From a virus: DNA of 64,000 nt. Within the stretch, counting starts at the first letter, position 1. Each line of letters starts with the position of its first letter. The notes below the pieces were generated by a model, which did not search any database, had not been told where the DNA came from, and saw only the letters and a program-made list of their open reading frames with translations. Where the stretch lies: the IMG/VR virus record IMGVR_UViG_3300042691_026427, positions 85,249-149,248 of that record, one strand, 5' to 3'. Of this stretch, positions 1 to 64,000 are shown piece after piece. The translations under genes were made by a program, and so were the position numbers.

Positions 1-2788
1 TATTAAAAGTACCAGTAGTTGAACCAACAATTTGTCCAGTTGAGGTACTGAAAAATAATGTACCCGGTAATGAGCTAGGACTTAAACTAAAACTTAATGT
101 TCCAACACCACCCGAGGCACCGATTGGAGTTAATAGGAAAGGTCCTGCATATGCAGAAAACACAACTGTTGAAGAATTAACAACAATAGTTGGCGGAACA
201 GGAGGTTTAATATATAAAGTAAATGTTCCAGTGTTAATCTGATTCACTGAATCACTAACACTTACACTGAAAGTATTTGTATTATAAGTCGATGTGGTTG
301 ATCCAGATACTCTGCCGGTTGATGTTGTAAAGGTTAATGGTGAAGGTAAAGGTTGATTAATATTATAAACTAACGAGCCTTTGCCTCCGGTACCAGTAAC
401 TGGAAAAAATGAATATGGGCCGCCAAACGAATCTAAAATTAAATTAGGATTATTAACAGTTATCGTAATTGGTGTCGGCGGTGGTTCTGGGGCTACATAT
501 AATGAGAATGTACCTGTATTGTTACCTCCAAGAGAATCCGTAACAGTTACTATATAAGTAGATGTAATTAATGTTGTAGTTGCTGTTCCAAAAATTGTGC
601 CTGTATTAGTAAAAGTAAGACCGTTGGGCGGCGGAATACTAGGACTTACAGAATATGTAAATGGCGCTACTCCACCTGAGCTTGCTGTAATTGGTCGAAT
701 ATAATTTGCAAATGTTATATTTTGAACTAATCTTATAGAAGACGATGTTTGCGTAAGAACTATTGGTGGCAGATTAACTGCAAGTAAAAATGAACTGGCA
801 GTCGTTTGTGCTAGCCAATCAGTTACTGTTACTGTATAAGATGTGCTACTACTCTGCACAGTAGGAACACCACTATAGGTGCCTGTACTTGTGTTAAATG
901 ATAAACTTATAGGTAAAGAAGGACTAATGCTAAAAGTAGAAGTTCCGAATCCTCCTGTAACATTGACAGGTTTAACTGGTGATGTTATAGGTACATTGTA
1001 GGTTAGATTTTGCGGACCTACTACAGAAGTTACAACTAAGGCCGGCGGAGGATTAATAGTTAAATTAAAATTCGACGAAGTTGTAGCACTAATTTCATCA
1101 TAAATGGTAACTGTATATGTAGTTTGAGGTAGTATACTTGTTGCAGTTCCACTAATTGTACCTGTACTAGAAAAAGTTAGACCAGTTTGAGAATTTAGAT
1201 TGGGACTTATAGTATATGTAAGGCTACCAAACCCTCCAGATCCTGTAATTGGTCTAAATGGGACAACAGGAACAGTATTTTTAACAAGAACAACACTACT
1301 ACTTGAAACAACTGCTGTTAACGGTCCCGAAGTTACACTTAATGAAAAAGATTTTGAATCGGTCTGCGAAATACTATCAGTAACACTTACTGTAAATGAT
1401 TGAGATATCTGGGAAGTAGGGGTGCCAGAAATTTGTCCAGTAGATGAGTTAAACGTTAATCCTGTTAAAGTCTGAATATTAGGATTAATTGACCATACAA
1501 CAGTTCCATAGCCCGCAGCAGTGGGGACTAGTGTAGCTGGTGAAAATGCGGTGATTGCGGCATTAACAGAAAATTGATAGCTTGTAACAGTCTGTTGTAA
1601 ATTTAATGACGGTACAGCTAAGACTGAAAGTGTAAAACTTTTTGCACTAGTATTTGCAGTAGGAGTAGTACTGTCTGTAACTGTTACTGTTACCGTTGCT
1701 GTACTAACTTGTGTAGCTACTCCTGAAATAAAACCAGTTGATGGATCAATACTTAATCCGGCAGGTAATCCAGTTTGACTGTAAATATACGGGGTTTTAC
1801 CACCACTAGCAGTCACTGGCTTAAATGCTGTAAATGATTGGCCTACATATAATGTAGGAATAGTTCCTAATGTGCTGCCCAGCGGCGCAGTTACTGTTCC
1901 GGCTGCAATAGCAATAGAATAAGATTGTTGGTTGCTTTTAGGAGGAGCAAAACTATCTGCAACTGCAATTGTAAAATTTGCAGTACCTGCTGGGCCAGTT
2001 GGTGTTCCGCTGATAACACCAGTAGTTGAATTTAACGTAAGTCCGTTTGGTAGACTACCACTTTGTACGGCAAATATAAATGGAGCAGTTCCTGTTCCTG
2101 AATTTACTGAAACAGTAGTAGTATATGCAACACCTACTGTTCCGGCTGGTCGAGCAACAGATGTTAATACTGGTGCAGTAGCAACAACGGTTCCAGATCC
2201 AGTTACAACTTCTAAATTAAAACTTACAGATTTTGTCGAACCGGCTTGGTCAGTAATTGTAATTGTATACGAAGTAGATGGAGATGTAACAGTAGGGGTA
2301 CCTGTTACTGAATAGGATACAGAGTTGTGCAGCCAAGGACCTGTTCCGTCACTTGCATTTGCAGACTTAATGGAACCGGTGCCTATTAATGTTAAACCGG
2401 CAGGAAGAGCAGGAACAATTGCTGATGTGTAAACCGGTGTAGTACCAGGCTTAGTTGCTGACGTTCCGCCAGTTGGGTATATAGATGTTCCGCCATAAAA
2501 TTCAACAACACCTTGATTTGCAAGCGCATTTACACCAAGAGAGAAGGTAGTACCGAGGGCAGTACCAATTAATTCAGGAATAAATGGTGCAATAACAGTG
2601 TTTACGTTGCGAGGATAAGGACCTGCGGCCGGTTTTGCCCATAGGATTTTACCTGCGTTGATACCCGTACCAACGCTGGCTTTAGATTGGCTACCGGCGT
2701 TGGTAACATACCAATCGCCGGCTCCGTAATTATAATTGGAGGCTACCGGAGTGGCTGCGGGGTAAGTGGAATAAAAAATTGCTGGCAC
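1..2788 (-). CDS. Large Ser/Thr-rich protein with tandem putative Ig (He_PIG-like) domains; 3' end runs off the window
   Basis: Absent from the ORF track because it is partial. GTG at 2788 follows TAAATA. The frame reads repeated 'LTFNSSTGQISGTPT...FTVSVTDS...SFSLSV' units and is in frame with the window edge. Confidence 0.8.
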   Translation of the reverse strand, partial: MPAIFYSTYPAATPVASNYNYGAGDWYVTNAGSQSKASVGTGINAGKILWAKPAAGPYPRNVNTVIAPFIPELIGTALGTTFSLGVNALANQGVVEFYGGTSIYPTGGTSATKPGTTPVYTSAIVPALPAGLTLIGTGSIKSANASDGTGPWLHNSVSYSVTGTPTVTSPSTSYTITITDQAGSTKSVSFNLEVVTGSGTVVATAPVLTSVARPAGTVGVAYTTTVSVNSGTGTAPFIFAVQSGSLPNGLTLNSTTGVISGTPTGPAGTANFTIAVADSFAPPKSNQQSYSIAIAAGTVTAPLGSTLGTIPTLYVGQSFTAFKPVTASGGKTPYIYSQTGLPAGLSIDPSTGFISGVATQVSTATVTVTVTDSTTPTANTSAKSFTLSVLAVPSLNLQQTVTSYQFSVNAAITAFSPATLVPTAAGYGTVVWSINPNIQTLTGLTFNSSTGQISGTPTSQISQSFTVSVTDSISQTDSKSFSLSVTSGPLTAVVSSSSVVLVKNTVPVVPFRPITGSGGFGSLTYTISPNLNSQTGLTFSSTGTISGTATSILPQTTYTVTIYDEISATTSSNFNLTINPPPALVVTSVVGPQNLTYNVPITSPVKPVNVTGGFGTSTFSISPSLPISLSFNTSTGTYSGVPTVQSSSTSYTVTVTDWLAQTTASSFLLAVNLPPIVLTQTSSSIRLVQNITFANYIRPITASSGGVAPFTYSVSPSIPPPNGLTFTNTGTIFGTATTTLITSTYIVTVTDSLGGNNTGTFSLYVAPEPPPTPITITVNNPNLILDSFGGPYSFFPVTGTGGKGSLVYNINQPLPSPLTFTTSTGRVSGSTTSTYNTNTFSVSVSDSVNQINTGTFTLYIKPPVPPTIVVNSSTVVFSAYAGPFLLTPIGASGGVGTLSFSLSPSSLPGTLFFSTSTGQIVGSTTGTFN

Positions 2789-2820
2789 GGTATATTTATT
2801 GCTTGTTAAAGTTCAATTTG

Positions 2821-5814
2821 TTATCGAGGTGTAATATCTTTTAATTGATAAGCGGTAAAGGATGCAGTTGTTACGGATCCAATTAACGGCTGTGTCAAAT
2901 AAATTGTATAGTTTCCCGATGCATCGGGACCTGAATATGCAGCAGAAAGAGGATCGGCTGGATCATAATTAGCAGTGATAGTATTAACATCAACTCCGTC
3001 ACCTCTTACATCCATACCAGGCATAATTCCAATAGGATTAGCAGGAGTTGTAACTGTAGTGGCTAATAAGTAAGAGTCGCCAGCAGTTCCAATTACAGGA
3101 AGATCAAATACAGGAGGAGTTATTTCTGCCATAACAAATACTGCTTGATTAACATCATCAAAATATGTGTCGCCGGGGCGCAGTGAAGAATACGGATTAG
3201 CTACAAAGTCTGTATAGTTTGTAAAATGTTTTGGTGCTCGTCTGTCTTGGTGTATGCCTTCGTCACCTAGGTCAATTCCTATATTTTTAACCCATTCAAC
3301 ATAGCCACCTGGGTTTATTGTTATATTTGTAAATGTTACAGATGCTGTTACAGCAACATCTTGCCCAATAGAAATAGTAGAAGTAGTGCCGGAACCTGTA
3401 TTAACAGAAACGCCAATCCCTCCTTCTATATTAGCCAACGAACTGCCGCCTGTACCCGGACTTCCTACATAACCAATTACGCCGGAACTACCGACAAAGC
3501 CGATACCTTCACTGCCAGTATAACCAAATGAACCTACAAATCCTTGACTACCATTATAACCGAAACTACCAGTAAAACCCACGGGTCCTTCACTGCCAGT
3601 ATATCCAATTGAACCTACAAATCCTATTGAACCTGTGTAGCCTTCACTACCAGTATATCCAATTGAACCTACAAATCCTATTGAACCTGTGTAGCCTTCA
3701 CTACCAGTGTAACCAAATGAACCTACAAAACCTTCACTTCCAGTATATCCAATCGAACCTACAAATCCTATTGATCCAGTATATCCAATCGAACCTGTCG
3801 ACCCTACAAAACCTTCACTACCGGTATAGCCAAATGATCCAAAGTAGCCTATTGATCCAGTATATCCAATTGAACCTGTTGAACCTACAAATCCTTCACT
3901 ACCAGTGTAACCAAATGATCCAAAGTAGCCTATTGATCCAGTATCGCCTTTGTCGCCCTTCGGTCCTTTGATTTCTCCTACGTCTGACCAAGATGATCCT
4001 GTCCATACGTTTAGGTGCCCGTCGTCATTAGTAATATATCCATCGCCGATATCTCCTGTATAGGGCAAAGGTAATAATGTGTAAGTTGATGTATTTCCAA
4101 CGATAGTTACCGATGTGCCATCATTTCCTTTGCTACCAGTATAACCAAATGATCCGGTATAGCCAAATGATCCTACAAAACCTTCACTACCAGTATAACC
4201 AAAACTACCAGTGTAACCAAATGATCCGGTATAGCCAAATGATCCTACAAAACCTTCACTACCAGTATATCCAAAACTACCAGTATAGCCTATCGATCCA
4301 GTATAACCAAATGATCCGGTATAGCCAAATGATCCTACAAAACCTTCACTACCAGTATAACCAAATGACCCAGTATAACCAAATGAACCAGTATAACCAA
4401 AGCTACCAGTGTAACCAAATGAACCTACATAACCTTCACTACCAGTAAAAGCTCGACTTCCAGTATAGCCAAATGATCCAGTATATCCAAATGATCCTGC
4501 ATAGCCTTCACTTCCTGTGTAACCAAATGACCCAGTGTAACCAAATGATCCGGTATAGCCAAATGATCCTACAAAACCTTCACTACCTGTATAACTTTGA
4601 CTACCAGTAAATCCAATGCTACCAGTAAATCCAATGCTACCAGTGTAACCAAATGAACCTACATAACCTTCACTACCTATAAATCCTCGTGAACCAGTAA
4701 AACCCTGACTACCTGTAAATGCTCTACTACCGGTATAACCAATGCTACCAGTGTATCCAAATGAACCTACATAACCTTCACTACCTGTATAACTTTGACT
4801 ACCAGTGTATCCAAATGAACCTGCATAGCCTTCACTACCAGTATAACCAAATGAACCTACAAAACCGTCGCTACCAGTATAACCAAATGAACCTACAAAA
4901 CCGTCGCTACCCTGAAAACCCTGACTTCCTACAAATCCCCTACTGCCAGCGAATCCTCGACTGCCAGTGTATCCAAATGAACCTACATAACCTTCACTAC
5001 CGGTGTAACTCTGGCTACCTGTAAAACCAATACTACCAGTATAACCTTCACTACCAGTAAATCCGAAACTACCGGTATACCCAAATGAACCTACAAAACC
5101 TTCACTACCAGTGTAGCCTATACTACCAGTGAAACCTTCACTACCGGCGTAGCCTATACTGCCGGGGGCGCCTTCACTACCGGTATAACCAAATGAACCT
5201 ACAAAACCTTCACTACCAGTGTAGCCTATACTACCAGTAAATCCAGTTTGTCCCACACTGCCCACATAGCCAATAATCTGACCTACGTTGACCCACTGCG
5301 AGCCATCCCATACATATAGATCTCCAGTGCTTTCTGCAATAAAACCATCAGATTGAGAAGCGCCAGTTGGCAATCCACTAGGATTAGTAACTGTTCCTTG
5401 AATTGTAACCGATGCACCTGGGGCACCTGGTTCTCCTTTTAGACCTTGACTACCAGTAAATCCAAAACTACCAGTATAACCTAAACCACCTAATTCTATT
5501 TGTTCCCAATTGGCATTAGCATTGGGCAAGTTACCGGTTGCTGTATTTCTATATTCACCTGGCAAAGAAACGTATTTGTAGTATTTTCCGCCTAAGAATG
5601 TTCTTCCGCTATTTGTATAACCAGTGACAACATAGACCAACATACCATCTTGCAGACGTTGTCCGGTTATGTTATGTAGTTGATCCCCAGAATTACCAGT
5701 TATAGAACGAAGAGAACCCCGTATTTCTGCATCTAATACGATGGGATGATTACTAGTCGGGCTCCATGTGCCCGGCCAAGTATTTCTTGTTAAGCCGTCA
5801 TAATTAGAAGTCAT
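2821..5814 (-). CDS. Collagen-like (Gly-X-Y)n tail fibre/whisker protein
   Basis: Long runs of G-X-Y triplets (GYT-GSF/GSE-GFV) interrupted by 'GDxYI...LxVWxGSxWxxVGxIxG' knob motifs. Confidence 0.85.
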   Translation of the reverse strand: MTSNYDGLTRNTWPGTWSPTSNHPIVLDAEIRGSLRSITGNSGDQLHNITGQRLQDGMLVYVVTGYTNSGRTFLGGKYYKYVSLPGEYRNTATGNLPNANANWEQIELGGLGYTGSFGFTGSQGLKGEPGAPGASVTIQGTVTNPSGLPTGASQSDGFIAESTGDLYVWDGSQWVNVGQIIGYVGSVGQTGFTGSIGYTGSEGFVGSFGYTGSEGAPGSIGYAGSEGFTGSIGYTGSEGFVGSFGYTGSFGFTGSEGYTGSIGFTGSQSYTGSEGYVGSFGYTGSRGFAGSRGFVGSQGFQGSDGFVGSFGYTGSDGFVGSFGYTGSEGYAGSFGYTGSQSYTGSEGYVGSFGYTGSIGYTGSRAFTGSQGFTGSRGFIGSEGYVGSFGYTGSIGFTGSIGFTGSQSYTGSEGFVGSFGYTGSFGYTGSFGYTGSEGYAGSFGYTGSFGYTGSRAFTGSEGYVGSFGYTGSFGYTGSFGYTGSFGYTGSEGFVGSFGYTGSFGYTGSIGYTGSFGYTGSEGFVGSFGYTGSFGYTGSFGYTGSEGFVGSFGYTGSFGYTGSKGNDGTSVTIVGNTSTYTLLPLPYTGDIGDGYITNDDGHLNVWTGSSWSDVGEIKGPKGDKGDTGSIGYFGSFGYTGSEGFVGSTGSIGYTGSIGYFGSFGYTGSEGFVGSTGSIGYTGSIGFVGSIGYTGSEGFVGSFGYTGSEGYTGSIGFVGSIGYTGSEGYTGSIGFVGSIGYTGSEGPVGFTGSFGYNGSQGFVGSFGYTGSEGIGFVGSSGVIGYVGSPGTGGSSLANIEGGIGVSVNTGSGTTSTISIGQDVAVTASVTFTNITINPGGYVEWVKNIGIDLGDEGIHQDRRAPKHFTNYTDFVANPYSSLRPGDTYFDDVNQAVFVMAEITPPVFDLPVIGTAGDSYLLATTVTTPANPIGIMPGMDVRGDGVDVNTITANYDPADPLSAAYSGPDASGNYTIYLTQPLIGSVTTASFTAYQLKDITPR

Positions 5815-5815
5815 G

Positions 5816-7465
5816 TTATATTATACTAACGTATGTATTCCCTGGTTGTAAAATAATACCATATAAATTATAAGTTTCCGAGACATAACCTACTGGTACA
5901 GAATCTGGTGTTAAAGACACTGTGCTGGTTGTTCTAGTCACGTCACTTAGTAATGTAGAGCTTGCTCCTGTTTGAAACGATGTAGGCTGCGCAACTGAAC
6001 TTCTAACACCCAACCAAAATACTCTAGGAACTAATGCAGTGTTATTAACAAAACTGGCAAAGTTTTTTACTTGATTTCCTAATATTGTTACTCCTGCTGC
6101 AAATGTTGATCCTGTTACTATATTTGTTCTCAACGGCGGCTGTGCAGATGAATCAGTCCATACCCAAAAACTAGGATAGGTAAATGCCATTGTCAGTGCT
6201 AGATCATTAGCCGATGCCTGTGCATTATATGCAATTCCAGTAACGGCTGCTGGTCTAGTAAATGTTGCAACAACAGCTACTGATACACTGTTGCCTGCAC
6301 TGTTTTTATGTAGGGGCGCAGAAAATAGTAAACTTCCATTACCAATTAGATTACTAGGAGTTCCGCCAACGCTGGTAACAGCTAACGTATAATTTGACGA
6401 TGAAGATATTCCTGTTACGGATATTGCATAATTTGTTTGAGTATAATTCTGTAGGAAATTATTTCCAGTAAGATCAGACATACTAATTGATATCGAAGGA
6501 GTAGCCCATGCAACTGTTGCAGTTACTATGCTATCGATGTATTCTGTTTCTGTTGGAGAATTACTTGATCTAAAGTTAAAATGTATATTTGCAGAAGCAG
6601 TGCCGCCGCTTAATGAAGAACTTGTTGATCTAATTACTGCGGTGCCGTTTGTATTAAAAATTTGAGACCACGAAATTCCAGCAGCTGGAGAAACACTAGG
6701 TCCTGTAGTGGTATAACTGGCAGCGGTAACTGTTACAGTTCCTGACAATTGTGTTAAACGTCTTACTGAAGAAATCCATTGATCCAAAAAGTCTGTTGGA
6801 TTAGTTACATTTACGGTAAATCCAGTGCAGGGCACATCCCAATTCAATGCATTGGATGGTAGTATACTGCCCGTTAACGTAGGAGTAAATCCTGCTAGAT
6901 TCAATATAAACGAACCGTTGATTAATTGTGTTTCACGGACGGTATAAGAAATTCCACCAGGGTCTACATAGCCAGTTAGTAGTCGTCTTGTACCTGTAGA
7001 AGTCCATACTAAATTGTTAGTACTAGTGCTAATTCCAGCAGAACCAGTATAACCTATCGATCCTTGACTGCCTGTAAACCCGACAATAACTGTAGAAGTC
7101 CCGGTGGTAATAACAGTGGTGCCGCCGCCAACAGGATTTCCATTGATAAACAGTGTACCTGTATTAGAAATGGTAACAGTATTTCCACCAACAAAAAAAG
7201 TACTAGAACTTAAATGTAGAGTTCTCCATCTATTAGTAGGACTGCCTAAATTATAGGTGTTGTCAATTCCCGGGAGAAAATTGTTGAATACTGTAGAAGA
7301 AGTAGCTGCGCCCGAAAAATTCAGCGGAATTCCGCCGGGAGTAATGCCATCTCCGATGCGTAATACACCTGTTTCGTCGTAAAAAAGCAGGTCTTTGTCG
7401 CCTACATACGCAGATGCAGCAACATTTGATACCCTACCAGCTTGTATTTTTAAGAGAGACGACAC
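5816..7465 (-). CDS. Virion structural/tail-associated protein
   Basis: N-terminal 'YVG...LFYD...LRIGDGITPGG' motif, 'YNLGSPTNRWRTLHL' fibre motif, short GFTGSQG repeat. Confidence 0.7.
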   Translation of the reverse strand: MSSLLKIQAGRVSNVAASAYVGDKDLLFYDETGVLRIGDGITPGGIPLNFSGAATSSTVFNNFLPGIDNTYNLGSPTNRWRTLHLSSSTFFVGGNTVTISNTGTLFINGNPVGGGTTVITTGTSTVIVGFTGSQGSIGYTGSAGISTSTNNLVWTSTGTRRLLTGYVDPGGISYTVRETQLINGSFILNLAGFTPTLTGSILPSNALNWDVPCTGFTVNVTNPTDFLDQWISSVRRLTQLSGTVTVTAASYTTTGPSVSPAAGISWSQIFNTNGTAVIRSTSSSLSGGTASANIHFNFRSSNSPTETEYIDSIVTATVAWATPSISISMSDLTGNNFLQNYTQTNYAISVTGISSSSNYTLAVTSVGGTPSNLIGNGSLLFSAPLHKNSAGNSVSVAVVATFTRPAAVTGIAYNAQASANDLALTMAFTYPSFWVWTDSSAQPPLRTNIVTGSTFAAGVTILGNQVKNFASFVNNTALVPRVFWLGVRSSVAQPTSFQTGASSTLLSDVTRTTSTVSLTPDSVPVGYVSETYNLYGIILQPGNTYVSII

Positions 7466-7506
7466 GTTAAAGACCTTACTTTAACATATTTACCGAGAAA
7501 CGGTTT

Positions 7507-7854
7507 TTAAGATTTTCGAGCTTCAACCAAACGATTATATTCTGCAGAAAGTTCTTCAAAATCTTCCGAAATGTCAAATTCTGTTCTTTCATTAGTATTT
7601 TCGTTTGATGCTGCGCCATTGTCGTCTAAAATCTGGTTGATTACGGCACTACGTTTGCCGGATTTATGTTTTTCTAATTCTAAAGATTGCTGTAACGGAG
7701 AAACAAACACTGGTTGATCTGGTAGATCCTCCGGGTTGATAGGATCAGTAGACACAACCGGATCACCACTACCGTTAGGAATTGTAATGTTTATAGGTAT
7801 ATTGATAGTGACGGTTCTACTGTCAGCTTCGGATAGAAATTCTTTTGCTCTCAT
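7507..7854 (-). CDS. Hypothetical protein, possible internal head protein; paralog of 56003..56389
   Basis: MRAKEFLSE N-terminus and SPLQQ motif shared with 56003..56389; TAAATA 5 nt upstream. Confidence 0.6.
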   Translation of the reverse strand: MRAKEFLSEADSRTVTINIPINITIPNGSGDPVVSTDPINPEDLPDQPVFVSPLQQSLELEKHKSGKRSAVINQILDDNGAASNENTNERTEFDISEDFEELSAEYNRLVEARKS

Positions 7855-7967
7855 AATAATATTTATCGTTGTGCGTTAGCTGTTTATAATTAAGATATGT
7901 TAGTAAAACTCATTCTACGGTCACTCTCTTTTAACTATTTAGCTAGTTTTCTGTTAATAAATATCCC

Positions 7968-8426
7968 ATGGACAATATACACAAAGATCAAGAGTATTGG
8001 TCCAATTTAACTTGGCCGGCGGCTCCTAATAATAGTGACTATGCGGTATTTGAGCACTATTGCAAAGGTAGTGTACTACTTTTAGGCAGTACACAACTGC
8101 TATTAACGTTAGCAGATGAAGCATGGGATTTAGAGCCCAAGTACTCTAACCCTAAGATTAAGAATCGTGATTGGTTTACGCTAGACGAACACTGGGATAC
8201 TGTTATTATTGATGGCGGATTAGCATTGGGCAAAGAGTTTACAGAACGTGTGCTCTCCGCAATATTACCAAACTGCGATAGATTTGTTGCCCGTGCTTTC
8301 TTAAATCCTAACTGGCCCACAAAGTACGCCTGCTATTTCCCCCGTGCTGAAGAACTAACACCACAACCTACGGAACACCCTATTAACGAGGTATATACAT
8401 TTTACATATGGAATCAAAACCAATAA
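7968..8426 (+). CDS. Hypothetical protein with degenerate class I methyltransferase-like motifs
   Basis: 'VLLLGST' motif I-like, 'RDWF', 'WDTVIIDGGL'; TAAATA 4 nt upstream. Confidence 0.5.
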   Translation: MDNIHKDQEYWSNLTWPAAPNNSDYAVFEHYCKGSVLLLGSTQLLLTLADEAWDLEPKYSNPKIKNRDWFTLDEHWDTVIIDGGLALGKEFTERVLSAILPNCDRFVARAFLNPNWPTKYACYFPRAEELTPQPTEHPINEVYTFYIWNQNQ

Positions 8427-9004
8427 TATTAGCCATGTACTCAGGTGGGTTAGACAGTTTAGGCATGGTCTACAAGCTACTAGCTGATCCTGCGTATAAG
8501 GACTACAGTATCCATATCCATCATATACACAATCGTAATATAGAAAATAGGGATCGTGCTGAAGCCGTAGTAGTAGAATTAGTATTAAAAGAACTCAGAC
8601 GATTAAGTTTTAATTTTGTTTATAGTGAAAGCCAAATAGCATCACAACCCTACAATGGCAAGTTTCTGTTTGACTCAGATACAATCAACTTCTTTGCTGG
8701 ATATATTTGCAGTGTCAATCCCAGTATAGTAAATGTTGCTATGGGTATGCAGGCCAATGATGCTAATCAATCACTGGAACTACGGCGAAAACGTGCTGAT
8801 GCTATACTTGCAGCATTTACAACAGTTAAAAAGATTTTCCCTGTGTTAGAAATGACAAAGCGTGAAATACAGGACAGTTTACCAGACTCACTTAAAAAAA
8901 TGTTCTGGAGTTGTCGCCGTCCCGTGTACACAGAAAAAAATATCGCACCTTGTGGACAGTGCGATACTTGTGTTAAATTACGAGACCAGGGTATAATTAC
9001 TTGA
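8408..9004 (+). CDS. queC: QueC-like PP-loop ATPase (7-cyano-7-deazaguanine synthase family)
   Basis: SGGLDS PP-loop; C-terminal 'WSC...PCGQCDTC' Zn site. Confidence 0.7.
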   Translation: MESKPIILAMYSGGLDSLGMVYKLLADPAYKDYSIHIHHIHNRNIENRDRAEAVVVELVLKELRRLSFNFVYSESQIASQPYNGKFLFDSDTINFFAGYICSVNPSIVNVAMGMQANDANQSLELRRKRADAILAAFTTVKKIFPVLEMTKREIQDSLPDSLKKMFWSCRRPVYTEKNIAPCGQCDTCVKLRDQGIIT

Positions 9005-9446
9005 AATTAAATGCTACAGTAATTCTGTAGTCGTTACTTCTATTCTGCTGTACTCTGTGTGCTAGGTTACCAGGAAATTGAATTAAATCTCCCACAGTGG
9101 GCATGAATATTTGATATTCTTCATACTTGCGAAACTCTATGCCACCTGAGTTCTCAGGAACCTGTACATACAGCACACCAGAATGTTGATACGGACCATG
9201 ATCGTGCCAACGATATTCGTCGCCTTGTTGACCGCAATTAAACCACCATTGATCTATTCTTAATGGTGCCACTGCTGCTACCACACGATCAAATGTCTGT
9301 TGAAACCACGGATAAGGATTATTTCGCATACGCTGGCCGTGCCAGGTACCAAACTTTCCTCCACGACCGCGATCTAGTTCTTTAAACAACTTAATCACCT
9401 CTGAGGCTACATTAGGGTCTACATCAATACAACTCTCACTGTACAT
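8997..9446 (-). CDS. 2OG-Fe(II) oxygenase superfamily protein
   Basis: 'WHDH...SGVLYVQVPENSGGIEF...GDLIQFPGNLAHRV...RITVAFN'. Confidence 0.85.
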   Translation of the reverse strand: MYSESCIDVDPNVASEVIKLFKELDRGRGGKFGTWHGQRMRNNPYPWFQQTFDRVVAAVAPLRIDQWWFNCGQQGDEYRWHDHGPYQHSGVLYVQVPENSGGIEFRKYEEYQIFMPTVGDLIQFPGNLAHRVQQNRSNDYRITVAFNFK

Positions 9447-9449
9447 TGA

Positions 9450-10175
9450 TTAAACACCGTAGGCAGTTTGTAGTGTTGCGTAAGCAGCAAGCACGCCAAA
9501 TTCATCTAACCCGTAATCATGGACTCTAACATAATAATAAGTGCCATTGCAAGGATCGGTGGCACCTACGCCATTGTTGCCGTGTCTGGAACCAATAAAC
9601 AGGTTGCTAGTAGCAGTGTCGATCGGTGCTACATACCCCGAACTAACTGTAAGTTGAACACCGTTTCTATAGACGGCCATAACTCCGCCTATGTTGGTAA
9701 ATGCCCAGTGTGCCCTAGTTGATAAAGTAATGTTTGGAGTGGTTAGATCAACGCCCGCTGTACCCGAAGGTGATCCAACTTGTAGATCCATAGAACCACT
9801 AAGATAAGCCAAATAGCCCAAACTGCCATCGTAAACCTCATTGCCCCACAATGCTGCCCAGTAACTGGTAGGAACTAAACTACAGACCATGTCAACAGTC
9901 CAATTGCCTCGGTTTAGATTAACAGGAATATCAATATATCCCGAGTTTGTTAATATACCGTTGACTCCGCCCGAGGCGTTAACGCTCCAGCCAGATGATA
10001 TAGTTGCGTCACTACCAATACCGGCAAGCCAAGTACTGCCACTTGTTGGAACAGTACTTGATTCCCAAACAACACTAGAACCCGGTGTTCCTGATTCAGA
10101 ACCACCGCCGCCACCGCCGCCACCGCCTCCACCGCCAGTGGTATTGCTGGTTAATAATATCTGTGTAATAGGCAT
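9450..10175 (-). CDS. Concanavalin A/LamG-like lectin domain virion protein
   Basis: Poly-Gly linker; 'HWAFT...VYRNGV...LFIGSR...GTYYYVRVHDYGL' LamG pattern. Confidence 0.7.
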   Translation of the reverse strand: MPITQILLTSNTTGGGGGGGGGGGGSESGTPGSSVVWESSTVPTSGSTWLAGIGSDATISSGWSVNASGGVNGILTNSGYIDIPVNLNRGNWTVDMVCSLVPTSYWAALWGNEVYDGSLGYLAYLSGSMDLQVGSPSGTAGVDLTTPNITLSTRAHWAFTNIGGVMAVYRNGVQLTVSSGYVAPIDTATSNLFIGSRHGNNGVGATDPCNGTYYYVRVHDYGLDEFGVLAAYATLQTAYGV

Positions 10176-10184
10176 TGTGTTTCC

Positions 10185-13100
10185 TTAATCTACTGAAACA
10201 TTACCAGTCATAAACCAAGTTGAATTATCCACCTTGATCAATGTGGCCATACCTGGGTTGGCAAGATCCCAATAGGTTGCAGTATCCACTCCCGGAACTA
10301 TGATGTTGATAGTTCCGAAACCATCACCGTCAATTGACACTGTGCCGCCACTGTTGTTGATGATTACCACTGTGAATCCAATTGGTAATGGAACATCTTC
10401 ATGGTATGGTACAGCAATTCTAGTTTCGTTATCGGTAATGTAGATATGCTTACCCATATCTTCTAGACTGAGTCTATGATCCGCACCATTGAAAATTGCT
10501 CGTTGTGGAATCTGCTGTGCTGAGCTAGTCTGACGAGTACCATCTGCAAATTCAATAGCACCACCATCACGATCACGGATCTCTGACAAGGTATGATAAT
10601 GATTATCGCCATTGCTAGGATCCCACCAGTTTGATTCAAAGTCCGGATTCCAAGTTTCAAATTCACCTGTGCCAATGTTAGGTGTAAATGCTGTAGCTCT
10701 TGTTGAGTTAATCTTGTCCACATCATAGGCATCCATCATTACAGTCCAAGCACCGTAGATGCCATCACAGTCTCCACTCTTAGGCAGTTTGACCAAGAAA
10801 CCATTATCGTACTCGTTGTCAAAGGCTGTAGTGATTCCTGAAACATAAAGGTGCGTTGCATCTAGATGCAGATTGCGACCTTCACGTAAGTAATCATTCA
10901 ATGACTGTCCGTTGCTACCAATATGTGTGGCTAAAATCTTACGCCATACAACTTCACCGTAGGTGTTCAATCTAACAAGTCTAATACATTGGTTATATTG
11001 GCTTTCACTGAAGCTTTCTATTGCAGCGTAGATGTCACCGTTGGTGTCAACAGCTACTGAACTGTCACTATCATTAGCAACTACATCTCTCTGCCACTTG
11101 ACCGCACCAGTAGCGTCTAGTTTAGTGATCACAGTTCGATTATTATCATTATTATAATGTGACACTGCTATAGTGTTGCCAAGAACTGCTACAGATTTGG
11201 CATAATGGTCATCAAGACTGGTATTTAGAGCCTTGGTCCATTGATGAACACCAGTACTGTTAAATTTACTTACAACTGCACACCAATAGCTGTTTAGATC
11301 CGCACCTGCCGCATTGTTGACAGCAATCATTTCACCTACAGCATAAACGTTGTTGCTGGCATCTACTGCCACGGATCTGTAGCGTTCATTGTCAGTGCTG
11401 CCACCAGCACTGAGTACCTTGGTCCATACAGGAGCAAATGGTACACCCGACGCTGTGCCTACATATACAAATGCTTCACCGTTTATACTTTTTTGTACAG
11501 TCCAAGTTCCTGTGCTGCTGTAGTCCGGTGTTTGATTAGTGGTCTGTACTCTCCAGTGAGTAGTTGGAGCAGATCCTCCAACTGAATCAGTGCCGTTAAC
11601 ACCTCCAGGGCCAGCACCGCTGTTGTCAATTACAATCATTGTGACATCGTTACCGGCAAAGAAGTTTATAACACCACCACCATCACTACCACTAATCATG
11701 GTAAAAGCAACACCCCAGTTGGTTCCATCGGCATCTCGAACAACAGTAACTCTTCCGATAGCACCAGTTGCTTCAAATTTAGCAATAGCACCTCCGGATA
11801 CTGCGTTTAGCGTATCATTCAATGTTGGGTATGTAGATTTTGAGAAAAATGCCTCACCGCTGTAAGCCACAGTAGTTGCAGATAATATTTGGCTACTGGT
11901 TGTACCACCTAGGAACTGTGTGCCTGGGACAGTTAGTACATCGCCTATAACATAGTTTGTACCCGTAGTATCAAACGCATAAACAGAATTAACTATTCCG
12001 GTTGGCTCAAATTGCAATGTCATTGTACAACCACTACCTACGTTGTGGTTGATGCCAGTTCGTCCAGTATACGAAGCAGGCGATACACCGGCTGCTGTTC
12101 CCGCAACAGCGGTGTCAAAACTGTCAATAACGCCACCAGGGTCAATTGCTGAAACTGTAAGGACAGCATCGTTGACACCATCTGCACCGCCCAGTAATGA
12201 TCCTAGCACCTTAAGTTTATGCCCTACTAGATAGTTGGTACTGCCAACGCCATTAAAGGCAACAAGTGAATATGTTCCGTCGCCAACATCGTCGATATCA
12301 AAAGTTACAGTTCCACTACCTTGACGAACTGTAGTAGTCAATCCAGGATAACGATTCACTGAATCAATATTCACACGGGTACCAGTAATGTTAGCGCCAG
12401 CCACATACCAACTGTCAGTAATAGTCTCACCTGGGACATTTGATCTAAGGAATGACAATACACCAACGCCACTGCCTGTAGTGACAGGTGTCACTTGATA
12501 GGATTGATATTCGTCATACTTGCTGCCAACTACTACAATCTTGCCATCACTGAGAAAGTCAAAGTCATAGCCGTATGTGCCTGAATTGTTATTCAAGTCA
12601 CGGACACCTGCGGAATTGACCACACGAGCAGTATCTGGATCAATCTCAACTAGTAAAATATCACTATCATCGTAGATTGCCAATACCACAAGATTTCCCG
12701 TGGTAGGATTAATTTTCATAGCATATATGCCTGAAACATAACCTTCGTCATCGTCAAAGAGTCTAATACTCCACAAGACTTCACCCTGGCTGTTGTAGCG
12801 AGCTACAAATCCTCGCTGGTCGTCCTCCTCCTCGCCGCCTATATAGACATCACCTGTAGTGAAATCTACACAATTAGTACGGACGTCAATGTCATAAGTG
12901 TTGATATTGTTAGGTGGTCCAAATACAGAGAACCAACCCAATTGTGTTTGTGTTAATTGGATGTCGCCATCGTTAGGTATAGTCAATGTGCCATCATTGC
13001 CAAATACATATTCATAAGGTGCTGACTTGATCACTAACTGTGCCAGTTCAGGATCAGCGTAGGTAATTGTAGGAGTAGTAACTACAACATCTGCTGTAAT

Positions 13101-15008
13101 ATCTGCAACTGTTACAGTGACTGGACCACCTTCGACTACTTCCACATCATCTAGGGTTACAAACTTGCCCGGAATACGGCTTTCTTTAACTGTGAATTTT
13201 TCATTGCCCGAACCCACAGTCATTTCACGACCGTCTTGATCAATTTGGAAGGTTATGCTTTCCCAGTATTGTGTATCGTCATAACTAGTATCTGGATCAA
13301 GATTTTTTACTGTGACTTGGACTGCTAACTTGCCGGAGTTGTTGACTGCTAAACTACGTCCCATGCTAGCGCCATAATCAAACACTCCCGGAGCACCTTC
13401 AAAGTTGGCAGTAGTTCTGTTCTGAACAAACTGGTATCTGTCTGCTTCAATATAGCGTTGCCAAAGCACAGCACCTGAAGTAGAATATTTGGCAATGGCT
13501 AGGACATCTTTAGCAGGAGGATCTGAAAAATTGTAGTTATCGTTATCTCTGTTAGGATCTTTCTGTGCTGTGGTTAGAGCACTGAGATAGACATTGCCTA
13601 GACTATCGCAGTCGATACCTGTACCAACTGACGCACAAGGTCCTGGGCCCGCTCTGCGTATCCACTGTGTTACACCTGAGGTGTTGAGTTTTACAATGTA
13701 GACCACAGTTTTAGTATAAGTGTCGGATTGATCGTGTACAATATTGATACGACCGTTGATACTGACAAACACATTACCCTGACTGTCCGCAGTGATGTCA
13801 GCACCACTAGATTCACCTTCTAGGTTGCTTAGTACTCTAGTCCAAACTTCTGTGCCAGTTGTTCCATCAAATTTAGTAACATAGGCAAAAGTTGGTCCAG
13901 GAGGAACAGACCAACCTCCAGTAACAACAAGATCACCGTTAGAGTCTATTTCCATCCCTTGTGGCCTAACAACAAACCCTGGTTCTTCAAGATAAAAAGA
14001 TTTAGCCCATGTTAGCGATCCGTCAGAGTTGGAAATTTTTAGTAGAGCACCGATAGGGTCGTCATTGACGTTTTCTAGGTACCTTGCGGCAATAAAAGTA
14101 TGTGTACCGTTGGTAACTGCTCCTGCTAGTTCTAAATCACTGTTTACGCCCTGGCGAGTTAACCGATAAGCATACGGATCGTTGTTTATTATTTCTACAG
14201 GGGAGTTGGCTGCTATATATAGGGGAGTGGTATCAGTACCACTATTGTATGCTCCTATGCCTAATACTGCGGCAATTGTGGCATAGGTTGTGCCGGTGTT
14301 AGAGCTTTCCTGTAGGCTCCACCCGGTGTTGTCACTGAAATAAGCATAGTCCCCTGAAATAGTTACTACATCAACTGTGTTGCCCCCAAATGTTCCTGAG
14401 GTAACACCGCCGGCGCCTAAATTGAATCCTTCAGTAATTGGTACTAGCACCGAAGGACGATAGTCCTTCTTCCACAGTTCTGCACCCGATGATGTATATT
14501 TGATCGCCTGTAGTCTATCAACACTGGCGTCGCGGCTGAACAATACAATGATGTTGTCATCTGCGTCTATAACGACATCGTGTGACTGATCGATGTCCAT
14601 ATCTTCCTGTATCTCTTTTTGCCAGAGCAGAGTGGCTGAAGAATTAAACTTTGAGATTATTAATCGGTCTACATTGAATGGTCCAGTATCAACTTCGCTA
14701 ATGTGTAAGGTGATTAAATTGTCCTCACTGTCGTAGGCCACTGCTGATGATTCAACACCGTCATCTTCGTTGTTAGAACGATTTACAATGGCAAAGTAAT
14801 CTGTGTTGCCCACTGTGACAGTAACTGCTTGATCGTCTGTAAGTGTGTCGCCGCCAGCGTGTTGTAATCCAGACCAAGCAGTTACACCGTCACCGTATTT
14901 GACCTTGCCGGTGTCGGTTTCTAAACCCGGTTCACCTGCGGCCAAGATTGGATTAGTGTTTAGCCAATTAGCGGCTGTATCTCTGCGTAGTTTGATTCTT
15001 GTTGTCAT
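10185..15008 (-). CDS. Tail fibre/receptor-binding protein with Mtd N-terminal-like domain and beta-propeller repeats
   Basis: 'IKLRRDTAANW...NPILAAGEPGLETDTGKVKYGDGVTAW'; repeated 'K(Y/F)xSSGxxxW' and 'VAVDxxxNVY' blades. Confidence 0.8.
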   Translation of the reverse strand: MTTRIKLRRDTAANWLNTNPILAAGEPGLETDTGKVKYGDGVTAWSGLQHAGGDTLTDDQAVTVTVGNTDYFAIVNRSNNEDDGVESSAVAYDSEDNLITLHISEVDTGPFNVDRLIISKFNSSATLLWQKEIQEDMDIDQSHDVVIDADDNIIVLFSRDASVDRLQAIKYTSSGAELWKKDYRPSVLVPITEGFNLGAGGVTSGTFGGNTVDVVTISGDYAYFSDNTGWSLQESSNTGTTYATIAAVLGIGAYNSGTDTTPLYIAANSPVEIINNDPYAYRLTRQGVNSDLELAGAVTNGTHTFIAARYLENVNDDPIGALLKISNSDGSLTWAKSFYLEEPGFVVRPQGMEIDSNGDLVVTGGWSVPPGPTFAYVTKFDGTTGTEVWTRVLSNLEGESSGADITADSQGNVFVSINGRINIVHDQSDTYTKTVVYIVKLNTSGVTQWIRRAGPGPCASVGTGIDCDSLGNVYLSALTTAQKDPNRDNDNYNFSDPPAKDVLAIAKYSTSGAVLWQRYIEADRYQFVQNRTTANFEGAPGVFDYGASMGRSLAVNNSGKLAVQVTVKNLDPDTSYDDTQYWESITFQIDQDGREMTVGSGNEKFTVKESRIPGKFVTLDDVEVVEGGPVTVTVADITADVVVTTPTITYADPELAQLVIKSAPYEYVFGNDGTLTIPNDGDIQLTQTQLGWFSVFGPPNNINTYDIDVRTNCVDFTTGDVYIGGEEEDDQRGFVARYNSQGEVLWSIRLFDDDEGYVSGIYAMKINPTTGNLVVLAIYDDSDILLVEIDPDTARVVNSAGVRDLNNNSGTYGYDFDFLSDGKIVVVGSKYDEYQSYQVTPVTTGSGVGVLSFLRSNVPGETITDSWYVAGANITGTRVNIDSVNRYPGLTTTVRQGSGTVTFDIDDVGDGTYSLVAFNGVGSTNYLVGHKLKVLGSLLGGADGVNDAVLTVSAIDPGGVIDSFDTAVAGTAAGVSPASYTGRTGINHNVGSGCTMTLQFEPTGIVNSVYAFDTTGTNYVIGDVLTVPGTQFLGGTTSSQILSATTVAYSGEAFFSKSTYPTLNDTLNAVSGGAIAKFEATGAIGRVTVVRDADGTNWGVAFTMISGSDGGGVINFFAGNDVTMIVIDNSGAGPGGVNGTDSVGGSAPTTHWRVQTTNQTPDYSSTGTWTVQKSINGEAFVYVGTASGVPFAPVWTKVLSAGGSTDNERYRSVAVDASNNVYAVGEMIAVNNAAGADLNSYWCAVVSKFNSTGVHQWTKALNTSLDDHYAKSVAVLGNTIAVSHYNNDNNRTVITKLDATGAVKWQRDVVANDSDSSVAVDTNGDIYAAIESFSESQYNQCIRLVRLNTYGEVVWRKILATHIGSNGQSLNDYLREGRNLHLDATHLYVSGITTAFDNEYDNGFLVKLPKSGDCDGIYGAWTVMMDAYDVDKINSTRATAFTPNIGTGEFETWNPDFESNWWDPSNGDNHYHTLSEIRDRDGGAIEFADGTRQTSSAQQIPQRAIFNGADHRLSLEDMGKHIYITDNETRIAVPYHEDVPLPIGFTVVIINNSGGTVSIDGDGFGTINIIVPGVDTATYWDLANPGMATLIKVDNSTWFMTGNVSVD

Positions 15009-15013
15009 TTTGT

Positions 15014-15223
15014 TTATGCTCCGCCACCGTCTATGGTGTTATCTGTTAGTTCGTTGTATACCGTATCAGAGTACCCGCCATCTGCTACTGAATATGCTTG
15101 CCCGTTTATTACAGGCCATGCTGTGCTCCATCTATTCCCAAGCCAGACATAAACTGCTGCGTTGTCAGGAATGTATTCCTGCCCCATTGTGGGTGTTGTG
15201 GGAAATGTGATCGGTGCTGTCAT
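15014..15223 (-). CDS. Small virion-associated protein
   Basis: 'FPTTPTMGQEY...YVWLGNRW...IDGGGA', typical of fibre-associated modules; TAAATA 6 nt upstream. Confidence 0.6.
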   Translation of the reverse strand: MTAPITFPTTPTMGQEYIPDNAAVYVWLGNRWSTAWPVINGQAYSVADGGYSDTVYNELTDNTIDGGGA

Positions 15224-15335
15224 AATATATATTTACTTGTTTTTATTGTTTAGCGTACCCAGTACCAACTAACACCTAGGTTGTTGCTCAATTCATTCCA
15301 AGGTGCAGTTGTAAATCCTGAATTTAATATTAGTC

Positions 15336-18300
15336 TCATAGTGCAGCAATTCTAGTCTTGAAGTTTGCAAAATCAGTACTAGCAGCTACTAAAGTTTTTA
15401 GCTGTGCAATACTTATAGATGCTCCAGTTTGCTGTGTACCATTTGGAAATACTACAGTACCTGTAGTGCCAACAGACACAGTCCATGTACCGTTGGCAAT
15501 TGTAGCAGATTTGTCTTTGACTGGTAGGTACAAGGACCATGCATATCTATTAGTCGATGTTGTTTCTGCAACATCAATACCCACCATCTGATATCCACCG
15601 CTTCTAATATATTCTCTAGTATTGCCTACAATTGTGAACTCTTGATCAAAACCAGGAGCACCTGTTGCTCTAATTTTATTTCCCGGTTTTAGATCATAGA
15701 TAGCTGTTAATAATTCTTTTCCAGGAGTATCAAATGTAAATGTAGAAGTGTTCCATGCAATAGCAACAGCATCTCTAGGACCATAACCTTCTCCGCCAAA
15801 ATATTCTAATTTAGAAACTGCGTCATTACCGTTGACTAACATCTGACCTTCAGAAGATATAGATATTGTGCTGGTTCCTAAATAAATGGTACTAGAACTT
15901 ACATAGATATCCCTAAATCGGTTAGTAGGGCTTCCTAAATCGTATGCAACATCAGTGTCTGGAATAATGTTGCCCGGAACAGTTAAATTACCGGCCGCAC
16001 CAAATTCCCAAATATTATCTGTTACTGGTCCATTAACTGCTCCTGTTGCTATTTGTACAGTGCCGCTACTTGCTGAGAAAGGACTATTAACAATCACCGC
16101 TGCTGCGTTGGTAGTCGATGTAGTAGTGTCACCTATCCATTGTAAGGCAGCATATCCGCCCGTGCCTTGGGTAAGAACACCCACTGCGGTGCCGGTACTG
16201 CCCGCAATAACATCATTACCAGCACCATAAACATCACCAATACGAGTATTGCCGCCAGGTAATGTCAGTACACCATCTGCACCTAAAACTACGCTGTAAC
16301 TACCTGCAGTAATTCTATCTTTATTATCTTCAAGAGTAACTGTTCTACCAGCAAGTTCATCTAAGCCCGCTGTTATTGTTCCAACTGTGGGACTACCTAG
16401 CCAGTCTGCCGGAGTAGTCGGTGTGTAAATACTTCCGCCAGTGCCAGTGACTTCGCTGCCGTTAACTAACAACACACCAGCAGTGTTAATTGCCAGTGTG
16501 CTGCCATTCATATTAATGGTTGAACCGTCAATAGTGATCTCATCTAGGTATGTACCAGGTGCTGGAACTACTACAGGATTTGTGTCTACCCAAGTTCCGT
16601 TGTAGGAAACATAAGTTCTGCCGTCTAAATTATTATACCATAATTTACCTTCTTGACTAGCACTAGGAGCAGTGTCATCAACCGTTACAGGATTTGATGC
16701 ACCACCCAATACACTTTGTCCACTGCTGTTGACAATGTCGCCGCCTGATGGCAGTCTCAGTACTCCACGGTCATCAAACTCAAATACGTATTCGTCATTA
16801 TCCGTATTGGTGCGAATCTCAATGCCGCCTTGGCCGATCAGTTGTATGCGACTTGTAGAAGTTCCTTTGTTATAAATCTCTAGTGGCTGGCCACTTGTTT
16901 GATTTGGTACACTTGGGATAGTAATATATGCGTTGCTTTCGCCGCCTGGATCAAGGTACATATTATAGTAACCCCAACCAGTACCGCTTTGAGCCTTTGT
17001 TCCCAATGTGTTGTCTGATATCTTAAAATCACCTAGATCTGCGGTACCACCGCCTATTTCATACTCAACGTCAGCAGCTTCTGTGCTAACTGTGAATGGT
17101 ATAACTATCCAATCATTGGCTTGAAAGTTGTTGATAGGATTTAGATTACTACCAACATAGGCTCTCATCTGATCTCGCATCTTGGCTGCTACTGTTTGAG
17201 TTAATCCAGCGCCGCCATTGACTACAATGATCCTATCAATTTCACCGTCATCCATTTCATCTACTTCATACTGCGGAGGTTGATAGCCTTGCGGAGCAGT
17301 CAATACATTGCGTAGTATATCATAGTAGGCTGCGTCAATGACTATTGGCGTGCCAGGAAATGAGTAAGTTTGATCACCGTTTTCTTCTACTTCATCTATA
17401 GTGTAGTTAACACCTCGAGTAATACCTGGCAACACCAATTTGCCTGTAACAGATTCACTGATTACAGAATTACCAATAGTAATACTTCCAGGACCTACGT
17501 AGATATGTCTAACTCTGTTTGTAGGACTACCAAGATCTTGTAGGTTGTCTGTGCTAGGAACAAAGTTGTTACTAGCATCAACTGCCCAACTTGCTGATCT
17601 CGAACCAGTGATAGGAGTACCGTTAATTGCGATACCGCCATCAATAACACTCAATGATGTGCCACCTATATAGATAGTGCTTGTACCAACATACAGACTA
17701 CGCCATTGGCTTGATGTAGAACCTAAATCGTATGTTAGATCAGCTGCTGGTAGAATATGATTTCCTACATTTAATAAATCAGCACTAGTGCCACCTGATG
17801 GAGTTACCCACTCAACTGTATCTACATAAGTAGAAGTAGATGTTACTGCTAAAATCTGCCCAAATCGACCACGTGATAACGGTAATTTATATCCTTCAAA
17901 AGAACTGTCACTATTACCTGGATTTCCGCTTCCTTCTGTATCACTTAGACCAATATAAACGCCCTGCTGAGATATACTGAGTAGACCTGAAAATTCTATA
18001 TCTAAAGTTCTTGTATAGTCAGTAAGCGTATTTGAAATTAATGAAACAATATCGCCTTTTAAGTTCAGTGGAGAAAAGGTATTAGTGTCTTTTCGTGAAG
18101 TTATAGTCTGAGGTATAACTACATCTTCATCATAGAACGTTCTTAGCCAACTGTTTCTAGTAACTTCTAGATAATGATCACCGGACGTTAACAAAGTAGT
18201 GCTGGTAGATAAACTGGTAACAGTGGAAATTTGTCCTTGTAATCTTAAAGGTAAAGAAAGATTTCCCAGTATTAAGACTCCAGTTTGTGTGAGTCTCAAT

Positions 18301-19172
18301 TGCGTATCTCCGGATACTAAAGAAACGCCTGCTGTACCAGTGTTTACCAATGACGCTGCTTCAAAATTATTAGCGTTTATCCCAGGTAATTGTAACCATG
18401 CAGACGAATTCTGTATCCCGTTATTATTTGTAATGCTAAAAGAAATTTGATCAGATCTACTAATACTAGCAGCATTGAAAGTAAACCCTCCCAATGGGTC
18501 ATTGCCGTCTACTAACAATTTTCCAGATAGGGGTTCTATACTGATTCCGATACCCTTAATGTATACAGCATCAGACAGATATAATGTGCTCCATCTAAAT
18601 GATTCTTCTCCTAGGTTAAAGATATCAGCTTGAGCTGGAATTATACTGGTATCATTGACTTCTTGGAAAATTCTTGTATTGGTATAATTTCTTATAAGAG
18701 TGTCATTCGCTGCTAATTCAGTTTCAGTAACATATTGCGTTAAAAAGTTAGGAAGATTGATAGATGTAAGATACTGTTGATCATCTAGATAAGTTAATGT
18801 TGGGTATTCTGTTAATTTTAAATCTACATAATTTGTAGATGCAAAATTGTATGTCGATAAATCGGAAACAAATACAAAGGTAGTGTTTACATAATCTATC
18901 TTTGCATAATTTGACAAAGCAACAGTACTACTGGTAATAAATCCATCCGGATTTGTACTAGGATAAGGTGTGTAACCTAATAAAGTTAATAGATCTGTAT
19001 TAGTAAATTCAACAATACCAACCCTGCCATTCCAGCTAGTAACTCCTGCGGCGACAAAATTACTGACCAAACTGTCAAAATTTGAATTTATTTTACTAAA
19101 AGCCGTTCTTAAACTGTCGCCGTCTCCCGAGTTTGCTCCAGAACCTGTGTTTATATAATTGATAATAGCCAT
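15336..19172 (-). CDS. Tail fibre/baseplate wedge-like protein
   Basis: T4 gp9/gp10-like N-terminus 'INTGSGANSGDGDSLRTAFSKINSNF'; repeated 'ILP..D..YDLGS....W..LYV' motifs. Confidence 0.75.
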   Translation of the reverse strand: MAIINYINTGSGANSGDGDSLRTAFSKINSNFDSLVSNFVAAGVTSWNGRVGIVEFTNTDLLTLLGYTPYPSTNPDGFITSSTVALSNYAKIDYVNTTFVFVSDLSTYNFASTNYVDLKLTEYPTLTYLDDQQYLTSINLPNFLTQYVTETELAANDTLIRNYTNTRIFQEVNDTSIIPAQADIFNLGEESFRWSTLYLSDAVYIKGIGISIEPLSGKLLVDGNDPLGGFTFNAASISRSDQISFSITNNNGIQNSSAWLQLPGINANNFEAASLVNTGTAGVSLVSGDTQLRLTQTGVLILGNLSLPLRLQGQISTVTSLSTSTTLLTSGDHYLEVTRNSWLRTFYDEDVVIPQTITSRKDTNTFSPLNLKGDIVSLISNTLTDYTRTLDIEFSGLLSISQQGVYIGLSDTEGSGNPGNSDSSFEGYKLPLSRGRFGQILAVTSTSTYVDTVEWVTPSGGTSADLLNVGNHILPAADLTYDLGSTSSQWRSLYVGTSTIYIGGTSLSVIDGGIAINGTPITGSRSASWAVDASNNFVPSTDNLQDLGSPTNRVRHIYVGPGSITIGNSVISESVTGKLVLPGITRGVNYTIDEVEENGDQTYSFPGTPIVIDAAYYDILRNVLTAPQGYQPPQYEVDEMDDGEIDRIIVVNGGAGLTQTVAAKMRDQMRAYVGSNLNPINNFQANDWIVIPFTVSTEAADVEYEIGGGTADLGDFKISDNTLGTKAQSGTGWGYYNMYLDPGGESNAYITIPSVPNQTSGQPLEIYNKGTSTSRIQLIGQGGIEIRTNTDNDEYVFEFDDRGVLRLPSGGDIVNSSGQSVLGGASNPVTVDDTAPSASQEGKLWYNNLDGRTYVSYNGTWVDTNPVVVPAPGTYLDEITIDGSTINMNGSTLAINTAGVLLVNGSEVTGTGGSIYTPTTPADWLGSPTVGTITAGLDELAGRTVTLEDNKDRITAGSYSVVLGADGVLTLPGGNTRIGDVYGAGNDVIAGSTGTAVGVLTQGTGGYAALQWIGDTTTSTTNAAAVIVNSPFSASSGTVQIATGAVNGPVTDNIWEFGAAGNLTVPGNIIPDTDVAYDLGSPTNRFRDIYVSSSTIYLGTSTISISSEGQMLVNGNDAVSKLEYFGGEGYGPRDAVAIAWNTSTFTFDTPGKELLTAIYDLKPGNKIRATGAPGFDQEFTIVGNTREYIRSGGYQMVGIDVAETTSTNRYAWSLYLPVKDKSATIANGTWTVSVGTTGTVVFPNGTQQTGASISIAQLKTLVAASTDFANFKTRIAAL

Positions 19173-19275
19173 TTGTTTGTCCAGTTATAAGGTATTTATT
19201 CAAAATGTCCAGGTTGCTCTTTGTGCAAATTCATGCTACAATATACGAATCTAAACCAGAAATAAATAGTTCATC

Positions 19276-19797
19276 ATGGGATCAACATTAGTACTTAACA
19301 CCGACGGATCACCAGTTTCCATGCTGCCTTTGAGCGTAATTCCTTGGGAAGAAGCCATTCGTTACATGGTTTTGGACAAGGCTATCGTTCTAGAATGGCA
19401 CGATGACTGGATTGTCCACTCTGCACATTGGGAAACTCAAGTCCCTGCTGTAATCATGCTGAAAGAATACATGAAAAAGAAAGCAGGCGTGCGTTTCAGC
19501 AAAAATAACGTATTTTTACGTGACGGGTATCGCTGTGCCTACTGCGAAACAGATGTTAGCAAGAAAGAAGCTACGTTGGATCACGTGCTGCCAACCAGCC
19601 ACGGTGGTAAAACTACCTTTGAAAACACTGTAACTGCCTGCGGTCCATGTAATGCTAACAAAGGCAATAACAAGAAGATTGTGCCAAAATTCAAGCCAAC
19701 AAAGCCCACATACTTTCAGTTGGTGGAAAAGCGCAAGAAAATGCCGTTTGATTTACAGCACCACAGTTGGGAACAATACTTAGGTGTTAATCGTTAA
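19276..19797 (+). CDS. HNH endonuclease (McrA-like)
   Basis: 'RDGYRCAYC...TLDHVLPTSHGGKTTFENTVTACGPCNANKGN'. Confidence 0.9.
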   Translation: MGSTLVLNTDGSPVSMLPLSVIPWEEAIRYMVLDKAIVLEWHDDWIVHSAHWETQVPAVIMLKEYMKKKAGVRFSKNNVFLRDGYRCAYCETDVSKKEATLDHVLPTSHGGKTTFENTVTACGPCNANKGNNKKIVPKFKPTKPTYFQLVEKRKKMPFDLQHHSWEQYLGVNR

Positions 19798-19820
19798 AAA
19801 GCCCCGCAAGGGGCTTTTTT
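19796..19820. terminator. Bidirectional intrinsic terminator
   Basis: aaaaaGCCCC-gcaa-GGGGCtttttt between convergent genes. Confidence 0.85.
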
Positions 19821-19882
19821 ATTGGCTGTATTTTAATAGATATCCATAAGGATAAACGCATCCTCAATGGAATTTGGCACTT

Positions 19883-20101
19883 TCACTTTGATCTATATAC
19901 TATACGACATTTTGTTAAGTCGTACGGGCTCATTTCTACCTTAACTCGGTCGCCTAACAAAATTTGGATTCTATTTTGTCGCATCTTTCCCGAGATGAAC
20001 CCTAAAACTGCGGAACCTTGTTCCAATCTTACCCTGAACATTGCGTTAGGTAATACTTCTTCTATTTTACCCTCTAGACTGATAACGTCTTCTTTTGCCA
20101 C
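19883..20101 (-). CDS. infA: Translation initiation factor IF-1
   Basis: 72 aa '[33 protein letters not shown]...[22 protein letters not shown]'. Confidence 0.95.
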
Positions 20102-20103
20102 GA

Positions 20104-20346
20104 TTAAACACTTTCTCCTTTTAGTCCTTTGATGACCATTTCCTTAGCTCTCCTATCTAAATCGGCTACTTCAGCCGTGTGTATATTTACTGCCATTTGA
20201 GTCATGAAGTCTTTTATAGCAACCTGGCCTCGATCAGTAAAATAACAATACTCGGGCGATACTTCGCTACGATGATAGTATCGGCTGTCGCGAATCAGCT
20301 CGCAGAAGCCCCCGAACATTAAATTTTTAACAGCTTCTTTGTCCAT
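20104..20346 (-). CDS. Hypothetical protein (80 aa)
   Basis: ATG at 20346 directly after the ligase stop; the longer track ORF overlaps the ligase. Confidence 0.65.
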
Positions 20347-20347
20347 A

Positions 20348-21640
20348 TTATAGTTTTTCGCCTGCTGTAAAACCTCGGAATCGAAGAGCCCGTGGAAAGC
20401 GGAGGCTGTATACGTCTTCACTATCTTGGCTCCGAGTAATTGCATCTGCTCGCACTTCCAAGACTTGACCAATAACCTCATCGTTAATCTCGGCTCTCTG
20501 ATCATCTGTCCAGCCAGAGCCAACGTTAACACGGATGAACTTGCCATCGTCCTCGCCTTCGCAGATAGCCGCGCCCATTTTGCCTTCATTTTTACCCGTT
20601 CCTGGCTCAATGCCCACAATAGTCAAACTTACTTCGATGAATGGCTTTTGTTTAAGCCAAGCCACATGTCGTTTGCAAACATAGGGAGCATCGACATCTT
20701 TAATCATAATGCCTTCGAATCCTGAATCGATAGCTTCCTTGTTGTACTGCTTGAATTGCATTTCGCCCACAGCCGTACCTAGATCAACTTCGATCTGAGG
20801 AATAATATCGATACTGCCAATTTTCTTAAAAATTTCAGTCATGCCTTTCAGCATATTGGTTCGACGCTTTTGTCCAAGAATGCTTTTGCCTTTTTGGAAT
20901 TCGCTGAGAGGAATGATGTCAAACAACATTAACACAGCATCGCTAGCTTCTACATTGTCTTTTCGGTGTACCTGCTTCATCAGTGCTTGGAAGCTGGTGC
21001 TGACAATTTCACCGTCCAGCATAACACTGCGTCCAATTAGATCAATGTTTGCTTCAATAGCTTTGGTAATATGGCTGAAGTTTTCCAAAACTTTGCCGTT
21101 GCGACTGTATTGTGTAACAGTTCTTGTCTGCATGTCTACCAATGTAAGAACACGAACTCCATCTAACTTAGGTTCAATAAGTTTCTTACCTGATACCTTG
21201 CTTTCGTGATTAGCACCATCGTGAGCCAACATGCATTCAAATACAGGTACAGCATTTTTCTTGATCTTGTTGATTGTCTTTTCGCTAACGCCGCAACGAA
21301 GATCCTTAATAAGGATACGACGATACCAATCATTCCATTGTTTTTGTTTACTTGCGCCCAAAGCTAGTTCAATAGCATCACGTGCGGCGTCGCCTGTAAG
21401 TTGTCGGGTACTTAACAAGTGGCAAAGCTCTTTGAATGCCGCCCAAGGTAGACCCTGCCCATCTGGTCCGCTGTGGCTAGGGACCTTTTTAACACCGAAT
21501 GTGATAAACGGGCTAAGTGCAAGTCGGAAGCCTTCGAACAATTCTGCATTGTCTTGCTCTGCTTCGATAATTGCTTCTTTGTTGAGACGACTGGGATGTT
21601 CTTCCAGACTGCGGATAACTGCATCGCAAGGAGTTGTCAT
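20348..21640 (-). CDS. ATP-dependent DNA ligase
   Basis: Motif I 'EPKLDGVR', 'LDGEI', 'EGIMIK', 'WLKQK', OB-fold 'SLRFPR..RFR'. Confidence 0.95.
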   Translation of the reverse strand: MTTPCDAVIRSLEEHPSRLNKEAIIEAEQDNAELFEGFRLALSPFITFGVKKVPSHSGPDGQGLPWAAFKELCHLLSTRQLTGDAARDAIELALGASKQKQWNDWYRRILIKDLRCGVSEKTINKIKKNAVPVFECMLAHDGANHESKVSGKKLIEPKLDGVRVLTLVDMQTRTVTQYSRNGKVLENFSHITKAIEANIDLIGRSVMLDGEIVSTSFQALMKQVHRKDNVEASDAVLMLFDIIPLSEFQKGKSILGQKRRTNMLKGMTEIFKKIGSIDIIPQIEVDLGTAVGEMQFKQYNKEAIDSGFEGIMIKDVDAPYVCKRHVAWLKQKPFIEVSLTIVGIEPGTGKNEGKMGAAICEGEDDGKFIRVNVGSGWTDDQRAEINDEVIGQVLEVRADAITRSQDSEDVYSLRFPRALRFRGFTAGEKL

Positions 21641-21671
21641 GTGTGTTTCATTAGTGTGTTACTATAAGACA

Positions 21672-21700
21672 ATTATACAACATTTTGAGCAGTTTGTCAA
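21672..21700 (-). promoter_or_regulatory. sigma70 promoter for ligase-infA
   Basis: TTGACA-N17-TATAAT on the minus strand. Confidence 0.8.
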
Positions 21701-21703
21701 GCA

Positions 21704-22030
21704 TTATTTTACCGAAAAACTACTGCCGCAGCCACAGCTAGATTCAGCATTTGGATTTAGTATGTTAAAACTAGCACCTAAGAGGTCTTCTTTATAGTCT
21801 ATTACCGCACCGGTCATATATTGCATACTCATTGCATCAACTAACAGAGTAACACCATCTTTTTCCACAACAAAGTCATCCTCATTTTGTTGTTCGTCAA
21901 AGGTAAATCCATATTGAAATCCACTGCATCCACCGCCCTGCACAAATGATCTCAATTTCAAATTGGGATTATTTTCTTCAGCTAATAGACTGGTAATTTT
22001 ATCAATTGCGTTGTCAGTTACTTGTATCAT
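21704..22030 (-). CDS. erpA: Fe-S cluster insertion protein ErpA (A-type carrier)
   Basis: '[21 protein letters not shown]...[14 protein letters not shown]'. Confidence 0.9.
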
Positions 22031-22347
22031 ATTCTAAAACTTTCACCGCATCCGCAGCGGTCGCGTTCATTTGGATTTTTAAAATCAAATCCTTCGTTAA
22101 GTCCATTCCGAACCCAATCAATTTCAACACCTTGAATATATGCACAGCTTTTAGGATCAACATATAGTTGGCAACCATACGACTCAAAGCATCGATCTTC
22201 CGGGTTTGGTTGATCCACATATTCTAACACATAGGCCAGTCCAGAACATCCAGTAGTTTTAACGCCTACTCGTAATCCTATACCTTTACCTCTTTTGGAT
22301 AAGGTTGCTTTGACTTTTTTAGCAGCCTGTTCAGTTAGTGATATCAT
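22027..22347 (-). CDS. iscA: Fe-S cluster assembly protein IscA
   Basis: '[25 protein letters not shown]...[23 protein letters not shown]'; start reassigned to ATG 22347. Confidence 0.92.
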
Positions 22348-22714
22348 GTTTGTTTTTGTAATCAGCCACGGCTGCTTTGATAGCATCTTCTGCTAAAATG
22401 CTACAATGTATCTTAACTGGGGGTAGTGCTAGTTCTTCAGCAATCTCACTGTTCTTGATAGTGCCTGCTTGATCAAGTGTCATGCCTTTGACCATTTCTG
22501 TTATAAGACTGCTGCTGGCGATAGCACTGCCGCAGCCATAAGTTTTGAAGCGAGCATCAGTAATAATACCATCCTCAACTTTGATCTGTAGTTTCATTAC
22601 ATCACCGCAGGCAGGTGCGCCAACCATGCCAGTTCCTACTGTGTCGTCAATATCAAATTTACCTACATTGCGAGGATTTTCATAGTGATCAATTACGGCG
22701 GCCGAATAAGACAT
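22331..22714 (-). CDS. iscU: Fe-S cluster scaffold IscU
   Basis: '[10 protein letters not shown]...[13 protein letters not shown]...[14 protein letters not shown]...[19 protein letters not shown]'. Confidence 0.97.
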
Positions 22715-23343
22715 ATAATTCCTCTAATTTAATGGAACATTTTGTTCCTTTACTAACATTTACATTATACGGAATAAATTCCAAATTGTAAATACTTCCG
22801 ATGACTTTAGGAGGAACTTTATTTTTAAATCCCTCTGTTATACTATACTTATGATCTAAGTGGTAACCAAATCTACTTCTTTTTTCATGATACCCTAGCT
22901 GTGTTAAATCATTTTTGCTAGTCCAATAATAAACTTTCCTGCGGTATTTTTTAAATTCAATATATTCAGGATCGTCTGGTTTCCAAAAAAATACCTTTAT
23001 CTATCTTAGTTTGAATCATTTTTTTAATAGACTCAGGTTTTACTTCTCTACCCGTTAATGCTATTGAACGTTTTCTATTAGATTCTTCTGTTTGACTTTT
23101 GCCAGCCATACCTTTTCTATTTAAATTAGCTAAACTATTTGTATTAGTTTGTCTTACACCAAACATAGGATTGTTTTCTCCTTGTTTAGCAAGGCTAGCT
23201 TTTTGTTTCCATGTTTCTGAACGATTATTTGCGGACCATCTTCTTGAACAAATAGGACCACAAAATCGTCTTGCTTGTTCTTTTTTGCCAGTCTTTAGTA
23301 ATATAAATTTATTGTTACAATGTTCGCAAATTTTTTCTAACAT
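22689..23343 (-). pseudogene. NUMOD3-like/HNH homing endonuclease split by a frameshift in a T7 run (22985-22991)
   Basis: The N-half has CEHC/FCGPIC and 'GENNPMFG'. Removing one T continues it as 'WKPDDPEY...YHLDHKYSITEGF...IGSIYNLEFIP...NVSKGTKCS' to TGA at 22689. Confidence 0.75.
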
Positions 23344-23403
23344 AATAGAAACCTCGTTGTGTTCTATTATTTAGTCTGTTACGAAAATATGCCATATAGT
23401 TGA

Positions 23404-23814
23404 TTATGTCAGGTCAGCAATCATAAACTCTTCATCGAAATATTGACGAACATCTGGAACCATTCCTTGACTTGTGTCAAATTGCCATTGCCCAATGACT
23501 TCTAGTATTTGATTGTAAATTGTCGAGTTGTCTGTGTATCTTACAAAATATGGATCATTGCCGTATAACAGATCAGCATCGTCCAAATAGTCAATAGGAT
23601 CGCCACCAAAGTATTCCGATAACCAACGAGCGTAGCATATGCCTACCATGTAGCTTTTTGCAGGATAGATCCATCCGATATCTTTTTCAGTAAAATATCT
23701 TACAGCATTATTTGTTATGTCATCAGACAGCACAATTTCTTTGGTATTGAGATCGTCATCAAACACTTGATTGATCCGATGATAAACTTCTTGTCGTATT
23801 TTCCATTCTTTCAT
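23404..23814 (-). CDS. Hypothetical protein, last gene of the radical SAM operon
   Basis: Overlaps the upstream rSAM gene; 'WIYPAKSY.V.ICYA.WL...DPYF..Y'. Confidence 0.75.
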   Translation of the reverse strand: MKEWKIRQEVYHRINQVFDDDLNTKEIVLSDDITNNAVRYFTEKDIGWIYPAKSYMVGICYARWLSEYFGGDPIDYLDDADLLYGNDPYFVRYTDNSTIYNQILEVIGQWQFDTSQGMVPDVRQYFDEEFMIADLT

Positions 23815-24724
23815 TTTTGTACCAGTTTATTAAATTGTAATAACCATTACAACTATTGTCAAGATCCTTAACATACCTATAGTGCTCAGTTAAGCACCCG
23901 CCAAAGTAATCACAAGTGCGGCAAACATCACTGACATTAGCTTGTTTTTCTTTCTTAGTCCATTTAATGTAGTCATCAAATGAATCAAGTCCTAGAAAGT
24001 ATTCTCTATCGTTAAGATCAAATTCAAGAACACCAAAGTTACCATTAGGAGTTATATAAACATGATCATCACTGAATGCATTTCGTTGCTTGTTTATCAC
24101 ATCTTCTATATAGTATTCATTAATAAATTCAAACTGTTTAGGTATTGAAGATGCTATCCATTTTTTAACAAATTTTTCGTAATCAGCATGGCTAACATTG
24201 TAGCAGTTGGCCTGATTAATACTATAAGGTTTTATCTCAACACTTTCGACACTTGAACATAAATTCATAGATTCAATTAACTCATCTACATTCATTTTCA
24301 ATACTTCAGGACTTGCCAATACTAACACTGCAATAGGCACAGGACTCATTAACATATTTTGATAAACTCGATCATGCTTTTCACGAGCTGACCAATCGTA
24401 ACTAACACTTAGATAAAAGTCATCTTCGTAAAATCCCTCATGTAACATTGAAAAATTAGTAATAACATTAATCTTTCCTTGATAATGTTTACGAATAACA
24501 TCACGCATTGCATAGAAGTAATCTTTTTTTAGAGCACCAATTTCACCGCCATATAAATCTATATGGCCTATCTCAGGTATTTGAGCCAATAGGCTATCTA
24601 ACTTATCTAAGTCTATTTTATTAGTATCGGCAAGTTGCTGTTCAGTAAGATAACAGAAGTCACATCTAAAATTACAAAAATAACTAGGATTGATCGAAAC
24701 GGTAATAGGCTTATTCATGTTCAT
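23759..24724 (-). CDS. Radical SAM enzyme with C-terminal Cys cluster (SPASM/twitch-like)
   Basis: CNFRCDFC, YGGEI, C-terminal CRTCDYFGGC...C. Confidence 0.9.
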   Translation of the reverse strand: MNMNKPITVSINPSYFCNFRCDFCYLTEQQLADTNKIDLDKLDSLLAQIPEIGHIDLYGGEIGALKKDYFYAMRDVIRKHYQGKINVITNFSMLHEGFYEDDFYLSVSYDWSAREKHDRVYQNMLMSPVPIAVLVLASPEVLKMNVDELIESMNLCSSVESVEIKPYSINQANCYNVSHADYEKFVKKWIASSIPKQFEFINEYYIEDVINKQRNAFSDDHVYITPNGNFGVLEFDLNDREYFLGLDSFDDYIKWTKKEKQANVSDVCRTCDYFGGCLTEHYRYVKDLDNSCNGYYNLINWYKNERMENTTRSLSSDQSSV

Positions 24725-25781
24725 TTACATAAGGTGTAGGATCTACTTTTCCAGTCAATCCGTTTGCTTCAATTATGAGAGGCGCTAGAGTTTTCATCTT
24801 AACACAATGAGCTTCTACCATATTGTGGTCTTTTAGATCTTTGATTGTTTTCTTGCAACCGTTGCATATTTGAAACATAGGGCAAGTCCAACAGCTCTGT
24901 TTTAAACTTTGTAATTCAGGTTGAAACTGTAAGGGAAATACTTTCTCCCCTTTCATTTCTTCTTCAAAGTTTATATTGTAGATCCGGTCATCACCAAATG
25001 CTCCGCAACTGTAATAATCGCCTGTAGGCTGCAAGGTTCTTATACCACTATCGCACGATCTGTTCTGAGGACAACTTGTGGCATATCCGTTCAAACGATT
25101 TACCATTTGTTTTGTGTTAAATTCCCATTCAGTTAACCCTTGTTGCCAAATTTTTACATATATTTCGTATATGTCAGCTAACATGTATGGTCTACCTTCT
25201 TGTCCCATAGTAATATTTTTAAATTTAACTGGAGGGCCACTGCTAAATGCATAATTGAGTTTACATTCAACATTCATTTCTTTTGCCAGCTCTACATTCT
25301 TAATTGCAAGATGTTGATTCTCTTCTGTAATTACTGTGATAAAATCAGGACGATATCCTATGCGCTCTAGCATCATATTGCTGACTGCCCAAAAGTCCTC
25401 TTCGCTGAATTCTGTTAGGTCTCCCTTAAGACGGCCGCCGCCATATTGGAAACTAGTTGTGACTCCTAGGCGAGGATGCTTAAACAGAGATTCCCACTTG
25501 GTAGGATTTTTATAAAATGGCCACAGATTACTTGTAAAACTGATAGTAGCTGTCGAGCCTATATTGTCTAAGTGTTCAATAAGTTTCCAATAATAATCTG
25601 GTGGCATCATTAAGGGGTCGCCGCCATTGACAATTATAGTTCGAGTTTCTGGAAATCTTTCTAAGAAACGAAAGATATATTCATGATCAAGCTCTGCAGA
25701 CTTATCTTCAGTAATGTTCGTGCTAGAACAAAATGTGCATTTAAAATTGCACCGTTCAGTTGGCTTGATTATTAGATCCAT
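24711..25781 (-). CDS. Radical SAM/SPASM enzyme
   Basis: CNFKCTFC, NGGDP, 'CPQNRSC...YSC...CWTCPMFQICNGC...C'. Confidence 0.92.
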   Translation of the reverse strand: MDLIIKPTERCNFKCTFCSSTNITEDKSAELDHEYIFRFLERFPETRTIIVNGGDPLMMPPDYYWKLIEHLDNIGSTATISFTSNLWPFYKNPTKWESLFKHPRLGVTTSFQYGGGRLKGDLTEFSEEDFWAVSNMMLERIGYRPDFITVITEENQHLAIKNVELAKEMNVECKLNYAFSSGPPVKFKNITMGQEGRPYMLADIYEIYVKIWQQGLTEWEFNTKQMVNRLNGYATSCPQNRSCDSGIRTLQPTGDYYSCGAFGDDRIYNINFEEEMKGEKVFPLQFQPELQSLKQSCWTCPMFQICNGCKKTIKDLKDHNMVEAHCVKMKTLAPLIIEANGLTGKVDPTPYVNEHE

Positions 25782-27426
25782 ATTCTACTATTTCTTCAAA
25801 GAGGTTATTATAGATTAACTGCTCGTTTGAATTTATAAATTCTTCGATTATTTCTAATCTATTTTTTCCATTTATTTTTGTTATATCCTTAGCAGCAGTT
25901 TCGTAATTTAGTGTATCTTTTACATCGTTGTATATCTCTTTAAAAGAACTAATGTTATTCATAGCGGTCCAACAATATTCAAGAAATGTCCGAACATCTG
26001 GTAAAACATCTTTTAAGTTTTTCCAAAGTTTCCTGACTAATGTATCTGATGCAAAAGACATAATAAACATTTGAATGTTATCTTCTAATGTATAAGAGTT
26101 ACAACTGGATATAGTTTTAAAATAATTTTTACGATTTTTATAAAGGCCGCTTGAAATAAAAGAAATTCCTTCTTCTACGGTTTGTGTGAAAACTTCTACT
26201 AATTTTATTTTATTTAAAGCACAATAAAGATCATCAGTAATTTCACTATCTGGTAGAGCCATATAATCATAAAAACAATATTGAATATTATTGTTTTCTA
26301 AACTATTGTATATCACTAACAGTTCATCATAAAAATCATCCAATGTTGAACCCGGCATTGCTCTTATAAATTCCATAAAAGGAGATGATGCTCCAAAATT
26401 TTTTTCGCAGTATTCAATTAATTGTATTTTATCTATCTTGTTTAAATCAACACGTTTAGAAATCTTCATTGCATTATCACTTAAACTCTGAATACCTATA
26501 TTAGGAACTATCGATTTTCTCCCGTTTGACGTATCTGTTCCTGTTATTTTGAAAATCTCATCAATTATCTTAATTTTTTTATCTAGATTTGTTGTTTTAA
26601 ACAATGAAGAGTTTATAAATGACATTCCCAAGTCATATGCATATTTTAAGAAAAACAAGTCTCGTTCTAAGAATAATCCAAAGTTTGCATCAACATTATA
26701 AATTTGCTTATAACCTAATTTGTGCAGCACATCTATTTCTCTAATTACAATATCTTCAGGTTTCTTTAACACCTTAGTTCCAATGCCGCCACCCCATTCA
26801 CAATATGTACAATGAAATGGGCACCCTCTTGTAGTTTCTATTAATACGTGTGGAAATATTCCCTCAATATCGGCGTAGTCTTTTATCTTTTTTAAGTAAT
26901 CGAAATTTTCTTCATATGCACAAACATTGGGAAATTGCCATTCTCGGCATTTAGTACTTCTTAATTCAAAACTAATATCTTCTATGTTAGGTATTCCGTT
27001 ATTTTCAAAATAGGAATCTATAAAATCTTGCATGAATAGTTCGCCTGGTTTTGTTACCTGACAGAAATAATCATACATAGTTTTCTTTTTGAAGATATCT
27101 ATATCTTTCTGCCCTATTTGCGGACCGCCCAACACATTAACTATATTAGGGTTAATATTCTTTGCCAATCTTGCAACTTCATCTATGATATCAGTATTCC
27201 AAATGTAAGAACTGTATAAAATTATGTCAGCAGTATTAACTTCTTCCCATATTTCTTTACAACTTTGATATCTGTTATATTTGAATGGTGGCTCTAACCA
27301 TTCAACTAAATCTTTGTATTTTCCAAAATTATCATAGTATGATTTCATCCATATCCAAGTCACTGGACTGAATAGCTCAGTGTCAATGCTAGGAGGATTT
27401 ACAAAAGCTATTTTAATTTTTTTCAT
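25756..27426 (-). CDS. Cobalamin-binding (class B-like) radical SAM enzyme
   Basis: N-terminal B12-binding-like domain ('SSYIWN...NVLGGPQ'), 'IETTRGCPFHCTYCEWG', 'DANFG', 'IQS'. Confidence 0.88.
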   Translation of the reverse strand: MKKIKIAFVNPPSIDTELFSPVTWIWMKSYYDNFGKYKDLVEWLEPPFKYNRYQSCKEIWEEVNTADIILYSSYIWNTDIIDEVARLAKNINPNIVNVLGGPQIGQKDIDIFKKKTMYDYFCQVTKPGELFMQDFIDSYFENNGIPNIEDISFELRSTKCREWQFPNVCAYEENFDYLKKIKDYADIEGIFPHVLIETTRGCPFHCTYCEWGGGIGTKVLKKPEDIVIREIDVLHKLGYKQIYNVDANFGLFLERDLFFLKYAYDLGMSFINSSLFKTTNLDKKIKIIDEIFKITGTDTSNGRKSIVPNIGIQSLSDNAMKISKRVDLNKIDKIQLIEYCEKNFGASSPFMEFIRAMPGSTLDDFYDELLVIYNSLENNNIQYCFYDYMALPDSEITDDLYCALNKIKLVEVFTQTVEEGISFISSGLYKNRKNYFKTISSCNSYTLEDNIQMFIMSFASDTLVRKLWKNLKDVLPDVRTFLEYCWTAMNNISSFKEIYNDVKDTLNYETAAKDITKINGKNRLEIIEEFINSNEQLIYNNLFEEIVEYGSNNQAN

Positions 27427-28475
27427 TAGTTATATTTTAACACATTTTCTTCGTCGAGTCTATTAAAAAATTCTCTAAACAGACATTCGTCATTGCGTTC
27501 CAATTTTGCCCAATCAGCTTGCACAAAACATCTAAATGAGCAACGATCAAACCATTTACATCCCAAGCATTTGTTGCGTTCAAGATGCGCTTCTATAATA
27601 TTGCTGTTAGAAGAAAAATTAACCGGAGTTAGAAAATCTTCAGGCTCTGTCTTTACATAACGACAAGTTACTTCTCTACCTGACGGAAGTATAGTAGTCT
27701 TGTTCATCGAATAACAAGTCATCTTATTACGACTGTTTTCCAATAGATCTTTTACGGGATAAATGTTGGGATAATTCTTGGCAATATACATCATACAATC
27801 CAACATTTCCTGTTCACTAGGCATCATCTTATCTGCAGACAATTCTGGAACATAATAATCAAAATACAATGTATATTTTTTATACAGTGTATCTATAAAA
27901 AATTTGTCTTGGTTGCGTAATATCTTTCTAATAGCCGGAGCAGTGAGTACAAATCCAATAACAGTGATCCAATCTCCAAATATTTTTAAGTTATTTTCAA
28001 ATTGTAATGATCTGTTTAAATTAAAACCTCTGCCTGCAAAGTCATAAGATGTCGAGATATATGCATTATTTCCCACAGCTCGCATACGAGTTATTAAGTC
28101 AATTACACGTTGACTCTTGTTGAATATCAAATTAGTTACCCAATTAAATCTAACAATCTTGTTGTTGAGGTTAACCCAATCATTTATTTTTGAATAGAAT
28201 TCCCAATAAGATTCAAATGTGTTATCTGGCACTAGATCATTAAAAATCTCTCCACCCATGACGTTTACAATATGGGAATCCTTATCAGATGCCGTCATGA
28301 AATCTATAACTTGCTGAGCCTTATCAACAATACTGTTAAGTTCCATTCCTTCTGTAGAATCGTGATCTTGTCCGCAAAATGCACAACTTAGATTGCAAAA
28401 TTCAAATAGATGCAACTCGATTTCAGATGAATCGGGTACCTTATCTCTTAATACATGTTTTAGAAAATCACTCAT
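27426..28475 (-). CDS. Radical SAM enzyme with C-terminal Cys cluster
   Basis: CNLSCAFC, MGGEI, 'CLGCKWFDRCSFRC...C'. Confidence 0.9.
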   Translation of the reverse strand: MSDFLKHVLRDKVPDSSEIELHLFEFCNLSCAFCGQDHDSTEGMELNSIVDKAQQVIDFMTASDKDSHIVNVMGGEIFNDLVPDNTFESYWEFYSKINDWVNLNNKIVRFNWVTNLIFNKSQRVIDLITRMRAVGNNAYISTSYDFAGRGFNLNRSLQFENNLKIFGDWITVIGFVLTAPAIRKILRNQDKFFIDTLYKKYTLYFDYYVPELSADKMMPSEQEMLDCMMYIAKNYPNIYPVKDLLENSRNKMTCYSMNKTTILPSGREVTCRYVKTEPEDFLTPVNFSSNSNIIEAHLERNKCLGCKWFDRCSFRCFVQADWAKLERNDECLFREFFNRLDEENVLKYN

Positions 28476-28881
28476 ATATATGTTCCTGTGTCACGTTGTC
28501 TATATTAAAATCTTTTGATAATTCAAAACAATATTTAGGCGACGTCTTAACATGGACCACTGCCAGTTTAAATTCATTCGACCATTTCTCTTCTTTATTC
28601 ATAGACGACGTTAATATTTTAAACAACTCCTCCATAGAAGTTATTCCTAGTTCTTCTGTTAGATATAGAATATTATTATCTATTAATCTAAATTCCATTG
28701 TTAACGGATAGTAGTATCGACAATTGTACTCGTATATTACAATAACAGATACAGGAAACAAGGCTTTCTTAAAATATGAATACTCTGTTACTGCTTTGGC
28801 ATTATCTATAGCAGTAATAGTGCATGATATTTCTATGTCTGTATTTTTTCTAATAAACACATCATCTGTAGATTGTAACAT
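28468..28881 (-). CDS. Hypothetical protein in the rSAM operon
   Basis: Coupled start/stop overlaps on both sides. Confidence 0.65.
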   Translation of the reverse strand: MLQSTDDVFIRKNTDIEISCTITAIDNAKAVTEYSYFKKALFPVSVIVIYEYNCRYYYPLTMEFRLIDNNILYLTEELGITSMEELFKILTSSMNKEEKWSNEFKLAVVHVKTSPKYCFELSKDFNIDNVTQEHIYE

Positions 28882-29813
28882 TATCTCACCTCAAACATTT
28901 TATATATAGCGTTTGGATTATCACTGTGTTTATATGCCCAATAGACTTTGCTCACAAACGTGCAGATTGCATTTTTGCCCAACGAATCTGATAGATAGGT
29001 AATCCTACAATCATTGCCTAGATCTCTATATAGTAGTTCTTCATATTGTTCTGCATATATAAGAGAAACAGGTTCTAAATAACTATCAACGCCAGCAGCA
29101 TCTCTGTGAGCTATTGCATGATTATTAAATATTTTGATCATTTCTTTATAGTCAGGGAACAGTTTTCTTAATGCATGTTCGACATTAACATTGTTATGGT
29201 CAAAATCATAACCTAATATAAAATACCAGTCATTGTGATCTAGCATTTTTTTCGGAATATCAGAAAGTCGACTGGTTGAAAATTCTAAATCAGTTCCTGT
29301 AATATAATGAGCATTAAAAATGTCTCTCTTCATATCAGTTGCATACATTTGAAGTTCTTGAGATAACAATGACCAACAACAGAATTTAACGTATTCTAAT
29401 AGTTTAGTTTTTCCCAAACCGCTTAATAGAAAGTTTGGTAATAAAAACTCGTAACCTAAATTGTCAATTGACAATTCTTCTAGACAAGAAATCTTATTAT
29501 AATCTGTTTGGAAGATATCAACATATTTTTCTAAATTACTTTTTTCGTTATTCAAAGATAAATTTAAGAAGTATAACTCAAACAAATTGGTTAAGTTTTC
29601 TTTGCTGTTATCTTTTAATATATTTGAAAAAAAATCTCTAAAAATAGTTACAAACTGTTCTTCACTGCAATTAATCTTTATACTCTTTTCTTGGAATAAT
29701 AATGTTTGCCAAAAAGCATCACTATTCTTTCCCAAAAGGTTGTCAGCAGATATTGTTGAATCATAATCAGATTTACAACGTGTTAACCAAACATTGTTGA
29801 ATAATCTTATCAT
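28881..29813 (-). CDS. Hypothetical protein; paralog of 35663..36715
   Basis: Shared 'M..LF...(W/Y)L', '(Y/F)E(F/Y)LLP.(F/Y)L' and 'E.LL.RD' motifs. Confidence 0.7.
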   Translation of the reverse strand: MIRLFNNVWLTRCKSDYDSTISADNLLGKNSDAFWQTLLFQEKSIKINCSEEQFVTIFRDFFSNILKDNSKENLTNLFELYFLNLSLNNEKSNLEKYVDIFQTDYNKISCLEELSIDNLGYEFLLPNFLLSGLGKTKLLEYVKFCCWSLLSQELQMYATDMKRDIFNAHYITGTDLEFSTSRLSDIPKKMLDHNDWYFILGYDFDHNNVNVEHALRKLFPDYKEMIKIFNNHAIAHRDAAGVDSYLEPVSLIYAEQYEELLYRDLGNDCRITYLSDSLGKNAICTFVSKVYWAYKHSDNPNAIYKMFEVR

Positions 29814-30553
29814 AATTTACAAACTTCAGACAATAAAATATCTTTTGCCCATCTAATAGGAATATGTTTAGATACATCTCTATTAGATGCAATAACTAGT
29901 GAGTTATCATGAGCCAATAAGCATTCTTCTACAGTACGATCTGACATAGTTAATGTGCCAATATCTTTTTCAAAACTTAATGCTGCTACTAAATTTGCGT
30001 AATTGAATAGTTTATATAAGTTTTCTCCATATATATTTTCTACATACTGTTTTATTTCTAGGAAGTTTATGGGCACAGCTAGAGTATGTGTATCTCTTAG
30101 CATATCGTATCCCATTAATAACTGATCACTAGTAAATCTTATCAATGATCCCATAAAGAAATATGTAGTGTTCTGTTCAATTGACTTCACGGGCTTATCT
30201 ATTTCAAGGAGTGCAATATCGAACTGAGACGCACTGGTCATCCACTTTAAATATCCTTGGTCAATAATTTCGTATACTGCACTATCAGACCTAGATTTAT
30301 TACGACTGTCTAGAGTACTGTGACGAATTTTACAATAAGATACCCAGTCTGATCTAGAATAGCGTAATCCAGTAGCTAGTTGACCAAAATAAACAGACAA
30401 CATTCCACTTATCGACAAGTGTCCTGGCTCATAATTTCTATCACCTAATGTAAATCTATAAAATCCTGGAAAGAAATCCCCAGAAGATAAAATTACCTTT
30501 GCAAATTCTTCGTCTGTAATATCTCTAGCTAGATATATTAAATCAATTGCCAT
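29810..30553 (-). CDS. Hypothetical protein in the rSAM operon
   Basis: Overlap-coupled ORF, 247 aa. Confidence 0.7.
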   Translation of the reverse strand: MAIDLIYLARDITDEEFAKVILSSGDFFPGFYRFTLGDRNYEPGHLSISGMLSVYFGQLATGLRYSRSDWVSYCKIRHSTLDSRNKSRSDSAVYEIIDQGYLKWMTSASQFDIALLEIDKPVKSIEQNTTYFFMGSLIRFTSDQLLMGYDMLRDTHTLAVPINFLEIKQYVENIYGENLYKLFNYANLVAALSFEKDIGTLTMSDRTVEECLLAHDNSLVIASNRDVSKHIPIRWAKDILLSEVCKL

Positions 30554-31646
30554 ACGGAAGTGTACCCATTGCGTTTACTACTTCAAGGGCATTCTTTGCA
30601 ACTAGACAATCTTTTACATTATGAACATCCATTAGATGCAAAATACCACGATCAACACACGATCCTAAGAAAGGGCAGTCACCACATTCAGTCTTATCTC
30701 CGACATTAGAATACTGTGCTAATTGAACTGTCTGTTCAAAATTTTCAAAGTCTGTAGCGTGATGATTAGGTGTTGGAATTTTTAAGTCATCAATAAAACT
30801 AGCATATCGTTCATACAGTAATGGTGAGTAATAAAATTCTCCATTCTTCCAATTGTATTGTTTTTCAACTAGCGAATCAGATAGTCGTCCAAACGAAAAT
30901 CTTAGATAGTTATTTTTTTCATTAGTTACTACAGAATCATTAAACATTTTTTTAATTCGTTCTGCTGAATTAAAAAATTCTTCTGTAGTTAATTTCTCGT
31001 CTTTTCTTCCAAAAGAAAAATTAAAATCAATTGTGGTTTCGAATAAATGATTTACTCTCTTGTGTAGGTAATCATAATTTTTTAAGAGATCAGATATTTT
31101 AGTATTATCATAGTCGTAAACGTTCATAATGCCAAATGATCTTAGCTTTGTAGGCCAGTTCATCAATCGAATTACTTCTTCTTGATTTTTCTTAATTGTT
31201 TCTAAGTATTTGTCATTTTCTATCTGTTCAGGTTCGATAATGACATTGATTTCTAATTCGAGATTTGAATAATGATCTCTCAACACATCGGCAATTAAAC
31301 TGGCCTTGCTGATGTCTAAGTAAGTTGTTTGAAAAGATAATCTTTTAAATTTATTGAATATCTCTATAATTCTCTTGTCTGTTAGTAATGCATATGCATT
31401 TTTTGCTGAAAGGAAATCAGTAGGGCCAACAAATGCAATGAACGGACTGTAATAATTGCCAGTGTTAAATGAATTTAAAACATTTTTTAAATCTTCATAG
31501 TGTGCATCTGTAAGAGGTTCTGCACCTTCTTTGTTTACATGACATCCTTTGCAATTCCACTGACAGCCATTTAATAATTCAAAATTTAAATTAAAATAAA
31601 ATGTATAGGAATCATTTAAATTACCAGAAGCAAGATAGGCATCCAT
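30543..31646 (-). CDS. Divergent radical SAM protein (PTD in place of the GGE motif) with C-terminal Cys cluster
   Basis: CQWNCKGC, 'VGPTDFL', 'CGDCPFLGSC...C'. Confidence 0.8.
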   Translation of the reverse strand: MDAYLASGNLNDSYTFYFNLNFELLNGCQWNCKGCHVNKEGAEPLTDAHYEDLKNVLNSFNTGNYYSPFIAFVGPTDFLSAKNAYALLTDKRIIEIFNKFKRLSFQTTYLDISKASLIADVLRDHYSNLELEINVIIEPEQIENDKYLETIKKNQEEVIRLMNWPTKLRSFGIMNVYDYDNTKISDLLKNYDYLHKRVNHLFETTIDFNFSFGRKDEKLTTEEFFNSAERIKKMFNDSVVTNEKNNYLRFSFGRLSDSLVEKQYNWKNGEFYYSPLLYERYASFIDDLKIPTPNHHATDFENFEQTVQLAQYSNVGDKTECGDCPFLGSCVDRGILHLMDVHNVKDCLVAKNALEVVNAMGTLPYGN

Positions 31647-32366
31647 TTATTCTACTCCAAATACTTCTTCCGGATTTAGCGGAATTTCTTTGTTTATCAT
31701 TTGATACAATAAGGGAACAAACATATTTAAATCATTATTATAGTAGTCAAATAACGATTTTCCCTTAAACATGTGTGCTTCAAATTGTTGAGTAAAATAC
31801 GTTAAACTTAAAGGTCTGTCTACTGAAAAGTATATTTCTAAAAAGCCTGGCAAACTAAAAAGATTAACAACATTTAATCCAACATAATGGGGATCATCAA
31901 TATTTTCAAAGTTCTCTTTAACATTAAGTTCTGCGTTTAAGTCTTCAAAACTTTTAATTAGAAACAACATAGTAGAATCAATAAAATGAATCCAACGACC
32001 TACTAAACTTTCATTCTTAGTAATAAATTCTTCACACTCTTCTTTGGATAGCAAGCTCTTTCCATAATTTGCATCAGGATAAATGGCTTGTAAGATAATT
32101 TGAGCCGCAGCAACATTCAGATATGCAATGTTCGAAACACTGTTCCCCCCAAAATAAGCTTCAATTAATTCAAACTTTTGTTCTTTGGTTACTGACTCAT
32201 TTAGAACCAAGTCAGAAGGAATATCTAAATTTGAGAGGTATACTAACAGTACTTTTCCTTGAATTTTTGACTGTTGGTAATCTACCATAAAGAATGTATT
32301 TTTATCTTTAAAGTACTCTTTGATTTGATCAATTGGTATTGGTGCAATCGTCTGAACGTAATTCAT
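31647..32366 (-). CDS. Hypothetical protein in the rSAM operon
   Basis: 'TIAPIPID..K.YF.DK...F..DY..SK..GK..LVYLSNLDIP'; coupled to its neighbours. Confidence 0.72.
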   Translation of the reverse strand: MNYVQTIAPIPIDQIKEYFKDKNTFFMVDYQQSKIQGKVLLVYLSNLDIPSDLVLNESVTKEQKFELIEAYFGGNSVSNIAYLNVAAAQIILQAIYPDANYGKSLLSKEECEEFITKNESLVGRWIHFIDSTMLFLIKSFEDLNAELNVKENFENIDDPHYVGLNVVNLFSLPGFLEIYFSVDRPLSLTYFTQQFEAHMFKGKSLFDYYNNDLNMFVPLLYQMINKEIPLNPEEVFGVE

Positions 32367-33480
32367 TATAATTTTTCCTAAGTTCTGTTAAATTTTGTTT
32401 TGCTTTTGTTTCGTATAGTTGTATAAAGGTAGATTTGTTATTTCTAATCCTCGATATAACTTTTTTCGACAACGGGCATTCATCGCTGTCATCAAACAGA
32501 CTTGCATCACAATTTCCGCCGCAAATATCATAATGTTCACATGTGAAGCACATTTCATGTTGTGTCATTTCGGCTAATTTATTTATAATGACATCTACGG
32601 CCTTGGTTTGAAATGTATCCCAGTCGTTTACCATTTCATCAACTGTAGATACAGGTTCAACATAAGTCTTGTCGGGGCAAAATCCAACAGTACCATTTGG
32701 ATTTAACGTAAATGTTCTTTTATCGCAACAATTACATTTACAATCAAACATTTGACCGCTCAATAGAGTTTTGGTGAATAGATCTACTTGTGGTAAGCAC
32801 CAAGTAGTTTCATTATGTTGGTAATATTCAACCAAAGTATCTAACCAATTTGCCCATTTGATATTATTTGGTTTTAAACTTCTTGTCTGTTCATCAAACG
32901 TAGTGAGCAATTCAAAGTCTATAGAATCAACTCCATCAAATAGTTTTACAATTTCGAGAGGATCATAATTTAAAAGATATTTCTGTGCTGTGATAGATAT
33001 ATGCACTTTTATACCTGCATCTATTAATTTTTTTAAATTACCAAAGAATAAATCTTCTTGCTCATGTTTTTTATTAATTGCAATAGATCCAAATCTTATA
33101 TCAGCGTCCCAACTTACTCCAATAGTTGATCTATATTCATCCTTAATAAATTGAATAAATGTATCGTCTACCTTATAGAGTAAATTGGTTTGGGGTACAA
33201 TGTCCATCGGCATTGAGCCAAAAGTATTTCTTATTATTTCATTTACTTTAACTAAATGTTCGTAAGGTGATAAAAATGTCTCGCCACCATGTATGTAAAA
33301 AGTAGCCTTGGCAGGATCAACATTTTTTTTAATTGAGGTTAGAAATTTTTCAATGTAACCTAAATCAGTAAGCATATAGGGATCTTTGTCTCCTAATGTA
33401 AAACAGTGAGTACAATTTAAATTGCAACCCTGTATCACTCTTAGATAGATTACATTGAATTCGTTTGAAAAAACGTTCAT
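32329..33480 (-). CDS. Radical SAM/SPASM enzyme
   Basis: CNLNCTHC, HGGET, 'CKCNCC...FCP...CFTCEHYDICGGNC...CP'. Confidence 0.92.
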   Translation of the reverse strand: MNVFSNEFNVIYLRVIQGCNLNCTHCFTLGDKDPYMLTDLGYIEKFLTSIKKNVDPAKATFYIHGGETFLSPYEHLVKVNEIIRNTFGSMPMDIVPQTNLLYKVDDTFIQFIKDEYRSTIGVSWDADIRFGSIAINKKHEQEDLFFGNLKKLIDAGIKVHISITAQKYLLNYDPLEIVKLFDGVDSIDFELLTTFDEQTRSLKPNNIKWANWLDTLVEYYQHNETTWCLPQVDLFTKTLLSGQMFDCKCNCCDKRTFTLNPNGTVGFCPDKTYVEPVSTVDEMVNDWDTFQTKAVDVIINKLAEMTQHEMCFTCEHYDICGGNCDASLFDDSDECPLSKKVISRIRNNKSTFIQLYETKAKQNLTELRKNYNELRSDDCTNTN

Positions 33481-34349
33481 AACTTCGGCTTGCTTGCCAC
33501 AATAAAATAATAGTTAAGTTTATTGTTTTTATGATTTTCTATAAAATATTCTTCAATGCCACTTTTAAGTTCCCACTGAGATCTCAATTCCCAATAAGGT
33601 ACCAAATCTTTAGTTCTATCTTCAGTAAAAATTAAGTTTAAGCCTGAGTTAACTATTGCAGTTTCGTATTCATTAATACCATGCATGGTAGATGCGTAAT
33701 GATCGTTAATAGGTTCAATAAATTCATTAAAATTATTAGTGTCTAGATTGTCGTTAAAACACCAAGTGGCAATTACAAAGCGGCCACCGGGTTCTAAAAC
33801 TCTGTATACTTCCTTAAACAACATGTCAAGTTCTAATGCATATTGAGTAACTTCGCAGCAATATGCATGACTAAAAGTAGCATCAGCATAGGGAATACTT
33901 AGAAAATTAGCCTGTCTAACTTCTGCTCTATCTTGTAAATTTCTTTTTTCTATTTCGTCTTTACAAAAATTAGTTTGATACTCAGTTAAATTTACACCAT
34001 CGACTTTGACATTTGAAAACTTTTCTATAATCCTAAACATGGTGCCTCCGCGTCCGCAGCCCAAGTCAATGACTCGTTGTGGTGTACCAAATAGTTTATC
34101 AAACTGTAAAAATGTTATTAAGTGACTAGTCAGTTTGTTTTCTTGTCGTTGGACTTCTGCTGTAATTTCTTCTGTAGTTGCAGTAGTAGCATCTATTTCA
34201 GTAGGGCCTAAGCCAAAGTGATGATGAACAAAACCATCAACTGCTTGTAGCAAGTTTCTATCATTCTTTTTATTGTTATAATAATCAAATACCGCAGTAC
34301 TAAGCGTGTTTTGAGTTTGGGTATGATCGTTGTTAAATTTTGTATACAT
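33477..34349 (-). CDS. SAM-dependent methyltransferase resembling geranyl diphosphate 2-C-methyltransferase
   Basis: 'VDGFVHHHFGLG', 'DLGCGRGGTM', 'INDHY...H...EY', 'PYWELR.....SGIE..FIE' match the GPPMT family signature as recalled. Confidence 0.8.
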   Translation of the reverse strand: MYTKFNNDHTQTQNTLSTAVFDYYNNKKNDRNLLQAVDGFVHHHFGLGPTEIDATTATTEEITAEVQRQENKLTSHLITFLQFDKLFGTPQRVIDLGCGRGGTMFRIIEKFSNVKVDGVNLTEYQTNFCKDEIEKRNLQDRAEVRQANFLSIPYADATFSHAYCCEVTQYALELDMLFKEVYRVLEPGGRFVIATWCFNDNLDTNNFNEFIEPINDHYASTMHGINEYETAIVNSGLNLIFTEDRTKDLVPYWELRSQWELKSGIEEYFIENHKNNKLNYYFIVASKPKL

Positions 34350-34970
34350 TTAAATTTCCAGTAGTGCTTTTGCGTCTGTTGCAAAAGAATATCGTGTGCC
34401 AATAAAAGGTTTTGCCCTATGCCAAACATCCGACGCCATTACTATCATAGTATACGGGATAGGAGCATATTTGTAAACCGGATTTAAATTTTCAGGCAAC
34501 CAAACATGTGATAACGGGTTTTCTTTTAAATCTTCATAGAATTCAAAACATCCGTTATCCATTCCAATAGTATCATCTTGTTTGATATATAATACTGTGG
34601 TCACGTCACCGATTTCATCTGCTCTTAAAAAAGGTTGCCAGTGACGATGTATACGTTGGCCTTGCCAACTGTTAGGAGTGTTGAGCCATGAATCCTTGTC
34701 TAGATAATAGTTCTGGCCTTTGCCAGCAAATCTAGGATGCACCGTATCTAGAAAATCAAAAATAATGCTGTCTATTACAGCTTCAAACATCTTCACTTCT
34801 GGTGTATTTGTTTCCCAGACGTTTAATTTGTTTTTTTCATCATCGGGTCCCAAAAAATACATTTGCGTATTGTCAATTAACGAATTACAAAATGGTTCTA
34901 TAAGTTCTTTGTAATCATTTAAATCATATATCATTGCATTAAAGTTAGGAACTTTAAATTTGTTTGTCAA
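34350..34970 (-). CDS. 2OG-Fe(II) oxygenase-like protein
   Basis: 'IHRH...TVLYI...GCFEF...WHRAKPF.G.RYSFA' double-stranded beta-helix pattern. Confidence 0.75.
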   Translation of the reverse strand: MTNKFKVPNFNAMIYDLNDYKELIEPFCNSLIDNTQMYFLGPDDEKNKLNVWETNTPEVKMFEAVIDSIIFDFLDTVHPRFAGKGQNYYLDKDSWLNTPNSWQGQRIHRHWQPFLRADEIGDVTTVLYIKQDDTIGMDNGCFEFYEDLKENPLSHVWLPENLNPVYKYAPIPYTMIVMASDVWHRAKPFIGTRYSFATDAKALLEI

Positions 34971-35656
34971 TTTTGAACCTCATCAAATACAGTAGATTTC
35001 ATCAAGGGGTCGGCAGGATAGTAATATAACTTTAACTTCAATGGTTGATAGGTAGTTGCGTTATATGTCAAACCAAACACCTTCATAAAAGTAGTGTCTT
35101 TGCAAAATTCTTTAACAGATTCGATGAACGGAATTGGAAGATTATAAAAATTTGCAACTGTTTCAACATTTTGATGCATAAAATATAAATCTTTCTTTTC
35201 GGGATTAACGCTGATACCTTGTCCCCAGTGACTTAATATTTGACTTCCTGCAACTATCATCGGCTGTGTATGTTTCCACAGATCTAAATCATAAAATTTT
35301 GGAACCTGTTGTTTGCTATCTAAAAAATAATTGATACAATAATCGTCATGTGGTCTAACGATATTAATGTTAAATTTGTTGCAATCGATCCTTCCTCCGG
35401 AATATACAGCCATGAACTTGTGTTCGGTATAGTTTATACCATCTGCAGGTTGGAAACTAAATTGTTGCAATTTTTCTAAGTTCACACCTTCATTAAAGAT
35501 AGAACCCATAACATCAATATAGGCGAACAAATAATCGTCTGGAACTTTTTTAGAATTAAACAAGTTCTCTTCTACTTTGTTACCTACGATTGTTATCTCT
35601 TCGGCATGTTGATTTATTTCTTTGCTTATTTCTTTAAAAAAGTCAATACTATTCAT
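34967..35656 (-). CDS. Hypothetical protein, possibly ABBA/PT-barrel prenyltransferase-like
   Basis: Beta-hairpin-like motifs 'GISVNPEKKDLYF' and 'FGLTYN...LKLKLYYY'. The ORF is solid; the function is speculative. Confidence 0.5.
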   Translation of the reverse strand: MNSIDFFKEISKEINQHAEEITIVGNKVEENLFNSKKVPDDYLFAYIDVMGSIFNEGVNLEKLQQFSFQPADGINYTEHKFMAVYSGGRIDCNKFNINIVRPHDDYCINYFLDSKQQVPKFYDLDLWKHTQPMIVAGSQILSHWGQGISVNPEKKDLYFMHQNVETVANFYNLPIPFIESVKEFCKDTTFMKVFGLTYNATTYQPLKLKLYYYPADPLMKSTVFDEVQN

Positions 35657-35662
35657 AGTACA

Positions 35663-36715
35663 TTAGTAAAGTCTAAATGGAGCCAAATCTGCTGTTAAAT
35701 TTTGTCTCTTTTTTCTATAGCAATAAGTTGAAAATATTTGATTAGATTTTTCTCTAAATAATTCAAATGTATAAAGACACCCAAAGTTTCTATTGATGTC
35801 TCGATGTAGTAATCCTTCCCAATCTTCAGCCATAAGCATTTGGTTTACTTCAAACATATCTTCATTACCTGTATGATCGGGCACCCATATTCTTTCTAAG
35901 GAATGCCATTGATTAACAAGATTGTTGTAATCATAGTTAGAAGTAATGTAGGAAGGTTCTGCTGAGAAATTCTCATCAACCATCCAATTTAACGTTGAGC
36001 TGTTTTTCAATTGGTCTTCGACGTTACCTATTTCAAAGTTGCTGTCAGGGTCTATTACACCCATGTCTAAGAATCCAAACATCGTTTCTAATCTTAGTTG
36101 CTCCAACTCATCTCGCCAGTTGTCAATACTAATGATTCTAACACGGTCTAGTATTTCTTCTTTGCATAGACTTTCTTCACCATGATATAGATAGTCGGGC
36201 AAAAGATATTCGAACGAAACATCCTGTTTATTAATGACATTTCTTAAAAAATTAGAAACTGGTTGAGCATCGTATATAACTTTGAATTCTTCGAATGATT
36301 TCATCTTAAAAGTATCTCTTACCATTTGATGTCGCGTATCGGGTGCATTAACTTGTATATAGGATCTTACTCGCACACTTTCAACCATTGATTTATACAG
36401 GAGGTAAACATCTTGCTCTGAAGCATATTGAAATATACTTTTTGCATATTGTATTAACAATCTCTCAGTAACATCGGTTTTTAAATAGGCGATAAGTTTG
36501 TGATCAGCTTCGTACATATATTGCCAAAATTGTTCAACATCGTTTTCAAAATTGTTTGCCAATAACTCGTCAAATGTGCCAACTGACGGCAGTATACAAA
36601 TATCTGTTGGCATTGGAAAGAGATTGTATAAATCGGTTGCCATTAACATTTTGTAACCAATACTGTCGAATTTATAATCAAATTCTAAATAAGCTCTTTT
36701 AAATAAGTGAAACAT
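35663..36715 (-). CDS. Hypothetical protein (350 aa); paralog of 28881..29813
   Basis: ATG at 36715 overlaps the upstream TAA (TAATG); starts MFHLFKRAYL. Confidence 0.75.
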   Translation of the reverse strand: MFHLFKRAYLEFDYKFDSIGYKMLMATDLYNLFPMPTDICILPSVGTFDELLANNFENDVEQFWQYMYEADHKLIAYLKTDVTERLLIQYAKSIFQYASEQDVYLLYKSMVESVRVRSYIQVNAPDTRHQMVRDTFKMKSFEEFKVIYDAQPVSNFLRNVINKQDVSFEYLLPDYLYHGEESLCKEEILDRVRIISIDNWRDELEQLRLETMFGFLDMGVIDPDSNFEIGNVEDQLKNSSTLNWMVDENFSAEPSYITSNYDYNNLVNQWHSLERIWVPDHTGNEDMFEVNQMLMAEDWEGLLHRDINRNFGCLYTFELFREKSNQIFSTYCYRKKRQNLTADLAPFRLY

Positions 36716-37377
36716 TATCTTCTTCCTCTTGATCCGTGGCAATTATTATGGCACGATGAATGACACACACGTAAATCAACTGTTCCTATTGAACCTCTTA
36801 GTGCAGTAACTGCGGCAGCTAAATTAGTATAAAAATTGTTGATATTGGCTGCAGAAATAGTAGCATTTGTACTTGGTTCAGATGATACGAACCCTACAGA
36901 TTGCAAATAATTATTATTAAGATGGGCTTGGCCATAAGTTAATAAAACTGTTCCGGAGAAAAAGGGGATGTTTGCATTGTCTGACGGTACGCCAGTTTGA
37001 GTATATTGACCGTTAAAATATTGAGTATAATAAAGGCCCCAAACAGCTGGACGTAATCTAGTAGTAGCATTGGCAAATGCTTTGCACATATTAACAATTA
37101 AACTGGCGTTTATTGTCAAACCGGATGCTCCTGAACCAGGTAGATTAGAAGTCGTTGGATATGCGTATGTATTCGTACCTAACTCACTTAACCTTGCAGA
37201 GAGGTATGCTCCTGTCCAGCCGATAACAGTACCGTTGTCCCACATTCTAACGTTAATTACTGGAACGTTGTAGTAGTGTATGCTTCCACTAGGGTCCATT
37301 CGCGAGGTATTCATCACTGTTGCAATAAAGTCATTAACTACGCTGGCTTTGGTTATAACTTGTCCTGTAGATGCCAT
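36715..37377 (-). CDS. Candidate substrate of the rSAM cluster: virion-like protein with C-terminal CHSSCHNNCHGSRGRR
   Basis: S/T/N/G/A-rich body with three 'I.(A/K)..+.N' repeats, then (CHxx)3-RGRR; sits between rSAM genes. Confidence 0.7.
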   Translation of the reverse strand: MASTGQVITKASVVNDFIATVMNTSRMDPSGSIHYYNVPVINVRMWDNGTVIGWTGAYLSARLSELGTNTYAYPTTSNLPGSGASGLTINASLIVNMCKAFANATTRLRPAVWGLYYTQYFNGQYTQTGVPSDNANIPFFSGTVLLTYGQAHLNNNYLQSVGFVSSEPSTNATISAANINNFYTNLAAAVTALRGSIGTVDLRVCHSSCHNNCHGSRGRR

Positions 37378-37390
37378 TTATCCGTTCCTT

Positions 37391-38392
37391 TTATTTAATA
37401 TCCAAAAAACAACCCATGTTAAAATCTCTTGCTATAGGAAAATACCCTTTTCCCATGCAGTGGGTTAAATTTTTACAATTGACACATTTGTCTAGTATCA
37501 CGTTATTTATATCATCTATACTGCTGTAAGTTTTAATAAAACCTTCGTAATTTGGAGTCAGCACTCTAAATCGAGGATTATCTATAAAAACGTATTCATC
37601 AAAAGGAATAATAGGAGTTAAAAAAATATCACCCGGTGACCCTAAAAAAGTAAATGCAGGTTTTCGCAACAGTGTTCTGTCGTTGTATTGTTTTGTTGCA
37701 TTCTCTGTACCTAAATAATGATCAGTTATGTCATGTATGGTTCTAATGCTTTCTTGCAACATGTTTGTTTTTTTCTCCAAACTTATATCTGGATTATACA
37801 AAAATGTAAAATTTAGTTCAATTATCTCATCATCGGATAAAAAATCTAACATTTGGTTTAGTTTAACTTTTTCCTTATCGGACAATGTAAATCCGGTATT
37901 GATTGCCAAGTTGATTATAACATCATCGCCGTATGTTTCTTTAATCTTTGCAATTCTAGATTTTATTGTTATTTGATAGTTTATGTCAAACAGTTTTGCT
38001 ATCAATAGATTGACCTGCAATTCAATTTTGGCCAATGGATTATTGTTTTTTACAATTTTAAAAAATTCTGGATCAAACCCTGTTTCTAACGTAGATGCCA
38101 CACCCACATACTCAAACAATGAAACTGTTTCTGCAAATTCTGCATTTTCAAACAGTTTGTAATTGTCCTTGTTATCAAATATATCAGTTGGCAATAGATA
38201 ACAAGTTTCCAATTCATAACCGTTTTTCAACAAGTCTTTGGCCAACGATAACGAAGATGTAAAATCGTTGTAATTATTTTTAGTTCTGTTGTAAAAACAT
38301 CCCCGGCAATCCATGGAACAGTCATTCAATACCAGCATTCTAAATTCTGCCAGTTTGTATGGGTCACCATATCTTTCGTAGGAATTATACAT
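37391..38392 (-). CDS. Divergent radical SAM protein (PTD in place of GGE) with C-terminal Cys cluster
   Basis: CSMDCRGC, 'LLPTDIF', 'CVNCKNLTHC...C'. Confidence 0.8.
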   Translation of the reverse strand: MYNSYERYGDPYKLAEFRMLVLNDCSMDCRGCFYNRTKNNYNDFTSSLSLAKDLLKNGYELETCYLLPTDIFDNKDNYKLFENAEFAETVSLFEYVGVASTLETGFDPEFFKIVKNNNPLAKIELQVNLLIAKLFDINYQITIKSRIAKIKETYGDDVIINLAINTGFTLSDKEKVKLNQMLDFLSDDEIIELNFTFLYNPDISLEKKTNMLQESIRTIHDITDHYLGTENATKQYNDRTLLRKPAFTFLGSPGDIFLTPIIPFDEYVFIDNPRFRVLTPNYEGFIKTYSSIDDINNVILDKCVNCKNLTHCMGKGYFPIARDFNMGCFLDIK

Positions 38393-39440
38393 GATGTACA
38401 GCCTTGATAGGAATTGTAATTCTCTTTGGCTTTGCCAATGCTTTCATCAAACTTTTCGGTGCTCCGCATATATCGTCCTGCCATTCTAGTTGATGACAAT
38501 CGCTGTTGCAGTATTCAAATACTTCGCAAGTATAACATCTAGGATCCCTAGCTCTTTCGCAAGAAATGTTTTCTAATCTCTGGGGACTTGTTAACAAAGA
38601 GGCAATGTCATCATCAATGTGGCCAAATTGATGTTCTGGGGCGCTATTGGGGCAACCAGATATAGTTCCATCAGCATTTAGGGTAAACAGCTTTTCTTCA
38701 CAGTCCCTGCAAAATGTAGCGCCATTGGTAAGTCCAATTTCAAATTTAGCATAGATGCTTTCCATAAATTCGTTACTGAACCATGACCTTGCGTCATGCT
38801 CTACTATCTGATGGTGCATCTTTAAAAACCACTGATCTTGTTCTAAGTTTGTGGGAAATATATGCAAATTTTCTCTTGCGCTGCCGTTCATAGTGAGACG
38901 CTCAAGTGCTAGATCAGTAACGCCTAAATCTCTTATCCATTCCAGCAGATCAATAGGTTCCATGGCAACGGTGCCTCGGGTAACACTGACAAACAGTTTG
39001 ACCTCAACTCCTAGATCAATTAGGGTCTGCAGATTCTTTCGCCATAAGTCGTATTGTTTAGGACTGGCAAATCTTATGTCTGGATCCCAGCTAGTTCCTA
39101 TGCGGCCTCCCAATGGCCCCATGATAAAATCAATCTTGTCCTGTGTTAACTTATAAGTTAAGTTGGTAGTGACACCCCAGCTGCGACTAGCCCATAATTC
39201 CTGGCATTGATCATACACATACTGCATCGATGATATATCTGCTAAAAAGGGTTCGCCGCCGTGAAACTCTAAATGTACATGGGGCGCACTAGCTGTTTCA
39301 ACATGTAGACGTTTAAGCCAATCGGCAACCTTTACATGATCCCAATATATCTTTGCGCCTTTGCTGCCGCTAGTAAAACAGTGCAGGCAATTGAGATTAC
39401 AGGTTTCTGTAGTCTTGAGGTAAATCATTAATTCTTTCAT
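38385..39440 (-). CDS. Radical SAM/SPASM enzyme
   Basis: CNLNCLHC, FHGGEP, 'CRDC...GCPN...CYTCEVFEYCNSDC...C'. Confidence 0.93.
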   Translation of the reverse strand: MKELMIYLKTTETCNLNCLHCFTSGSKGAKIYWDHVKVADWLKRLHVETASAPHVHLEFHGGEPFLADISSMQYVYDQCQELWASRSWGVTTNLTYKLTQDKIDFIMGPLGGRIGTSWDPDIRFASPKQYDLWRKNLQTLIDLGVEVKLFVSVTRGTVAMEPIDLLEWIRDLGVTDLALERLTMNGSARENLHIFPTNLEQDQWFLKMHHQIVEHDARSWFSNEFMESIYAKFEIGLTNGATFCRDCEEKLFTLNADGTISGCPNSAPEHQFGHIDDDIASLLTSPQRLENISCERARDPRCYTCEVFEYCNSDCHQLEWQDDICGAPKSLMKALAKPKRITIPIKAVHHV

Positions 39441-39448
39441 CAGAATAT

Positions 39449-39919
39449 TTAATAGCCTACGCTAAGGGCCCAAGTATTTTGTACACTGCTGACTCGATGT
39501 AGATAGCCCCGTGGTATTATCACATGCTGACCCGGATGCAATACAACCTTTTTATTTCGAATGTAAACTGTCTTTCGACCCTTTATTACATGCAGTAATA
39601 CATTTACATCGTCTTTGTGCCAATCAAAACTGTAGCCAAATTTTTGATTGACAAATAGGTGTATGTTTTTAAAATTTATCTTGTTAAAACAAGAACTGAC
39701 AGCGTGATCTGTTTCAAGGCCTTCAACTTTTATCACAGGATAGGATTTATGCTGTTCTATCCATTGAGAAAAAGTAAAAAAATCTTTAACTATGCAATCA
39801 CTGTGTTTATAGTCAGGGTGACCTATAACTTTTATTAAACCCTGTTCATACTTGGAATAATCTAACAGCTGATCGGCCAGTAATTTACTTACTGTCTTGG
39901 TCAGGCAGTGGTCCGCCAT
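39449..39919 (-). CDS. JmjC/cupin-type oxygenase
   Basis: 'FDWHKDDVNVLLHVIKGRK...L.PGQ...IPRG.LHRV' gives an HxD...H triad. Confidence 0.8.
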   Translation of the reverse strand: MADHCLTKTVSKLLADQLLDYSKYEQGLIKVIGHPDYKHSDCIVKDFFTFSQWIEQHKSYPVIKVEGLETDHAVSSCFNKINFKNIHLFVNQKFGYSFDWHKDDVNVLLHVIKGRKTVYIRNKKVVLHPGQHVIIPRGYLHRVSSVQNTWALSVGY

Positions 39920-40757
39920 ATTTAGAGCCTCTTATCTTTTTGCCTTTGATATAATTGCCCTGGCCGTCTGTATGGCCCTTGCCCTTGCTTTGATGTGCTC
40001 TTAACCCTTGACTGACGCAACTGCTGTGATCGCTGCTGCCCAATCGTTTGCTACTGCGGCAAAGGTCGGGATCAGTTTTTTCGGATACCGATTGATCTTC
40101 TGCCATAGCTGGCTGAGTATCGGAGTAGGCTGAAAATGCCTGCAATGCTTTGGGATTTTGTTTTAGCCATTGTTCAAACCGTTGAGCATTCATATTGGCA
40201 AAAATACCAGTACCTAGTACCCCAGGACTCGGCGGTCTTCCACCTAACTTTAACGCAAGTTCATGCGCTTCTTTGTCTCGTAGAATGTTTGCTTGATATT
40301 CTCTTTGATTGGCTTTGTCTTTCCAATCCATATAACTAGTCCACGAAGAGCCGGCTGGCGATCCTTTTCGTAAGTCAGCAGTAGCTGCTGGTCCAAACGC
40401 CTCCTCCACACCTTTCTTTTGCAAATAGAAATAGGAACTGACTAAATCACTAGGAAAGTCTTCATCGTAATTAAACAAGTGTCCTGCTTTCTTACGGCCC
40501 ATGTCACGGACAACATGCTCCCATGCGGCATTTAATACATCATCTTCAGACGTCAAATCTGGATATTGACTGAACACTTTTGATGCAATGTTTTCATTGT
40601 AGTAATTGCCAAAGTTCTCTCCAACAAGATCGCCCTGACTGGCAGGGCGTTTCATTGAACCTTTGAGGTGCCCAGCAGGGCCTAGTTTGTTTTTATCGCT
40701 GCCCGCAAAGGCTGATGTGGGCATGAAAGCTTCGGTGACAAGTTCGTGTATTCGCAT
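39885..40757 (-). CDS. Hypothetical protein, possible internal head protein
   Basis: MRIHELVTE N-terminus; TAAATA 8 nt upstream. Confidence 0.6.
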   Translation of the reverse strand: MRIHELVTEAFMPTSAFAGSDKNKLGPAGHLKGSMKRPASQGDLVGENFGNYYNENIASKVFSQYPDLTSEDDVLNAAWEHVVRDMGRKKAGHLFNYDEDFPSDLVSSYFYLQKKGVEEAFGPAATADLRKGSPAGSSWTSYMDWKDKANQREYQANILRDKEAHELALKLGGRPPSPGVLGTGIFANMNAQRFEQWLKQNPKALQAFSAYSDTQPAMAEDQSVSEKTDPDLCRSSKRLGSSDHSSCVSQGLRAHQSKGKGHTDGQGNYIKGKKIRGSKYGGPLPDQDSK

Positions 40758-40788
40758 AATGTTTTTATTTAGCGAACAACTGGGTCAA

Positions 40789-41115
40789 TCACCTAAACAG
40801 GATCAGGCCCATGATGAACGTCTGGGCGGCAAAGCCCAAACAGATAGTGGCAATGTAGGCCCGGTTGCGTTCAATCAAACTCTTGAAGAACAATGCAATC
40901 AAGGCGCTCCACACAAAAATCATAAGATCTACTGGAGGCAATCTATCACTGTCCGCCATTAGTACAGCCATCAAGGTAGGAACACTGGCAAGGTGCAACA
41001 ATAAGATCACTATCCAACCTAGGGTATTGCCCGTAACCCTGCCCAAATGATCACGTAGAAAATACCACACCCAACGAGGGGCCATACTCAACATTTCCAT
41101 AATTCGACGATTCAT
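40789..41115 (-). CDS. Membrane protein (about 3 TM), downstream of the cell wall hydrolase
   Basis: Three hydrophobic segments. Confidence 0.65.
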   Translation of the reverse strand: MNRRIMEMLSMAPRWVWYFLRDHLGRVTGNTLGWIVILLLHLASVPTLMAVLMADSDRLPPVDLMIFVWSALIALFFKSLIERNRAYIATICLGFAAQTFIMGLILFR

Positions 41116-41123
41116 GATAATCC

Positions 41124-41717
41124 TTATTTGTAAAAGATGTGACGGCCGATATGTGCCACTTTGGTACGTTTCCAGCCGGGGTTGATATAGTCTCCGTGAA
41201 AATACAGAGCCTGCTCTAGACTGGGTAGTCTAAATCCTTCTAGCAAGACTTTCTTGGCCACAGCCATGCTTTCTTCATATTCGCGGCCATTAGCTGGCTT
41301 GACTTTGGTCACGCCCGAGCAGGTCCAACTGAACTGGCACACGACCTTATCCATTATGGGGCTCTTTTGATAGATAACCCTGCAGATGTCATCAGGGAAC
41401 TGGCTGCTTTTAACTCTGTTGAGAGTAACCTGAGCTACAGCTACCTTGCCCTCAAAAGGCTCACCTCCAGATTCGTAATAGATATTACGGGCTAAACAGT
41501 CTAATTGGCGCTCACGTACAGCTACAGTAACTTCTGCGGTGTCGGGCACTGCTCGGGCTTGTGCCTTGTGATCCATGGCCCAACTTAGTAGATTGATCGA
41601 TACCCAAAGAGCTGCCACGGCAAAAATCACTGTAAGGATCATGCCCAATGCACCAGCTATCTTTTGATCAGTGGACCAACGTTGCTGTTGATCCGCTGTG
41701 TTCATGATATTATTCAT
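41124..41717 (-). CDS. SleB/CwlJ-like cell wall hydrolase (Hydrolase_2) with N-terminal membrane anchor
   Basis: 'CLARNIYYESGGEPFEGKVAVAQVTLNRV....FP..IC.VIYQ...CQFSW...ALYFH..YI.P.W...IGRHIFY'. Confidence 0.9.
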   Translation of the reverse strand: MNNIMNTADQQQRWSTDQKIAGALGMILTVIFAVAALWVSINLLSWAMDHKAQARAVPDTAEVTVAVRERQLDCLARNIYYESGGEPFEGKVAVAQVTLNRVKSSQFPDDICRVIYQKSPIMDKVVCQFSWTCSGVTKVKPANGREYEESMAVAKKVLLEGFRLPSLEQALYFHGDYINPGWKRTKVAHIGRHIFYK

Positions 41718-41853
41718 AACAATGAACCTCCTTGTATATGGTTAATAAGTAATGATGTTATGACAGGTTTTAAACACAGTGTTGAACACACTAGTATAAC
41801 CCTACATCTTGCGGAACTGGACACACAAGTGTGTGTAATCCAGCATAGTGTTA

Positions 41854-41882
41854 ATTATACGATCTAGTCAGCATCCCGCCAA
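41854..41882 (-). promoter_or_regulatory. Putative sigma70 promoter of the hydrolase
   Basis: TTGGCG-N17-TATAAT; perfect TTGGTAAAACCAA palindrome at 41901-41913 just upstream. Confidence 0.5.
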
Positions 41883-41953
41883 GTGTGGATCTATCCACTC
41901 TTGGTAAAACCAAATCTAACACATACTAATATTTAACAAGAAACAACTTATCT

Positions 41954-42742
41954 ATGCAAAACCAAAGTACTGGCACAGCCCTGGGCATTATCCAAAGTAG
42001 AGGCCTAGGCGACATTTTTATAGCCCTGCCTATAGCCAAGCATTATCATGATCAAGGTCGCAAGATCATTTGGCCTATTTGTGAAGAATTCCACAGTGCT
42101 GTAGCCCACACGGTGCCCTGGATTGAATGGGTACCTATTCCTGTAGATCCTATGGGCAAGTTTTTTTATGATAGACCATATTTTGAACTAGGTCGTAGGG
42201 GATGTAGTGAACACATTTGCCTATATCAGGCGCTAACAGGTCATCCAGAATTCAGCAGTGCAGCCTGGTTTCAAATCCAAAAGTTTGATGAATACAAATA
42301 TACTCGTGCCCAGGTGCCATTTTATAAAAAATGGACACTGAGAAACTGTTACGAGCCTAACAAAGAGCAGACTGCTAGCCTAAAAACTCAATTGCAGTTA
42401 GAAGATGGTCAACCTTACTGTGTTGTACATCGCAAGGGCAGTAACTATACCGCCAGCCCAGATCTATCCAGCTTGCCCCCTGAGTGGCGTGTAATAGACG
42501 TAGACAGCTACCCGGGCTACAGTCCGTTTGATTGGGTTCCCCTAATTGAAGCAGCGGATGCATTTATTGCCATTGATTCAGCATGGAGCAACATGGTGGA
42601 CCAATTGGATCTCGCGGTGGACAAGTACTGGATTCCTCGCAGTCACATACACTTAACTCCAGTATTAGGATCAACATGGACAATATTAGAGCCGCCCCAA
42701 GATAGCATGGCGGCAAAAGCAATATTTCAGGCAACAAAATGA
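41954..42742 (+). CDS. GT-B glycosyltransferase (GT9/heptosyltransferase-like)
   Basis: 'SRGLGDIF...PIA' and 'LIEAADAFIAIDSA..NM'. Confidence 0.65.
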   Translation: MQNQSTGTALGIIQSRGLGDIFIALPIAKHYHDQGRKIIWPICEEFHSAVAHTVPWIEWVPIPVDPMGKFFYDRPYFELGRRGCSEHICLYQALTGHPEFSSAAWFQIQKFDEYKYTRAQVPFYKKWTLRNCYEPNKEQTASLKTQLQLEDGQPYCVVHRKGSNYTASPDLSSLPPEWRVIDVDSYPGYSPFDWVPLIEAADAFIAIDSAWSNMVDQLDLAVDKYWIPRSHIHLTPVLGSTWTILEPPQDSMAAKAIFQATK

Positions 42743-43476
42743 AAATTTGGATTTATTATCATATAGCGCAATTTCCCGGATGGGAAGAACTGGTAGACGA
42801 AAAAATCGCCCTGATGAAACAACACGGGCTCTGGGATCGTGCAGATCGTATTGTGTTGCAATTACATTATGATCCAGACGCAGCATTAAGGTGGATGTTG
42901 AAACATAAGGATATCAGAACCGATCCTAGAATCGAAGTTCGTCGACACATAGAAGTTTTTGGAATCTTTGGAATCTTTCCCACACAGAAACCTGTAGGAG
43001 AAGTGTATTCAATTAGAGAACTGCATGATCAAAGTTTAAAGACTACGGAAAATACCGCAGTGTTTCACTATCATACCAAAGGTATTACTCATCGCTGGGA
43101 CGAAACATGGCCAGCAGCACAAGAGTGGAATCGATATTACGACTACTGGAACATTGAAAAATGGCAATTGTGCTATCAAGCATTGCAAGCAGGCTATGAC
43201 ACTGTAGGAGCCAATTGGCATAACGGGTGCTGGAGTGGCACTATCTGGTGGGCCACTACTGATTGGATGAATCAAATTCCCAAATTAAAATGGCCGCACG
43301 AAGTCAATTTTGAAAAGCAATTAAACAGCTGGAGTGCTCGACATGATGCAGAGCATTGGATTGGTTATTGTAATCCTCGCAGGTTAGAATTAGATCACTT
43401 CGAACATGCTGCCGATTGTAGATGGCAACCAGACGCTTCAGTTTACAGACTTGATCAAGATCAGCCTAAAGAATAA
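42739..43476 (+). CDS. Hypothetical protein, possibly glycosyltransferase-related
   Basis: 'IYYHI', 'YHTKG', 'YDTVG', 'SG..WWA', 'E.WI'; coupled to the upstream GT. Confidence 0.55.
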   Translation: MKIWIYYHIAQFPGWEELVDEKIALMKQHGLWDRADRIVLQLHYDPDAALRWMLKHKDIRTDPRIEVRRHIEVFGIFGIFPTQKPVGEVYSIRELHDQSLKTTENTAVFHYHTKGITHRWDETWPAAQEWNRYYDYWNIEKWQLCYQALQAGYDTVGANWHNGCWSGTIWWATTDWMNQIPKLKWPHEVNFEKQLNSWSARHDAEHWIGYCNPRRLELDHFEHAADCRWQPDASVYRLDQDQPKE

Positions 43477-43494
43477 AACATTTATTTAGATCAT

Positions 43495-43523
43495 AAAAAA
43501 CCCCGGAACTTCCGGGGTTTTTT
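43495..43523. terminator. Bidirectional intrinsic terminator
   Basis: aaaaaaCCCCGGAA-c-TTCCGGGGtttttt between convergent genes. Confidence 0.85.
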
Positions 43524-43542
43524 GTGGGTGCATAATCTAGCG

Positions 43543-46401
43543 TTATGCTTGTGCTTCTGACCAGTTCATACGTGCTGTAACTGATGCGTTGCCTGCAAGT
43601 GGAACAACAGCAACAGTCATAATATCAGGACCGTCTGGATATTTGTTAATGTCAGTAGTTGGGTAGTTTAGTGAATTTCCACCACCCAAAATACTGTTAC
43701 CAATGTCTCGTAACCTGAACAAATCTTGTGAACTAACACCACCAGCCGGTGCAATAAAGGTAAACATAGCCTCGCCCGATGACATAGTTTGAGTGTTGGT
43801 ATGTAGTGCAACCTGTGCAAGACTTGATCCACCGATGTTTACAAAAGTGCCGCCGGTTACCCTAGCATTTAACCAAAGTTCAACACGAACCGCAGCAGTG
43901 GTCGTAAACGTTCCAATACCTACAGGTTGTAACTGCATACGATTGATAAGTTCACGAGCACCTAAAATTCCAACGATACCAGAGTCAACTGTTGGTCCTA
44001 ATCGAATACTGAAAACAGGATAACGTTGACCAGCAGTGGCATAAGTGATAGGTGATACCATACCGTAGTTAAACAGAATAGATTTATCATCATCGTAACG
44101 TCCGTCCATGATAACTGAGCTACCCCAGTGACTGATTGTATTACTACACTGAGGACTAAAATACGTTACTCCGATTGGAGCCGTTGCACTGAATGTAAAT
44201 GTTTGACCGGTTGCAGCGCCACCACCACCAGTTAACCCCAACGGACCAGTTAAGTTAGTTCTTGCACGAGTTAATCCCGTAAACGATGTAGCAGTTCTTC
44301 CAGTATAGCTGATATACTCAATTGCTGCACCAGTATTTCCACTCTGTGTAACAACCAGTATTCCTGCTGGTGGAAAGCCAGCAGTGGTTACTACGTTTAT
44401 TGAAGTTGTTTCAGTGTTGCTAACTGTACCAGTAATCTTAGTATATGGAGCAATAGTGTTAACTTCATATCGAGCGGGCATGTTACCCGATCGCATAAAT
44501 GCTTCAGTTAAACTGTTTGCGTGGGCAATTCTATGTGCAAAAGTAAATTCACCTCTGGCATTCTTAACACCAAATCGAATTGCACCGGCACCGTACCAAC
44601 TGTAATCTAACATCCACATTTGTATTTTGGTAATATCGAGGTTAAATCCACTTGCTCCCGTTCCATCTAGTCTGTCAATGTTGAAACTGCTTTGTGGAAT
44701 TCTTAGATTGTCAGTACGACTGATAATACACTGAGTTGGGGATGCAATAGCAGTACCTCTATATTCAGGGTAGATAGTCATGGATGTATTGCTTTCAATA
44801 CTGACCACTGTATGACTCATTCCTCGTATAACAATAAAGTCTCCTGGGGATAGCTGTAACGCCCACTGTGTGTTTATTCCAGTACATATTTGGCCGTTTG
44901 CTGCCAACGTACTGATATATCCGGCTAACTGGAATGTGCTTGATCTGCGGACTACGTTGATACCCTGACCATCATATTCCCAGAAGAATCCATTTTGATT
45001 GTCAAACATGCCCAGTCGAATAAATGCTCCAAACCAGGTAAAAGGTTGTACAGTAATACCAGTACCAGTAGCAGGAGTAACACCGGGACTGCCGCCTGCT
45101 GTATAGGTAAATGTTAGTTCTGTCGGAACACCAGTTACTGTAAAAGTACCGTTATATGCTGCTTGATCAGCACCGCTAACTCTAATAACAGCATCAGTAA
45201 ACAAGTTATGAGGGAACTTGGTAGTAACTGTAACAGTTGCACCACTTGCAGTCAAACTGTCAAGCACGAATGGACTGGTCATACAACTACCAGTAGAGAA
45301 CTGCATACCTTTACCAGATTGGTAACGGAAATATCGACGAGTCTGACGAATTAGTTGGTTACCATGATATGGTGCACCAGCAGTAAAATATACGCCGCCG
45401 TCAAAAGGTCTGTGAATAGCATTACCCCAAGGACGAGCAAACAATGACAGTTGTGCACCGGCGGCGGCAGTTATTGCACCAACTGGTGCAGTGACTACTT
45501 CAAATGTAAATGTGTTACTAGTTGGGGTTGTTCTAACAAACCAAGATCCGTTTGGAGGATTTGACGTCGCTGCTGTTGTTCCTACAACGTAAACAGCATC
45601 GCCCACAGACAATCCATGGTGGAAAGTTGTTGTGCAAGTTACCAATGTACCAACGTTGGTAAATGCTGCACCAGATCCAGTGCCAACAGTAATACCAGCA
45701 CCTGTGTAAAATACTCCAATAAACACCAATGTCTTTGTAGCATCAAAAATGTTACCGTTAGTTACGTTTCCTCTGGCAATGTATGTAAGTGTACCGGAGC
45801 CAACAGTAGCGGGCAAATACCAACCGTTGGCAGAAGGATCAGCCGAATCTTGAACGAAAATTGGTGTGCTAACGGACGGTGCAACACTAGGTGTACCACT
45901 CCAGTTAAGTGTAACAGTTCTAGTTCCGTTGCCGGAAATAGCAGTTAAGGTAATGGAAGCTGTGGGATCATAAAATGCACTAGGTCTGTTGTTTAACAAA
46001 CTGATAGTTTCCCATTTAGTAGGCTGTGTTCCGAATTCAAAGTCAGTATCAATTAATGATTGAGGAGTACTGACTTTGAATTTTTGGTTGGCATCCATCA
46101 TAACTTCAGCCGGATACATTGTTTCATTTGTTTCGTCAACAATAATACTCAACTTATCACTGTTGCTCATTGAGCCAGTATTATAAGTCAAAACAATTAC
46201 AGTAGTTTCTACGTTGTTGGTTTGCGATGTAGTGTAACTGCTGGCAGTTAACGAACTATCTGCAAAATTGTAGATAACAGTATTTGTTGTGACGTTGGTA
46301 ATTAATACTAACTGCTCTCGCCTTACGGTTCTGCCATTAATAGTAATTGTTCGTGTACTAGCATTGAAAGAATAGGCTTCTAAAATTACGTGTTTAGCCA
46401 T
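43543..46401 (-). CDS. Virion structural/tail-associated protein
   Basis: Thr/Gly-rich beta repeats 'VT.TT..(P/H)H.L...D.(I/V).VSG.....NG.F.V...PT..TFT(Y/F)'. Confidence 0.7.
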   Translation of the reverse strand: MAKHVILEAYSFNASTRTITINGRTVRREQLVLITNVTTNTVIYNFADSSLTASSYTTSQTNNVETTVIVLTYNTGSMSNSDKLSIIVDETNETMYPAEVMMDANQKFKVSTPQSLIDTDFEFGTQPTKWETISLLNNRPSAFYDPTASITLTAISGNGTRTVTLNWSGTPSVAPSVSTPIFVQDSADPSANGWYLPATVGSGTLTYIARGNVTNGNIFDATKTLVFIGVFYTGAGITVGTGSGAAFTNVGTLVTCTTTFHHGLSVGDAVYVVGTTAATSNPPNGSWFVRTTPTSNTFTFEVVTAPVGAITAAAGAQLSLFARPWGNAIHRPFDGGVYFTAGAPYHGNQLIRQTRRYFRYQSGKGMQFSTGSCMTSPFVLDSLTASGATVTVTTKFPHNLFTDAVIRVSGADQAAYNGTFTVTGVPTELTFTYTAGGSPGVTPATGTGITVQPFTWFGAFIRLGMFDNQNGFFWEYDGQGINVVRRSSTFQLAGYISTLAANGQICTGINTQWALQLSPGDFIVIRGMSHTVVSIESNTSMTIYPEYRGTAIASPTQCIISRTDNLRIPQSSFNIDRLDGTGASGFNLDITKIQMWMLDYSWYGAGAIRFGVKNARGEFTFAHRIAHANSLTEAFMRSGNMPARYEVNTIAPYTKITGTVSNTETTSINVVTTAGFPPAGILVVTQSGNTGAAIEYISYTGRTATSFTGLTRARTNLTGPLGLTGGGGAATGQTFTFSATAPIGVTYFSPQCSNTISHWGSSVIMDGRYDDDKSILFNYGMVSPITYATAGQRYPVFSIRLGPTVDSGIVGILGARELINRMQLQPVGIGTFTTTAAVRVELWLNARVTGGTFVNIGGSSLAQVALHTNTQTMSSGEAMFTFIAPAGGVSSQDLFRLRDIGNSILGGGNSLNYPTTDINKYPDGPDIMTVAVVPLAGNASVTARMNWSEAQA

Positions 46402-46415
46402 TTGTTATTTCCTAA

Positions 46416-46646
46416 TTATTCTTCTGTAACTACATCGATTGGACTACCAGATACTGGGCGTAGCCATTCAATTCCGGTTCCTAGATCGTGTTTTAATGCA
46501 AATATAATATTGCCGTTGTAGTTCATTACCTGTGGATTATCCCCAGTTAGCCTAGCACATCTGTCCATAGCTTCGTTCATTGTAATACCTAATACTTCGT
46601 AAAAATGTGTATGGTCTGGAAATGCGTTGTTTAGTTCTTGAAACAT
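46416..46646 (-). CDS. Hypothetical protein
   Basis: In an operon; AAGGA SD and TAAATA upstream. Confidence 0.65.
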   Translation of the reverse strand: MFQELNNAFPDHTHFYEVLGITMNEAMDRCARLTGDNPQVMNYNGNIIFALKHDLGTGIEWLRPVSGSPIDVVTEE

Positions 46647-46679
46647 GTTAAGTCCTTGTGGAAAATATATGTTATTTAG

Positions 46680-49600
46680 TTAATTCCAAAACTGTATTGG
46701 TTCCTTTTTAGGAGCTGCTACGTCTATAATTCCGGTGCTGCCGGTCTTAAAATCGCCCGTTTTAAGTTTTAGTATATTTTCAACTATTTGGAATTTGAAT
46801 GTCTCGGCAACTTTTTCTGGCGGAACACGGTATCTAAAAATATCGCCCCGTGAGAAGGACAAATCAACTGGTAATCTTACCTTGATGGAATCTTTTTGTA
46901 AATTGCCTTGTAAAATTATGGCAGATACGTCTTTGATCTTTGTCGAATCTCTTTGTAACAGTCCAGAGGTGATTCTAAAATTGCTGTCATCTAACGAACT
47001 GCCAAACGGTGTGTTGACAACTCCATATCGGTATCCTCCAGCCAACTCAGCATAGAATAAACTTTCTCTAGGTCGTGTTGGGGGAACTGTTGTTCTTACG
47101 CTTGATTTTGGATATATCGAAACACTAGCACTGGCAATAGTAGCGTTTGCTGTTTGATCTACATAAAACTCGTTAGATGTTTTTGTGTAAGTAATAAAAT
47201 TAGTGCCTGCATTTGTTACAGGAACAGTTATGTATGAACTATTATTGTTGTTAGTTATACGTACAAAAGATCCCACAACATACGGAATTAATGTTGTACT
47301 ATTATTAAAAAATACTGAAACATCATAACCAGTGTCTATCCTTTGAATAGTCATGCCACTGATACTAGGAAAATCATCTAATTCTAAAATTGTCACACTA
47401 TCAATAGTAGCAGACAATACTGTTACATCTCTTCCATAGTTTACATTGCCATTGTAAATTCTAATTCTATTACCCGCTGCAAATGTCTGAACTAATGTAG
47501 TAGAGAAGTATAATGTAATTGTTGGAGTACCCACAGGTAACACGGTAAGCACATCACGATCTTCAATATACCATAACACCGCATCATTGGTAAATTGACT
47601 AGTTCTACCCGTTACAGAAACTCTAGGGTCAGTAGATACATTGACTGAACTAAAAGGTTCACTAATTATGCCTTCATTATCAAATGTTGACAGTTTAGAT
47701 GCAGTTATTGTTGTATTATCTGGTGCAAACGCTCTTCCTTGATTATAAGTAGAATTTGATCTAAATCCTGGAGCAATGACAGAATATCTATACCATGCAG
47801 CAGGACTATTTGGTACAGTAATAGCTGAATAGTTGCTCTGATCAAAATAATTGTCAGTTATTCCAATTCTTACAGGTCTGTTTGCAGGTTCCTTAACTCT
47901 AATGGCCGCTGATAATTTATTAACAGTTAGTCTATTTCCGTCTGCTTTTACTTTAATAGCCGCTGATAATTTACTCGATGTAGGTGCAAAGAATACTTGA
48001 GAATATAATACTGAGAATTTAAATTTAGTAAGAGCACCTGTTAAAAAATACAGAGGTAATAGTGTGTCTGAACGTAGTTGGGATACAAATTTTATCTTTT
48101 CTGGAGTAAACGGAGCAATTACTGATGCTAATTTTACTATAGGTTTATTAATGATCTCTGTTCTAAATCTAACACCGTCACTTCTAACAGGTGATACTGA
48201 TCTTAATTTGCCTAGACCGGGTGTATAAAATACTTCATTGGTATTGAATTTAAATTTAACAGGTTCTAAATTGCCTTGCTCTAACAGATAAATTATATCT
48301 GTTACTTTTATAGTAGGTTTTCTAATTGACTCAGCAGGATTAAAAACAATCTTGTCTCCTTTTAGGGGAGTGATAGATTTTAATTTACCAATAGCAAGTG
48401 CCCTATCAGAAGATTGATCAGTAGCTAGTTTAAGTAATTGCTTGTTTAAATTTGCCGAAGTTGGTGCAAAGAATAATTGAGTTTTGAATAGTTGTTTGTT
48501 TAAATTGGCAGATGTAGGTGTATAAAATACTTCAGTATTTAAAAACGGTACTTTAAATTTATCAACTAGTGCTGTGTTTATTTCTTGAGGATCTGCACGC
48601 AATTGAGATACAAACTTTATCTTTTCTGTTCTAAATATTACGCCATCGCCCTTAACAGGTGACATTGATTTCAATTTACCAGTGATCGATAGTCCTTGCT
48701 CAATTGTATTACTGGTCAATTTAAACAGTTGTTTTGCAAGTTGGCCAGATGTTTCTGGCAACAAAAATACTTGATTTGTATTACTTCTAAATCTAATAGG
48801 ATTATTAATTGCACCTGCAGCAGATATTACTTTGTCACCACGTAGTTGAGATACAAATCTTATCTTTTCTGGTTTAAAAGAAGAATCCACTGATGCTAAT
48901 TTTAGAAGTTGTTTATTAATTGTTGCTGTTCTAAACCTAGTATCATCTGATGTTAATTTTAGTAGAGGTTTATTAATTGTTGCTGTTCTAAATCTAGTAC
49001 CGTCACTCTTGACAGGTGCTACTGATTTCAATTTACCAAAAGATCTCTGTGCATTATCTGCTGCAAAAGTTCTACCATAGGAATAGGTACCATTGTTTCT
49101 ATATCCAGGTGCAAGATTAAAATAATAAAATCTTTCAGCAGGAGTTATTGGTCGTGTAGTAAGTCTAACACTAGTCTGTGATGTTAAACTTTCTACCCTA
49201 TTCATATAGGTAGCAGTGGTAGTCACAGTGATAGTTACGGCTTTTAGTCTGTTGGCAGCGTTTACTTCATTAGTGTTTATTTTAGCAACTGACGGTATTA
49301 GTCTAGTAACTGCACTAACTTTAGCAACTGTTAAGTTTCTGCCTACCGATTCTACAGTGGCAGCAGACTGGCCTCTCAACCCAGGGGCCAATTCAAAATA
49401 GTATAAATTTTCTCTGGCGTTTGTAGGTGCTTCAAGTGGTTTGACAAACAACCTAGGATAGACGCTAGTCACAGTCTGCTCAATTGTAGAAGTTCCGGCG
49501 GGGAAATCGTTAGGATCTAATATTGTTACACTAGAATTTGTTCCTGTGATAACTGCAAATATTTTATTGTATCCATTAGAAGAATTTGTTACTCGAACAG

Positions 49601-51830
49601 TTGATCCTGAAGCAAATACAACTGACCCTTGCTCTGGAAAATAAATTGTTTTAATTAATGAATTTACCGTTGTTGCTGTAAAAATATCTCTGTCATTTAT
49701 ATACCAATTGACAGTTGGATATATCTGTTCAGTATTTTGTCCTACAATAGATAACGGAAAGTCTCCAGGCAGATTAGGTAACTGGAATAATTCTAATCTC
49801 TTAGTAGTTTGAGAAAGATCAATTGTATCATTTCCAATGGCTCTATCAATTGTATATACAACAGTTCGTCCTGGAATTAACGGTCTATACTCACTGTAGA
49901 ACAAATTGTTTCTAGGACTATCAACATTTACTATCGGAAGTTGAACTGGAAATAAATTTTCTGCAACTTTTTCTTTTGGATAAACAGCCGGGCTCACACC
50001 TTGAATAGTTAAACCACCTAAGCTATTAGAAGGAAAACCAATTACTGCATCAAATAAAATACTTCCAGGTGACGATGCTAACACCTGTACTGCCTGTCTA
50101 AATCCAGAATTGGCATCGATAATTTCGACATAGCTACCAGCTGGGAATCTAACTGTAAAAATTGAATTTGGTAATTCGGGATTATAATACAGAGTAGTTG
50201 GAGGCTCGAATAATATAATAGGAGATATGATATAATCGTCATATAGATAAGACGACAGAGCGTTATAATCTAATGTGTTATCTTGTGTTATGAATTTAAT
50301 ATTGTCTTGGCCTGTAACACCTACAATGGGGCCATCTAAAATTCCCTGATTGTCAAATGATTCCAACCTGTATACGTTTTCAAATTGAGGTGCTCCAATA
50401 ATACCACCTGGCAAGAAAGCAGGTTCTATAGTTAATACTGTTCCATTTAGGTATTCATAACCTAGTTTGTAAATCCCAGAAGGCCATCCACTAGCATATG
50501 CCGGACTAAGGAAACCAGTAGCAGTTGTAAAAGTTTGAATCTTGCTCGGTAGTCTACTAGGTGCAACTTCTCTTGGTTGAATGACTGAGGTAAGTTTTGC
50601 AGGCTGATAAGCTATTGAAGGCGTTTTCAATGTGTTTATAGATTTAGTAGTGCCCATAGAGCTAAATCTTAAATCAGTAAACTCTTTGTTTTCGAGAGAG
50701 TATGTAACAGCTCTACTATTCGGAGTTAATGTACTTAGATATAATGATTGTCTGCCACTGGTAATCTGTGTTACACCTCGTTTGTACGTTGCTAGATTAA
50801 TATATTCAAGTGCCGCTGGATATACTGACGGCGTGGGGTTAGTTAATAATGCACCATTATAGGGAATTGTTGCAGTAGTATTAATTGTAATTGTAGTTGG
50901 TGTAAAAGAAGTTACTGTAAAATTTTGTCTGTATACCGGTCTATCGTTTGATATAGTAACTGTATCTCCAACATTATAAGGACGGTTTGCAAAATTAGGT
51001 ATGTCTAATACGTTATTCCCAGTTCTGCTAGAATATGTTAAGATACTGCTGTCGTAGATGTAATCATTTACCACATTCCATTTGACTTTACTTTGTCCGT
51101 TAATGCCAATAGAATCAAAATTTATAGCCGGATCACTAAATGTAGATAATCTTGTAATTCCATATGATTGTTTAACAACAGATGGTATCCCTAATGCAGC
51201 AAAGCTAGTATCTAATGTCGCATTATATCCCGTTGAAGTATTTCCAATTTGTACTTGTGGGGCAGCAATATTTACAGACCCTGGACTACCAGATGCAATT
51301 GTCCATAGAGGATAAAATACAATTTCCGATGTAAATGGATTTGTTGTAAAACTAAAAGTAATTTTAGTATAGGTAGAAGTTGTTTGATTATAATAACTGG
51401 TCGGTGCTACAATCGTCGAAGAGTTTGTACGATCATAAACTCCGTACGACATATTGGTAGCAGATCCCCTCTTGGCAAAGAAACTAGCAGTATATCTAGT
51501 ATTGCTAGACACCGTTAGCACTTGACCAATGTAGGCAGTACTGGTACTAGTAATTACTAAGTTGTCTCCAAAGCCGTTAGACAACACGTATAAATCGTTA
51601 AATGGTAATATGTCATTATCGCTAACATACCAATCAACAACATCATAATTGGCTGTAGTAGGGCCGGCGGCCGATCCTTTAATCCACGAAGACTTAGATA
51701 GATCATTACTATTTTGTAAGAGGTTAACAAACGTTCCTCCACTACTGGATAGAATATCAAATCCTAGTAATATATCTGGAAATCGTTGTCCATCTGCACA
51801 ACCTGGTGCGGGGAATATTAATGCCGGCAT
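46680..51830 (-). CDS. Very large virion-associated protein with N-terminal carbohydrate-binding-like domain and internal repeats
   Basis: 'NLL.NS..L...SW...YTASFFAK' CBM-like start; repeated 'L(F/Y)Y.ELAPG.R' and Lys-rich 'KLKS..PVK.DG..FRT' units. Confidence 0.7.
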   Translation of the reverse strand: MPALIFPAPGCADGQRFPDILLGFDILSSSGGTFVNLLQNSNDLSKSSWIKGSAAGPTTANYDVVDWYVSDNDILPFNDLYVLSNGFGDNLVITSTSTAYIGQVLTVSSNTRYTASFFAKRGSATNMSYGVYDRTNSSTIVAPTSYYNQTTSTYTKITFSFTTNPFTSEIVFYPLWTIASGSPGSVNIAAPQVQIGNTSTGYNATLDTSFAALGIPSVVKQSYGITRLSTFSDPAINFDSIGINGQSKVKWNVVNDYIYDSSILTYSSRTGNNVLDIPNFANRPYNVGDTVTISNDRPVYRQNFTVTSFTPTTITINTTATIPYNGALLTNPTPSVYPAALEYINLATYKRGVTQITSGRQSLYLSTLTPNSRAVTYSLENKEFTDLRFSSMGTTKSINTLKTPSIAYQPAKLTSVIQPREVAPSRLPSKIQTFTTATGFLSPAYASGWPSGIYKLGYEYLNGTVLTIEPAFLPGGIIGAPQFENVYRLESFDNQGILDGPIVGVTGQDNIKFITQDNTLDYNALSSYLYDDYIISPIILFEPPTTLYYNPELPNSIFTVRFPAGSYVEIIDANSGFRQAVQVLASSPGSILFDAVIGFPSNSLGGLTIQGVSPAVYPKEKVAENLFPVQLPIVNVDSPRNNLFYSEYRPLIPGRTVVYTIDRAIGNDTIDLSQTTKRLELFQLPNLPGDFPLSIVGQNTEQIYPTVNWYINDRDIFTATTVNSLIKTIYFPEQGSVVFASGSTVRVTNSSNGYNKIFAVITGTNSSVTILDPNDFPAGTSTIEQTVTSVYPRLFVKPLEAPTNARENLYYFELAPGLRGQSAATVESVGRNLTVAKVSAVTRLIPSVAKINTNEVNAANRLKAVTITVTTTATYMNRVESLTSQTSVRLTTRPITPAERFYYFNLAPGYRNNGTYSYGRTFAADNAQRSFGKLKSVAPVKSDGTRFRTATINKPLLKLTSDDTRFRTATINKQLLKLASVDSSFKPEKIRFVSQLRGDKVISAAGAINNPIRFRSNTNQVFLLPETSGQLAKQLFKLTSNTIEQGLSITGKLKSMSPVKGDGVIFRTEKIKFVSQLRADPQEINTALVDKFKVPFLNTEVFYTPTSANLNKQLFKTQLFFAPTSANLNKQLLKLATDQSSDRALAIGKLKSITPLKGDKIVFNPAESIRKPTIKVTDIIYLLEQGNLEPVKFKFNTNEVFYTPGLGKLRSVSPVRSDGVRFRTEIINKPIVKLASVIAPFTPEKIKFVSQLRSDTLLPLYFLTGALTKFKFSVLYSQVFFAPTSSKLSAAIKVKADGNRLTVNKLSAAIRVKEPANRPVRIGITDNYFDQSNYSAITVPNSPAAWYRYSVIAPGFRSNSTYNQGRAFAPDNTTITASKLSTFDNEGIISEPFSSVNVSTDPRVSVTGRTSQFTNDAVLWYIEDRDVLTVLPVGTPTITLYFSTTLVQTFAAGNRIRIYNGNVNYGRDVTVLSATIDSVTILELDDFPSISGMTIQRIDTGYDVSVFFNNSTTLIPYVVGSFVRITNNNNSSYITVPVTNAGTNFITYTKTSNEFYVDQTANATIASASVSIYPKSSVRTTVPPTRPRESLFYAELAGGYRYGVVNTPFGSSLDDSNFRITSGLLQRDSTKIKDVSAIILQGNLQKDSIKVRLPVDLSFSRGDIFRYRVPPEKVAETFKFQIVENILKLKTGDFKTGSTGIIDVAAPKKEPIQFWN

Positions 51831-51844
51831 AGCAGTATTTACTC

Positions 51845-51876
51845 AAAAAAATAGCTGCCTGGTGGCAGCTATTTTT
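51845..51876 (-). terminator. Intrinsic terminator hairpin
   Basis: aaaaaaaTAGCTGCC-tggt-GGCAGCTAttttt. Confidence 0.8.
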
Positions 51877-51889
51877 GAGTCGCAGCATA

Positions 51890-54811
51890 TTAGGAAGGAA
51901 TTGCCCAACGGAAGCTGTTTAGGAATACAGCATTCTGGTTAGCAGCAATTACTGAACCGTCTTCCAATGAACGAGTACTTTGGAAGTTTGTACCTGCCAA
52001 TGAAGTTCTGAATGTTGTAGTGTTAGCAGTGGCTACCCAATGATCAGCAGCAGGTTGTGCTGCATCATAGAAGTCGTTGCTGTCAATAGTTACACTCACA
52101 GTATCCATCAATGTACCTAAGGCACTTGGAATAACTTTCAATCCGTATAGACGTCCACGGATGTCTGGATCGTATGATGGTCCAAGAACAACTACAGGAC
52201 TAAACATGAAACGCTTACTGTTATACACGTTGGTATAAACAGGAACCATATGACCCATGTGTGGTTGGAATATTGTGTTGGCGGCGCCAGTTAGTACACC
52301 AGTAGCTACGGTACCGGCTGACTGATACGAACCGCCACCACCTAATTCAAACAAGTGGCCCCAACGACCTGTTGTGATAGTACATGCAGAGTATACGTGA
52401 GCATTGGCACCAACTAGGTCGCCAGTACTTGCACGAACACGAGGAACAGCCAATACTCCACCGTGTACTGCTTGAGTATGGGCAACTGGTAATGTAGGTG
52501 TCAATGATAAGCCAACTGGGAATCTATTACCGTTGATGTATGCATAGCACGGCCATGGTGCAACACCTGGTGTTCCAGAAACTGGTGCACCTGTGCTGTA
52601 GTTAATACCAGAACTGGTTCCTAGACCTGCACCGCTATCTTCTGGCTGAGCACGTTCAAATTCCACACATCCTAACCATTGGGTTTGTACGTTGGCAAAA
52701 GTTTTTCCTTGGACCATTAAGTAGCGAGGTTTAGCAAACAGGTACATGAATCCACCAGTAGTTTGTGACATGCTTGTAAGATCAACAACGCCACCTGTTG
52801 CTGCTGTAGCTGGGATAGTGGTGTTGTCACTCAAGTGAGCAATGTTAACACCAACGCCATTAGTCAATCCGTATGCTGCTACCCAACGCTCATAGACTGT
52901 TAAGTTATATGCACTACCAGCGTTGGTAATCAAGTTACCAGCACCAGCACCAGTTGCCAATGGATAGAAACGGAATCCAACGTATTTGCGATCCAAACTG
53001 TTGTTGAATAACAATACACTGGCTTCTGTACTCTTATTTGGAGCACTGTAGATATATTCTAAGAAGTCAGTTGCAGCACTTGGTGTATAGATAGCCGGAG
53101 GGTTAGCACCGTTACTATATACAGTGTGTCTAATAGGATGTCCCAATGTCATGATTGCACCGCTGACTGCTGCAATGAAAGTGTAAAGAGGCATTGTCCT
53201 GTATATTGGACTTGCAGCAGCAACCGTTACAGTCTGTGATACTGTCAGTGCTGTGTTGCTTGCAATTGCAGTAACAGTCAAATACTGTCCGGCAATGGCA
53301 ATTTCTGCGCCAACGTGCAATTCTGTTGTAAACAGAGTGTTGACACCAGTTACGGTGTTGGTTGCCGCAGTACATTGTCCAGTTAATGCCACTGGTGGTC
53401 CGCCTGCACCTTGAATCTTAATTAGACCAAACTGGCTAAAACCTGTAGCAGTGGCCACAGTTACAGTGGTACTGCCAGCAGCAAAAAGAGTACCAGGAGC
53501 AACTACTGAAGTAGTCTGCGTGGTAAATTTGTTACCAGTGCCTGCACCTTCACGACTTCCTTCCATTACAAATCCGTGAAGTTTTCTCTTCTTGTAAACA
53601 GTTCCGCCTGTTAAAGAATGACTATAATCAAACGCTACTCTAAATTGAGCTGCGTTTATGATCTGGATTACCTTGACTTCATTACTGTCAATTATCAAAT
53701 CATCACCTACTCGTAGGTCAGTAGTAAATGTACTGCCAGAACCGTTAATGTAAGTGTCATCACGTTTAAAAGGTATTGCAGTAACAGTTTGACGTAGCAC
53801 GTTGATAGCTGTTCCAGAATAGCCAAGATAGTCAGTCAATGTCGCTGCTGTTGTTGCGTTAGCAGCAAAAGAGAATGTACGTAATTCATCACCAAGCAAC
53901 ACTTGATCACCTGTGACCAAATCCCAACTGAAGTTAGTGGCTGTACCAGTAACTGAAGCAGTTCCGCCTGTGACTGTTACCGTACCCCGCGGATATGCTT
54001 TCACATGTAAATTACTGTCAGTAAAATCCATTGGTACATTCAGCGTCATAGAAATGTTGCTGGCAATGGCGGTGATTTGTCTCACCCTACCGTTGATCAT
54101 GACAGTTCTTCCTGTTGCACCGTTAACTGCTTTGGAAATACCTTGACCGCTGGAAATGGCCACACTTGGAGATACCAATACAGTTGCGCTGGTGTCATTG
54201 GTAACTGTGCCAACAACAAAATATTGGCCAGCAACTAAAATACCGTCACCTGGTTGCAATCTGTTTGGGCTGCCGTCTGCACCTGTGGCAAAACTTGTGC
54301 CGACACCGGTAATTACACCGTTGGTAGCAATGGCTACTGTACCTGCTAGGGTAGCTGTGGTAACACTGTTGGTCAAGTCACTTAGAAAGAAAGTACCAGT
54401 ACCTACTACGGTTGCACTGCCGTTGGTCACGTTAACTCGGCCGCTGGTGTCGCCTCTTGCAACAATATCAACTGTACCAGTTACTGTAGCTTGAATAAAT
54501 TTAACAGCACTGGGCAAGGTAATAGCAGGGCTAAATCCCGAAGTGACTGTAAAAGCACTGTCGGAGGAAATTGCCAATACAGTTCTCACCTGTCCAGCAA
54601 TCATAATTGTATCGCCTGGTGTCAGCTGAGTTGTAAAAATTGTTCCCACACCAATAACGTTGGAGCCCGATGCTGTAACGCTTCCTTGAAGTGTGTCGTT
54701 TGTTAACCATTGGTCAAACAAAGCAAAGGAAGGCCACATTTCAGCGCCAGTTGCTGATGGTCCATATGTAATCGATGCACTGTTTTTACCAAGTTCGTTT
54801 AGTGTTGCCAT
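51890..54811 (-). CDS. Tail fibre/spike-like protein with repeated beta modules
   Basis: Repeats 'GTV.VT.GS.TV.G.GT.F...L..GD.I.(I/V).GQ...V..I.S.T.LT'; AGGAG SD. Confidence 0.75.
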   Translation of the reverse strand: MATLNELGKNSASITYGPSATGAEMWPSFALFDQWLTNDTLQGSVTASGSNVIGVGTIFTTQLTPGDTIMIAGQVRTVLAISSDSAFTVTSGFSPAITLPSAVKFIQATVTGTVDIVARGDTSGRVNVTNGSATVVGTGTFFLSDLTNSVTTATLAGTVAIATNGVITGVGTSFATGADGSPNRLQPGDGILVAGQYFVVGTVTNDTSATVLVSPSVAISSGQGISKAVNGATGRTVMINGRVRQITAIASNISMTLNVPMDFTDSNLHVKAYPRGTVTVTGGTASVTGTATNFSWDLVTGDQVLLGDELRTFSFAANATTAATLTDYLGYSGTAINVLRQTVTAIPFKRDDTYINGSGSTFTTDLRVGDDLIIDSNEVKVIQIINAAQFRVAFDYSHSLTGGTVYKKRKLHGFVMEGSREGAGTGNKFTTQTTSVVAPGTLFAAGSTTVTVATATGFSQFGLIKIQGAGGPPVALTGQCTAATNTVTGVNTLFTTELHVGAEIAIAGQYLTVTAIASNTALTVSQTVTVAAASPIYRTMPLYTFIAAVSGAIMTLGHPIRHTVYSNGANPPAIYTPSAATDFLEYIYSAPNKSTEASVLLFNNSLDRKYVGFRFYPLATGAGAGNLITNAGSAYNLTVYERWVAAYGLTNGVGVNIAHLSDNTTIPATAATGGVVDLTSMSQTTGGFMYLFAKPRYLMVQGKTFANVQTQWLGCVEFERAQPEDSGAGLGTSSGINYSTGAPVSGTPGVAPWPCYAYINGNRFPVGLSLTPTLPVAHTQAVHGGVLAVPRVRASTGDLVGANAHVYSACTITTGRWGHLFELGGGGSYQSAGTVATGVLTGAANTIFQPHMGHMVPVYTNVYNSKRFMFSPVVVLGPSYDPDIRGRLYGLKVIPSALGTLMDTVSVTIDSNDFYDAAQPAADHWVATANTTTFRTSLAGTNFQSTRSLEDGSVIAANQNAVFLNSFRWAIPS

Positions 54812-54874
54812 TTATATATTCTCCTGTTGATTATATCGCTAATCAAATCTTATTTTGTATTTAGTTCTCGTATC

Positions 54875-55990
54875 TCAAATGTTGAACAAAGCCAGCGAAA
54901 AATTAACGCCTGCGCCGCTGACCACATTTACTGTCAAATAATCATTAATGTTGATGGGATACTCTAGATCCCCGTAGACATAGGTAAAATTGCCCGCAGG
55001 CAGGGTAAAAAAGTTCAACAGTGTTCCATTTCTATAAAGACCCACAGTTAGGTCAACACCCGCTATTTTACCGTTGGTCAATCTAACTGATCTCACTGTG
55101 TCATTTGCATTGGGTGCAAAAACAGCACTGCCCAACAAGGGCGCATTGAAATTATTCAGTATATTAAAAGTTTTTATGGGCTGATCCGAAGCGCCGCCAC
55201 CACCCCCTCCAGAACTGGTAAAAGTGATAGTTTTGGGCGAAGCTGCATTGTTTGTCACAATGGACATGCCAGCACCCGCTACAAATCGAACAGTGTCAGC
55301 ACCCGTGGCAGTTATGGTGTTTTGTCCTGTAACTGCTATGCTTTTGAAACTGTCGGGATTTAGCAAACTGCTGTTGATGCTGACACGGGCAATGCCCGAG
55401 CCCAAATTGGTCACAATCAAACCGCTGGCATTGTCAAAGCGCAGGCTGACCACATTGGTCACTGTGGTCACAAGATCGGTTATGCTGCTGAGACTGCCGC
55501 CTCCTCCACTACCCCCACTGCCAGTAAAACCAACAACACCCTGTGGACCCTGTGGGCCAAATGAACCCACAAAGCCTCGAACGCCCATGCTGCCCACAAA
55601 GCCTGACTCACCCAGAGAACCAGTGAATCCACGAGACCCAAAGCTACCAGTATAGCCACGTGGACCCTGTACTACGCCTAGATCAACCCAATTGTTGCCG
55701 TCCCAAATGTACAGTGTGCCCGTGTCACGAGCCAGTACAGTGTCACCAACAGCACCAGTCCAGGGATCAACCAAATCCGCGGCAGTGTTGACATAGTTGG
55801 TAATGGTGATGGCCACTCCGGGGCCCCCGCTGCCCCCGGAAGCCACAATGGGTATGCCCCCGGGTGTGACACCGTCACTGTAGCGCAGTTCCGCTGAGTC
55901 GTTGTCGTAGAATAGTTCACCCTTGCGACCCACATAAGTGGCCGCAGTGCCCCCGCTTTTACTGGTCCATATAGTACGGATAATGGCCAT
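54875..55990 (-). CDS. Virion protein with short collagen-like segment; N-terminus paralogous to 5816..7465
   Basis: 'YVGRKGELFYD....LRYSDGVTPGGIPI'; GYTGSFGSRGFTGS repeats. Confidence 0.72.
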   Translation of the reverse strand: MAIIRTIWTSKSGGTAATYVGRKGELFYDNDSAELRYSDGVTPGGIPIVASGGSGGPGVAITITNYVNTAADLVDPWTGAVGDTVLARDTGTLYIWDGNNWVDLGVVQGPRGYTGSFGSRGFTGSLGESGFVGSMGVRGFVGSFGPQGPQGVVGFTGSGGSGGGGSLSSITDLVTTVTNVVSLRFDNASGLIVTNLGSGIARVSINSSLLNPDSFKSIAVTGQNTITATGADTVRFVAGAGMSIVTNNAASPKTITFTSSGGGGGGASDQPIKTFNILNNFNAPLLGSAVFAPNANDTVRSVRLTNGKIAGVDLTVGLYRNGTLLNFFTLPAGNFTYVYGDLEYPININDYLTVNVVSGAGVNFSLALFNI

Positions 55991-56002
55991 TGCTGGGGCC
56001 TG

Positions 56003-56389
56003 TTAACCCAATACGCCGGGCTGGATAGTTTTGGGTGCCAATGATTTGGCTCTTTTGACAGCCACTGGTGTCAAGTGAGCAGGGCCATTGACTTGACCTG
56101 CACCATGTGGACTGTGCTGTTGTGCGTCAGCTGATTCACTGTCCAAACTCACTGCTTGATCACTGGGTCCAACGGAATCTTTCACAGTGTCCAAATGTTG
56201 TTGCAATGGAGGCGACCATTTGACATCACCCTTGCTGTCTATTCTCTTGCCGGGATTGACAACGGCATCATCGTCCTCACCCCCGCCAACTCCCAGTTGA
56301 TTCTTAATGGCGCTGAGTGGCACCTGTACCGTGACCATTTGATCCGGTATATCTAGTTTAATTTCTTTGAGGAATTCACGTGCTCGCAT
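56003..56389 (-). CDS. Hypothetical protein; paralog of 7507..7854
   Basis: MRAREFLKE, 'SPPLQQHL'; TAAATA 6 nt upstream. Confidence 0.62.
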   Translation of the reverse strand: MRAREFLKEIKLDIPDQMVTVQVPLSAIKNQLGVGGGEDDDAVVNPGKRIDSKGDVKWSPPLQQHLDTVKDSVGPSDQAVSLDSESADAQQHSPHGAGQVNGPAHLTPVAVKRAKSLAPKTIQPGVLG

Positions 56390-56434
56390 AAGTGTTATTT
56401 ACCATAGTGTGAGAGAATAAAATACGAGACAGAG

Positions 56435-57031
56435 TCAGCGTATAAACTCCAGCTGACTAGGCCCGTCAGTGACAGCAACTTCCACAATGATGCGACGACT
56501 GCCCCGGATCAGTATATCAAAGTGCTCAAAGTCCTGGGACTGTGCTATTGTTAAAGTGTAAGCTGCTCGTTGATCTGGTGCAATATACTTTCTCACTTGA
56601 CCCCGCATGTTGCTGTCTATTCTGGGCAGTCCCAAACCACAATCGTCATTGAGATCGGGTCTGGTAAAACAAGGAGGCCATAAGAACAGGTGTCTATCCT
56701 TCATGACTCCCATGTTACGTAACTGTAGTATAGAAGCTATGTCCGGATCAAATCGTATGGTAAATCTATTGCTGGTAAACACAGGCCACTTGAATGCTTC
56801 CGGATTTCTAAAGTGTACTCCCACTTGCCGTATAGCAGACTTGTGCTGTATCTGAGCAGTTCTTTTGCCATAATCAACAACGAGCACACTATTACCATCT
56901 TCGCTGTGACAGTCTATTTGTTGTAGTTGATGATCTCTTATCTTGTCCCAAAAGTAATAACAAGCAGCCCAGCTGTGTGAACTAAAAGACAGTAGAGCCA
57001 ATACAACAAGAGATCGAATGAATGTTAACAT
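56435..57031 (-). CDS. Secreted/periplasmic protein with signal peptide
   Basis: Start reassigned to ATG 57031, giving 'MLTFIRSLVVLALLSFSSHSWA' signal peptide; TAAATA 10 nt upstream. Confidence 0.65.
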   Translation of the reverse strand: MLTFIRSLVVLALLSFSSHSWAACYYFWDKIRDHQLQQIDCHSEDGNSVLVVDYGKRTAQIQHKSAIRQVGVHFRNPEAFKWPVFTSNRFTIRFDPDIASILQLRNMGVMKDRHLFLWPPCFTRPDLNDDCGLGLPRIDSNMRGQVRKYIAPDQRAAYTLTIAQSQDFEHFDILIRGSRRIIVEVAVTDGPSQLEFIR

Positions 57032-57622
57032 ATATGAAACGTATTTACAATTAGACACATATATATGTATATACACAGTAAGACCCCGCTGTAGTAACTT
57101 TGGATCGAGTGTGTGATAGATACACATATACACATATACACATATATACACTGGAGAGATCAGTTAGAATGCTGTATATACACAGTGTGGGAGAACTGTG
57201 GGAGAACTGTGGGTCCAGAATGGGGTTAGGGTGGTTGGCACCATTTGAGCATAGCCTCTCTTCCCCACCGCCTACCACTGTGCTGACACTGTGAAAACGG
57301 TGCCAAAACTGTGAAAAATACTCCCAAATGACGCCAATAGTGGTGATTTTTCGCCCCATATTCCACCTATTTGGCACCGTTTCTCACCGTTTTTTTGCTG
57401 ATTTTCCACGGTAGTTCGTTGCTCACTATAGTGCTGCAACGAGCTAGTTCGCTGATCAACGGTGGACCGCAACGATGTCTACACTGTATATATACACTAT
57501 ACATAAACTCTACACTGTATATATACATACACACAATGACCCCGCTGCTGTAGATCTCGTTGTATATGTATATGTCTATATATACACATAGATTGACTAT
57601 ATACAGCACTGTAAATATCAAT

Positions 57623-57826
57623 ATGAGCAAGCAAGATAACACACCCGTTGAAACTCTTATATATAATGCGGCTCTCAAAGAGCTCAATCGAAGTGACTAT
57701 AAGAACAGCACTAAAGAGATTCAAAAGGCTTGGGTTATGGGATGGCTGATATCACAGCTGAAAATGGAACATCAATACAGCTACGATCTCAAACGTAGGA
57801 TAGATCACATAATCCACAGTAGATAA
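57623..57826 (+). CDS. Hypothetical protein (67 aa)
   Basis: TAAATA-5nt-ATG; ordinary-complexity sequence inside a repetitive region. Confidence 0.5.
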   Translation: MSKQDNTPVETLIYNAALKELNRSDYKNSTKEIQKAWVMGWLISQLKMEHQYSYDLKRRIDHIIHSR

Positions 57827-57827
57827 C

Positions 57828-57909
57828 ATGACCCCGCTGCTAGTGTATATGTATATACACAATGACCCCGCTGCTAGTGTATATGTATATACACAATGAC
57901 CCCGCTGCT
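57828..57909 (+). repeat. 34-bp tandem repeat (2.4 copies) containing an 8-bp inverted repeat
   Basis: ATGACCCCGCTGCTAGTGTATATGTATATACACA at 57828 and 57862, partial at 57896; GACCCCGCTG core also near 57082 and 57538. Confidence 0.9.
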
Positions 57910-57939
57910 CCAAGTGGGGTTTTTTGCGGCAAAATCCCA

Positions 57940-57968
57940 TTGACAGGCTCTTTGTTTTCGTGTATAAT
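57940..57968 (+). promoter_or_regulatory. Consensus sigma70 promoter for the tRNA operon
   Basis: TTGACA-N17-TATAAT. Confidence 0.9.
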
Positions 57969-57984
57969 AACTACTGTTGAGAGG

Positions 57985-58062
<78 letters not shown>

Positions 58063-58069
58063 GAATAAC

Positions 58070-58154
58070 GCGACTGTGGTGAAATAGGTAGACACAAGAG
58101 ACTTAAAATCTCTCGCTTAACGGCGTGCCGGTTCGATTCCGGCCAGTCGCACCA
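58070..58154 (+). tRNA. tRNA-Leu(UAA)
   Basis: GCGACTG/CAGTCGC acceptor, AGAGA-CTTAAAA-TCTCT anticodon arm, long variable arm, CCA. Confidence 0.93.
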
Positions 58155-58199
58155 AATGGTATCTATATACACATGTAGTATATAGTAGTAGTGATAAAC

Positions 58200-58400
58200 C
58201 CTAGAACAACAGGATATTCTGTGGGGCAGTTGACAGGCACTTACCAGCCGAGAGTCAACAAGATCACAGAGAGGATAGGGTCTTAGACCGCCGCAACTGT
58301 TGAGAATCCAGGACCTTATGTGGTAAGAGGTTAGGGCTCGCTCAATGAGCAGGAACAACTGGATGGGGACAGGATCGGAGACCTGCCGAGTTCTGTACTG
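58200..58400 (+). ncRNA. Candidate structured ncRNA downstream of the tRNAs
   Basis: No credible plus-strand ORF; several complementary segments; 8 GGA motifs; followed by a terminator. Confidence 0.4.
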
Positions 58401-58436
58401 AAAAACCCTATAACCCTTGTGGCGGTAGGGTTTTTT
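58401..58436. terminator. Bidirectional terminator-like hairpin
   Basis: aaaaaCCCTA...TAGGGtttttt. Confidence 0.65.
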
Positions 58437-58437
58437 C

Positions 58438-58555
58438 TTATCCACAGGTTATTCACACATTATTCACAGGTTATCCACAGGCCGAGGGAGTTGTGGATAA
58501 CCTGTGGATTTGCTGTGGATAACCTGTTGGCAAGCTGTGGATAACCTGTGGATAA
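58438..58555. repeat. DnaA-box array (oriC/datA-like)
   Basis: TTATNCACA forward at 58438, 58449, 58460, 58471; reverse TGTGGATAA at 58492, 58514, 58536, 58547; degenerate slots at 58503 and 58525; 11-bp period. Confidence 0.9.
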
Positions 58556-58643
58556 CTTCCGAGCAGGCTGTAGTATTTTCGTATGCAGAAAAACCGTTCG
58601 CGCAGCCTCGCCGTCCACCCCCACTATGTTCGAACATGCGTGT

Positions 58644-58672
58644 ATTATAACATGGTTTTACCAAATTGTCAA
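58644..58672 (-). promoter_or_regulatory. sigma70 promoter firing leftward into the DnaA boxes
   Basis: TTGACA-atttggtaaaaccatgt-TATAAT (17-bp spacer, extended -10). Confidence 0.85.
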
Positions 58673-58711
58673 CCGGTAACCCTATAACCCTGCGGGCTTC
58701 TGGGTCTTTGG

Positions 58712-58740
58712 TTGCATGGGAGACGTTTTGCTGTTATAAT
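58712..58740 (+). promoter_or_regulatory. Early sigma70 promoter
   Basis: TTGCAT-N17-TATAAT with TGn extension; AAGGAG SD downstream. Confidence 0.75.
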
Positions 58741-58768
58741 ACACACATACACTAAAAAGGAGCTCAAA

Positions 58769-59017
58769 ATGTTTAATACACTTGCAAAAGCAAAATTAGT
58801 TCATAATAAACAAAAAGAATTGTATAAACTAGTTGTCGCATTTAATGTACATACTAAACAAAAAGATAATGGAGATATTGTACACATATTCCCTACGCAA
58901 AAAAAATGTGCTTATGTTAGCGGAGATATTAATTATGAGGAACTGCAAAAAGAAGTATCTCGTTTAACAGAAACTGCTAAAAAGCAATTGCGTACAGATA
59001 ATATTGAATTTGTTTAA
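58769..59017 (+). CDS. Early hypothetical protein (82 aa)
   Basis: AAGGAG SD then ATG 58769. Confidence 0.75.
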   Translation: MFNTLAKAKLVHNKQKELYKLVVAFNVHTKQKDNGDIVHIFPTQKKCAYVSGDINYEELQKEVSRLTETAKKQLRTDNIEFV

Positions 59018-59032
59018 TTAAAAGGAGCTATT

Positions 59033-59173
59033 ATGCAAGATAATGTTAAAGAGAAACTCACTAGTTTAATGTTGCAAATGCAAGACATTATTATGGAGGA
59101 TTACGAGGATAATGTCGACATACAGGATGCATTTAATGCATTAGCAAGTGCATTTGATTATTATATAGATTAA
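59033..59173 (+). CDS. Small acidic early protein (46 aa)
   Basis: AAGGAG SD; MQDNVKEKLTSLMLQMQDIIMEDYEDNVDIQDAFNALASAFDYYID; below the ORF-track cutoff. Confidence 0.7.
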   Translation: MQDNVKEKLTSLMLQMQDIIMEDYEDNVDIQDAFNALASAFDYYID

Positions 59174-59214
59174 TATTATATAATCAAAGGCCCTATGCAC
59201 TGTAGGGTCTTTGG

Positions 59215-59243
59215 TTGACGGATTGGTAAAACCTTGTTATAAT
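59215..59243 (+). promoter_or_regulatory. Early sigma70 promoter with TGGTAAAACC in the spacer
   Basis: TTGACG-N17-TATAAT. Confidence 0.85.
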
Positions 59244-59249
59244 ATACAC

Positions 59250-59588
59250 ATGACACAGACACTAGCACCCCGTAAGAAGCGAGCAGACCGCAACCACATC
59301 ATATACGAGCTGGTTGTCAACGGTCTCAACTACATTGGCGTCACTGCCAAGACAGAGTCTACAGTGAACAAGAGCGTGCTGTCGCGTGCGGCCAAGCACT
59401 TCTACCGTGCTAAGACTGAAGACAAGAACTGGTTGCTCTGTGCTGAACTTCGTAAGTTGAACAGCAAGGATGAGATCCTTGTATATGTACACGAAGTGAT
59501 CCGCGGCAAGGCGGCTGCTCACAAGCGTGAAGTTGAGATCCGTCGTATGGTCAAGCCTGTATTGAACACTGACACAAGAGGAGATTGA
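59250..59588 (+). CDS. GIY-YIG-like nuclease domain protein (probably leaderless)
   Basis: 'IIYELVVNGLNYIGVT...R...H...A...E...I....P.LN'; ATG 6 nt after the -10. Confidence 0.7.
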   Translation: MTQTLAPRKKRADRNHIIYELVVNGLNYIGVTAKTESTVNKSVLSRAAKHFYRAKTEDKNWLLCAELRKLNSKDEILVYVHEVIRGKAAAHKREVEIRRMVKPVLNTDTRGD

Positions 59589-59589
59589 G

Positions 59590-59787
59590 ATGTATCGTTA
59601 TATATGTAAGATGTTCTACGGTGACAAACTCTATACGGGCCACTATTGGGGCGATGACTACAGTTTGGCCCGTGCTCGCAGGGAAGTTGTAAAAATGCAA
59701 CGGATGCATCCTGTCATGCGATTTGAGTTGACAGATGGTAAAACCGGTGTTACAATAGATACATACACTAACAAGGAGCTGGCATGA
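59590..59787 (+). CDS. Early hypothetical protein
   Basis: GAGGAG SD. Confidence 0.6.
   Translation: MYRYICKMFYGDKLYTGHYWGDDYSLARARREVVKMQRMHPVMRFELTDGKTGVTIDTYTNKELA
59728..59756 (+). promoter_or_regulatory. Early sigma70 promoter embedded in the upstream ORF
   Basis: TTGACA-gatggtaaaaccggtgt-TACAAT, followed by ACATACAC..AAGGAG. Confidence 0.75.
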
Positions 59788-60059
59788 GTTATACACTATA
59801 CATCTACAAAGCAGACAAGCGGTGCAAGACAGGGGAGCGCCTGTTCTCTACAACTGTTTGGCCCGTAAAGGACGACAATGCCATGCGTCGCACTGTGGCA
59901 GAACTGTTTCCCTTGTATCGTCCAGAAGACGGCTTCCGCTTTGATTGGACACCCAGCATGAAGACTGTTCGTAACCTGATGTCGGGTGTTGAGATCGAAA
60001 TCCCGCATGATACTCCTCGTTCATGCGATCCCTCTAGCGAACTCTATTGGAGTATGTAA
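59784..60059 (+). CDS. Early hypothetical protein
   Basis: AAGGAG SD; 'NLMSG...I..DTP.SCDPSSE.YWSM' C-terminus. Confidence 0.8.
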   Translation: MSYTLYIYKADKRCKTGERLFSTTVWPVKDDNAMRRTVAELFPLYRPEDGFRFDWTPSMKTVRNLMSGVEIEIPHDTPRSCDPSSELYWSM

Positions 60060-60226
60060 TGGTTTGTCCTCACTGTACTAGTTCTACGCCTGTGTTCAGC
60101 ACCAAATGTCCTCACTGTACTGGTGAGTTCGGGCTGTTGGAACTGTGGTTCCTCAACTCGATCTACGCTATTACACTGGTGATCGGAGTTGGCGTCATGC
60201 TGTGGTTGTTTTCGCTGATGCTGTGA
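60059..60226 (+). CDS. Small zinc-ribbon membrane protein (55 aa)
   Basis: TAATG coupling; MVCPHCTSSTPVFSTKCPHCTGEF plus a hydrophobic C-terminal helix. Confidence 0.7.
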   Translation: MVCPHCTSSTPVFSTKCPHCTGEFGLLELWFLNSIYAITLVIGVGVMLWLFSLML

Positions 60227-60240
60227 TAAAGCCCTTTCGG

Positions 60241-60270
60241 TTGACAGGGTTACCGGTTTTACCATATAAT
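60241..60270 (+). promoter_or_regulatory. Early sigma70 promoter
   Basis: TTGACA-N18-TATAAT; spacer holds GGTTTTACCA (motif reversed). Confidence 0.8.
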
Positions 60271-60296
60271 ATACACTTACACACAAAGGAGCTGAT

Positions 60297-60587
60297 ATGT
60301 CTATTCAAACTGTTAACGCAGAGATCCTCGCAGGCAACTTCACTAACGAGCAACTGGGCTCTATCATCGACGCTGTGAAATTTGCCAGGTCACGTTTGGG
60401 TCAGATGAACAAGCGGGCACTGAGCATCGGCAGTAACGTCAACTTCACCAGCACCAAAACGGGCGTGAACTACACGGGCGTGGTCACAAAGATTGCGATC
60501 AAGTACATCACAGTCAAGACCGTCGGCGGCCTGTGGAAAGTGCCTGCTTCAATGCTCACTGTGATCGAAGATCACGAGTTTGCTTAA
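60297..60587 (+). CDS. Early hypothetical protein (SH3-like C-terminal half)
   Basis: AAGGAG SD; 'G..V.F......YTG.V.KI....I.V......WKVPASML'. Confidence 0.75.
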   Translation: MSIQTVNAEILAGNFTNEQLGSIIDAVKFARSRLGQMNKRALSIGSNVNFTSTKTGVNYTGVVTKIAIKYITVKTVGGLWKVPASMLTVIEDHEFA

Positions 60588-60598
60588 TAACCCTACGG

Positions 60599-60627
60599 TT
60601 GACAGGGACTTAGTTCCCTGTTATAAT
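60599..60627 (+). promoter_or_regulatory. Early sigma70 promoter
   Basis: TTGACA-N17-TATAAT; ACAGGGA...TCCCTGT inverted repeat spans the spacer. Confidence 0.85.
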
Positions 60628-60653
60628 ACATACATCGCAATAAGGAGCAGACA

Positions 60654-61016
60654 ATGACTGTAGTGTATAGAGCAGGTGATCAGACGTTTAAGGCCGTAGA
60701 GTTCCTGTTTGGCAAGCGTGAGCTGGTCAACGCAATTGTAGAGCAGGCCTTGATCAGCCAGACAGAAGCGTTCATTGAGATGATCATGGACGGGCAAGCA
60801 GACATGTCGCGCAATGGGATCAACGAAACACTGCGGGGCGTTAAGGACAGCGCCACTGACTTCATTGGCGACATGATGGGCGATCTCGAAAGCATGATTC
60901 GCGAGCGCATGAAGGCAGTGAACTACGGCGCGGCAGTTACTGGGATCAAGTACGATCTCGCTGGCGACGTTATAGACATCGAAGTTGATGTAAGCGTGGG
61001 CGTAGAAGTTCAATAA
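60654..61016 (+). CDS. Early hypothetical protein
   Basis: TAAGGAG SD. Confidence 0.75.
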   Translation: MTVVYRAGDQTFKAVEFLFGKRELVNAIVEQALISQTEAFIEMIMDGQADMSRNGINETLRGVKDSATDFIGDMMGDLESMIRERMKAVNYGAAVTGIKYDLAGDVIDIEVDVSVGVEVQ

Positions 61017-61024
61017 CCCTTCGG

Positions 61025-61053
61025 TTGACAGGGCTATTGTTTCCTGTTATAAT
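61025..61053 (+). promoter_or_regulatory. Early sigma70 promoter
   Basis: TTGACA-N17-TATAAT. Confidence 0.85.
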
Positions 61054-61081
61054 ACATGCATAGACAACAAAGGAGCTAGCA

Positions 61082-61315
61082 ATGCGCAAATACACTACAA
61101 AGCTGTTGGAAATGATGGACGAGGGTTTGCTCTCTGCAGAAGCTGTGGCAGAGATGTGTCTTGCTTACATGAGCGAAGACGACGTCAAAGACATGTGCCG
61201 TGCTAACGACATCCTGGACGAAGAGGACGAGGACTACATTGTAGAAGAAGAGGACGAAGAGTGGACTCCGGACAATGCAGACTTCAATGATCCCGGCTCA
61301 CGTCACCACTATTAA
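61082..61315 (+). CDS. Acidic early hypothetical protein
   Basis: AAGGAG SD; Asp/Glu-rich tail. Confidence 0.75.
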   Translation: MRKYTTKLLEMMDEGLLSAEAVAEMCLAYMSEDDVKDMCRANDILDEEDEDYIVEEEDEEWTPDNADFNDPGSRHHY

Positions 61316-61322
61316 TTAAGGA

Positions 61323-61706
61323 ATGAACATGCGATACTATGACGAACTGGCAACTTACGAGCGCGATGGCTTTACTGTGATCGTAGACAAGAGCTGGGAA
61401 GATCTCAGCGTCCGTGACTGTTTCGACGAAGAGTGCCACGACATTGATCAGATCTGCCGAGACATTGATTCGGGCAACTTGGATTGGTTCATGCTGCGTG
61501 TACGTGTAATGGTTGACAGTCTTGAGGTGGGCTCGCACTACCTGGGAGGGTGCCTGTACAAGGACGCTCGTGAAGTACTTACAGACGGTACCGCAGAGGA
61601 CTGCATTGGTGAAGCACTGCATGAAGCCAAACGTGAAGTCTACAAATATAAACAGAAGTTCGCTGAACTGAGCGACATGGTGGATCGTGAAGGCATTGAT
61701 GCGTAA
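61323..61706 (+). CDS. Early hypothetical protein
   Basis: TAAGGA SD; 'YLGGCLY' motif. Confidence 0.75.
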   Translation: MNMRYYDELATYERDGFTVIVDKSWEDLSVRDCFDEECHDIDQICRDIDSGNLDWFMLRVRVMVDSLEVGSHYLGGCLYKDAREVLTDGTAEDCIGEALHEAKREVYKYKQKFAELSDMVDREGIDA

Positions 61707-61926
61707 TATTAATGAAGTACTACAGTGGGCAGGTACAGTGTGCATTTTGACAATGTACGTGCTCATGAACTTCTTTCGGGAGTTGGGTCTAGATCCGTTG
61801 TTTGGACTCCTGGGCGGGTTGTGCTATGCCACCTGGGCATATCGTGTGGCAAATAAGCCACAATTGCTAGTTAACGTTGTGGCAATATCCGTATGTGTTG
61901 TAGGGTTATTCAAAGCACTTGGTTGA
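61699..61926 (+). CDS. Small membrane protein (about 3 TM)
   Basis: Hydrophobic segments; overlaps the upstream stop. Confidence 0.65.
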   Translation: MRNINEVLQWAGTVCILTMYVLMNFFRELGLDPLFGLLGGLCYATWAYRVANKPQLLVNVVAISVCVVGLFKALG

Positions 61927-61951
61927 CAAAGTGGTAAAACCTTGCTATAAT
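61923..61951 (+). promoter_or_regulatory. sigma70 promoter driving the ncRNA
   Basis: TTGACA-aagtggtaaaaccttgc-TATAAT. Confidence 0.85.
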
Positions 61952-61957
61952 TAGCAC

Positions 61958-62179
61958 ATGGACAGTTAGAAAAGAGTTAAAGGTTACCTAGACCACTAGG
62001 CGACTGGGATGATGACAGTACCGACGGGAGCTGGTCAAGTCCAGGAGCATGAAGCAGGAGCAATCCGGAGTTGCGGTGGACAATCTAGGAGTAATGACCG
62101 TGCAGGCCCTTGACGGAGACGTTCCCCTGGGTAGAGACAGATGCACAATGGTTCCTTTAATTCTTTTCTAACTGTCCAT
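61958..62179 (+). ncRNA. Candidate 222-nt structured ncRNA with a 26-bp closing stem and GGA(G) repeats
   Basis: 61958-61983 pairs with 62154-62179 (25 Watson-Crick + 1 G-U); starts at the predicted +1; no ORF (ATG GAC AGT TAG). Confidence 0.75.
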
Positions 62180-62185
62180 AAGGGG

Positions 62186-62214
62186 TTGACAGGTTGGTAA
62201 AACCGTGTTATAAT
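62186..62214 (+). promoter_or_regulatory. Early sigma70 promoter
   Basis: TTGACA-ggttggtaaaaccgtgt-TATAAT. Confidence 0.85.
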
Positions 62215-62245
62215 ACATACTTACACACAGCAACTAGGAGCAAAG

Positions 62246-62512
62246 ATGAAAGCACTACAAGAGTTCATTGCACAGAAGAATCACTGGAACTCATTCTTCA
62301 AAGGCGAGCAATACGAGATCAAGACTGCCAAAGGTCGTCAGCGTGTCGCAGATATGATTGACAGCGCACTGAGTCCCGAGAACTTGACCTGTGATGGAGA
62401 ACTTCCCCGCACAGAGGTCAATCGGAGATACAAAGAGCTGATGACTGCGGCCAAGCAACTGAAGAAGATGGACCCTGCTGTTAAGTTCTACGAATACGAA
62501 ACGGAGATCTAA
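62246..62512 (+). CDS. Early hypothetical protein
   Basis: AGGAG SD; 'LSPENLTCDGEL' motif. Confidence 0.8.
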   Translation: MKALQEFIAQKNHWNSFFKGEQYEIKTAKGRQRVADMIDSALSPENLTCDGELPRTEVNRRYKELMTAAKQLKKMDPAVKFYEYETEI

Positions 62513-62513
62513 T

Positions 62514-62726
62514 ATGCAAGCACAAGTCACAACCATCCTCCGACAGACTATCGAAGTGCCGGAAGGCACCGATCGACAGAGCGTGCTAGAGTTCCTAGCA
62601 GAGAATCAAAGCTTCAGTGAAGCGTTCATTGGGGTTAGCGACATGACACAACGGTTCCGCATTGTTGATATCAGTGTGGTGGAAGAAGAGATTACTGAAC
62701 TTGGTGAGGAGAGCTACGATGCCTAA
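62514..62726 (+). CDS. Early hypothetical protein
   Basis: GGAG SD; coupled to its neighbours. Confidence 0.7.
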   Translation: MQAQVTTILRQTIEVPEGTDRQSVLEFLAENQSFSEAFIGVSDMTQRFRIVDISVVEEEITELGEESYDA

Positions 62727-63270
62727 TTGGTGTAACAATACGCTGGAGCTCCAGCACGAAGACCCTGCAATGATCGAGCGTGCCAAGGCCGCTATGATGC
62801 GAGGCGAGTTCCTACAGGAGTTCATTCCTGTGCCCAAAGAGCTCAGCGAGGCAACTGCTAACTTCACAACCAACGAAACATTGGTGGAGAAGTATGGATA
62901 CAGTTCTTGGTACGACTTCTGTGTAGCCAATTGGGGTACCAAGTGGGATGTGGGCGGTGATGACTACGGTACTCCTACCATTACCGAAGACGGCAAGATG
63001 ATCGCAGGCTTCGACAGTGCCTGGGCTCCTCCTACTACTGCAATGGAGCGGTTGGTAGAGATGGGGTTCACTGTCAAGCTCTACTACTACGAGCCTGGTA
63101 TGTGCTTTGCTGGCATTTGGGAAGACGGTATCGATTCCTACTACGAGTACGGTGATATGTCGGCAGCTGAAGTCGCAGAGTGTTTCCCTAAGGAGCTGGA
63201 CGAGATGTTCTGCATTAGCGAAAGCATGGCAGAGTGGGAAGCAGAGAACGCCGAAGAAGATCAAGAATAA
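62719..63270 (+). CDS. DUF1281/YubB(Api92)-like ferredoxin-fold protein
   Basis: 'MPNWCNN.L...WYDFCVANWGTKWDV...FDSAWAPP...YYEPGMCFAG'; start reassigned to ATG 62719. Confidence 0.8.
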   Translation: MPNWCNNTLELQHEDPAMIERAKAAMMRGEFLQEFIPVPKELSEATANFTTNETLVEKYGYSSWYDFCVANWGTKWDVGGDDYGTPTITEDGKMIAGFDSAWAPPTTAMERLVEMGFTVKLYYYEPGMCFAGIWEDGIDSYYEYGDMSAAEVAECFPKELDEMFCISESMAEWEAENAEEDQE

Positions 63271-63294
63271 CCCTAAGCCCGCAAGGGCTTTTGG

Positions 63295-63323
63295 TTGACG
63301 CTGTGCGCTTTTTATTGTATAAT
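63295..63323 (+). promoter_or_regulatory. Early sigma70 promoter preceded by a hairpin
   Basis: AAGCCC-gcaa-GGGCTT hairpin, then TTGACG-N17-TATAAT. Confidence 0.8.
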
Positions 63324-63349
63324 ACACATACACTAACAAGGAGCACTAA

Positions 63350-63535
63350 ATGACAATTTACATTTTGCAAGCACAAGGGCTTGGGGACTTAGAGGACGCT
63401 TTTTACAACATAGGCGTTTACAGTACACACGACAAAGCACTGAACGCAGAGGAAAACTTTGTACGCGACTATTACAGCGAAGAGGGTTTTGCTGTAGCAA
63501 CTAACATAGAGATGATAGAGTTGGACATGGAATAA
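63350..63535 (+). CDS. Early hypothetical protein
   Basis: AAGGAG SD; 'IGVYST..KA'. Confidence 0.7.
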   Translation: MTIYILQAQGLGDLEDAFYNIGVYSTHDKALNAEENFVRDYYSEEGFAVATNIEMIELDME

Positions 63536-63559
63536 CACTACAGCGTATAGGGTTACTAG

Positions 63560-63588
63560 TTGACACTATGCGCTTTTTATGCTATAAT
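63560..63588 (+). promoter_or_regulatory. Early sigma70 promoter
   Basis: TTGACA-N17-TATAAT. Confidence 0.85.
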
Positions 63589-63612
63589 ACATTTTTAAAC
63601 GGAGCACACACT

Positions 63613-64000
63613 ATGCAAGCACTTAACGCACAAACTGTACAGCAGTTTATTGAAAATACAGAAGACGGCTTTAATTTTGAGATAGTTGTTAATAAAACAT
63701 TTACTACAGCAGGCGACGGCTTGTGGAGTAGTATTAGCAAAGCAGTATTTGTTGAAAGTATTAGTATGTTTATTAGTACAGAAAATAATGAAGGCGATTT
63801 TTACGACGGCGATTTAGCTATTAACTATACAAACGCTACATGGGATAATGATGTAGACGGATTAATTTATACTGACAGAGCATTTATTGCACAAGTAAAA
63901 GCATTTTTAATTAATGCGGGCTTTGATAATGAAGCTGTTAATGCTATTAATTATAGCGAACAAGGTATGCAAGACGACGAGCGTGTTAGTTGCGACGCTT
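63613..64000 (+). CDS. Early hypothetical protein, partial
   Basis: GGAG SD; open to the window end; 'GDGLWS...GLIYTD...YSEQGMQ' motifs. Confidence 0.75.
   Translation, partial: MQALNAQTVQQFIENTEDGFNFEIVVNKTFTTAGDGLWSSISKAVFVESISMFISTENNEGDFYDGDLAINYTNATWDNDVDGLIYTDRAFIAQVKAFLINAGFDNEAVNAINYSEQGMQDDERVSCDA

What the first reader, a model, noticed from the sequence alone, without database searches (positions are those of the whole stretch)
23404..39919. 16.5-kb phage operon with eight radical SAM enzymes around a (CHxx)3 protein: candidate RiPP-like virion-protein hypermodification system
Seen: about 18 co-oriented genes with overlapping or abutting start/stop codons. Eight carry CxxxCxxC (23759, 24711, 25756, 27426, 30543, 32329, 37391, 38385), seven of them with SPASM/twitch-like C-terminal Cys clusters. 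The operon also holds two Fe/2OG-type oxygenases, a prenyl-diphosphate methyltransferase homolog, six unknown proteins and one non-enzymatic protein with a Cys/His-rich tail. Known: rSAM-SPASM enzymes install thioether, C-C cyclophane and epimer modifications on peptides. Inference: a phage-encoded post-translational assembly line, expressed late (TAAATA before 39440), that builds a heavily crosslinked, methylated, hydroxylated and possibly prenylated C-terminus on a structural protein. It could serve receptor binding, metal binding or host-ligand mimicry. No transporter or protease is visible, which argues against a secreted RiPP. I know of no characterised pathway with this composition.
Basis: partly seen in the sequence, partly recalled or inferred. 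Interest (0 to 1): 0.95.

Follow-up and report, generated by a model that had tools for sequence, protein, structure and literature searches.

The report
Phage radical-SAM virion-protein maturation cassette
A large phage carries eight radical-SAM enzymes around a small protein whose last 17 residues, (Cys-His-x-Ser)x3 then Arg-Gly-Arg-Arg, are nearly invariant in hundreds of phages; a relative sits in Agrobacterium phage virions, so this is probably an undescribed enzyme set that chemically matures a virion protein.

Summary
There are 19 co-oriented, mostly overlapping minus-strand genes. Eight carry CxxxCxxC, and seven of those have C-terminal Cys clusters. The operon also holds a cobalamin-type radical SAM (rSAM) enzyme, a full-length geranyl-diphosphate C-methyltransferase relative, two Fe/2OG-type oxygenases, and a 220-aa protein ending VCHSSCHNNCHGSRGRR.

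The cluster is not unique. It is an expanded form of a widespread, essentially phage-only cassette: cupin, rSAM/SPASM, CH-tailed protein, g10, rSAM g5, rSAM/SPASM g3, rSAM g2, g1.
- The CH-tailed family has 750 representatives at 50% identity.
- Bodies are 25-45% identical, but 204 of 229 tails match CH..CH..CH.SR.RR at the C-terminus.
- All 57 IMG/VR loci with enough flank carry 3-8 rSAM homologues.
- The cassette occurs in Ralstonia phage RSL2, Burkholderia FLC6/S13 and Agrobacterium Atu_ph07.
- In published Atu_ph07 virion proteomics, only the CH-tailed homologue (gp170, 31.9 kDa) is in virions. It peaks in the top gel band.

Best reading (about 0.6): non-virion rSAM maturases crosslink or modify the invariant tail of a virion protein. 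No modification has been shown, and prenylation is unsupported. No paper found explains the cassette. The scan has not noted it on other DNA.

The parts
39449..39919 (-). g19: cupin / JmjC-like Fe(II)/2OG-type oxygenase. First gene of the conserved core. The start is uncertain, because a TAAATA lies only 5 nt upstream.
   Evidence: Pfam Cupin_2 1.5e-7 and JmjC_2 2.4e-3. H101-x-D103...H141 and K116 are at least 90% conserved in 27 orthologues. Orthologue found in 59 of 80 IMG/VR loci.
38385..39440 (-). g18: core rSAM/SPASM enzyme, usually directly upstream of the tail protein, or one gene removed where g17 intervenes, as here.
   Evidence: CNLNCLHC at residue 14 and 9 C-terminal Cys. SPASM TIGR04085 at 32 bits against a cut-off of 27; best named hit is PapB at 3e-13. 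979 clusters at E<=1e-20.
37391..38392 (-). g17: divergent rSAM-like enzyme, accessory, a distant paralogue of g9.
   Evidence: CSMDCRGC at residue 25. PF04055 six-frame E 5.5e-3. g9~g17 at 3e-4. Present in few loci.
36715..37377 (-). g16: 220-aa CH-tailed protein, the candidate substrate and virion component. Tail is VCHSSCHNNCHGSRGRR-COOH. It has its own AAGGA ribosome-binding site after a 13-nt gap.
   Evidence: Family of 750 representatives. Tail logo. AF2 model pLDDT 81 with a disordered tail and no solved fold match. The Atu_ph07 orthologue gp170 is in virions.
35663..36715 (-). g15: about 350-aa protein of unknown function, translationally coupled to g16 by a TAATG overlap. Conserved but fast-evolving.
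   Evidence: Alignment A2. phrog_36207 at 5e-16, function unknown. No Pfam, PDB or Atlas match.
34967..35656 (-). g14: unknown accessory protein. Travels with g13 and g12 here.
   Evidence: Orthologues in L003 and L008 and 8 IMG/VR loci. No family or PDB hit.
34350..34970 (-). g13: accessory PF13759-type 2OG-Fe(II) oxygenase.
   Evidence: phrog_81 at 7e-9. hhalign 5e-5 to a PF13759 protein of L009.
33477..34349 (-). g12: accessory SAM methyltransferase, a full-length relative of geranyl-diphosphate 2-C-methyltransferase.
   Evidence: NF041943 at 4e-50, 171 bits against a cut-off of 400. PDB 3VC1 at 1.5e-36.
32329..33480 (-). g11: rSAM/SPASM, a paralogue of g18. Accessory.
   Evidence: g11~g18 27% identity, 2.5e-35. 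SPASM 28.7 bits; YhhB cyclophane maturase 4.5e-12.
31647..32366 (-). g10: core protein of unknown function. In compact cassettes it directly follows the tail protein.
   Evidence: Found in 62 of 80 loci. phrog_20767 at 2e-61, function unknown. AF2 pLDDT 93 with no solved fold match, best Z 5.0 over 56 residues.
30543..31646 (-). g9: divergent rSAM enzyme. Expanded to five paralogues in a variant cassette.
   Evidence: CQWNCKGC at residue 28. Orthologues 42-74% identical in RSL2, L003-L009. Tandem-type loci.
28468..30553 (-). g8, g7, g6: three accessory proteins of unknown function. g7 is a weak paralogue of g15.
27426..28475 (-). g5: core rSAM with a seven-Cys SPASM-like C-terminus.
   Evidence: CNLSCAFC at residue 27. 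C254, C271, C303, C306, C312, C316 and C331 are at least 90% conserved. Found in 71 of 80 loci.
25756..27426 (-). g4: accessory cobalamin-type (class B) rSAM, probably a C-methyltransferase.
   Evidence: KedN5 family 3.5e-29; B12-binding 3e-5. Found in 17 of 80 loci.
24711..25781 (-). g3: core rSAM/SPASM, the most conserved gene of the cassette.
   Evidence: 61-77% identical to orthologues in RSL2, Atu_ph07, Phosso, pPa_SNUABM_DT01 and metagenomes. At least 1433 clusters at E<=1e-10. SPASM 27.8 bits.
23759..24724 (-). g2: core rSAM with a conserved four-Cys C-terminal cluster.
   Evidence: Found in 54 of 80 loci.
23404..23814 (-). g1: core 136-aa aromatic-rich protein of unknown function. Last gene of the cassette.
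   Evidence: phrog_20737 at 5e-54, function unknown. Found in 45 of 80 loci. Conserved W, Y and C60.
21704..22714 (-). Probable support module: IscU-type scaffold plus two IscA-type Fe-S carriers. It lies just downstream of the cassette, beyond a NUMOD3 endonuclease gene.
   Evidence: NifU_N 5.5e-51; Fe-S_biosyn 1.4e-19 and 4.5e-19.

Best explanation
The island is an expanded copy of a phage-specific maturation cassette. Its enzymes act in the infected cell and are not packaged. They are the core rSAM enzymes g18, g5, g3 and g2 (with g9 in many versions) and a JmjC-like oxygenase g19. The unknown proteins g10, g1 and g15 are assumed to help. Together they are proposed to modify the disordered, nearly invariant C-terminal tail (C-H-x-S/N)x3-R-G-R-R of the small alpha/beta protein g16, which then becomes part of the virion.

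The conservation pattern is invariant Cys and His, a free middle residue, and Ser/Asn two residues after each His. From this, and from the nearest enzyme families, the most likely chemistry is radical crosslinking. Candidates are His-centred three-residue cyclophanes (His to the beta-carbon at +2) and/or Cys thioethers. Optional hydroxylation (g19, g13) and C-methylation (g4, g12) may be added in expanded versions such as this one. The matured tail may give an SDS- and heat-stable linkage or oligomer in the virion.

Shown: gene content, synteny, tail invariance, phage restriction, and virion presence of one orthologue. Inferred: that the tail is the substrate, the type of chemistry, and the structural role.
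For: - Co-occurrence. All 80 IMG/VR loci recovered through the tail motif carry cassette genes except one truncated locus. All 57 with at least 8 kb downstream have 3-8 rSAM homologues. The commonest order is g19 g18 g16 g10 g5 (g4) g3 g2 g1. The same order holds in RSL2, Atu_ph07 and six metagenome contigs.
- Tail invariance. 204 of 229 members end CH..CH..CH.SR.RR. C and H are invariant. Position +2 after each His is S/N in 203, 193 and 204 of 204. Bodies are only 25-45% identical.
- Structure. The tail is disordered in a confident model, pLDDT below 50 for residues 209-220 against 81 overall. This is expected for an enzyme-accessible substrate.
- Enzyme conservation. g3 and g18 are unusually conserved for phage genes, at least 66-76% identical across the top 120 clusters. 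This fits an invariant substrate.
- Enzyme families. The nearest named relatives are peptide/protein maturases (PapB, DynA, YhhB, anSME, HxsB/C), and the SPASM domain is over its cut-off.
- Proteomics. Atu_ph07 gp170 has 8 peptides and 35% coverage in virions and is most abundant in band 1 despite being 31.9 kDa. gp164-169, 171 and 172 are absent from the virion list (PMC6102473).
- Precedents. rSAM maturation of a whole protein with HxS repeats (the HXS defence, PMC13128918) and a His C2 to Lys C-beta cyclophane (HtkB, PMC11499958).
- Fe-S assembly genes lie beside the cassette.
- The family is essentially absent from 185,579 prokaryote species genomes. The only two hits are on short MAG contigs.
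Against: - No mass shift or crosslink has been observed on any family member.
- The virion datum comes from one phage, and smearing across bands is common in that gel.
- All enzyme-family scores are far below the curated equivalog cut-offs, so the chemistry is only an analogy.
- No enzyme has a recognisable RRE (RiPP precursor-recognition) domain.
- A (Cys-His)x3 motif could simply bind metal.
- The g12 GPP-methyltransferase relative and the class B rSAM are enzyme types that usually act on small molecules.
- RSL2 ORF068 is annotated only as hypothetical, not as a virion protein.
Confidence: 0.6

Rival explanations
1. Scaffold or cofactor route. The CH-tailed protein is a carrier on whose C-terminus the rSAM enzymes build a small redox cofactor, metallocluster or metabolite, as with PqqA/PQQ, MftA/mycofactocin or pearlin-type scaffolds. 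The product, not the protein, is the functional output.
For: An invariant core with a variable body is the pattern seen in cofactor precursors rather than in antibiotic RiPPs. Small-molecule-type enzymes are present: the GPP-methyltransferase relative g12, the class B rSAM g4 and 2OG oxygenases. Three Cys plus three His could hold a metal cluster.
Against: No protease or peptidase is present to release a product. The body is a folded 170-300-aa domain, not a short leader. The Atu_ph07 orthologue is itself in virions while the enzymes are not. g12 and g4 are accessory and absent from most cassettes.
Confidence: 0.15
2. Metal-binding structural protein with unrelated enzymes. The (Cys-His)x3 tail binds Zn, Fe or an Fe-S cluster. 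It may serve as an assembly or trimerisation element, or as an Fe-S or electron donor for the neighbouring rSAM enzymes. The real substrates of those enzymes would be the giant fibre proteins, glycans or lipids.
For: Cys/His spacing at i, i+4, i+8 is typical of metal sites. The cassette usually sits next to very large fibre-like genes: 42 of 59 loci have an ORF of at least 700 aa upstream. Fe-S assembly genes are adjacent.
Against: Metal sites rarely need invariant Ser/Asn at +2 from each His and an invariant S-R-x-R-R end. The upstream giant genes are not detectably homologous between loci, whereas enzymes such as g3 stay 61-77% identical. This fits the invariant tail as the common substrate better.
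Confidence: 0.15
3. Nucleic-acid or nucleotide modification. The rSAM enzymes hypermodify phage DNA or nucleotides, and the tail protein is a DNA-binding accessory through RGRR.
For: Phage rSAM enzymes are known in deazaguanine and thymidine hypermodification (PMC8989533, listed). DHFR and NUDIX genes are interspersed in some versions. The basic tail could bind DNA, as proposed for HxsA.
Against: No core gene resembles QueE/QueC, a glycosylase, a kinase or a transferase of known DNA-modification pathways. DHFR and NUDIX are sporadic inserts absent from the 80-locus consensus. The nearest enzyme families are peptide maturases.
Confidence: 0.03

Closest known systems
Bacterial HXS antiphage system (HxsA effector with five His-Xaa-Ser repeats matured by rSAM HxsB/HxsC plus HxsD; PMC13128918)
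   Same: Several rSAM enzymes mature a whole folded protein of about 200 aa, not a short peptide, at His-x-Ser repeats. The modified HxsA motif S-H-R-S-S has the same register as C-H-x-S-C here. Small partner proteins of unknown fold are present. There is a basic, possibly DNA-binding context.
   Different: The phage enzymes score only about 30 bits on the HxsB/HxsC models, against cut-offs of 268-370. A Cys precedes every His. The repeats sit at the extreme C-terminus with an RGRR end. No signal peptide or peptidoglycan-binding domain was detected. The system is encoded by phages and the protein is virion-associated, not a host periplasmic defence effector.
Three-residue cyclophane (triceptide) maturases: YhhB, XyeB, FxsB, HaaB and HtkB rSAM/SPASM enzymes
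   Same: The substrate logic is aromatic residue, free residue, conserved residue at +2, repeated three times. His is a proven ring donor (HtkB links His C2 to Lys C-beta; PMC11499958). g11's best named hit is YhhB (4.5e-12).
   Different: Scores are far below family cut-offs. The substrate is a virion-associated protein rather than a secreted peptide. There is no protease or exporter, and four to eight rSAM enzymes instead of one.
Ranthipeptide/SCIFF and PapB-type thioether maturases, and QhpD, which crosslinks the QhpC subunit
   Same: SPASM rSAM enzymes act on regularly spaced Cys (Cx3 repeats). g18's best named hit is PapB (3e-13). SCIFF cores are likewise highly conserved. QhpD is a precedent for multiple thioethers in a protein subunit.
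   Different: There are no Asp/Glu acceptors at +4. Membership scores are not met. The context is a phage virion.
Anaerobic sulfatase-maturating enzyme (anSME)
   Same: g3, g11 and g18 all hit TIGR03942 at 1e-10 to 1e-12 over their full length. The last repeat, C-H-G-S-R, loosely fits the C-x-(P/A)-x-R register, so a formylglycine aldehyde that could crosslink is conceivable.
   Different: The third position is Gly/Ser rather than Pro/Ala. There is no sulfatase domain. Scores of 39-47 bits fall far below the 349-bit cut-off.
Earlier remarks on 'unusually many radical SAM genes' in phage genomes (CP220/CPt10 PMC2853527; marine T4-like EVGs PMC5332604; Aeromonas 332-Vera PMC12390700; FLC6, S13)
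   Same: Multi-rSAM clusters sit within or beside structural genes, sometimes with phage IscU or A-type carriers.
   Different: Those papers only list the genes. None identifies the conserved CH-tailed protein or proposes a substrate. It was not tested here whether the CP220, EVG and 332-Vera clusters are the same cassette.

Membership tests
Radical SAM superfamily (eight enzymes) | CxxxCxxC cluster-binding motif in a PF04055 core | tested here: met
   The motif is in all eight. PF04055 hits all eight at E<0.01. Only g3 and g11 reach the gathering score.
SPASM-domain rSAM enzymes | C-terminal seven-Cys auxiliary-cluster domain (TIGR04085, cut-off 27 bits) | tested here: met
   g3 27.8, g11 28.7, g18 32.1 bits. 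g5 has seven conserved C-terminal Cys but no model hit. g2, g9 and g17 have four Cys, twitch-like, and were not scored by a model.
HXS (His-Xaa-Ser) system | HxsB and HxsC equivalogs (TIGR03978, TIGR03977) | tested here: not met
   Best scores are 30.6 bits (g18 against HxsB, cut-off 370) and 30.6 bits (g3 against HxsC, cut-off 268).
HXS (His-Xaa-Ser) system | Substrate with tandem His-x-Ser repeats | tested here: met
   Three H-x-[S/N] units, with S/N at +2 in at least 193 of 204 tails. Unlike HxsA, each is preceded by Cys and the array is C-terminal.
Triceptide 3-residue cyclophane maturases (YhhB NF041707, FxsB, GrrM) | Enzyme reaches the family cut-off | tested here: not met
   g11 scores 45.6 bits against a cut-off of 445; the others are lower.
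PapB ranthipeptide maturase (NF047865) | Enzyme reaches the cut-off; Cx3(D/E) acceptor motif in the substrate | tested here: not met
   g18 scores 49.7 bits against 340. The tail has no Asp/Glu at +4.
anSME (TIGR03942) | Enzyme reaches the cut-off; C/S-x-P/A-x-R substrate motif | tested here: not met
   39.6-47.4 bits against 349. The last repeat is C-H-[G/S]-S-R, so the Pro/Ala position is not kept.
Geranyl-diphosphate 2-C-methyltransferase (NF041943) | Equivalog score of at least 400 bits; adjacent terpene synthase | tested here: not met
   g12 scores 171 bits. It is a full-length relative of PDB 3VC1 (1.5e-36). No terpene synthase or prenyltransferase hit occurs in the island. It is a relative, not an equivalog.
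Class B cobalamin-dependent rSAM methylases (KedN5 NF033712) | N-terminal B12-binding domain plus rSAM core | tested here: inconclusive
   g4 scores 101.5 bits against a cut-off of 700. B12-binding scores 24.1 against 32.1. The architecture fits.
Fe(II)/2OG (JmjC/cupin) oxygenases | H-x-D/E...H facial triad in a double-stranded beta-helix | tested here: met
   g19 has H101, D103 and H141 at least 90% conserved, and Cupin_2 is over its cut-off. g13 matches phrog_81 and aligns to a PF13759 protein.
RiPP pathway in the strict sense | Short precursor with a leader recognised by an RRE domain, then proteolytic release and export of the core | tested here: not met
   The substrate candidate is a folded 170-300-aa protein. 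No RRE, protease or transporter family hit was found. The orthologue stays in virions. The system works like a RiPP maturation but is better called protein maturation.

The most novel reading that the evidence does not exclude
Hundreds of large phages, across jumbo-phage lineages that include phiKZ-related RSL2 and T4-core Atu_ph07, depend on a dedicated cascade of four to eight rSAM enzymes. The cascade would install a new kind of crosslink (for example a Cys/His/Ser-derived tricyclic or aldehyde-bearing tail) on a virion protein. That tail would covalently staple the protein into the particle, or act as a warhead at the cell envelope during infection. It would be a phage-side counterpart of the rSAM-matured HxS effector of the bacterial HXS defence.
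Probability: 0.3. Interest if true: 0.9.

Novelty: new variant of a known kind. Interest (0 to 1): 0.8.

Why it matters
Several phage genome papers since 2010 have remarked on an unexplained excess of radical SAM genes. This analysis gives those genes a candidate substrate and a testable function. If confirmed, it would be the first virion protein shown to need a dedicated multi-rSAM maturation pathway, and it would carry new crosslink chemistry on an invariant 17-residue tag.

It would also imply that virion assembly in many environmental and plant-pathogen phages depends on Fe-S supply, SAM and low oxygen stress. It offers a compact tag-plus-enzyme set for protein engineering. It may also connect to the host HXS defence, which uses similar chemistry to block phage DNA entry.

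Culturable models already exist: RSL2, FLC6, S13 and Atu_ph07.

Tried and rejected
- Megablast of the island against 50,697 phage records gave no match.
- The g16 fold was searched with Foldseek against PDB (no hit at E<=0.001), with VIA-align wide (best Z 4.2) and in the Atlas (TM<0.3). BFVD returned only uncharacterised phage proteins.
- The g10 model (pLDDT 93) had no solved fold match. Foldseek's best E was 0.04, and VIA's best Z was 5.0 over 56 residues.
- g15 had no Pfam, PDB-profile or Atlas lead. PcfJ at 0.89 is below the usable level. The Atlas gave nothing for g10.
- g3 and g18 have no close solved relatives by sequence.
- Complex prediction of g18 with g16 gave no verdict (ipSAE 0.02). 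This counts neither for nor against binding.
- The ABBA-prenyltransferase idea for g14 found no supporting hit.
- The T4 late promoter TATAAATA is not enriched.
- Contexts for the tail variant ending CHGS[I/L]: two look-ups gave only 1-kb contigs and one relative scan found nothing. A DNA pattern scan found one locus, L093/L094. It has g18, the tail protein, g10, g3 and a g4-like gene, but no detectable g19, g5, g2 or g1. With n=1 this is only a lead that those genes serve the S-R-G-R-R end.
- The upstream giant genes of the window have no homologues at E<=1e-10 in the other loci.
- Literature: the motif strings HGSRGRR, CHSSCHSSCH and SCHGSRGRR occur in no paper held. The jumbo-phage comparative review does not discuss the cassette.

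Full report
**What is there**

The window is the right-hand 64 kb of a 149-kb IMG/VR virus record that CheckV rates 44% complete, so it is probably part of a jumbo phage. Around the finding lie several fibre-type genes:
- a collagen-like tail fibre;
- a 1607-aa protein with an Mtd_N domain;
- a 1278-aa protein with an endosialidase-type C-terminal domain;
- a phrog_5838 virion structural protein;
- a 1716-aa ORF.

A DNA ligase, an SleB-type cell-wall hydrolase and two tRNAs are also present.

Between 23404 and 39919 lie 19 minus-strand genes, here called g1 to g19. Their junctions range from a 56-nt overlap to a 13-nt gap. The stretch is AT-rich, GC 0.29-0.35 against 0.42-0.45 outside. The best-conserved genes (g18, g16, g3) are closest to the genome average.

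- A six-frame PF04055 scan of the whole record finds exactly these eight and nothing else.
- Seven have 4-9 Cys in their last 130 residues.
- The SPASM model is above its cut-off for g3, g11 and g18.
- g4 has the cobalamin-rSAM architecture (KedN5 family, 3.5e-29).
- g12 aligns over its full length with geranyl-diphosphate 2-C-methyltransferase. PDB 3VC1 scores 1.5e-36, against 2e-13 for the next methyltransferase family.
- g19 is a cupin with a conserved H-x-D...H triad and weak JmjC_2 similarity.
- g13 is a PF13759/phrog_81-type 2OG oxygenase.
- g16 ends VCHSSCHNNCHGSRGRR.
- No protease or transporter family appears.
- Directly downstream, beyond a NUMOD3 homing-endonuclease gene, are an IscU and two IscA-type carrier genes.

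**The cluster is one instance of a widespread cassette**

The C-terminus of g16 matched a hypothetical protein of Ralstonia phage RSL2 and its Burkholderia relatives. In RSL2 that gene (ORF068, ending VCHSSCHTSCHGSRGRR) sits between a cupin plus rSAM pair and further rSAM genes.

Size of the families:
- A word-index search found 92 relatives of g16.
- A profile search of 1.84 billion representatives found 750 at E<=1e-3 and 427 at E<=1e-10. All are about 140-450 aa, with the match running to the C-terminus.
- g3 and g18 have at least 1433 and 979 clusters. Their top 120 are at least 76% and 66% identical.

Context of the cassette:
- Eight contexts from metagenomes, RSL2 and Atu_ph07, plus 80 IMG/VR loci, give a consensus order: g19 cupin, g18, tail protein, g10, g5, (g4), g3, g2, g1.
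- Every one of the 57 IMG/VR loci with at least 8 kb downstream has 3-8 homologues of the window's rSAM genes (mode 4). The only locus with none is truncated.
- g3 is 58-65% identical in RSL2, RSF1, FLC6/8, S13, Atu_ph07, Sinorhizobium Phosso and Pseudomonas pPa_SNUABM_DT01.

The window's version is inflated in two ways:
- by paralogues: g11~g18 at 2.5e-35, g17~g9, g7~g15;
- by accessory genes: g4, g6-g8, and the g12-g13-g14 trio, which recurs only in L003 and L008.

A second architecture has two tandem 124-137-aa tail proteins and five g9-like paralogues. It accounts for 14 of the 80 loci.

A pattern scan of one genome for each of 185,579 prokaryote species gave only two hits, both on 3.6-5.4-kb MAG contigs. 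The system is therefore essentially phage-specific.

**The tail**

Of 229 family members, 204 end exactly CH..CH..CH.SR.RR. Cys and His never vary. The residue after His is free (S, A, T, N, G). The residue two after His is S or N in 203, 193 and 204 of the 204 matching tails. The end is S-R-[G/S]-R-R. Bodies share only 25-45% identity.

Variants are rare:
- an A or N in place of the last Ser;
- an inserted Gly;
- a four-repeat form;
- a small group ending CHGS[I/L] without the basic end.

The AlphaFold model of g16 is confident (pLDDT 81, pTM 0.74). It is an alpha/beta domain with a disordered tail, and it has no match among solved structures.

**Independent experimental hint**

In Agrobacterium phage Atu_ph07 the cassette maps as follows:
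- gp172 = cupin (g19)
- gp171 = g18
- gp170 = tail protein (296 aa, ending VDFCHSSCHASCHNSRSRR)
- gp169 = g10
- gp168 = g5
- gp165 = g3
- gp164 = g2

The published virion ESI-MS/MS table (PMC6102473, Table S5) lists gp170 with 8 unique peptides and 35% coverage. It was found in bands 1-9 and is most abundant in band 1. Band 1 is where 75-139-kDa proteins peak, while other roughly 30-kDa proteins peak in bands 7-8. None of gp164-169, 171 or 172 is listed.

So the tail protein is virion-associated, the enzymes are not, and the protein runs far above its mass after boiling in SDS. This is one data set from a smeary gel, and one other roughly 36-kDa protein behaves the same way. I treat it as support, not proof.

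**Mechanism proposed**

The pattern aromatic residue, free residue, conserved small polar residue is the substrate logic of three-residue cyclophane maturases. His is a proven ring donor (HtkB, PMC11499958). Regularly spaced Cys is the logic of PapB/SCIFF-type thioether maturases.

The closest functional analogue is the bacterial HXS defence. There, two rSAM enzymes and a small partner mature a 214-aa protein at an S-H-R-S-S unit of its HxS repeats, with a +8 Da change (PMC13128918).

I therefore propose that the core rSAM enzymes install His- and/or Cys-based crosslinks in the three C-H-x-S units. The JmjC-like g19 may hydroxylate a tail residue. In this window g4, g12 and g13 may add methyl and hydroxyl groups.

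All enzyme-family scores are far below curated cut-offs. The system works like these families but is a member of none.

The single locus with a CHGSI end keeps g18, g10, g3 and a g4-like gene. It lacks detectable g19, g5, g2 and g1. This hints at a division of labour between the repeats and the basic end, but it is a single case.

**Rivals**

- A cofactor or small-molecule route on a protein scaffold fits the invariant core and the small-molecule-type accessory enzymes. It lacks a releasing protease and conflicts with virion presence.
- A plain metal site with unrelated enzyme substrates is not excluded. It explains the invariant Ser/Asn and basic end poorly. It also does not explain why enzymes stay 61-77% identical while the neighbouring giant genes show no detectable homology.
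- DNA modification has no positive support in the core.

**Regulation**

TATAAATA is not enriched. TAAATA, however, lies 10-14 nt upstream of nine same-strand starts. These include g18, g20, the 1716-aa ORF and the fibre-like ORF at the left edge of the window. It lies 20-30 nt upstream of g16 and three others. By my estimate about 0.1 copies would fall in the 10-14-nt position by chance. This suggests co-regulation with structural genes, but it does not prove late transcription.

g16 is the only cassette gene with a clear spacer and an AAGGA site. That fits a protein needed in larger amounts than its enzymes.

**Literature**

Several genome papers remark on unexplained multi-rSAM clusters: CP220/CPt10, marine T4-like genomes with IscU, Aeromonas 332-Vera, FLC6 and S13. 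None names the tail protein or a substrate. The jumbo-phage comparative review is silent on the cassette. The longer motif strings occur in no held paper. Earlier notes of this scan cover only this same genome.

**Verdict**

It is not supported in chemical detail, and prenylation is unsupported.

The novelty lies in the substrate family, its invariant tag, the unknown partner proteins and the virion context, within the known theme of rSAM peptide/protein maturation.

Noticed in passing
window 21704-22714 (-), with 22966-23343 (-): A phage-encoded Fe-S assembly trio lies directly downstream of the cassette: IscU/NifU_N at 5.5e-51 and two IscA-type carriers. A NUMOD3 homing-endonuclease-like gene separates it from the cassette. 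No IscS (PF00266) is found in the 149-kb record.
   Followed up: partly
window-wide, e.g. 2798, 7865, 7958, 19263, 39451, 40771, 51841, 56401: TAAATA sits at a fixed 10-14 nt upstream of many start codons, both fibre genes and cassette genes. The T4-type TATAAATA is depleted. It may be a late-promoter-like or a translation-initiation element of this phage.
   Followed up: partly
L049, L052-L054, L056, L057, L060, L068, L089 (IMG/VR loci): A variant cassette has two tandem short (124-137 aa) CH-tailed proteins followed by five g9-like rSAM paralogues. g5 follows on either strand, and g1, g2 and g3 where present lie on the opposite strand. No g18 or g19 lies within 10 kb.
   Followed up: partly
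L094 (G001:C1:10000-29999), tail protein at 12363-12947 (-): A tail variant ends ...YCHSSCHSSCHGSI-COOH without the RGRR end. Its locus keeps g18, g10, g3 and a 644-aa B12-rSAM but shows no cupin, g5, g2 or g1 homologue.
   Followed up: partly
window 33477-35656 (-): The GPP-methyltransferase relative g12 always travels with g13 (2OG oxygenase) and g14 (unknown) in the three loci that have it. g14 alone also recurs at the end of 8 other cassettes. The substrate of this sub-module is unexplained, and no terpene synthase or prenyltransferase was detected.
   Followed up: partly
window 10185-15008 (-) and 15336-19172 (-): A 1607-aa fibre-like protein starts with an Mtd_N (major tropism determinant N-terminal) domain and has beta-propeller repeats. 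A 1278-aa protein has an endosialidase-type C-terminal domain. HNH endonuclease genes lie between structural genes, for example at 19276-19797.
   Followed up: no
window 39885-43476: About 3.6 kb lies between the cupin and the phrog_5838 virion protein. It holds g20 (unknown, GC 0.46), a 108-aa ORF, an SleB-type cell-wall hydrolase (41124-41717) and two plus-strand ORFs. It looks like an insertion compared with the compact layout in L008 and L009, where a protein of about 1000 aa directly precedes the cupin.
   Followed up: no
L002 (RSL2) 16527-17063; L006 17412-17855: A dihydrofolate reductase gene (RSL2) and a NUDIX gene (L006) are interspersed within some versions of the cassette. They are probably unrelated inserts.
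   Followed up: no

Follow-up and report, generated by a model that had tools for sequence, protein, structure and literature searches.

A phage-encoded homologue of prenyl-diphosphate C-methyltransferases beside a predicted PT-barrel protein in a radical SAM gene cluster

Only a few bacterial pathways, for terpenoids and cytokinins, are known to contain prenyl-diphosphate C-methyltransferases. Geranyl-diphosphate C-methyltransferase (GPPMT) of actinobacteria and cyanobacteria, with structures from S. coelicolor (SCO7701, PDB 3vc1/3vc2) and S. lasaliensis (PDB 4f84), makes 2-methyl-GPP in 2-methylisoborneol (2-MIB) biosynthesis. The IPP methyltransferases (IPPMTs) include Streptomyces monomycini IPPMT (SmIPPMT), Rhodococcus fascians MT1/MT2, and Lon23 of longestin biosynthesis. 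In GPPMT, the small residue G202 lies at the base of the groove and leaves room for the C10 chain of GPP; with bulkier side chains here, only a C5-sized pocket remains, and G202M turns the enzyme toward DMAPP (PMC9800250). IPPMTs have a conserved Trp (SmIPPMT W194) and Tyr (Y214) parallel to G202 and F222, respectively (PMC9800250). E173 and the aromatic F/Y222 have carbocation-stabilizing roles (PMC9800250, PMC7862628). R. fascians MT2 produces 4-methyl-DMAPP, which is allylic, straight from IPP for cytokinins, and the consumer of this product is a transferase, not a cyclase (PMC9401056). Two further systems resemble the locus described here. Cyanobactin/RiPP ABBA prenyltransferases (PagF, LimF, KgpF, PirF, PatF, and DciF) act in clusters that modify a ribosomally made product, and the HXS antiphage system (HxsA-D; PMC13128918) relies on paired radical SAM/SPASM enzymes for the maturation of a protein whose short repeats contain His. 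In the literature searchable here, no phage or RiPP pathway was found that pairs a prenyl-diphosphate C-methyltransferase with a prenyltransferase. In this study, we describe a phage locus in which a homologue of the former and a predicted PT-barrel protein may be paired.

The window, i.e., the whole 64,000-nucleotide stretch that was analyzed, belongs to a 149-kb IMG/VR virus record that is approximately 44% complete. By its gene content, the window is phage DNA of a T4-like marine myovirus. It encodes a DNA ligase, tail-fibre proteins, and a match to the virion structural protein phrog_5838 (E 2e-257), and a structural protein is 42% identical to Synechococcus myovirus counterparts. Together with the record itself, these genes confirm the preliminary description, which had placed the methyltransferase in a phage. 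The methyltransferase gene, a 2OG oxygenase gene, and a gene for a PT-barrel-like (PT-like) protein lie in a tightly packed, co-directional operon within a low-GC island (Table 1). The island is partly syntenic with Ralstonia phage RSF1, which has no methyltransferase; a megablast search of the island against GenBank phages returned no matches.

Table 1. Coordinates of the island and of the genes discussed, numbered from the first letter of the window.
Feature	Coordinates	Strand	Basis
Low-GC (30-35%) co-directional island with radical SAM-type enzymes, cupin, and unknown genes	23404..39919	(-)	Composition; Pfam, NCBIfam, PHROG
Radical SAM/SPASM enzyme, directly downstream of the methyltransferase gene and overlapping its stop	32329..33480	(-)	Pfam Radical_SAM; TIGR04085
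GPPMT/IPPMT-superfamily SAM-dependent C-methyltransferase, 290 aa, with IPPMT-like pocket residues Trp196/Tyr218	33477..34349	(-)	NF041943, PDB 3vc1, residue mapping, tree
Putative 2OG-Fe(II) oxygenase, 206 aa	34350..34970	(-)	phrog_81 E 7e-9; synteny
Compact PT-barrel (ABBA prenyltransferase-like) protein, 229 aa, candidate transferase	34967..35656	(-)	AF2, Foldseek, VIA-align, co-location
Candidate acceptor protein, 220 aa, with invariant C-terminal tail CHSSCH..CH.SRGRR	36715..37377	(-)	Translation; locus comparison

The methyltransferase gene is an open frame with an ATG start; upstream, it directly adjoins the 2OG oxygenase gene, and downstream, it shares 4 nt with the radical SAM gene. 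Its translation contains all of the signature motifs quoted in the preliminary description, namely VDGFVHHHFGLG (residues 37-48), DLGCGRGGTM (95-104), INDHY (214-218), PYWELR (251-256), SGIE (263-266), and FIE (269-271). The NCBIfam profile GPPMT_Stmyces (NF041943) matched with 171.1 bits (E 4.4e-50) over positions 4-270 of 272, and the second-best family had an E value of 5e-14. In the PDB search, GPPMT 3vc1 (E 1.5e-36; 32% identity) and 4f84 (E 2.3e-34) were matched over residues 20-286, and the next match was at E 2e-13. GPPMT was the top named match in both databases. The similarity spans the whole length, including the N-terminal cap (DG.xHHH.G) and the C-terminal segment (PYWELR...GIE..F) beyond the Rossmann core. 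The homology to GPPMT proposed earlier was upheld by this full-length, specific match, and on sequence grounds the phage gene belongs with the prenyl-diphosphate C-methyltransferases as a true homologue. The score was, however, below the NF041943 equivalog cutoff of 400 bits; judged by this score and by its pocket residues, the phage enzyme is outside GPPMT sensu stricto and is not a GPPMT orthologue.

The functional residues of S. coelicolor GPPMT (ScGPPMT; PMC9800250, PMC7862628) were mapped onto the phage enzyme via the PDB alignment and were checked in 38 members of its clade. The Mg2+ ligand N37 corresponds to N32, the diphosphate contacts H49 and R260 to H43 and R256, E173 and Y177 to E166 and Y170, and I218 and F273 to I214 and F269; all seven are invariant in the clade. 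Y284 corresponds to Y280 and is retained in 37 of the 38 members. Two pocket positions differ from GPPMT throughout the clade: G202 is replaced by W196 and F222 by Y218. This is the pair reported for IPPMTs, an equivalence that rests on the position statement in PMC9800250, and it makes a C5 substrate (IPP or DMAPP) more likely than GPP for the phage enzyme. A further difference concerns R34, a diphosphate contact of ScGPPMT, which aligns with N29; the Arg is also missing at this position in actinobacterial relatives. Two residues past N29, beside the Mg ligand, is an invariant Arg31, whose role is assumed.

The 38 relatives form a metagenomic clade of their own. In a tree built without named IPPMT sequences, this clade was set apart from every characterized enzyme (SH-aLRT 99, stem 0.65), from actinobacterial Trp-type relatives, and from IDI fusions, and the phage methyltransferase was placed outside the Gly196 clade. 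Identity to characterized enzymes is only 32-38%, and because the clade is also separate from them, its substrate could have shifted. In the relatives P0150 and P0160, the methyltransferase domain is naturally fused to a type-1 IPP isomerase (159 and 137 bits against NF002995, which has a cutoff of 127), and this ties the superfamily to C5 diphosphates; both fusions also have W196/Y218. For the fused relative P0130, an ESM Atlas search with the N-terminal domain returned only hypothetical proteins. Several of the relatives carry a GPPMT label at JGI. A tblastn search of approximately 50,700 GenBank phage records with the methyltransferase gave just two weak partial matches (28-31% identity). 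The clade was not found in GTDB genomes by a scan whose pattern limits it and leaves absence unproven.

The PT-like gene is located two places upstream of the methyltransferase gene. The AF2 model of its 229-aa product (pLDDT 92.4, pTM 0.88) has ten strands arranged as five hairpins alternating with helices, as in the PT-barrel, an antiparallel barrel of five alpha-beta-beta-alpha repeats. The best Foldseek matches were LimF, PagF, KgpF, AmbP1, and PirF, with E values down to 2.7e-5, and all 50 of the 50 entries listed by VIA-align were prenyltransferases (Z 9.2-6.3). ABBA prenyltransferases made up nearly all of the structural matches, and among them the peptide-modifying LimF, PagF, and KgpF came first; the cyanobactin/RiPP enzymes, the closest match, aligned with Z 8.0-8.7 over approximately 190 of the 229 residues. 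TM-scores were modest (0.39-0.45), and the protein is approximately 60-70 residues shorter than known prenyltransferases. Five conserved Lys (K80, K120, K192, K207, and K209) and six conserved Tyr (Y106, Y122, Y158, Y198, Y211, and Y213) are located on strands, spaced in i/i+2 register; in ABBA prenyltransferases, the diphosphate is bound by basic and Tyr residues within the barrel. The sequence itself showed no similarity to known prenyltransferases, and tblastn searches of phages with this protein and its homologue from locus L024 gave no match; the homologue in phage Atu_ph07 (gp150) was detected solely by structural search and hhalign. Its predicted fold makes the 229-aa protein a plausible candidate for transferring the prenyl group of a methylated donor.

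Other genes of the island suggest the modification of a ribosomally made product. The radical SAM enzyme scored 28.7 bits against the NCBIfam SPASM model TIGR04085 (cutoff 27), and its gene is syntenic across loci L004-L009. The 2OG oxygenase gene, between the PT-like and methyltransferase genes, is retained in five related loci and is missing in L016 and L017; its product had no Pfam match and nothing meaningful by PDB sequence search. The 220-aa protein has a C-terminal tail that is identical in four loci, and its body is only 33-39% identical; it may be the prenyl acceptor. Complex prediction for the PT-like protein with the 40-residue tail gave a score of 0.01, which is no answer and is uninformative either way. 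HXS, a possible relative of the cluster, likewise has paired radical SAM/SPASM enzymes and a protein with short repeats that contain His; it is bacterial and defensive, contains neither a methyltransferase nor a PT-like gene, and has the repeat H-x-S rather than C-H-x-x. Unlike the cyanobactin/RiPP prenyltransferases, which act on short cyclic peptides, the PT-like protein would presumably act on a 220-aa protein. The methyltransferase shares its superfamily and fold with the IPPMTs, and differs from them in being phage-encoded, beside a PT-barrel protein, and within a radical SAM cluster.

The linkage of the two genes was compared across related loci. The order PT-like, 2OG, methyltransferase is retained in L004, L007, and L008, and L009, which ends after the 2OG gene, retains 2OG-methyltransferase. 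L016 and L017 are rearranged, and in both clusters a PT-like gene whose product is 25% identical overlaps the methyltransferase start. A PT-like gene accompanies the methyltransferase in each radical SAM cluster with sufficient flank (L004, L007, L008, L016, and L017). Seven loci (L003 and L010-L015) have the methyltransferase without a recognizable PT-like gene, and a search beside these methyltransferases with an HMM of the PT-like family brought up no more members. The methyltransferase of L011 is among tail-fibre genes, and that of L013-L015 adjoins an FAD/NAD-binding oxidoreductase-like gene. The upstream neighbour in L010-L012 was negative against the PT-like protein in hhalign; its AF2 model had a pLDDT of only 59.9, and Foldseek returned nothing at E <= 0.001, its weak rows being unrelated apart from a few scattered prenyltransferases. 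Conversely, L024 and Atu_ph07 have PT-like genes without the methyltransferase; in Atu_ph07, a radical SAM cluster is also present.

The preliminary description had also stated that no recognizable terpene cyclase is present, and this agrees with our searches. Across the 149-kb record (approximately 44% complete), Pfam detected no Terpene_syn_C_2, polyprenyl_synt, UbiA, Trp_DMAT, or IPPT, and no ORF of the island contains the motif pair DDxxD and NSE/DTE. A 2-MIB or 2-methylenebornane synthase partner was found neither in the record by Pfam nor among the island ORFs by motif. Since the R. fascians IPPMTs supply a transferase rather than a cyclase, the missing cyclase is less odd than had been implied. 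The record (approximately 44% complete) encodes no source of prenyl diphosphate; the whole scheme is therefore dependent on host pools.

In the function we propose, the phage methyltransferase would take IPP or DMAPP from the host and methylate the double bond through a carbocation. The carbocation would be stabilized by Glu166 and Tyr218, and the diphosphate would be held by Mg2+ (Asn32), His43, and Arg256. A methylated allylic C6 diphosphate would be released and used by the PT-barrel protein to alkylate a substrate of the phage radical SAM maturation cluster, for which the Cys-His-rich tail of the 220-aa protein is the likeliest candidate. We regard the chances as evenly poised that a C5-pocket prenyl-diphosphate C-methyltransferase supplies a methylated donor to the PT-barrel protein for a substrate of this cluster; the substrate, product, transfer, and acceptor in this proposal are inferred. 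Given a methyltransferase relative and a neighbour of the PT fold, the phage probably attaches an unusual methylated lipid-like group to one of its proteins. A more specific version, in which a virion-associated protein is decorated with a non-canonical, methylated C6 prenyl group on its radical SAM-processed Cys-His tail by a phage-specific IPP/DMAPP methyltransferase and the minimal PT-barrel, is less likely than not. The earlier suggestion of a methylated prenyl donor transferred onto protein thus survives in part. The diphosphate/Mg2+ site, the cation-stabilizing residues, the lack of a cyclase, the PT-barrel, and the linkage support it, and the identification of the enzyme as GPPMT is corrected to a superfamily homologue. 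For the transfer onto protein, the support is contextual, from the PT-barrel fold and the co-location with the methyltransferase, and not chemical.

Other functions were weighed against this proposal. The GPPMT fold may have been recruited to a non-prenyl substrate, such as an alkene or other nucleophile that the surrounding radical SAM and 2OG enzymes create on the precursor and that would be C-methylated, or to another small diphosphate, with the PT-like neighbour unrelated or not a prenyltransferase. Such a change would fit the well-supported separate clade with its low identity to characterized enzymes, the lack of conservation at R34, the translational coupling to a radical SAM/SPASM gene in a protein-maturation-like cluster, and the occurrence of the methyltransferase in contexts without a PT-like gene. 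For a peptide substrate, however, the invariant Mg2+ ligand, the two diphosphate-binding residues, and the Glu/Tyr cation pair are hard to explain, and an independent prenyl signal, the PT-barrel, adjoins the gene; we consider recruitment to a non-prenyl substrate rather unlikely. It is less probable still that host prenyl diphosphates are methylated and the product is not handed to the PT-like protein, the enzyme being then an auxiliary metabolic gene product that diverts or alters host isoprenoids, or the source of a free methylated isoprenoid. The seven loci with a methyltransferase and no PT-like gene, including those with tail-fibre (L011) or oxidoreductase-like (L013-L015) neighbours, point in this direction, as does the lack of a cyclase or synthase in the searched record (approximately 44% complete). 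Against it, the two genes are adjacent even in rearranged clusters and belong to a single tightly packed co-directional operon.

An orthodox geranyl-diphosphate 2-C-methyltransferase making 2-methyl-GPP, as in 2-MIB biosynthesis, would agree with the top named NCBIfam and PDB matches and with the JGI labels. It is nevertheless very improbable, and the strict GPPMT/2-MIB assignment was rejected. The score of 171 bits compares with a cutoff of 400 bits, and Gly202 gives way to Trp in 38 of 38 clade members; a bulkier side chain there leaves a C5-sized pocket (PMC9800250). The enzyme is outside the Gly196 clade, and no 2-MIB synthase was found in the record by Pfam or in the island by motif. Known GPPMTs are encoded by actinobacteria or cyanobacteria, this enzyme by a phage.

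If the methyltransferase and the PT-barrel protein are indeed paired, phages would be shown to draw on host isoprenoids to lipidate proteins. The PT-barrel family would gain a 229-aa member smaller than any structural match listed, which can be tested because homologues occur in the cultured jumbo phage Atu_ph07. The pair would also be available as new enzymes for installing a C6 'homoprenyl' group on peptides. Were a virion protein to carry the homoprenyl group, viral protein prenylation would gain its first pathway, and homoprenylation its first ribosomal product. The proposed function, if true, would provide a chemical handle on a widespread, uncharacterized phage radical SAM cluster.

The preliminary description named the methyltransferase of this phage a homologue of geranyl diphosphate 2-C-methyltransferase (GPPMT). 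The GPPMT model NF041943 was its top NCBIfam match (171 bits, E = 4.4e-50, profile positions 4-270 of 272), and the second-best model reached E = 5e-14. In a PDB sequence search, residues 20-286 matched the GPPMT structures 3vc1 (E = 1.5e-36) and 4f84 (E = 2.3e-34); the remaining PDB methyltransferases scored E = 2e-13 or weaker. Pfam returned generic class I methyltransferase domains only, and all motifs listed in the preliminary description were found in the translation. Because the NCBIfam and PDB matches are specific to GPPMT by a wide margin, the resemblance is confirmed, at the sequence level, as real and not due to chance. The label holds for a homologue and not for GPPMT in the strict sense. 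The score is far under the 400-bit equivalog cutoff of NF041943, and Trp and Tyr occupy the positions of G202 and F222; the protein lacks two tested features of GPPMT proper. It is best described as a member of the GPPMT/IPP methyltransferase (IPPMT) superfamily with a predicted function resembling that of IPP/DMAPP methyltransferases.

The functional residues of the Streptomyces coelicolor enzyme (ScGPPMT), as listed in PMC9800250 and PMC7862628, were mapped onto the methyltransferase via a HMMER alignment to PDB, in which chain numbering equals native numbering plus 20. The mapped positions were examined in 98 full-length relatives, and conservation is stated for 38 clade members. Invariant in all 38 are the counterparts of the Mg2+ ligand N37 (N32 in the phage protein), the diphosphate contacts H49 (H43) and R260 (R256), the carbocation stabiliser E173 (E166), and the groove residues Y177 (Y170), I218 (I214), and F273 (F269). 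The groove residue Y284 (Y280) is kept in 37 of the 38, with Phe in relative P0017. The diphosphate contact R34 (N29) is not conserved; an invariant R31 adjoins the Mg ligand. Two further invariant residues, W196 at the position of G202 (the floor of the GPP groove) and Y218 at that of the cation-pi residue F222, are the decisive differences from ScGPPMT. In IPPMTs, the parallel positions are likewise taken by a conserved Trp (W194 in SmIPPMT) and a conserved Tyr (Y214), and a bulkier side chain at position 202 (G202M) re-tunes GPPMT to DMAPP (PMC9800250). Since W196/Y218 match the IPPMT pair and G202M shifts GPPMT to DMAPP, the pocket looks C5-sized.

In an exhaustive profile-free search, 33 of 1.84 billion representatives reached E <= 1e-30 against the methyltransferase. 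In two relatives, P0150 (487 aa) and P0160 (477 aa), a type-1 IPP isomerase is naturally fused to a GPPMT-like methyltransferase domain. Their isomerase halves score 159 and 137 bits, respectively, on NF002995 (cutoff 127), and both proteins share the Trp/Tyr pocket signature. As independent, Rosetta-stone-type evidence, the fusions connect C5 diphosphates with the Trp/Tyr form. The methyltransferase, 37 metagenomic relatives, and P0123 and P0131 (representatives from the exhaustive search) group into one clade (SH-aLRT 99, stem 0.65) in a maximum-likelihood tree; P0174, P0183, and P0190 were excluded as too divergent. In this tree, built without named IPPMTs, the clade lies apart from a clade of actinobacterial Trp-type, Gly196 (GPPMT-type), and isomerase-fusion proteins. 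A further supported clade (P0130, P0134, P0144, and P0149; 544-626 aa) has a GPPMT-like methyltransferase fused to an N-terminal domain of about 280-340 aa, which had no Pfam or NCBIfam match and retrieved only hypothetical proteins from the ESM Atlas.

The window lies in a 149 kb IMG/VR virus record (CheckV completeness 44%) and encodes collagen-like tail fibres, a DNA ligase, and a virion structural protein (phrog_5838, E = 2e-257) that is 42% identical to its counterparts in Synechococcus T4-like myoviruses. The methyltransferase gene sits inside a co-directional, tightly packed island with two radical SAM/SPASM genes, one B12-type radical SAM gene, several more radical-SAM-like genes, a cupin gene, a 2OG oxygenase gene, and several genes without assigned function. 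GC content is 30-35% over most of the island (22000-40000) and 42-48% in the flanks; because of this difference of 8-15 points, the composition suggests that the whole radical SAM/prenyltransferase/methyltransferase cluster was acquired horizontally. The Ralstonia jumbo phages RSF1 and RSL2 have a partly syntenic cupin and radical SAM cluster, but the methyltransferase was not found in them. The reported absence of a terpene cyclase was borne out: models of polyprenyl synthase, bacterial terpene synthase, UbiA, IPPT, and IPP isomerase had no match in the partial 149 kb record, and the DDxxD plus NSE/DTE motif pair was absent from island ORFs of at least 150 aa. The DMATS model also had no match there, which is uninformative because it matched none of the control genomes.

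Features of the window and of related loci
Feature	Coordinates	Strand	Remark
ATP-dependent DNA ligase	20348-21640		island flank; phrog_114, E = 3e-91
Island	~23.4-39.9 kb
Methyltransferase	33477-34349	minus	290 aa
Putative 2OG-Fe(II) oxygenase	34350-34970	minus
PT-like protein	34967-35656	minus	229 aa
Candidate acceptor	36715-37377	minus	220 aa
Cell-wall hydrolase	41124-41717		island flank; Hydrolase_2, E = 7e-26
tRNA-Met (CAT) and tRNA-Leu (TAA), adjacent	57985-58154	plus
A6 protein	L011:1901-2638		236-250 aa with homologues
Rossmann-motif proteins	L013:802-2268; L014:4-1764; L015:1333-2670		445-586 aa
Atu_ph07 gp150	L025:17475-18179		YP_009611815.1, hypothetical protein

Sequence searches of Pfam, PHROG, and PDB gave no match for the prenyltransferase (PT)-like protein. 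In its AlphaFold2 model (20-sequence alignment; pLDDT 92.4, pTM 0.88), helices alternate with five hairpins, ten strands in all. ABBA prenyltransferases made up all but one of the listed Foldseek matches in PDB, headed by the RiPP peptide prenyltransferases LimF (E = 2.7e-5), PagF, KgpF, and PirF, then AmbP1, PatF, DciF, and NphB/Orf2. The PDB title of LimF calls it a peptide prenyltransferase. With VIA-align, all 50 listed entries were PT-barrel enzymes (Z 9.2-6.3, 190-210 of 229 residues aligned). With modest TM-scores (0.39-0.45) and a length 60-70 residues below that of its structural matches, the RiPP enzymes included, the protein represents a minimal and divergent form of the PT-barrel fold; no known enzyme is its orthologue. 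Lys and Tyr residues that are conserved lie on the strands in alternating register, as would be expected of a diphosphate-binding barrel interior.

Relatives of the methyltransferase were found on 14 metagenome contigs (48-80% identity), several labelled marine, and on one viral contig (44%). The order PT-like/2OG/methyltransferase/radical SAM-SPASM is common to loci L004, L007, and L008; L009, which ends after the 2OG gene, keeps the rest, and the visible sequence of L005 and L006 begins at the methyltransferase. The rearranged clusters L016 and L017 have no 2OG gene, and a 25%-identical PT-like gene lies directly upstream, overlapping the methyltransferase start. A PT-like gene goes with the methyltransferase in all six loci, window included, with a visible radical SAM cluster and enough flank. 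The pairing is not obligatory, as the methyltransferase has other contexts in L003 and L010-L015. In L013-L015, it (46-49% identity) follows a protein whose N-terminus bears an FAD/NAD(P)-binding Rossmann motif (NAD_binding_8), and a different pathway may use the same methylated donor there. In L010-L012, it follows the A6 protein, whose whole model is poor (pLDDT 60) and whose confidently modelled C-terminal half has the hairpin-helix repeat pattern of the PT-like protein.

In the proposed route, the methyltransferase would methylate host IPP or DMAPP with SAM, and the PT-barrel protein would transfer the C6 group (+82 Da) from the resulting allylic C6 diphosphate. A precedent without a cyclase is Rhodococcus fascians MT2, which converts IPP directly to the allylic C6 donor 4-methyl-DMAPP for use by a transferase (PMC9401056). 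The most attractive candidate acceptor, tentatively assigned, is the 220-aa protein. Its C-terminal tail, CHSSCH(N/S)(N/S)CH(G/S)SRGRR, is invariant in four loci (window, L004, L007, and L016), and its 160-200-aa body is only 33-39% identical; the 17-residue tail is therefore under very strong constraint. LimF, among the leading structural matches of the PT-like protein, geranylates histidine. In literature searches, no pathway of phages or RiPPs was seen to join a prenyl diphosphate methyltransferase with a prenyltransferase. The novelty lies in combining a phage-borne clade, a minimal PT-barrel partner, a radical-SAM protein-maturation context, and no cyclase.

L024 and the Agrobacterium phage Atu_ph07, a jumbo phage of 490 kb available in culture, each have a PT-like gene but no methyltransferase. 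Atu_ph07 gp150 matched the PT-like model in a BFVD structural search (TM 0.74, E = 8e-14) and the family profile in hhalign (98.6%, E = 5.5e-16), and its gene is some 5 kb away from a cluster of three radical SAM genes (gp172-gp164). Because of these occurrences and the non-obligatory pairing, the data fit a methyltransferase that acts as an optional tailoring step, altering the donor used by a PT-like phage enzyme that is itself more widespread and for which Atu_ph07 provides an experimentally tractable system.

What the first reader, a model, noticed from the sequence alone, without database searches (positions are those of the whole stretch)
36715..37377. Candidate substrate: fibre-like body with terminal C-H-S-S-C-H-N-N-C-H-G-S-R-G-R-R
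Seen: the last 16 residues (36715-36765) hold three CHxx units and a basic end. The preceding ~200 aa are low-charge with three repeats (GQVITKASVVN, GLTINASLIVN, NATISAANINN) like those of phage structural proteins. Known: His-Xaa-Ser repeats and aromatic-X-X motifs are rSAM/SPASM targets (His-Xaa-Ser systems, triceptide cyclophanes); Cys-rich cores are sacti/ranthipeptide targets. HSS, HNN and HGS fit these patterns. Inference: a RiPP-like core displayed on a virion protein rather than released from a leader.
Basis: partly seen in the sequence, partly recalled or inferred. Interest (0 to 1): 0.88.

Follow-up and report, generated by a model that had tools for sequence, protein, structure and literature searches.

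The report
Phage protein with rSAM-linked Cys-His tail
A small folded protein of this large marine phage ends in an almost unchanging 16-residue Cys-His tail that is always encoded beside the same radical-SAM enzymes in hundreds of phages. Its counterpart is found in purified particles of a cultured phage, so the tail is probably rebuilt chemically on a virus-particle protein, a maturation step I found described in no paper.

Summary
The tail is real. ORF 36715-37377 (minus strand, 220 aa) ends VCHSSCHNNCHGSRGRR.

- **Conservation:** a profile of the family finds 806 clusters (50% identity) in public data. All 92 homologs from an unconstrained search keep (Cys-His-x-x)x3-S-R-G-R-R at the extreme C-terminus, while the bodies are about 26% identical.
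- **Body:** it is not fibre-like. The "three repeats" are matched by 40 of 100 shuffles. AlphaFold gives a compact alpha/beta domain (pLDDT 84.5) with a disordered tail and no PDB relative.
- **Link to enzymes, both directions:** 114 of 120 viral loci found through the tail hold radical-SAM genes like the window's. 75 of 80 loci found through the upstream rSAM/SPASM enzyme have a tailed ORF starting right after it; the other five are cut short.
- **Spread:** T4-like marine, phiKZ-like (Ralstonia RSL2) and Rak2-like (Agrobacterium Atu_ph07) phages.
- **Virion evidence:** in Atu_ph07 the homolog is gp170, detected in virion preparations.

Best reading (0.6): a virion-associated protein whose tail is modified in place by the co-encoded enzymes; the chemistry is unknown. 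Rivals are a released peptide or cofactor, and an unmodified metal or disulfide site.

This scan has reported the same cassette in at least eight other genomes. No paper found describes it; the closest known system is the bacterial HXS defence system.

The parts
36715..37377 (-). Tail-bearing protein P0001 (220 aa): compact alpha/beta body plus disordered C-terminal tail
   Evidence: ORF and translation. 92 homologs. The family profile hits 806 clusters at 50% identity. AF2 model pLDDT 84.5, pTM 0.80. phrog_35144, unknown function.
36718..36765 (-). The (Cys-His-x-x)x3-Ser-Arg-Gly-Arg-Arg tail (residues 205-220), candidate modification site
   Evidence: Invariant columns in A1. Logo over 255 unique proteins. 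Synonymous codon variation. pLDDT below 50 for residues 211-213 and 215-220.
38385..39440 (-). rSAM/SPASM enzyme (CNLNCLHC, HGGE, CX2CX5CX3C); its family lies immediately upstream of the tailed gene in most loci (in this window one PTD-type gene intervenes). Most likely the first tail-modifying enzyme.
   Evidence: Pfam Radical_SAM; NCBIfam SPASM domain 32.1 bits against cut-off 27; PapB 3e-13; anSME 1e-12. phrog_1802 8e-68. Family alignment A3 has 60% mean column identity. Reverse test: 75 of 80 loci.
37391..38392 (-). Divergent 'PTD-type' rSAM-like protein (CSMDCRGC, no GGE) between the enzyme and the tailed gene
   Evidence: Translation. Homologs sit in the same position in L004, L022, L082 and several GTDB loci.
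39449..39919 (-). Cupin / JmjC-like oxygenase that heads the conserved core
   Evidence: Pfam Cupin_2 1.5e-7, JmjC_2 0.0024. RSL2 ORF066 Cupin_2 5e-12, JmjC_2 1.6e-5. Present in 56 of 124 loci, usually directly upstream of the rSAM.
35663..36715 (-). 350-aa unknown protein (phrog_36207); its ATG overlaps the tail gene's stop (AGATAATG)
   Evidence: Homologs follow the tailed gene in RSL2 and in L002-L004. Weak paralog of 28881-29813, E 2e-4.
31647..32366 (-). phrog_20767 protein (239 aa). In most other phages it is the gene directly after the tailed gene. Confident fold, no known relatives, no conserved Cys or His.
   Evidence: phrog_20767 2e-61. Found in 86 of 124 loci. A2 alignment. AF2 pLDDT 94.3. 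No PDB, Pfam or NCBIfam relative.
32329..33480 (-). Second rSAM/SPASM enzyme
   Evidence: Pfam Radical_SAM 1.4e-6; NCBIfam YhhB 4.5e-12, anSME 2.6e-11, SPASM domain 28.7 bits against cut-off 27.
30543..31646 (-). Second PTD-type rSAM-like protein; this family forms arrays of 4-5 paralogs next to tandem ~127-aa tailed proteins in other phages
23759..28475 (-). Four further rSAM genes that travel with the tail: 27426-28475, B12-binding 25756-27426, SPASM-type 24711-25781, and 23759-24724
   Evidence: Pfam. NCBIfam: KedN5-type B12 C-methyltransferase 3.5e-29; DynA/anSME-like for 24711-25781. Homologs in 67, 14, 43 and 31 of 124 loci respectively.
33477..34970 (-). Accessory tailoring genes present in a subset of loci: SAM methyltransferase (33477-34349) and 2OG-Fe(II) oxygenase (34350-34970)
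   Evidence: The same pair occurs in L004.
37504..37511 (-). T4-type late-promoter-like TATAAATA, 134 nt upstream of the tailed gene's ATG (weak evidence)
   Evidence: One of only two exact copies in 64 kb. Three of the five minus-strand ATAAATA sites lie 11-27 nt before genes, two of them large fibre-like genes.

Best explanation
ORF 36715-37377 encodes a small globular late protein that becomes part of, or is packaged with, the phage particle. Its disordered, invariant C-terminal tail, (Cys-His-x-Ser/Asn)x3-Arg-Gly-Arg-Arg, is the substrate of the co-encoded enzyme set.

Proposed sequence of events:
1. The tail is modified in the cytoplasm, before or during assembly, while still attached to the folded body.
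2. The rSAM/SPASM enzyme at 38385-39440 probably acts first. Its family is the gene directly upstream of the tailed gene in most phages.
3. The cupin/JmjC-like oxygenase, the PTD-type rSAM-like proteins, further rSAM enzymes (one B12-dependent, methylase-like) and, in this phage, a 2OG oxygenase and a methyltransferase follow.
4. The protein is not a leader that is cut away; the body is the carrier that places the modified tail in the virion.

Shown: invariance of the tail, two-way gene linkage, tight stop-start coupling, a globular body, and virion association of one cultured homolog.

Inferred: that the tail is modified at all, which residues are modified, and what the product does. The likeliest chemistry is radical-made C-S or C-C cross-links, or Cys-derived aldehyde or thioether groups, plus hydroxylation or methylation of His or Arg. 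The likeliest roles are covalent stapling to other virion components, metal binding or DNA binding.
For: (1) **Tail conservation.** All 92 homologs carry the tail. Eleven columns are invariant in A1 against 26% mean column identity. The profile search gives 806 clusters at 50% identity; 121 of 136 new representatives have the canonical tail and the other 15 keep the CH units: 12 keep all three, one has four (P0204), one has two (P0232), and one ends in a four-unit tail with an insertion before the basic end (P0236). Codons vary synonymously.

(2) **Linkage from tail to enzymes.** 114 of 120 IMG/VR loci found by the tail pattern hold rSAM-type ORFs homologous to the window's. Of the six without, three are 1.0-4.1 kb long, one has its tail at the very end of the locus and one is cut just past the tail's neighbours; the sixth (L027, 3.0 kb) was counted as short by length alone and its flanks were not examined. 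All 26 loci in GTDB genomes also hold them.

(3) **Linkage from enzyme to tail.** Of 80 loci retrieved only through the rSAM38385 family, 75 have a (CHxx)3-tailed ORF on the same strand. It starts at median position 4022, right after the enzyme gene, which ends at about 4000-4040. The other five loci end at most 1.3 kb after the enzyme.

(4) **Enzyme versus substrate conservation.** The enzyme family is 60% identical on average and the substrate body 26%, as expected if the enzyme reads the constant tail.

(5) **Translational coupling.** 41 of 79 tailed genes have the next gene's ATG overlapping the stop codon. The window has AGATAATG.

(6) **Same core in three unrelated phage lineages.** T4-like marine (window), phiKZ-like RSL2, RSF1 and FLC6, Rak2-like Atu_ph07, and also pPa_SNUABM_DT01.

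(7) **Virion association.** Atu_ph07 gp170 is the tailed homolog: 296 aa, computed 31.89 kDa, identical to the mass in Table S5. It gave 8 unique peptides at 35% coverage, and was most abundant in gel band 1, where proteins of 75 kDa and more, up to 139 kDa, and one other small protein (gp321, 36 kDa) peak. The neighbouring gp169, gp171 and gp172 are not listed (PMC6102473).

(8) **Location in the genome.** The cassette lies among structural and fibre genes here and elsewhere.

(9) **Precedent.** In the HXS system, rSAM enzymes mature a folded protein with basic His-x-Ser repeats (PMC13128918).
Against: - No mass-spectrometric or biochemical evidence that any tail residue is modified.
- The Atu_ph07 particles were PEG-purified only. 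RecA-like, ssDNA-binding protein, ribonucleotide reductase and other non-structural proteins are also in that list, so 'virion-associated' is not proof of a structural role.
- The loading buffer listed in that paper has no reducing agent. The top-of-gel position of gp170 could therefore come from ordinary disulfides through unmodified tail Cys. One other small protein (gp321, 36 kDa) also peaks in band 1.
- Eight or more rSAM enzymes for a 16-residue tail is more than any simple scheme needs, so some may act on other substrates.
- No virion data exist for this phage or its T4-like relatives.
- The late-promoter-like element is a single 8-mer.
Confidence: 0.6

Rival explanations
1. The body is an oversized leader or scaffold. 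After modification the 16-residue tail, or part of it, is cut off and released as a peptide or cofactor-like molecule, as with PQQ, mycofactocin or pearlin-type C-terminal cores. The product would act in the infected cell, for example as a redox cofactor, metallophore or anti-defence compound.
For: An invariant core on a variable carrier resembles cofactor precursors (PqqA, MftA; established knowledge) more than antibiotic RiPPs. Many tailoring enzymes are present, including a B12-rSAM methylase-like protein, a methyltransferase and oxygenases. Tandem duplicated ~127-aa carriers occur in other phages, which would raise precursor dose.
Against: No protease or peptidase belongs to the conserved core. 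The body is a well-folded, conserved domain and not a short leader. The Atu_ph07 homolog's body is found in virion preparations at 35% coverage. The cassette sits among structural genes. The basic RGRR end looks like a handle kept on a protein.
Confidence: 0.15
2. The tail is not a substrate. It is an unmodified metal-binding site (Zn, Cu, Fe or Fe-S) or a disulfide-forming cross-linking handle on a virion or accessory protein, or an Fe-S donor or partner subunit for the enzymes. The rSAM enzymes would act on something else, such as fibre proteins, a small molecule or nucleic acid.
For: Three Cys plus three His in 12 residues is a plausible metal site (sequence). 156 of 255 family members have no other Cys. 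The Atu_ph07 gel buffer as listed has no reducing agent, so the high-mass gp170 could be disulfide-linked. Marine T4-like genomes rich in rSAM genes also carry Fe-S assembly genes (PMC5332604).
Against: A plain metal site would not need an obligate, adjacent, translationally coupled rSAM/SPASM gene in 75 of 75 testable loci. It also would not be expected to keep invariant Ser, Arg and Gly residues and an exact C-terminal position. SPASM-type enzymes characteristically act on peptide or protein substrates (established knowledge). The tail is predicted disordered and not part of a folded metal-binding module.
Confidence: 0.2
3. The ORF is not a real gene, or the tail is a chance low-complexity ending.
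For: None found.
Against: 806 homologous clusters. A confident fold. Synonymous codon variation under amino-acid conservation. Peptides of a homolog detected by MS.
Confidence: 0.01

Closest known systems
HXS antiphage system (HxsA matured by rSAM enzymes HxsB/HxsC with HxsD; Li et al., Nat Commun 2026, PMC13128918)
   Same: rSAM enzymes mature a folded protein, not a short leader peptide. The target region holds His-x-Ser units rich in basic residues. Several rSAM enzymes plus a small non-enzymatic partner are needed. The modified protein stays a protein and acts physically, by DNA binding in HXS.
   Different: HXS is bacterial (99.7% Pseudomonadota), a four-gene defence system with a periplasmic, peptidoglycan-anchored effector. 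Here the system is phage-encoded, lies beside structural genes and has up to about 8-12 rSAM genes. The unit is C-H-x-S with period 4 and an obligatory Cys, fixed at three copies at the extreme C-terminus and followed by RGRR. No HxsA or HxsD model matches, and the HxsB/HxsC models score 20-31 bits against cut-offs of 268-370.
Quinohemoprotein amine dehydrogenase gamma subunit QhpC cross-linked by the rSAM/SPASM enzyme QhpD (established knowledge)
   Same: A SPASM-type rSAM makes Cys-based thioether cross-links in a protein subunit that stays part of the final assembly.
   Different: The QhpC acceptors are Asp and Glu, and the tail has neither. The QhpD model (TIGR03906) scores 24 bits against a cut-off of 453. 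QhpC belongs to a bacterial enzyme, not a virus particle.
Anaerobic sulfatase-maturating enzyme (anSME) making formylglycine in the C/S-x-P/A-x-R motif (established knowledge)
   Same: It is an rSAM/SPASM enzyme acting on a Cys of a folded protein. The last tail unit, C-H-(G/S/T/A)-S-R, has Cys, a small residue at +2 and an invariant Arg at +4. anSME is among the best NCBIfam hits of three enzymes here.
   Different: Scores are 40-47 bits against a cut-off of 349. The body is not a sulfatase. Position +2 is mostly Gly or Ser, not Pro or Ala. The first two units have Cys, not Arg, at +4.
Sacti-, ranthi- and cyclophane-type rSAM RiPPs (PapB, SCIFF, CXXX-repeat, DynA/DarE, YhhB)
   Same: SPASM enzymes sit next to a Cys-rich or repeat-bearing substrate gene. 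The period-4 Cys spacing recalls the CXXX-repeat class.
   Different: There is no short leader, no RRE domain, no protease or exporter and no Asp/Glu or aromatic partner residues. The core is invariant and the carrier variable, the opposite of most RiPPs. All equivalog scores are far below their cut-offs.
Covalent virion stabilisation such as HK97 capsid 'chainmail' isopeptide bonds (established knowledge)
   Same: It would be a post-translational covalent chemistry that finishes a phage particle protein, if the cross-linking reading is right.
   Different: HK97 cross-links are autocatalytic Lys-Asn bonds in the major capsid protein and need no dedicated enzymes. Here a dedicated multi-enzyme radical cassette serves a small accessory protein.

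Membership tests
HXS system substrate HxsA (TIGR03979) | Match to the HxsA model: conserved domain followed by period-3 His-Xaa-Ser repeats | tested here: not met
   NCBIfam scan of P0001 gives no family at E <= 0.01. The tail has period 4 with Cys, three units, at the C-terminus.
HXS system enzymes HxsB/HxsC/HxsD (TIGR03978, 03977, 03976) | Equivalog-level matches to the paired rSAM maturases and the small partner | tested here: not met
   HxsB: 30.6 bits (38385-39440) and 21.1 bits (27426-28475) against cut-off 370. HxsC: 30.6 and 19.7 bits against cut-off 267.9. No HxsD hit for any of the 20 cluster ORFs scanned.
Radical SAM / SPASM superfamily (neighbouring enzyme 38385-39440) | CxxxCxxC cluster motif, GGE SAM motif, C-terminal CX2CX5CX3C auxiliary-cluster motif, SPASM domain model above cut-off | tested here: met
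   CNLNCLHC, HGGE and CYTCEVFEYCNSDC are in the translation. TIGR04085 scores 32.1 bits against cut-off 27.
Ranthipeptide (PapB-type) system | PapB equivalog enzyme and Cys-X3-Asp/Glu acceptor motifs in a short precursor | tested here: not met
   NF047865 scores 49.7 bits against cut-off 340. No Asp or Glu in the tail. The substrate is a 125-364 aa folded protein.
anSME / formylglycine system | anSME equivalog enzyme; sulfatase substrate with C/S-x-P/A-x-R | tested here: not met
   TIGR03942 scores 47.4, 43.2 and 39.6 bits against cut-off 349. No sulfatase domain in P0001. The last unit, C-H-[GSTA]-S-R, resembles the motif only in outline.
Classical RiPP precursor (leader + core, released product) | Leader recognised by an RRE or enzyme, protease or exporter in the cluster, product released | tested here: inconclusive
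   No peptidase, exporter or RRE family was found among the 20 cluster ORFs scanned. Several ORFs have no recognisable family, and release cannot be tested in silico.
Phage fibre / repeat-containing structural protein | Significant internal repeats or an elongated beta-helical or coiled-coil fold; match to fibre families | tested here: not met
   Repeats are not above shuffles (40 of 100). The AF2 model is a compact alpha/beta domain. No Pfam hit, and the only PHROG hit is phrog_35144 (unknown function), not a fibre family. The fold searches list no fibre match; they are inconclusive by nature.
Virion protein | Detection in purified particles | tested here: inconclusive
   Shown only for the homolog Atu_ph07 gp170, in PEG-purified particles. 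There are no data for this phage. RP31 ORF78, a first lead, is not a family member.

The most novel reading that the evidence does not exclude
Large phages of at least three unrelated lineages use a dedicated radical-SAM 'finishing kit' to turn the (Cys-His-x-Ser)x3-RGRR tail of a small particle protein into a new kind of reactive or cross-linked structure. This structure would covalently staple the protein to fibres or other virion parts, or bind metal or DNA. It would be an enzyme-made, radical-chemistry step of virion maturation with no described counterpart. It could also be a phage-side mirror of the bacterial HXS effector, which uses rSAM-modified His-x-Ser repeats against incoming phage DNA.
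Probability: 0.3. Interest if true: 0.92.

Novelty: new variant of a known kind. Interest (0 to 1): 0.8.

Why it matters
If the tail is modified in place, this is rSAM/RiPP-type chemistry used to finish a virus-particle protein. No paper I could search describes that. The cassette is not rare: the tailed protein has 806 clusters at 50% identity, and the enzyme has 370 relatives in IMG/VR. Genome papers so far list these genes as 'auxiliary' or Fe-S metabolism genes.

It gives a defined, 16-residue, invariant substrate for a set of uncharacterised rSAM families, including the 'PTD-type' proteins that lack the GGE motif and a confidently folded partner of unknown fold.

It can be tested directly in cultured phages (RSL2/RSF1, FLC6, Atu_ph07, pPa_SNUABM_DT01).

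It may also explain why jumbo and T4-like marine phages carry so many oxygen-sensitive Fe-S enzymes.

Tried and rejected
- **Fibre or repeat reading of the body:** rejected.
- **RP31 ORF78** (22.9 kDa virion protein near rSAM genes) as a second virion-proteome case: rejected. RP31 has a different rSAM cluster, and ORF78 has no tail.
- **Do tails lacking RGRR (ending ...CHGS[L/I]) lack the cupin?** This would have assigned Arg to the cupin. Only two short contexts were found. One has a fibre gene where the cupin would be; the other has a different hydroxylase-like cupin downstream. No conclusion.
- **Fold searches of the P0001 model:** Foldseek against PDB, best E 1.7. VIA-align wide, best Z 4.2. 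BFVD returned only uncharacterised phage proteins, mostly evident family members.
- **Fold and profile searches of the phrog_20767 partner:** PDB sequence profile, no hits. Foldseek best E 0.036. VIA best Z 4.6, over 51 residues only. Pfam and NCBIfam, nothing.
- **ESM Atlas look-ups** of the two unknown partners were uninformative: nothing usable, and PcfJ-like at 0.89, which is below the lead threshold.
- **Literature:** no paper holds the tail motif. Phage genome papers only list 'cupin, Fe-S oxidoreductase, radical SAM, 2OG oxygenase'.
- **tblastn with the bare tail** found nothing because of the low-complexity filter.
- Complex prediction, the look-up of sequencing runs and the atlas fold library. 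No binding prediction or expression check was made.
- **Megablast of 15 kb against cultured phages:** no match.
Full report
**1. The observation**

Window 36715-37377 (minus strand) is an ATG-started ORF of 220 aa (P0001). Its last 16 residues are C-H-S-S-C-H-N-N-C-H-G-S-R-G-R-R, followed by TAA. The stop codon overlaps the ATG of the next gene (AGATAATG).

The second half of the observation does not hold. The three 11-mers are the best-scoring triple in the body, but 40 of 100 shuffles of the same composition give an equal or better triple. An AlphaFold2 model built on 64 homologs (pLDDT 84.5, pTM 0.80) shows a compact alpha/beta domain with three long helices packed on a sheet. The three motifs lie at or just before the starts of the helices. 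Residues 211-220 of the tail are disordered. The body is not a fibre.

**2. The tail is under extreme selection**

- An unconstrained protein search returned 92 homologs of 166-241 aa. Every one ends in CH..CH..CH.SRGRR.
- In a 64-sequence alignment with 26% mean column identity, the three Cys, the three His and S-R-G-R-R are invariant.
- A profile search of 1.84 billion cluster representatives found 806 clusters (531 at E <= 1e-10).
- Of 136 new representatives, 121 have the canonical tail. The other 15 keep the CH units but vary the basic end or the unit count: twelve keep three units, for instance ending ...CHGS followed by one hydrophobic residue; one has four units (P0204); one has two (P0232); and one ends in a four-unit tail with an insertion before the basic end (P0236).
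- Over 255 unique proteins the consensus is (C-H-x-S)x3-R-G-R-R. Ser stands at 95%, 78% (otherwise Asn, as in this window) and 99.6% of the three fourth positions. Only two proteins have a fourth unit, and 156 have no other Cys. The Cys, His and Arg positions of the pattern-derived part of this set were fixed by the search pattern. The unconstrained homolog set shows the same result.
- Codons vary synonymously at every position, so the constraint is on the peptide.
- Body lengths range from about 125 to 364 aa, with modes near 127 and 185. The short class aligns to the C-terminal two thirds of the family profile.

**3. Linkage to radical-SAM enzymes, tested in both directions**

In the window the tailed gene sits inside a co-directional block:
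- a cupin/JmjC-like oxygenase (39449-39919);
- an rSAM/SPASM enzyme (38385-39440);
- a divergent 'PTD-type' rSAM-like protein (37391-38392);
- the tailed gene;
- an unknown 350-aa protein, a 229-aa unknown protein, a 2OG oxygenase and a methyltransferase;
- a second rSAM/SPASM enzyme, the phrog_20767 protein, and a second PTD-type protein;
- three further unknown ORFs (29810-30553, 28881-29813, 28468-28881);
- four more rSAM genes, one of them B12-binding.

Of these, 114 contain ORFs homologous to the window's rSAM-type genes. Of the six exceptions, three are only 1.0-4.1 kb long. One has its tail at the very end of the locus. One is cut just past the tail's neighbours. The sixth (L027, 3.0 kb) was counted as short by length alone and its flanks were not examined. 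The commonest order is cupin, rSAM/SPASM, tailed gene, phrog_20767, then three or four further rSAM genes. A second architecture has two tandem ~127-aa tailed genes followed by arrays of four or five PTD-type paralogs.

*From enzyme to tail.* An alignment of the upstream rSAM/SPASM family, used alone, retrieved 370 relatives. Of the best 80 loci, 75 have a tailed ORF on the same strand beginning right after the enzyme gene. The other five end at most 1.3 kb after the enzyme. I found no locus with enough flanking DNA that holds one without the other.

Two further points fit an enzyme that reads the constant tail. The enzyme family is much better conserved (60% mean column identity) than the body of its presumed substrate (26%). 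Stop-start overlap with the downstream gene is the rule, in 41 of 79 cases.

**4. Where it occurs**

- The window is the last 64 kb of a 149-kb IMG/VR virus record, estimated about 44% complete.
- Its 952-aa structural protein is about 42% identical to those of T4-like cyanophages.
- The same core occurs in the phiKZ-related Ralstonia/Burkholderia phages RSL2, RSF1, FLC6/8 and S13. There ORF066 is the cupin, ORF067 the rSAM and ORF068 the tailed protein, which ends VCHSSCHTSCHGSRGRR.
- It occurs in the Rak2-like Agrobacterium phage Atu_ph07, whose tail ends CHSSCHASCHNSRSRR.
- It occurs in Pseudomonas phage pPa_SNUABM_DT01, whose tail ends CHTSCHTSCHSARGRR.
- In species-representative prokaryote genomes the pattern hits 26 contigs, mostly 200-380 kb contigs binned into Bdellovibrionota MAGs. 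All carry the enzymes too. They may be jumbo-phage contigs; I did not test this.
- The cassette lies beside fibre or structural genes here and elsewhere. One tailed gene directly follows an ORF of more than 2,742 aa, and fibre chaperone domains lie next to two others.

**5. Virion evidence**

In the Atu_ph07 paper (PMC6102473), the gp numbering is anchored by gp180, the 13,350-bp structural gene. This makes the tailed gene gp170. My computed mass of 31.89 kDa equals the 31,89 kDa listed for gp170 in Table S5.

gp170 was identified in particle preparations with 8 unique peptides and 35% coverage. The neighbouring gp169 (phrog_20767 homolog), gp171 (rSAM) and gp172 (cupin) are absent from the list.

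gp170 was spread over bands 1-9 and was most abundant in band 1. That is where proteins of 75 kDa and more, up to 139 kDa, and one other small protein (gp321, 36 kDa) peak. Other ~30-kDa proteins peak in bands 7-8.

Caveats:
- The particles were PEG-purified.
- Some clearly non-structural proteins are also listed.
- The loading buffer as described contains no reducing agent.
- One other small protein behaves the same way.

All three Cys of gp170 lie in the tail. Whatever holds it in high-mass species, disulfide or otherwise, therefore probably involves the tail.

**6. What it most likely is**

The best-supported reading (confidence 0.6) is a small globular, virion-associated late protein whose tail is modified in place by the co-encoded enzymes.

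*Shown:* invariance of the tail, obligate two-way linkage, translational coupling, a folded body, and virion association of one homolog.

*Inferred:* that modification occurs, and its chemistry. Candidates that fit the enzyme types are:
- SPASM-made C-S or C-C cross-links;
- Cys-to-formylglycine at the last unit, whose C-x-small-x-R outline recalls the anSME motif;
- His or Arg hydroxylation by the JmjC-like cupin, as ribosomal oxygenases of that family do (established knowledge);
- C-methylation by the B12-rSAM.

None of the enzymes reaches a curated family cut-off, apart from the generic SPASM domain.

The universal partner phrog_20767 folds with pLDDT 94.3. It has no relative in PDB, Pfam or NCBIfam and no conserved Cys or His. 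I read it as an adaptor or chaperone rather than an enzyme, but this is an inference.

**7. Rivals**

- (a) The tail is released as a peptide or cofactor (0.15). In favour: an invariant core and many tailoring enzymes. Against: no protease in the core, and the body is found in particles.
- (b) The tail is an unmodified metal or disulfide site and the enzymes act elsewhere (0.2). In favour: the Cys3His3 composition and the non-reducing gel. Against: the 75-of-75 adjacency, and invariant non-ligand residues in a disordered tail.
- (c) It is not a gene (0.01).

**8. Comparison with what is known**

The closest described system is the bacterial HXS defence system. There, the rSAM enzymes HxsB/HxsC, with HxsD, mature the folded effector HxsA. 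HxsA carries basic His-x-Ser repeats, receives a +8 Da modification on SHRSS, and binds DNA. The phage system works like it in outline but is not a member: no HxsA or HxsD match, and the HxsB/HxsC scores are far below cut-off. It also differs in period, in the obligatory Cys, in position, in gene number and in host. QhpC/QhpD, anSME with sulfatase, and sacti/ranthipeptide systems share single features only.

Papers on these phages list the genes without interpretation. A marine virome paper noted a T4-like genome with 12 rSAM genes and read them as Fe-S metabolism. No paper holds the tail motif.

**9. Earlier notes of this scan**

After I had reached this reading, a word search of the scan's notes showed that follow-up agents had reported the same cassette in at least eight other genomes, with similar conclusions. 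That search gave me the HXS paper, which I then read and tested for membership myself. These notes are not independent evidence.

What this report contributes:
- the enzyme-to-tail reverse test;
- the synonymous-codon analysis;
- the count of 806 clusters, with the tail variants;
- the shuffle test that rejects the repeats;
- two confident models without known folds;
- the gel-band and buffer caveat for gp170.

**10. Verdict**

The tail and its conservation are confirmed. The fibre-like repeats are not. I rate it a new variant of a known kind (rSAM maturation of a protein substrate), in a setting not described before (a phage particle protein). Interest: 0.8.

Noticed in passing
window 37504-37511 and 32580-32587 (minus strand): These are the only two exact T4-type late-promoter octamers (TATAAATA) in 64 kb. 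They lie 134 nt upstream of the tailed gene and 221 nt upstream of the phrog_20767 gene. The other three minus-strand ATAAATA sites lie 11-27 nt before genes, two of them large fibre-like genes. This suggests extra late transcription of substrate and partner.
   Followed up: partly
L153 (Ralstonia phage RP31) 19173-19550, with ORF072-075 at 20788-25898: RP31 lacks the (CHxS)3 tail. It has a 125-aa protein ending ...RSHTHYSPDGSY just upstream of four CxxxCxxC genes. A 125-aa protein of the related phage RP12 gave a weak structural match to the P0001 body (BFVD E 0.098). This may be an analogous system with a different tail.
   Followed up: partly
L005, L021, L028, L045, L055, L074, L114 and others (IMG/VR): A second architecture: two tandem ~127-aa tailed proteins followed by arrays of four or five paralogous PTD-type rSAM-like genes, with the cupin and the other rSAM genes further along.
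   Followed up: partly
L127-L152 (GTDB species-representative genomes): 26 contigs carry the tail and the enzymes. Most are binned as Bdellovibrionota/Bacteriovoracaceae MAGs, and several are 200-380 kb. They may be jumbo-phage contigs mis-binned into predatory-bacteria MAGs, or phages of those bacteria.
   Followed up: no
window 33477-34349 (minus strand): A methyltransferase whose best NCBIfam match is geranyl diphosphate 2-C-methyltransferase (4e-50, 171 bits, cut-off 400). No terpene synthase is nearby. Only a subset of cassettes has it (also L004).
   Followed up: no
P0185, P0189, P0226, P0229, P0230; L155, L156: A sub-family whose tail stops right after the third unit (...CHGS followed by Leu or Ile) and lacks RGRR, yet is still flanked by the rSAM/SPASM enzyme and the phrog_20767 partner. 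Other variants insert one residue before the basic end (...CHSAGRGRR).
   Followed up: partly
L092 2225-10699 and 1650-2225: A tailed gene that directly follows an ORF of more than 2,742 aa (giant fibre-like protein) with no enzyme between them.
   Followed up: no
window 37391-38392 and 30543-31646 (minus strand): The PTD-type proteins keep CxxxCxxC and a C-terminal Cys cluster. They have no NCBIfam relative, and Pfam Radical_SAM scores only 0.0012 for one of them. They are an uncharacterised rSAM-like family that multiplies in some phages.
   Followed up: partly
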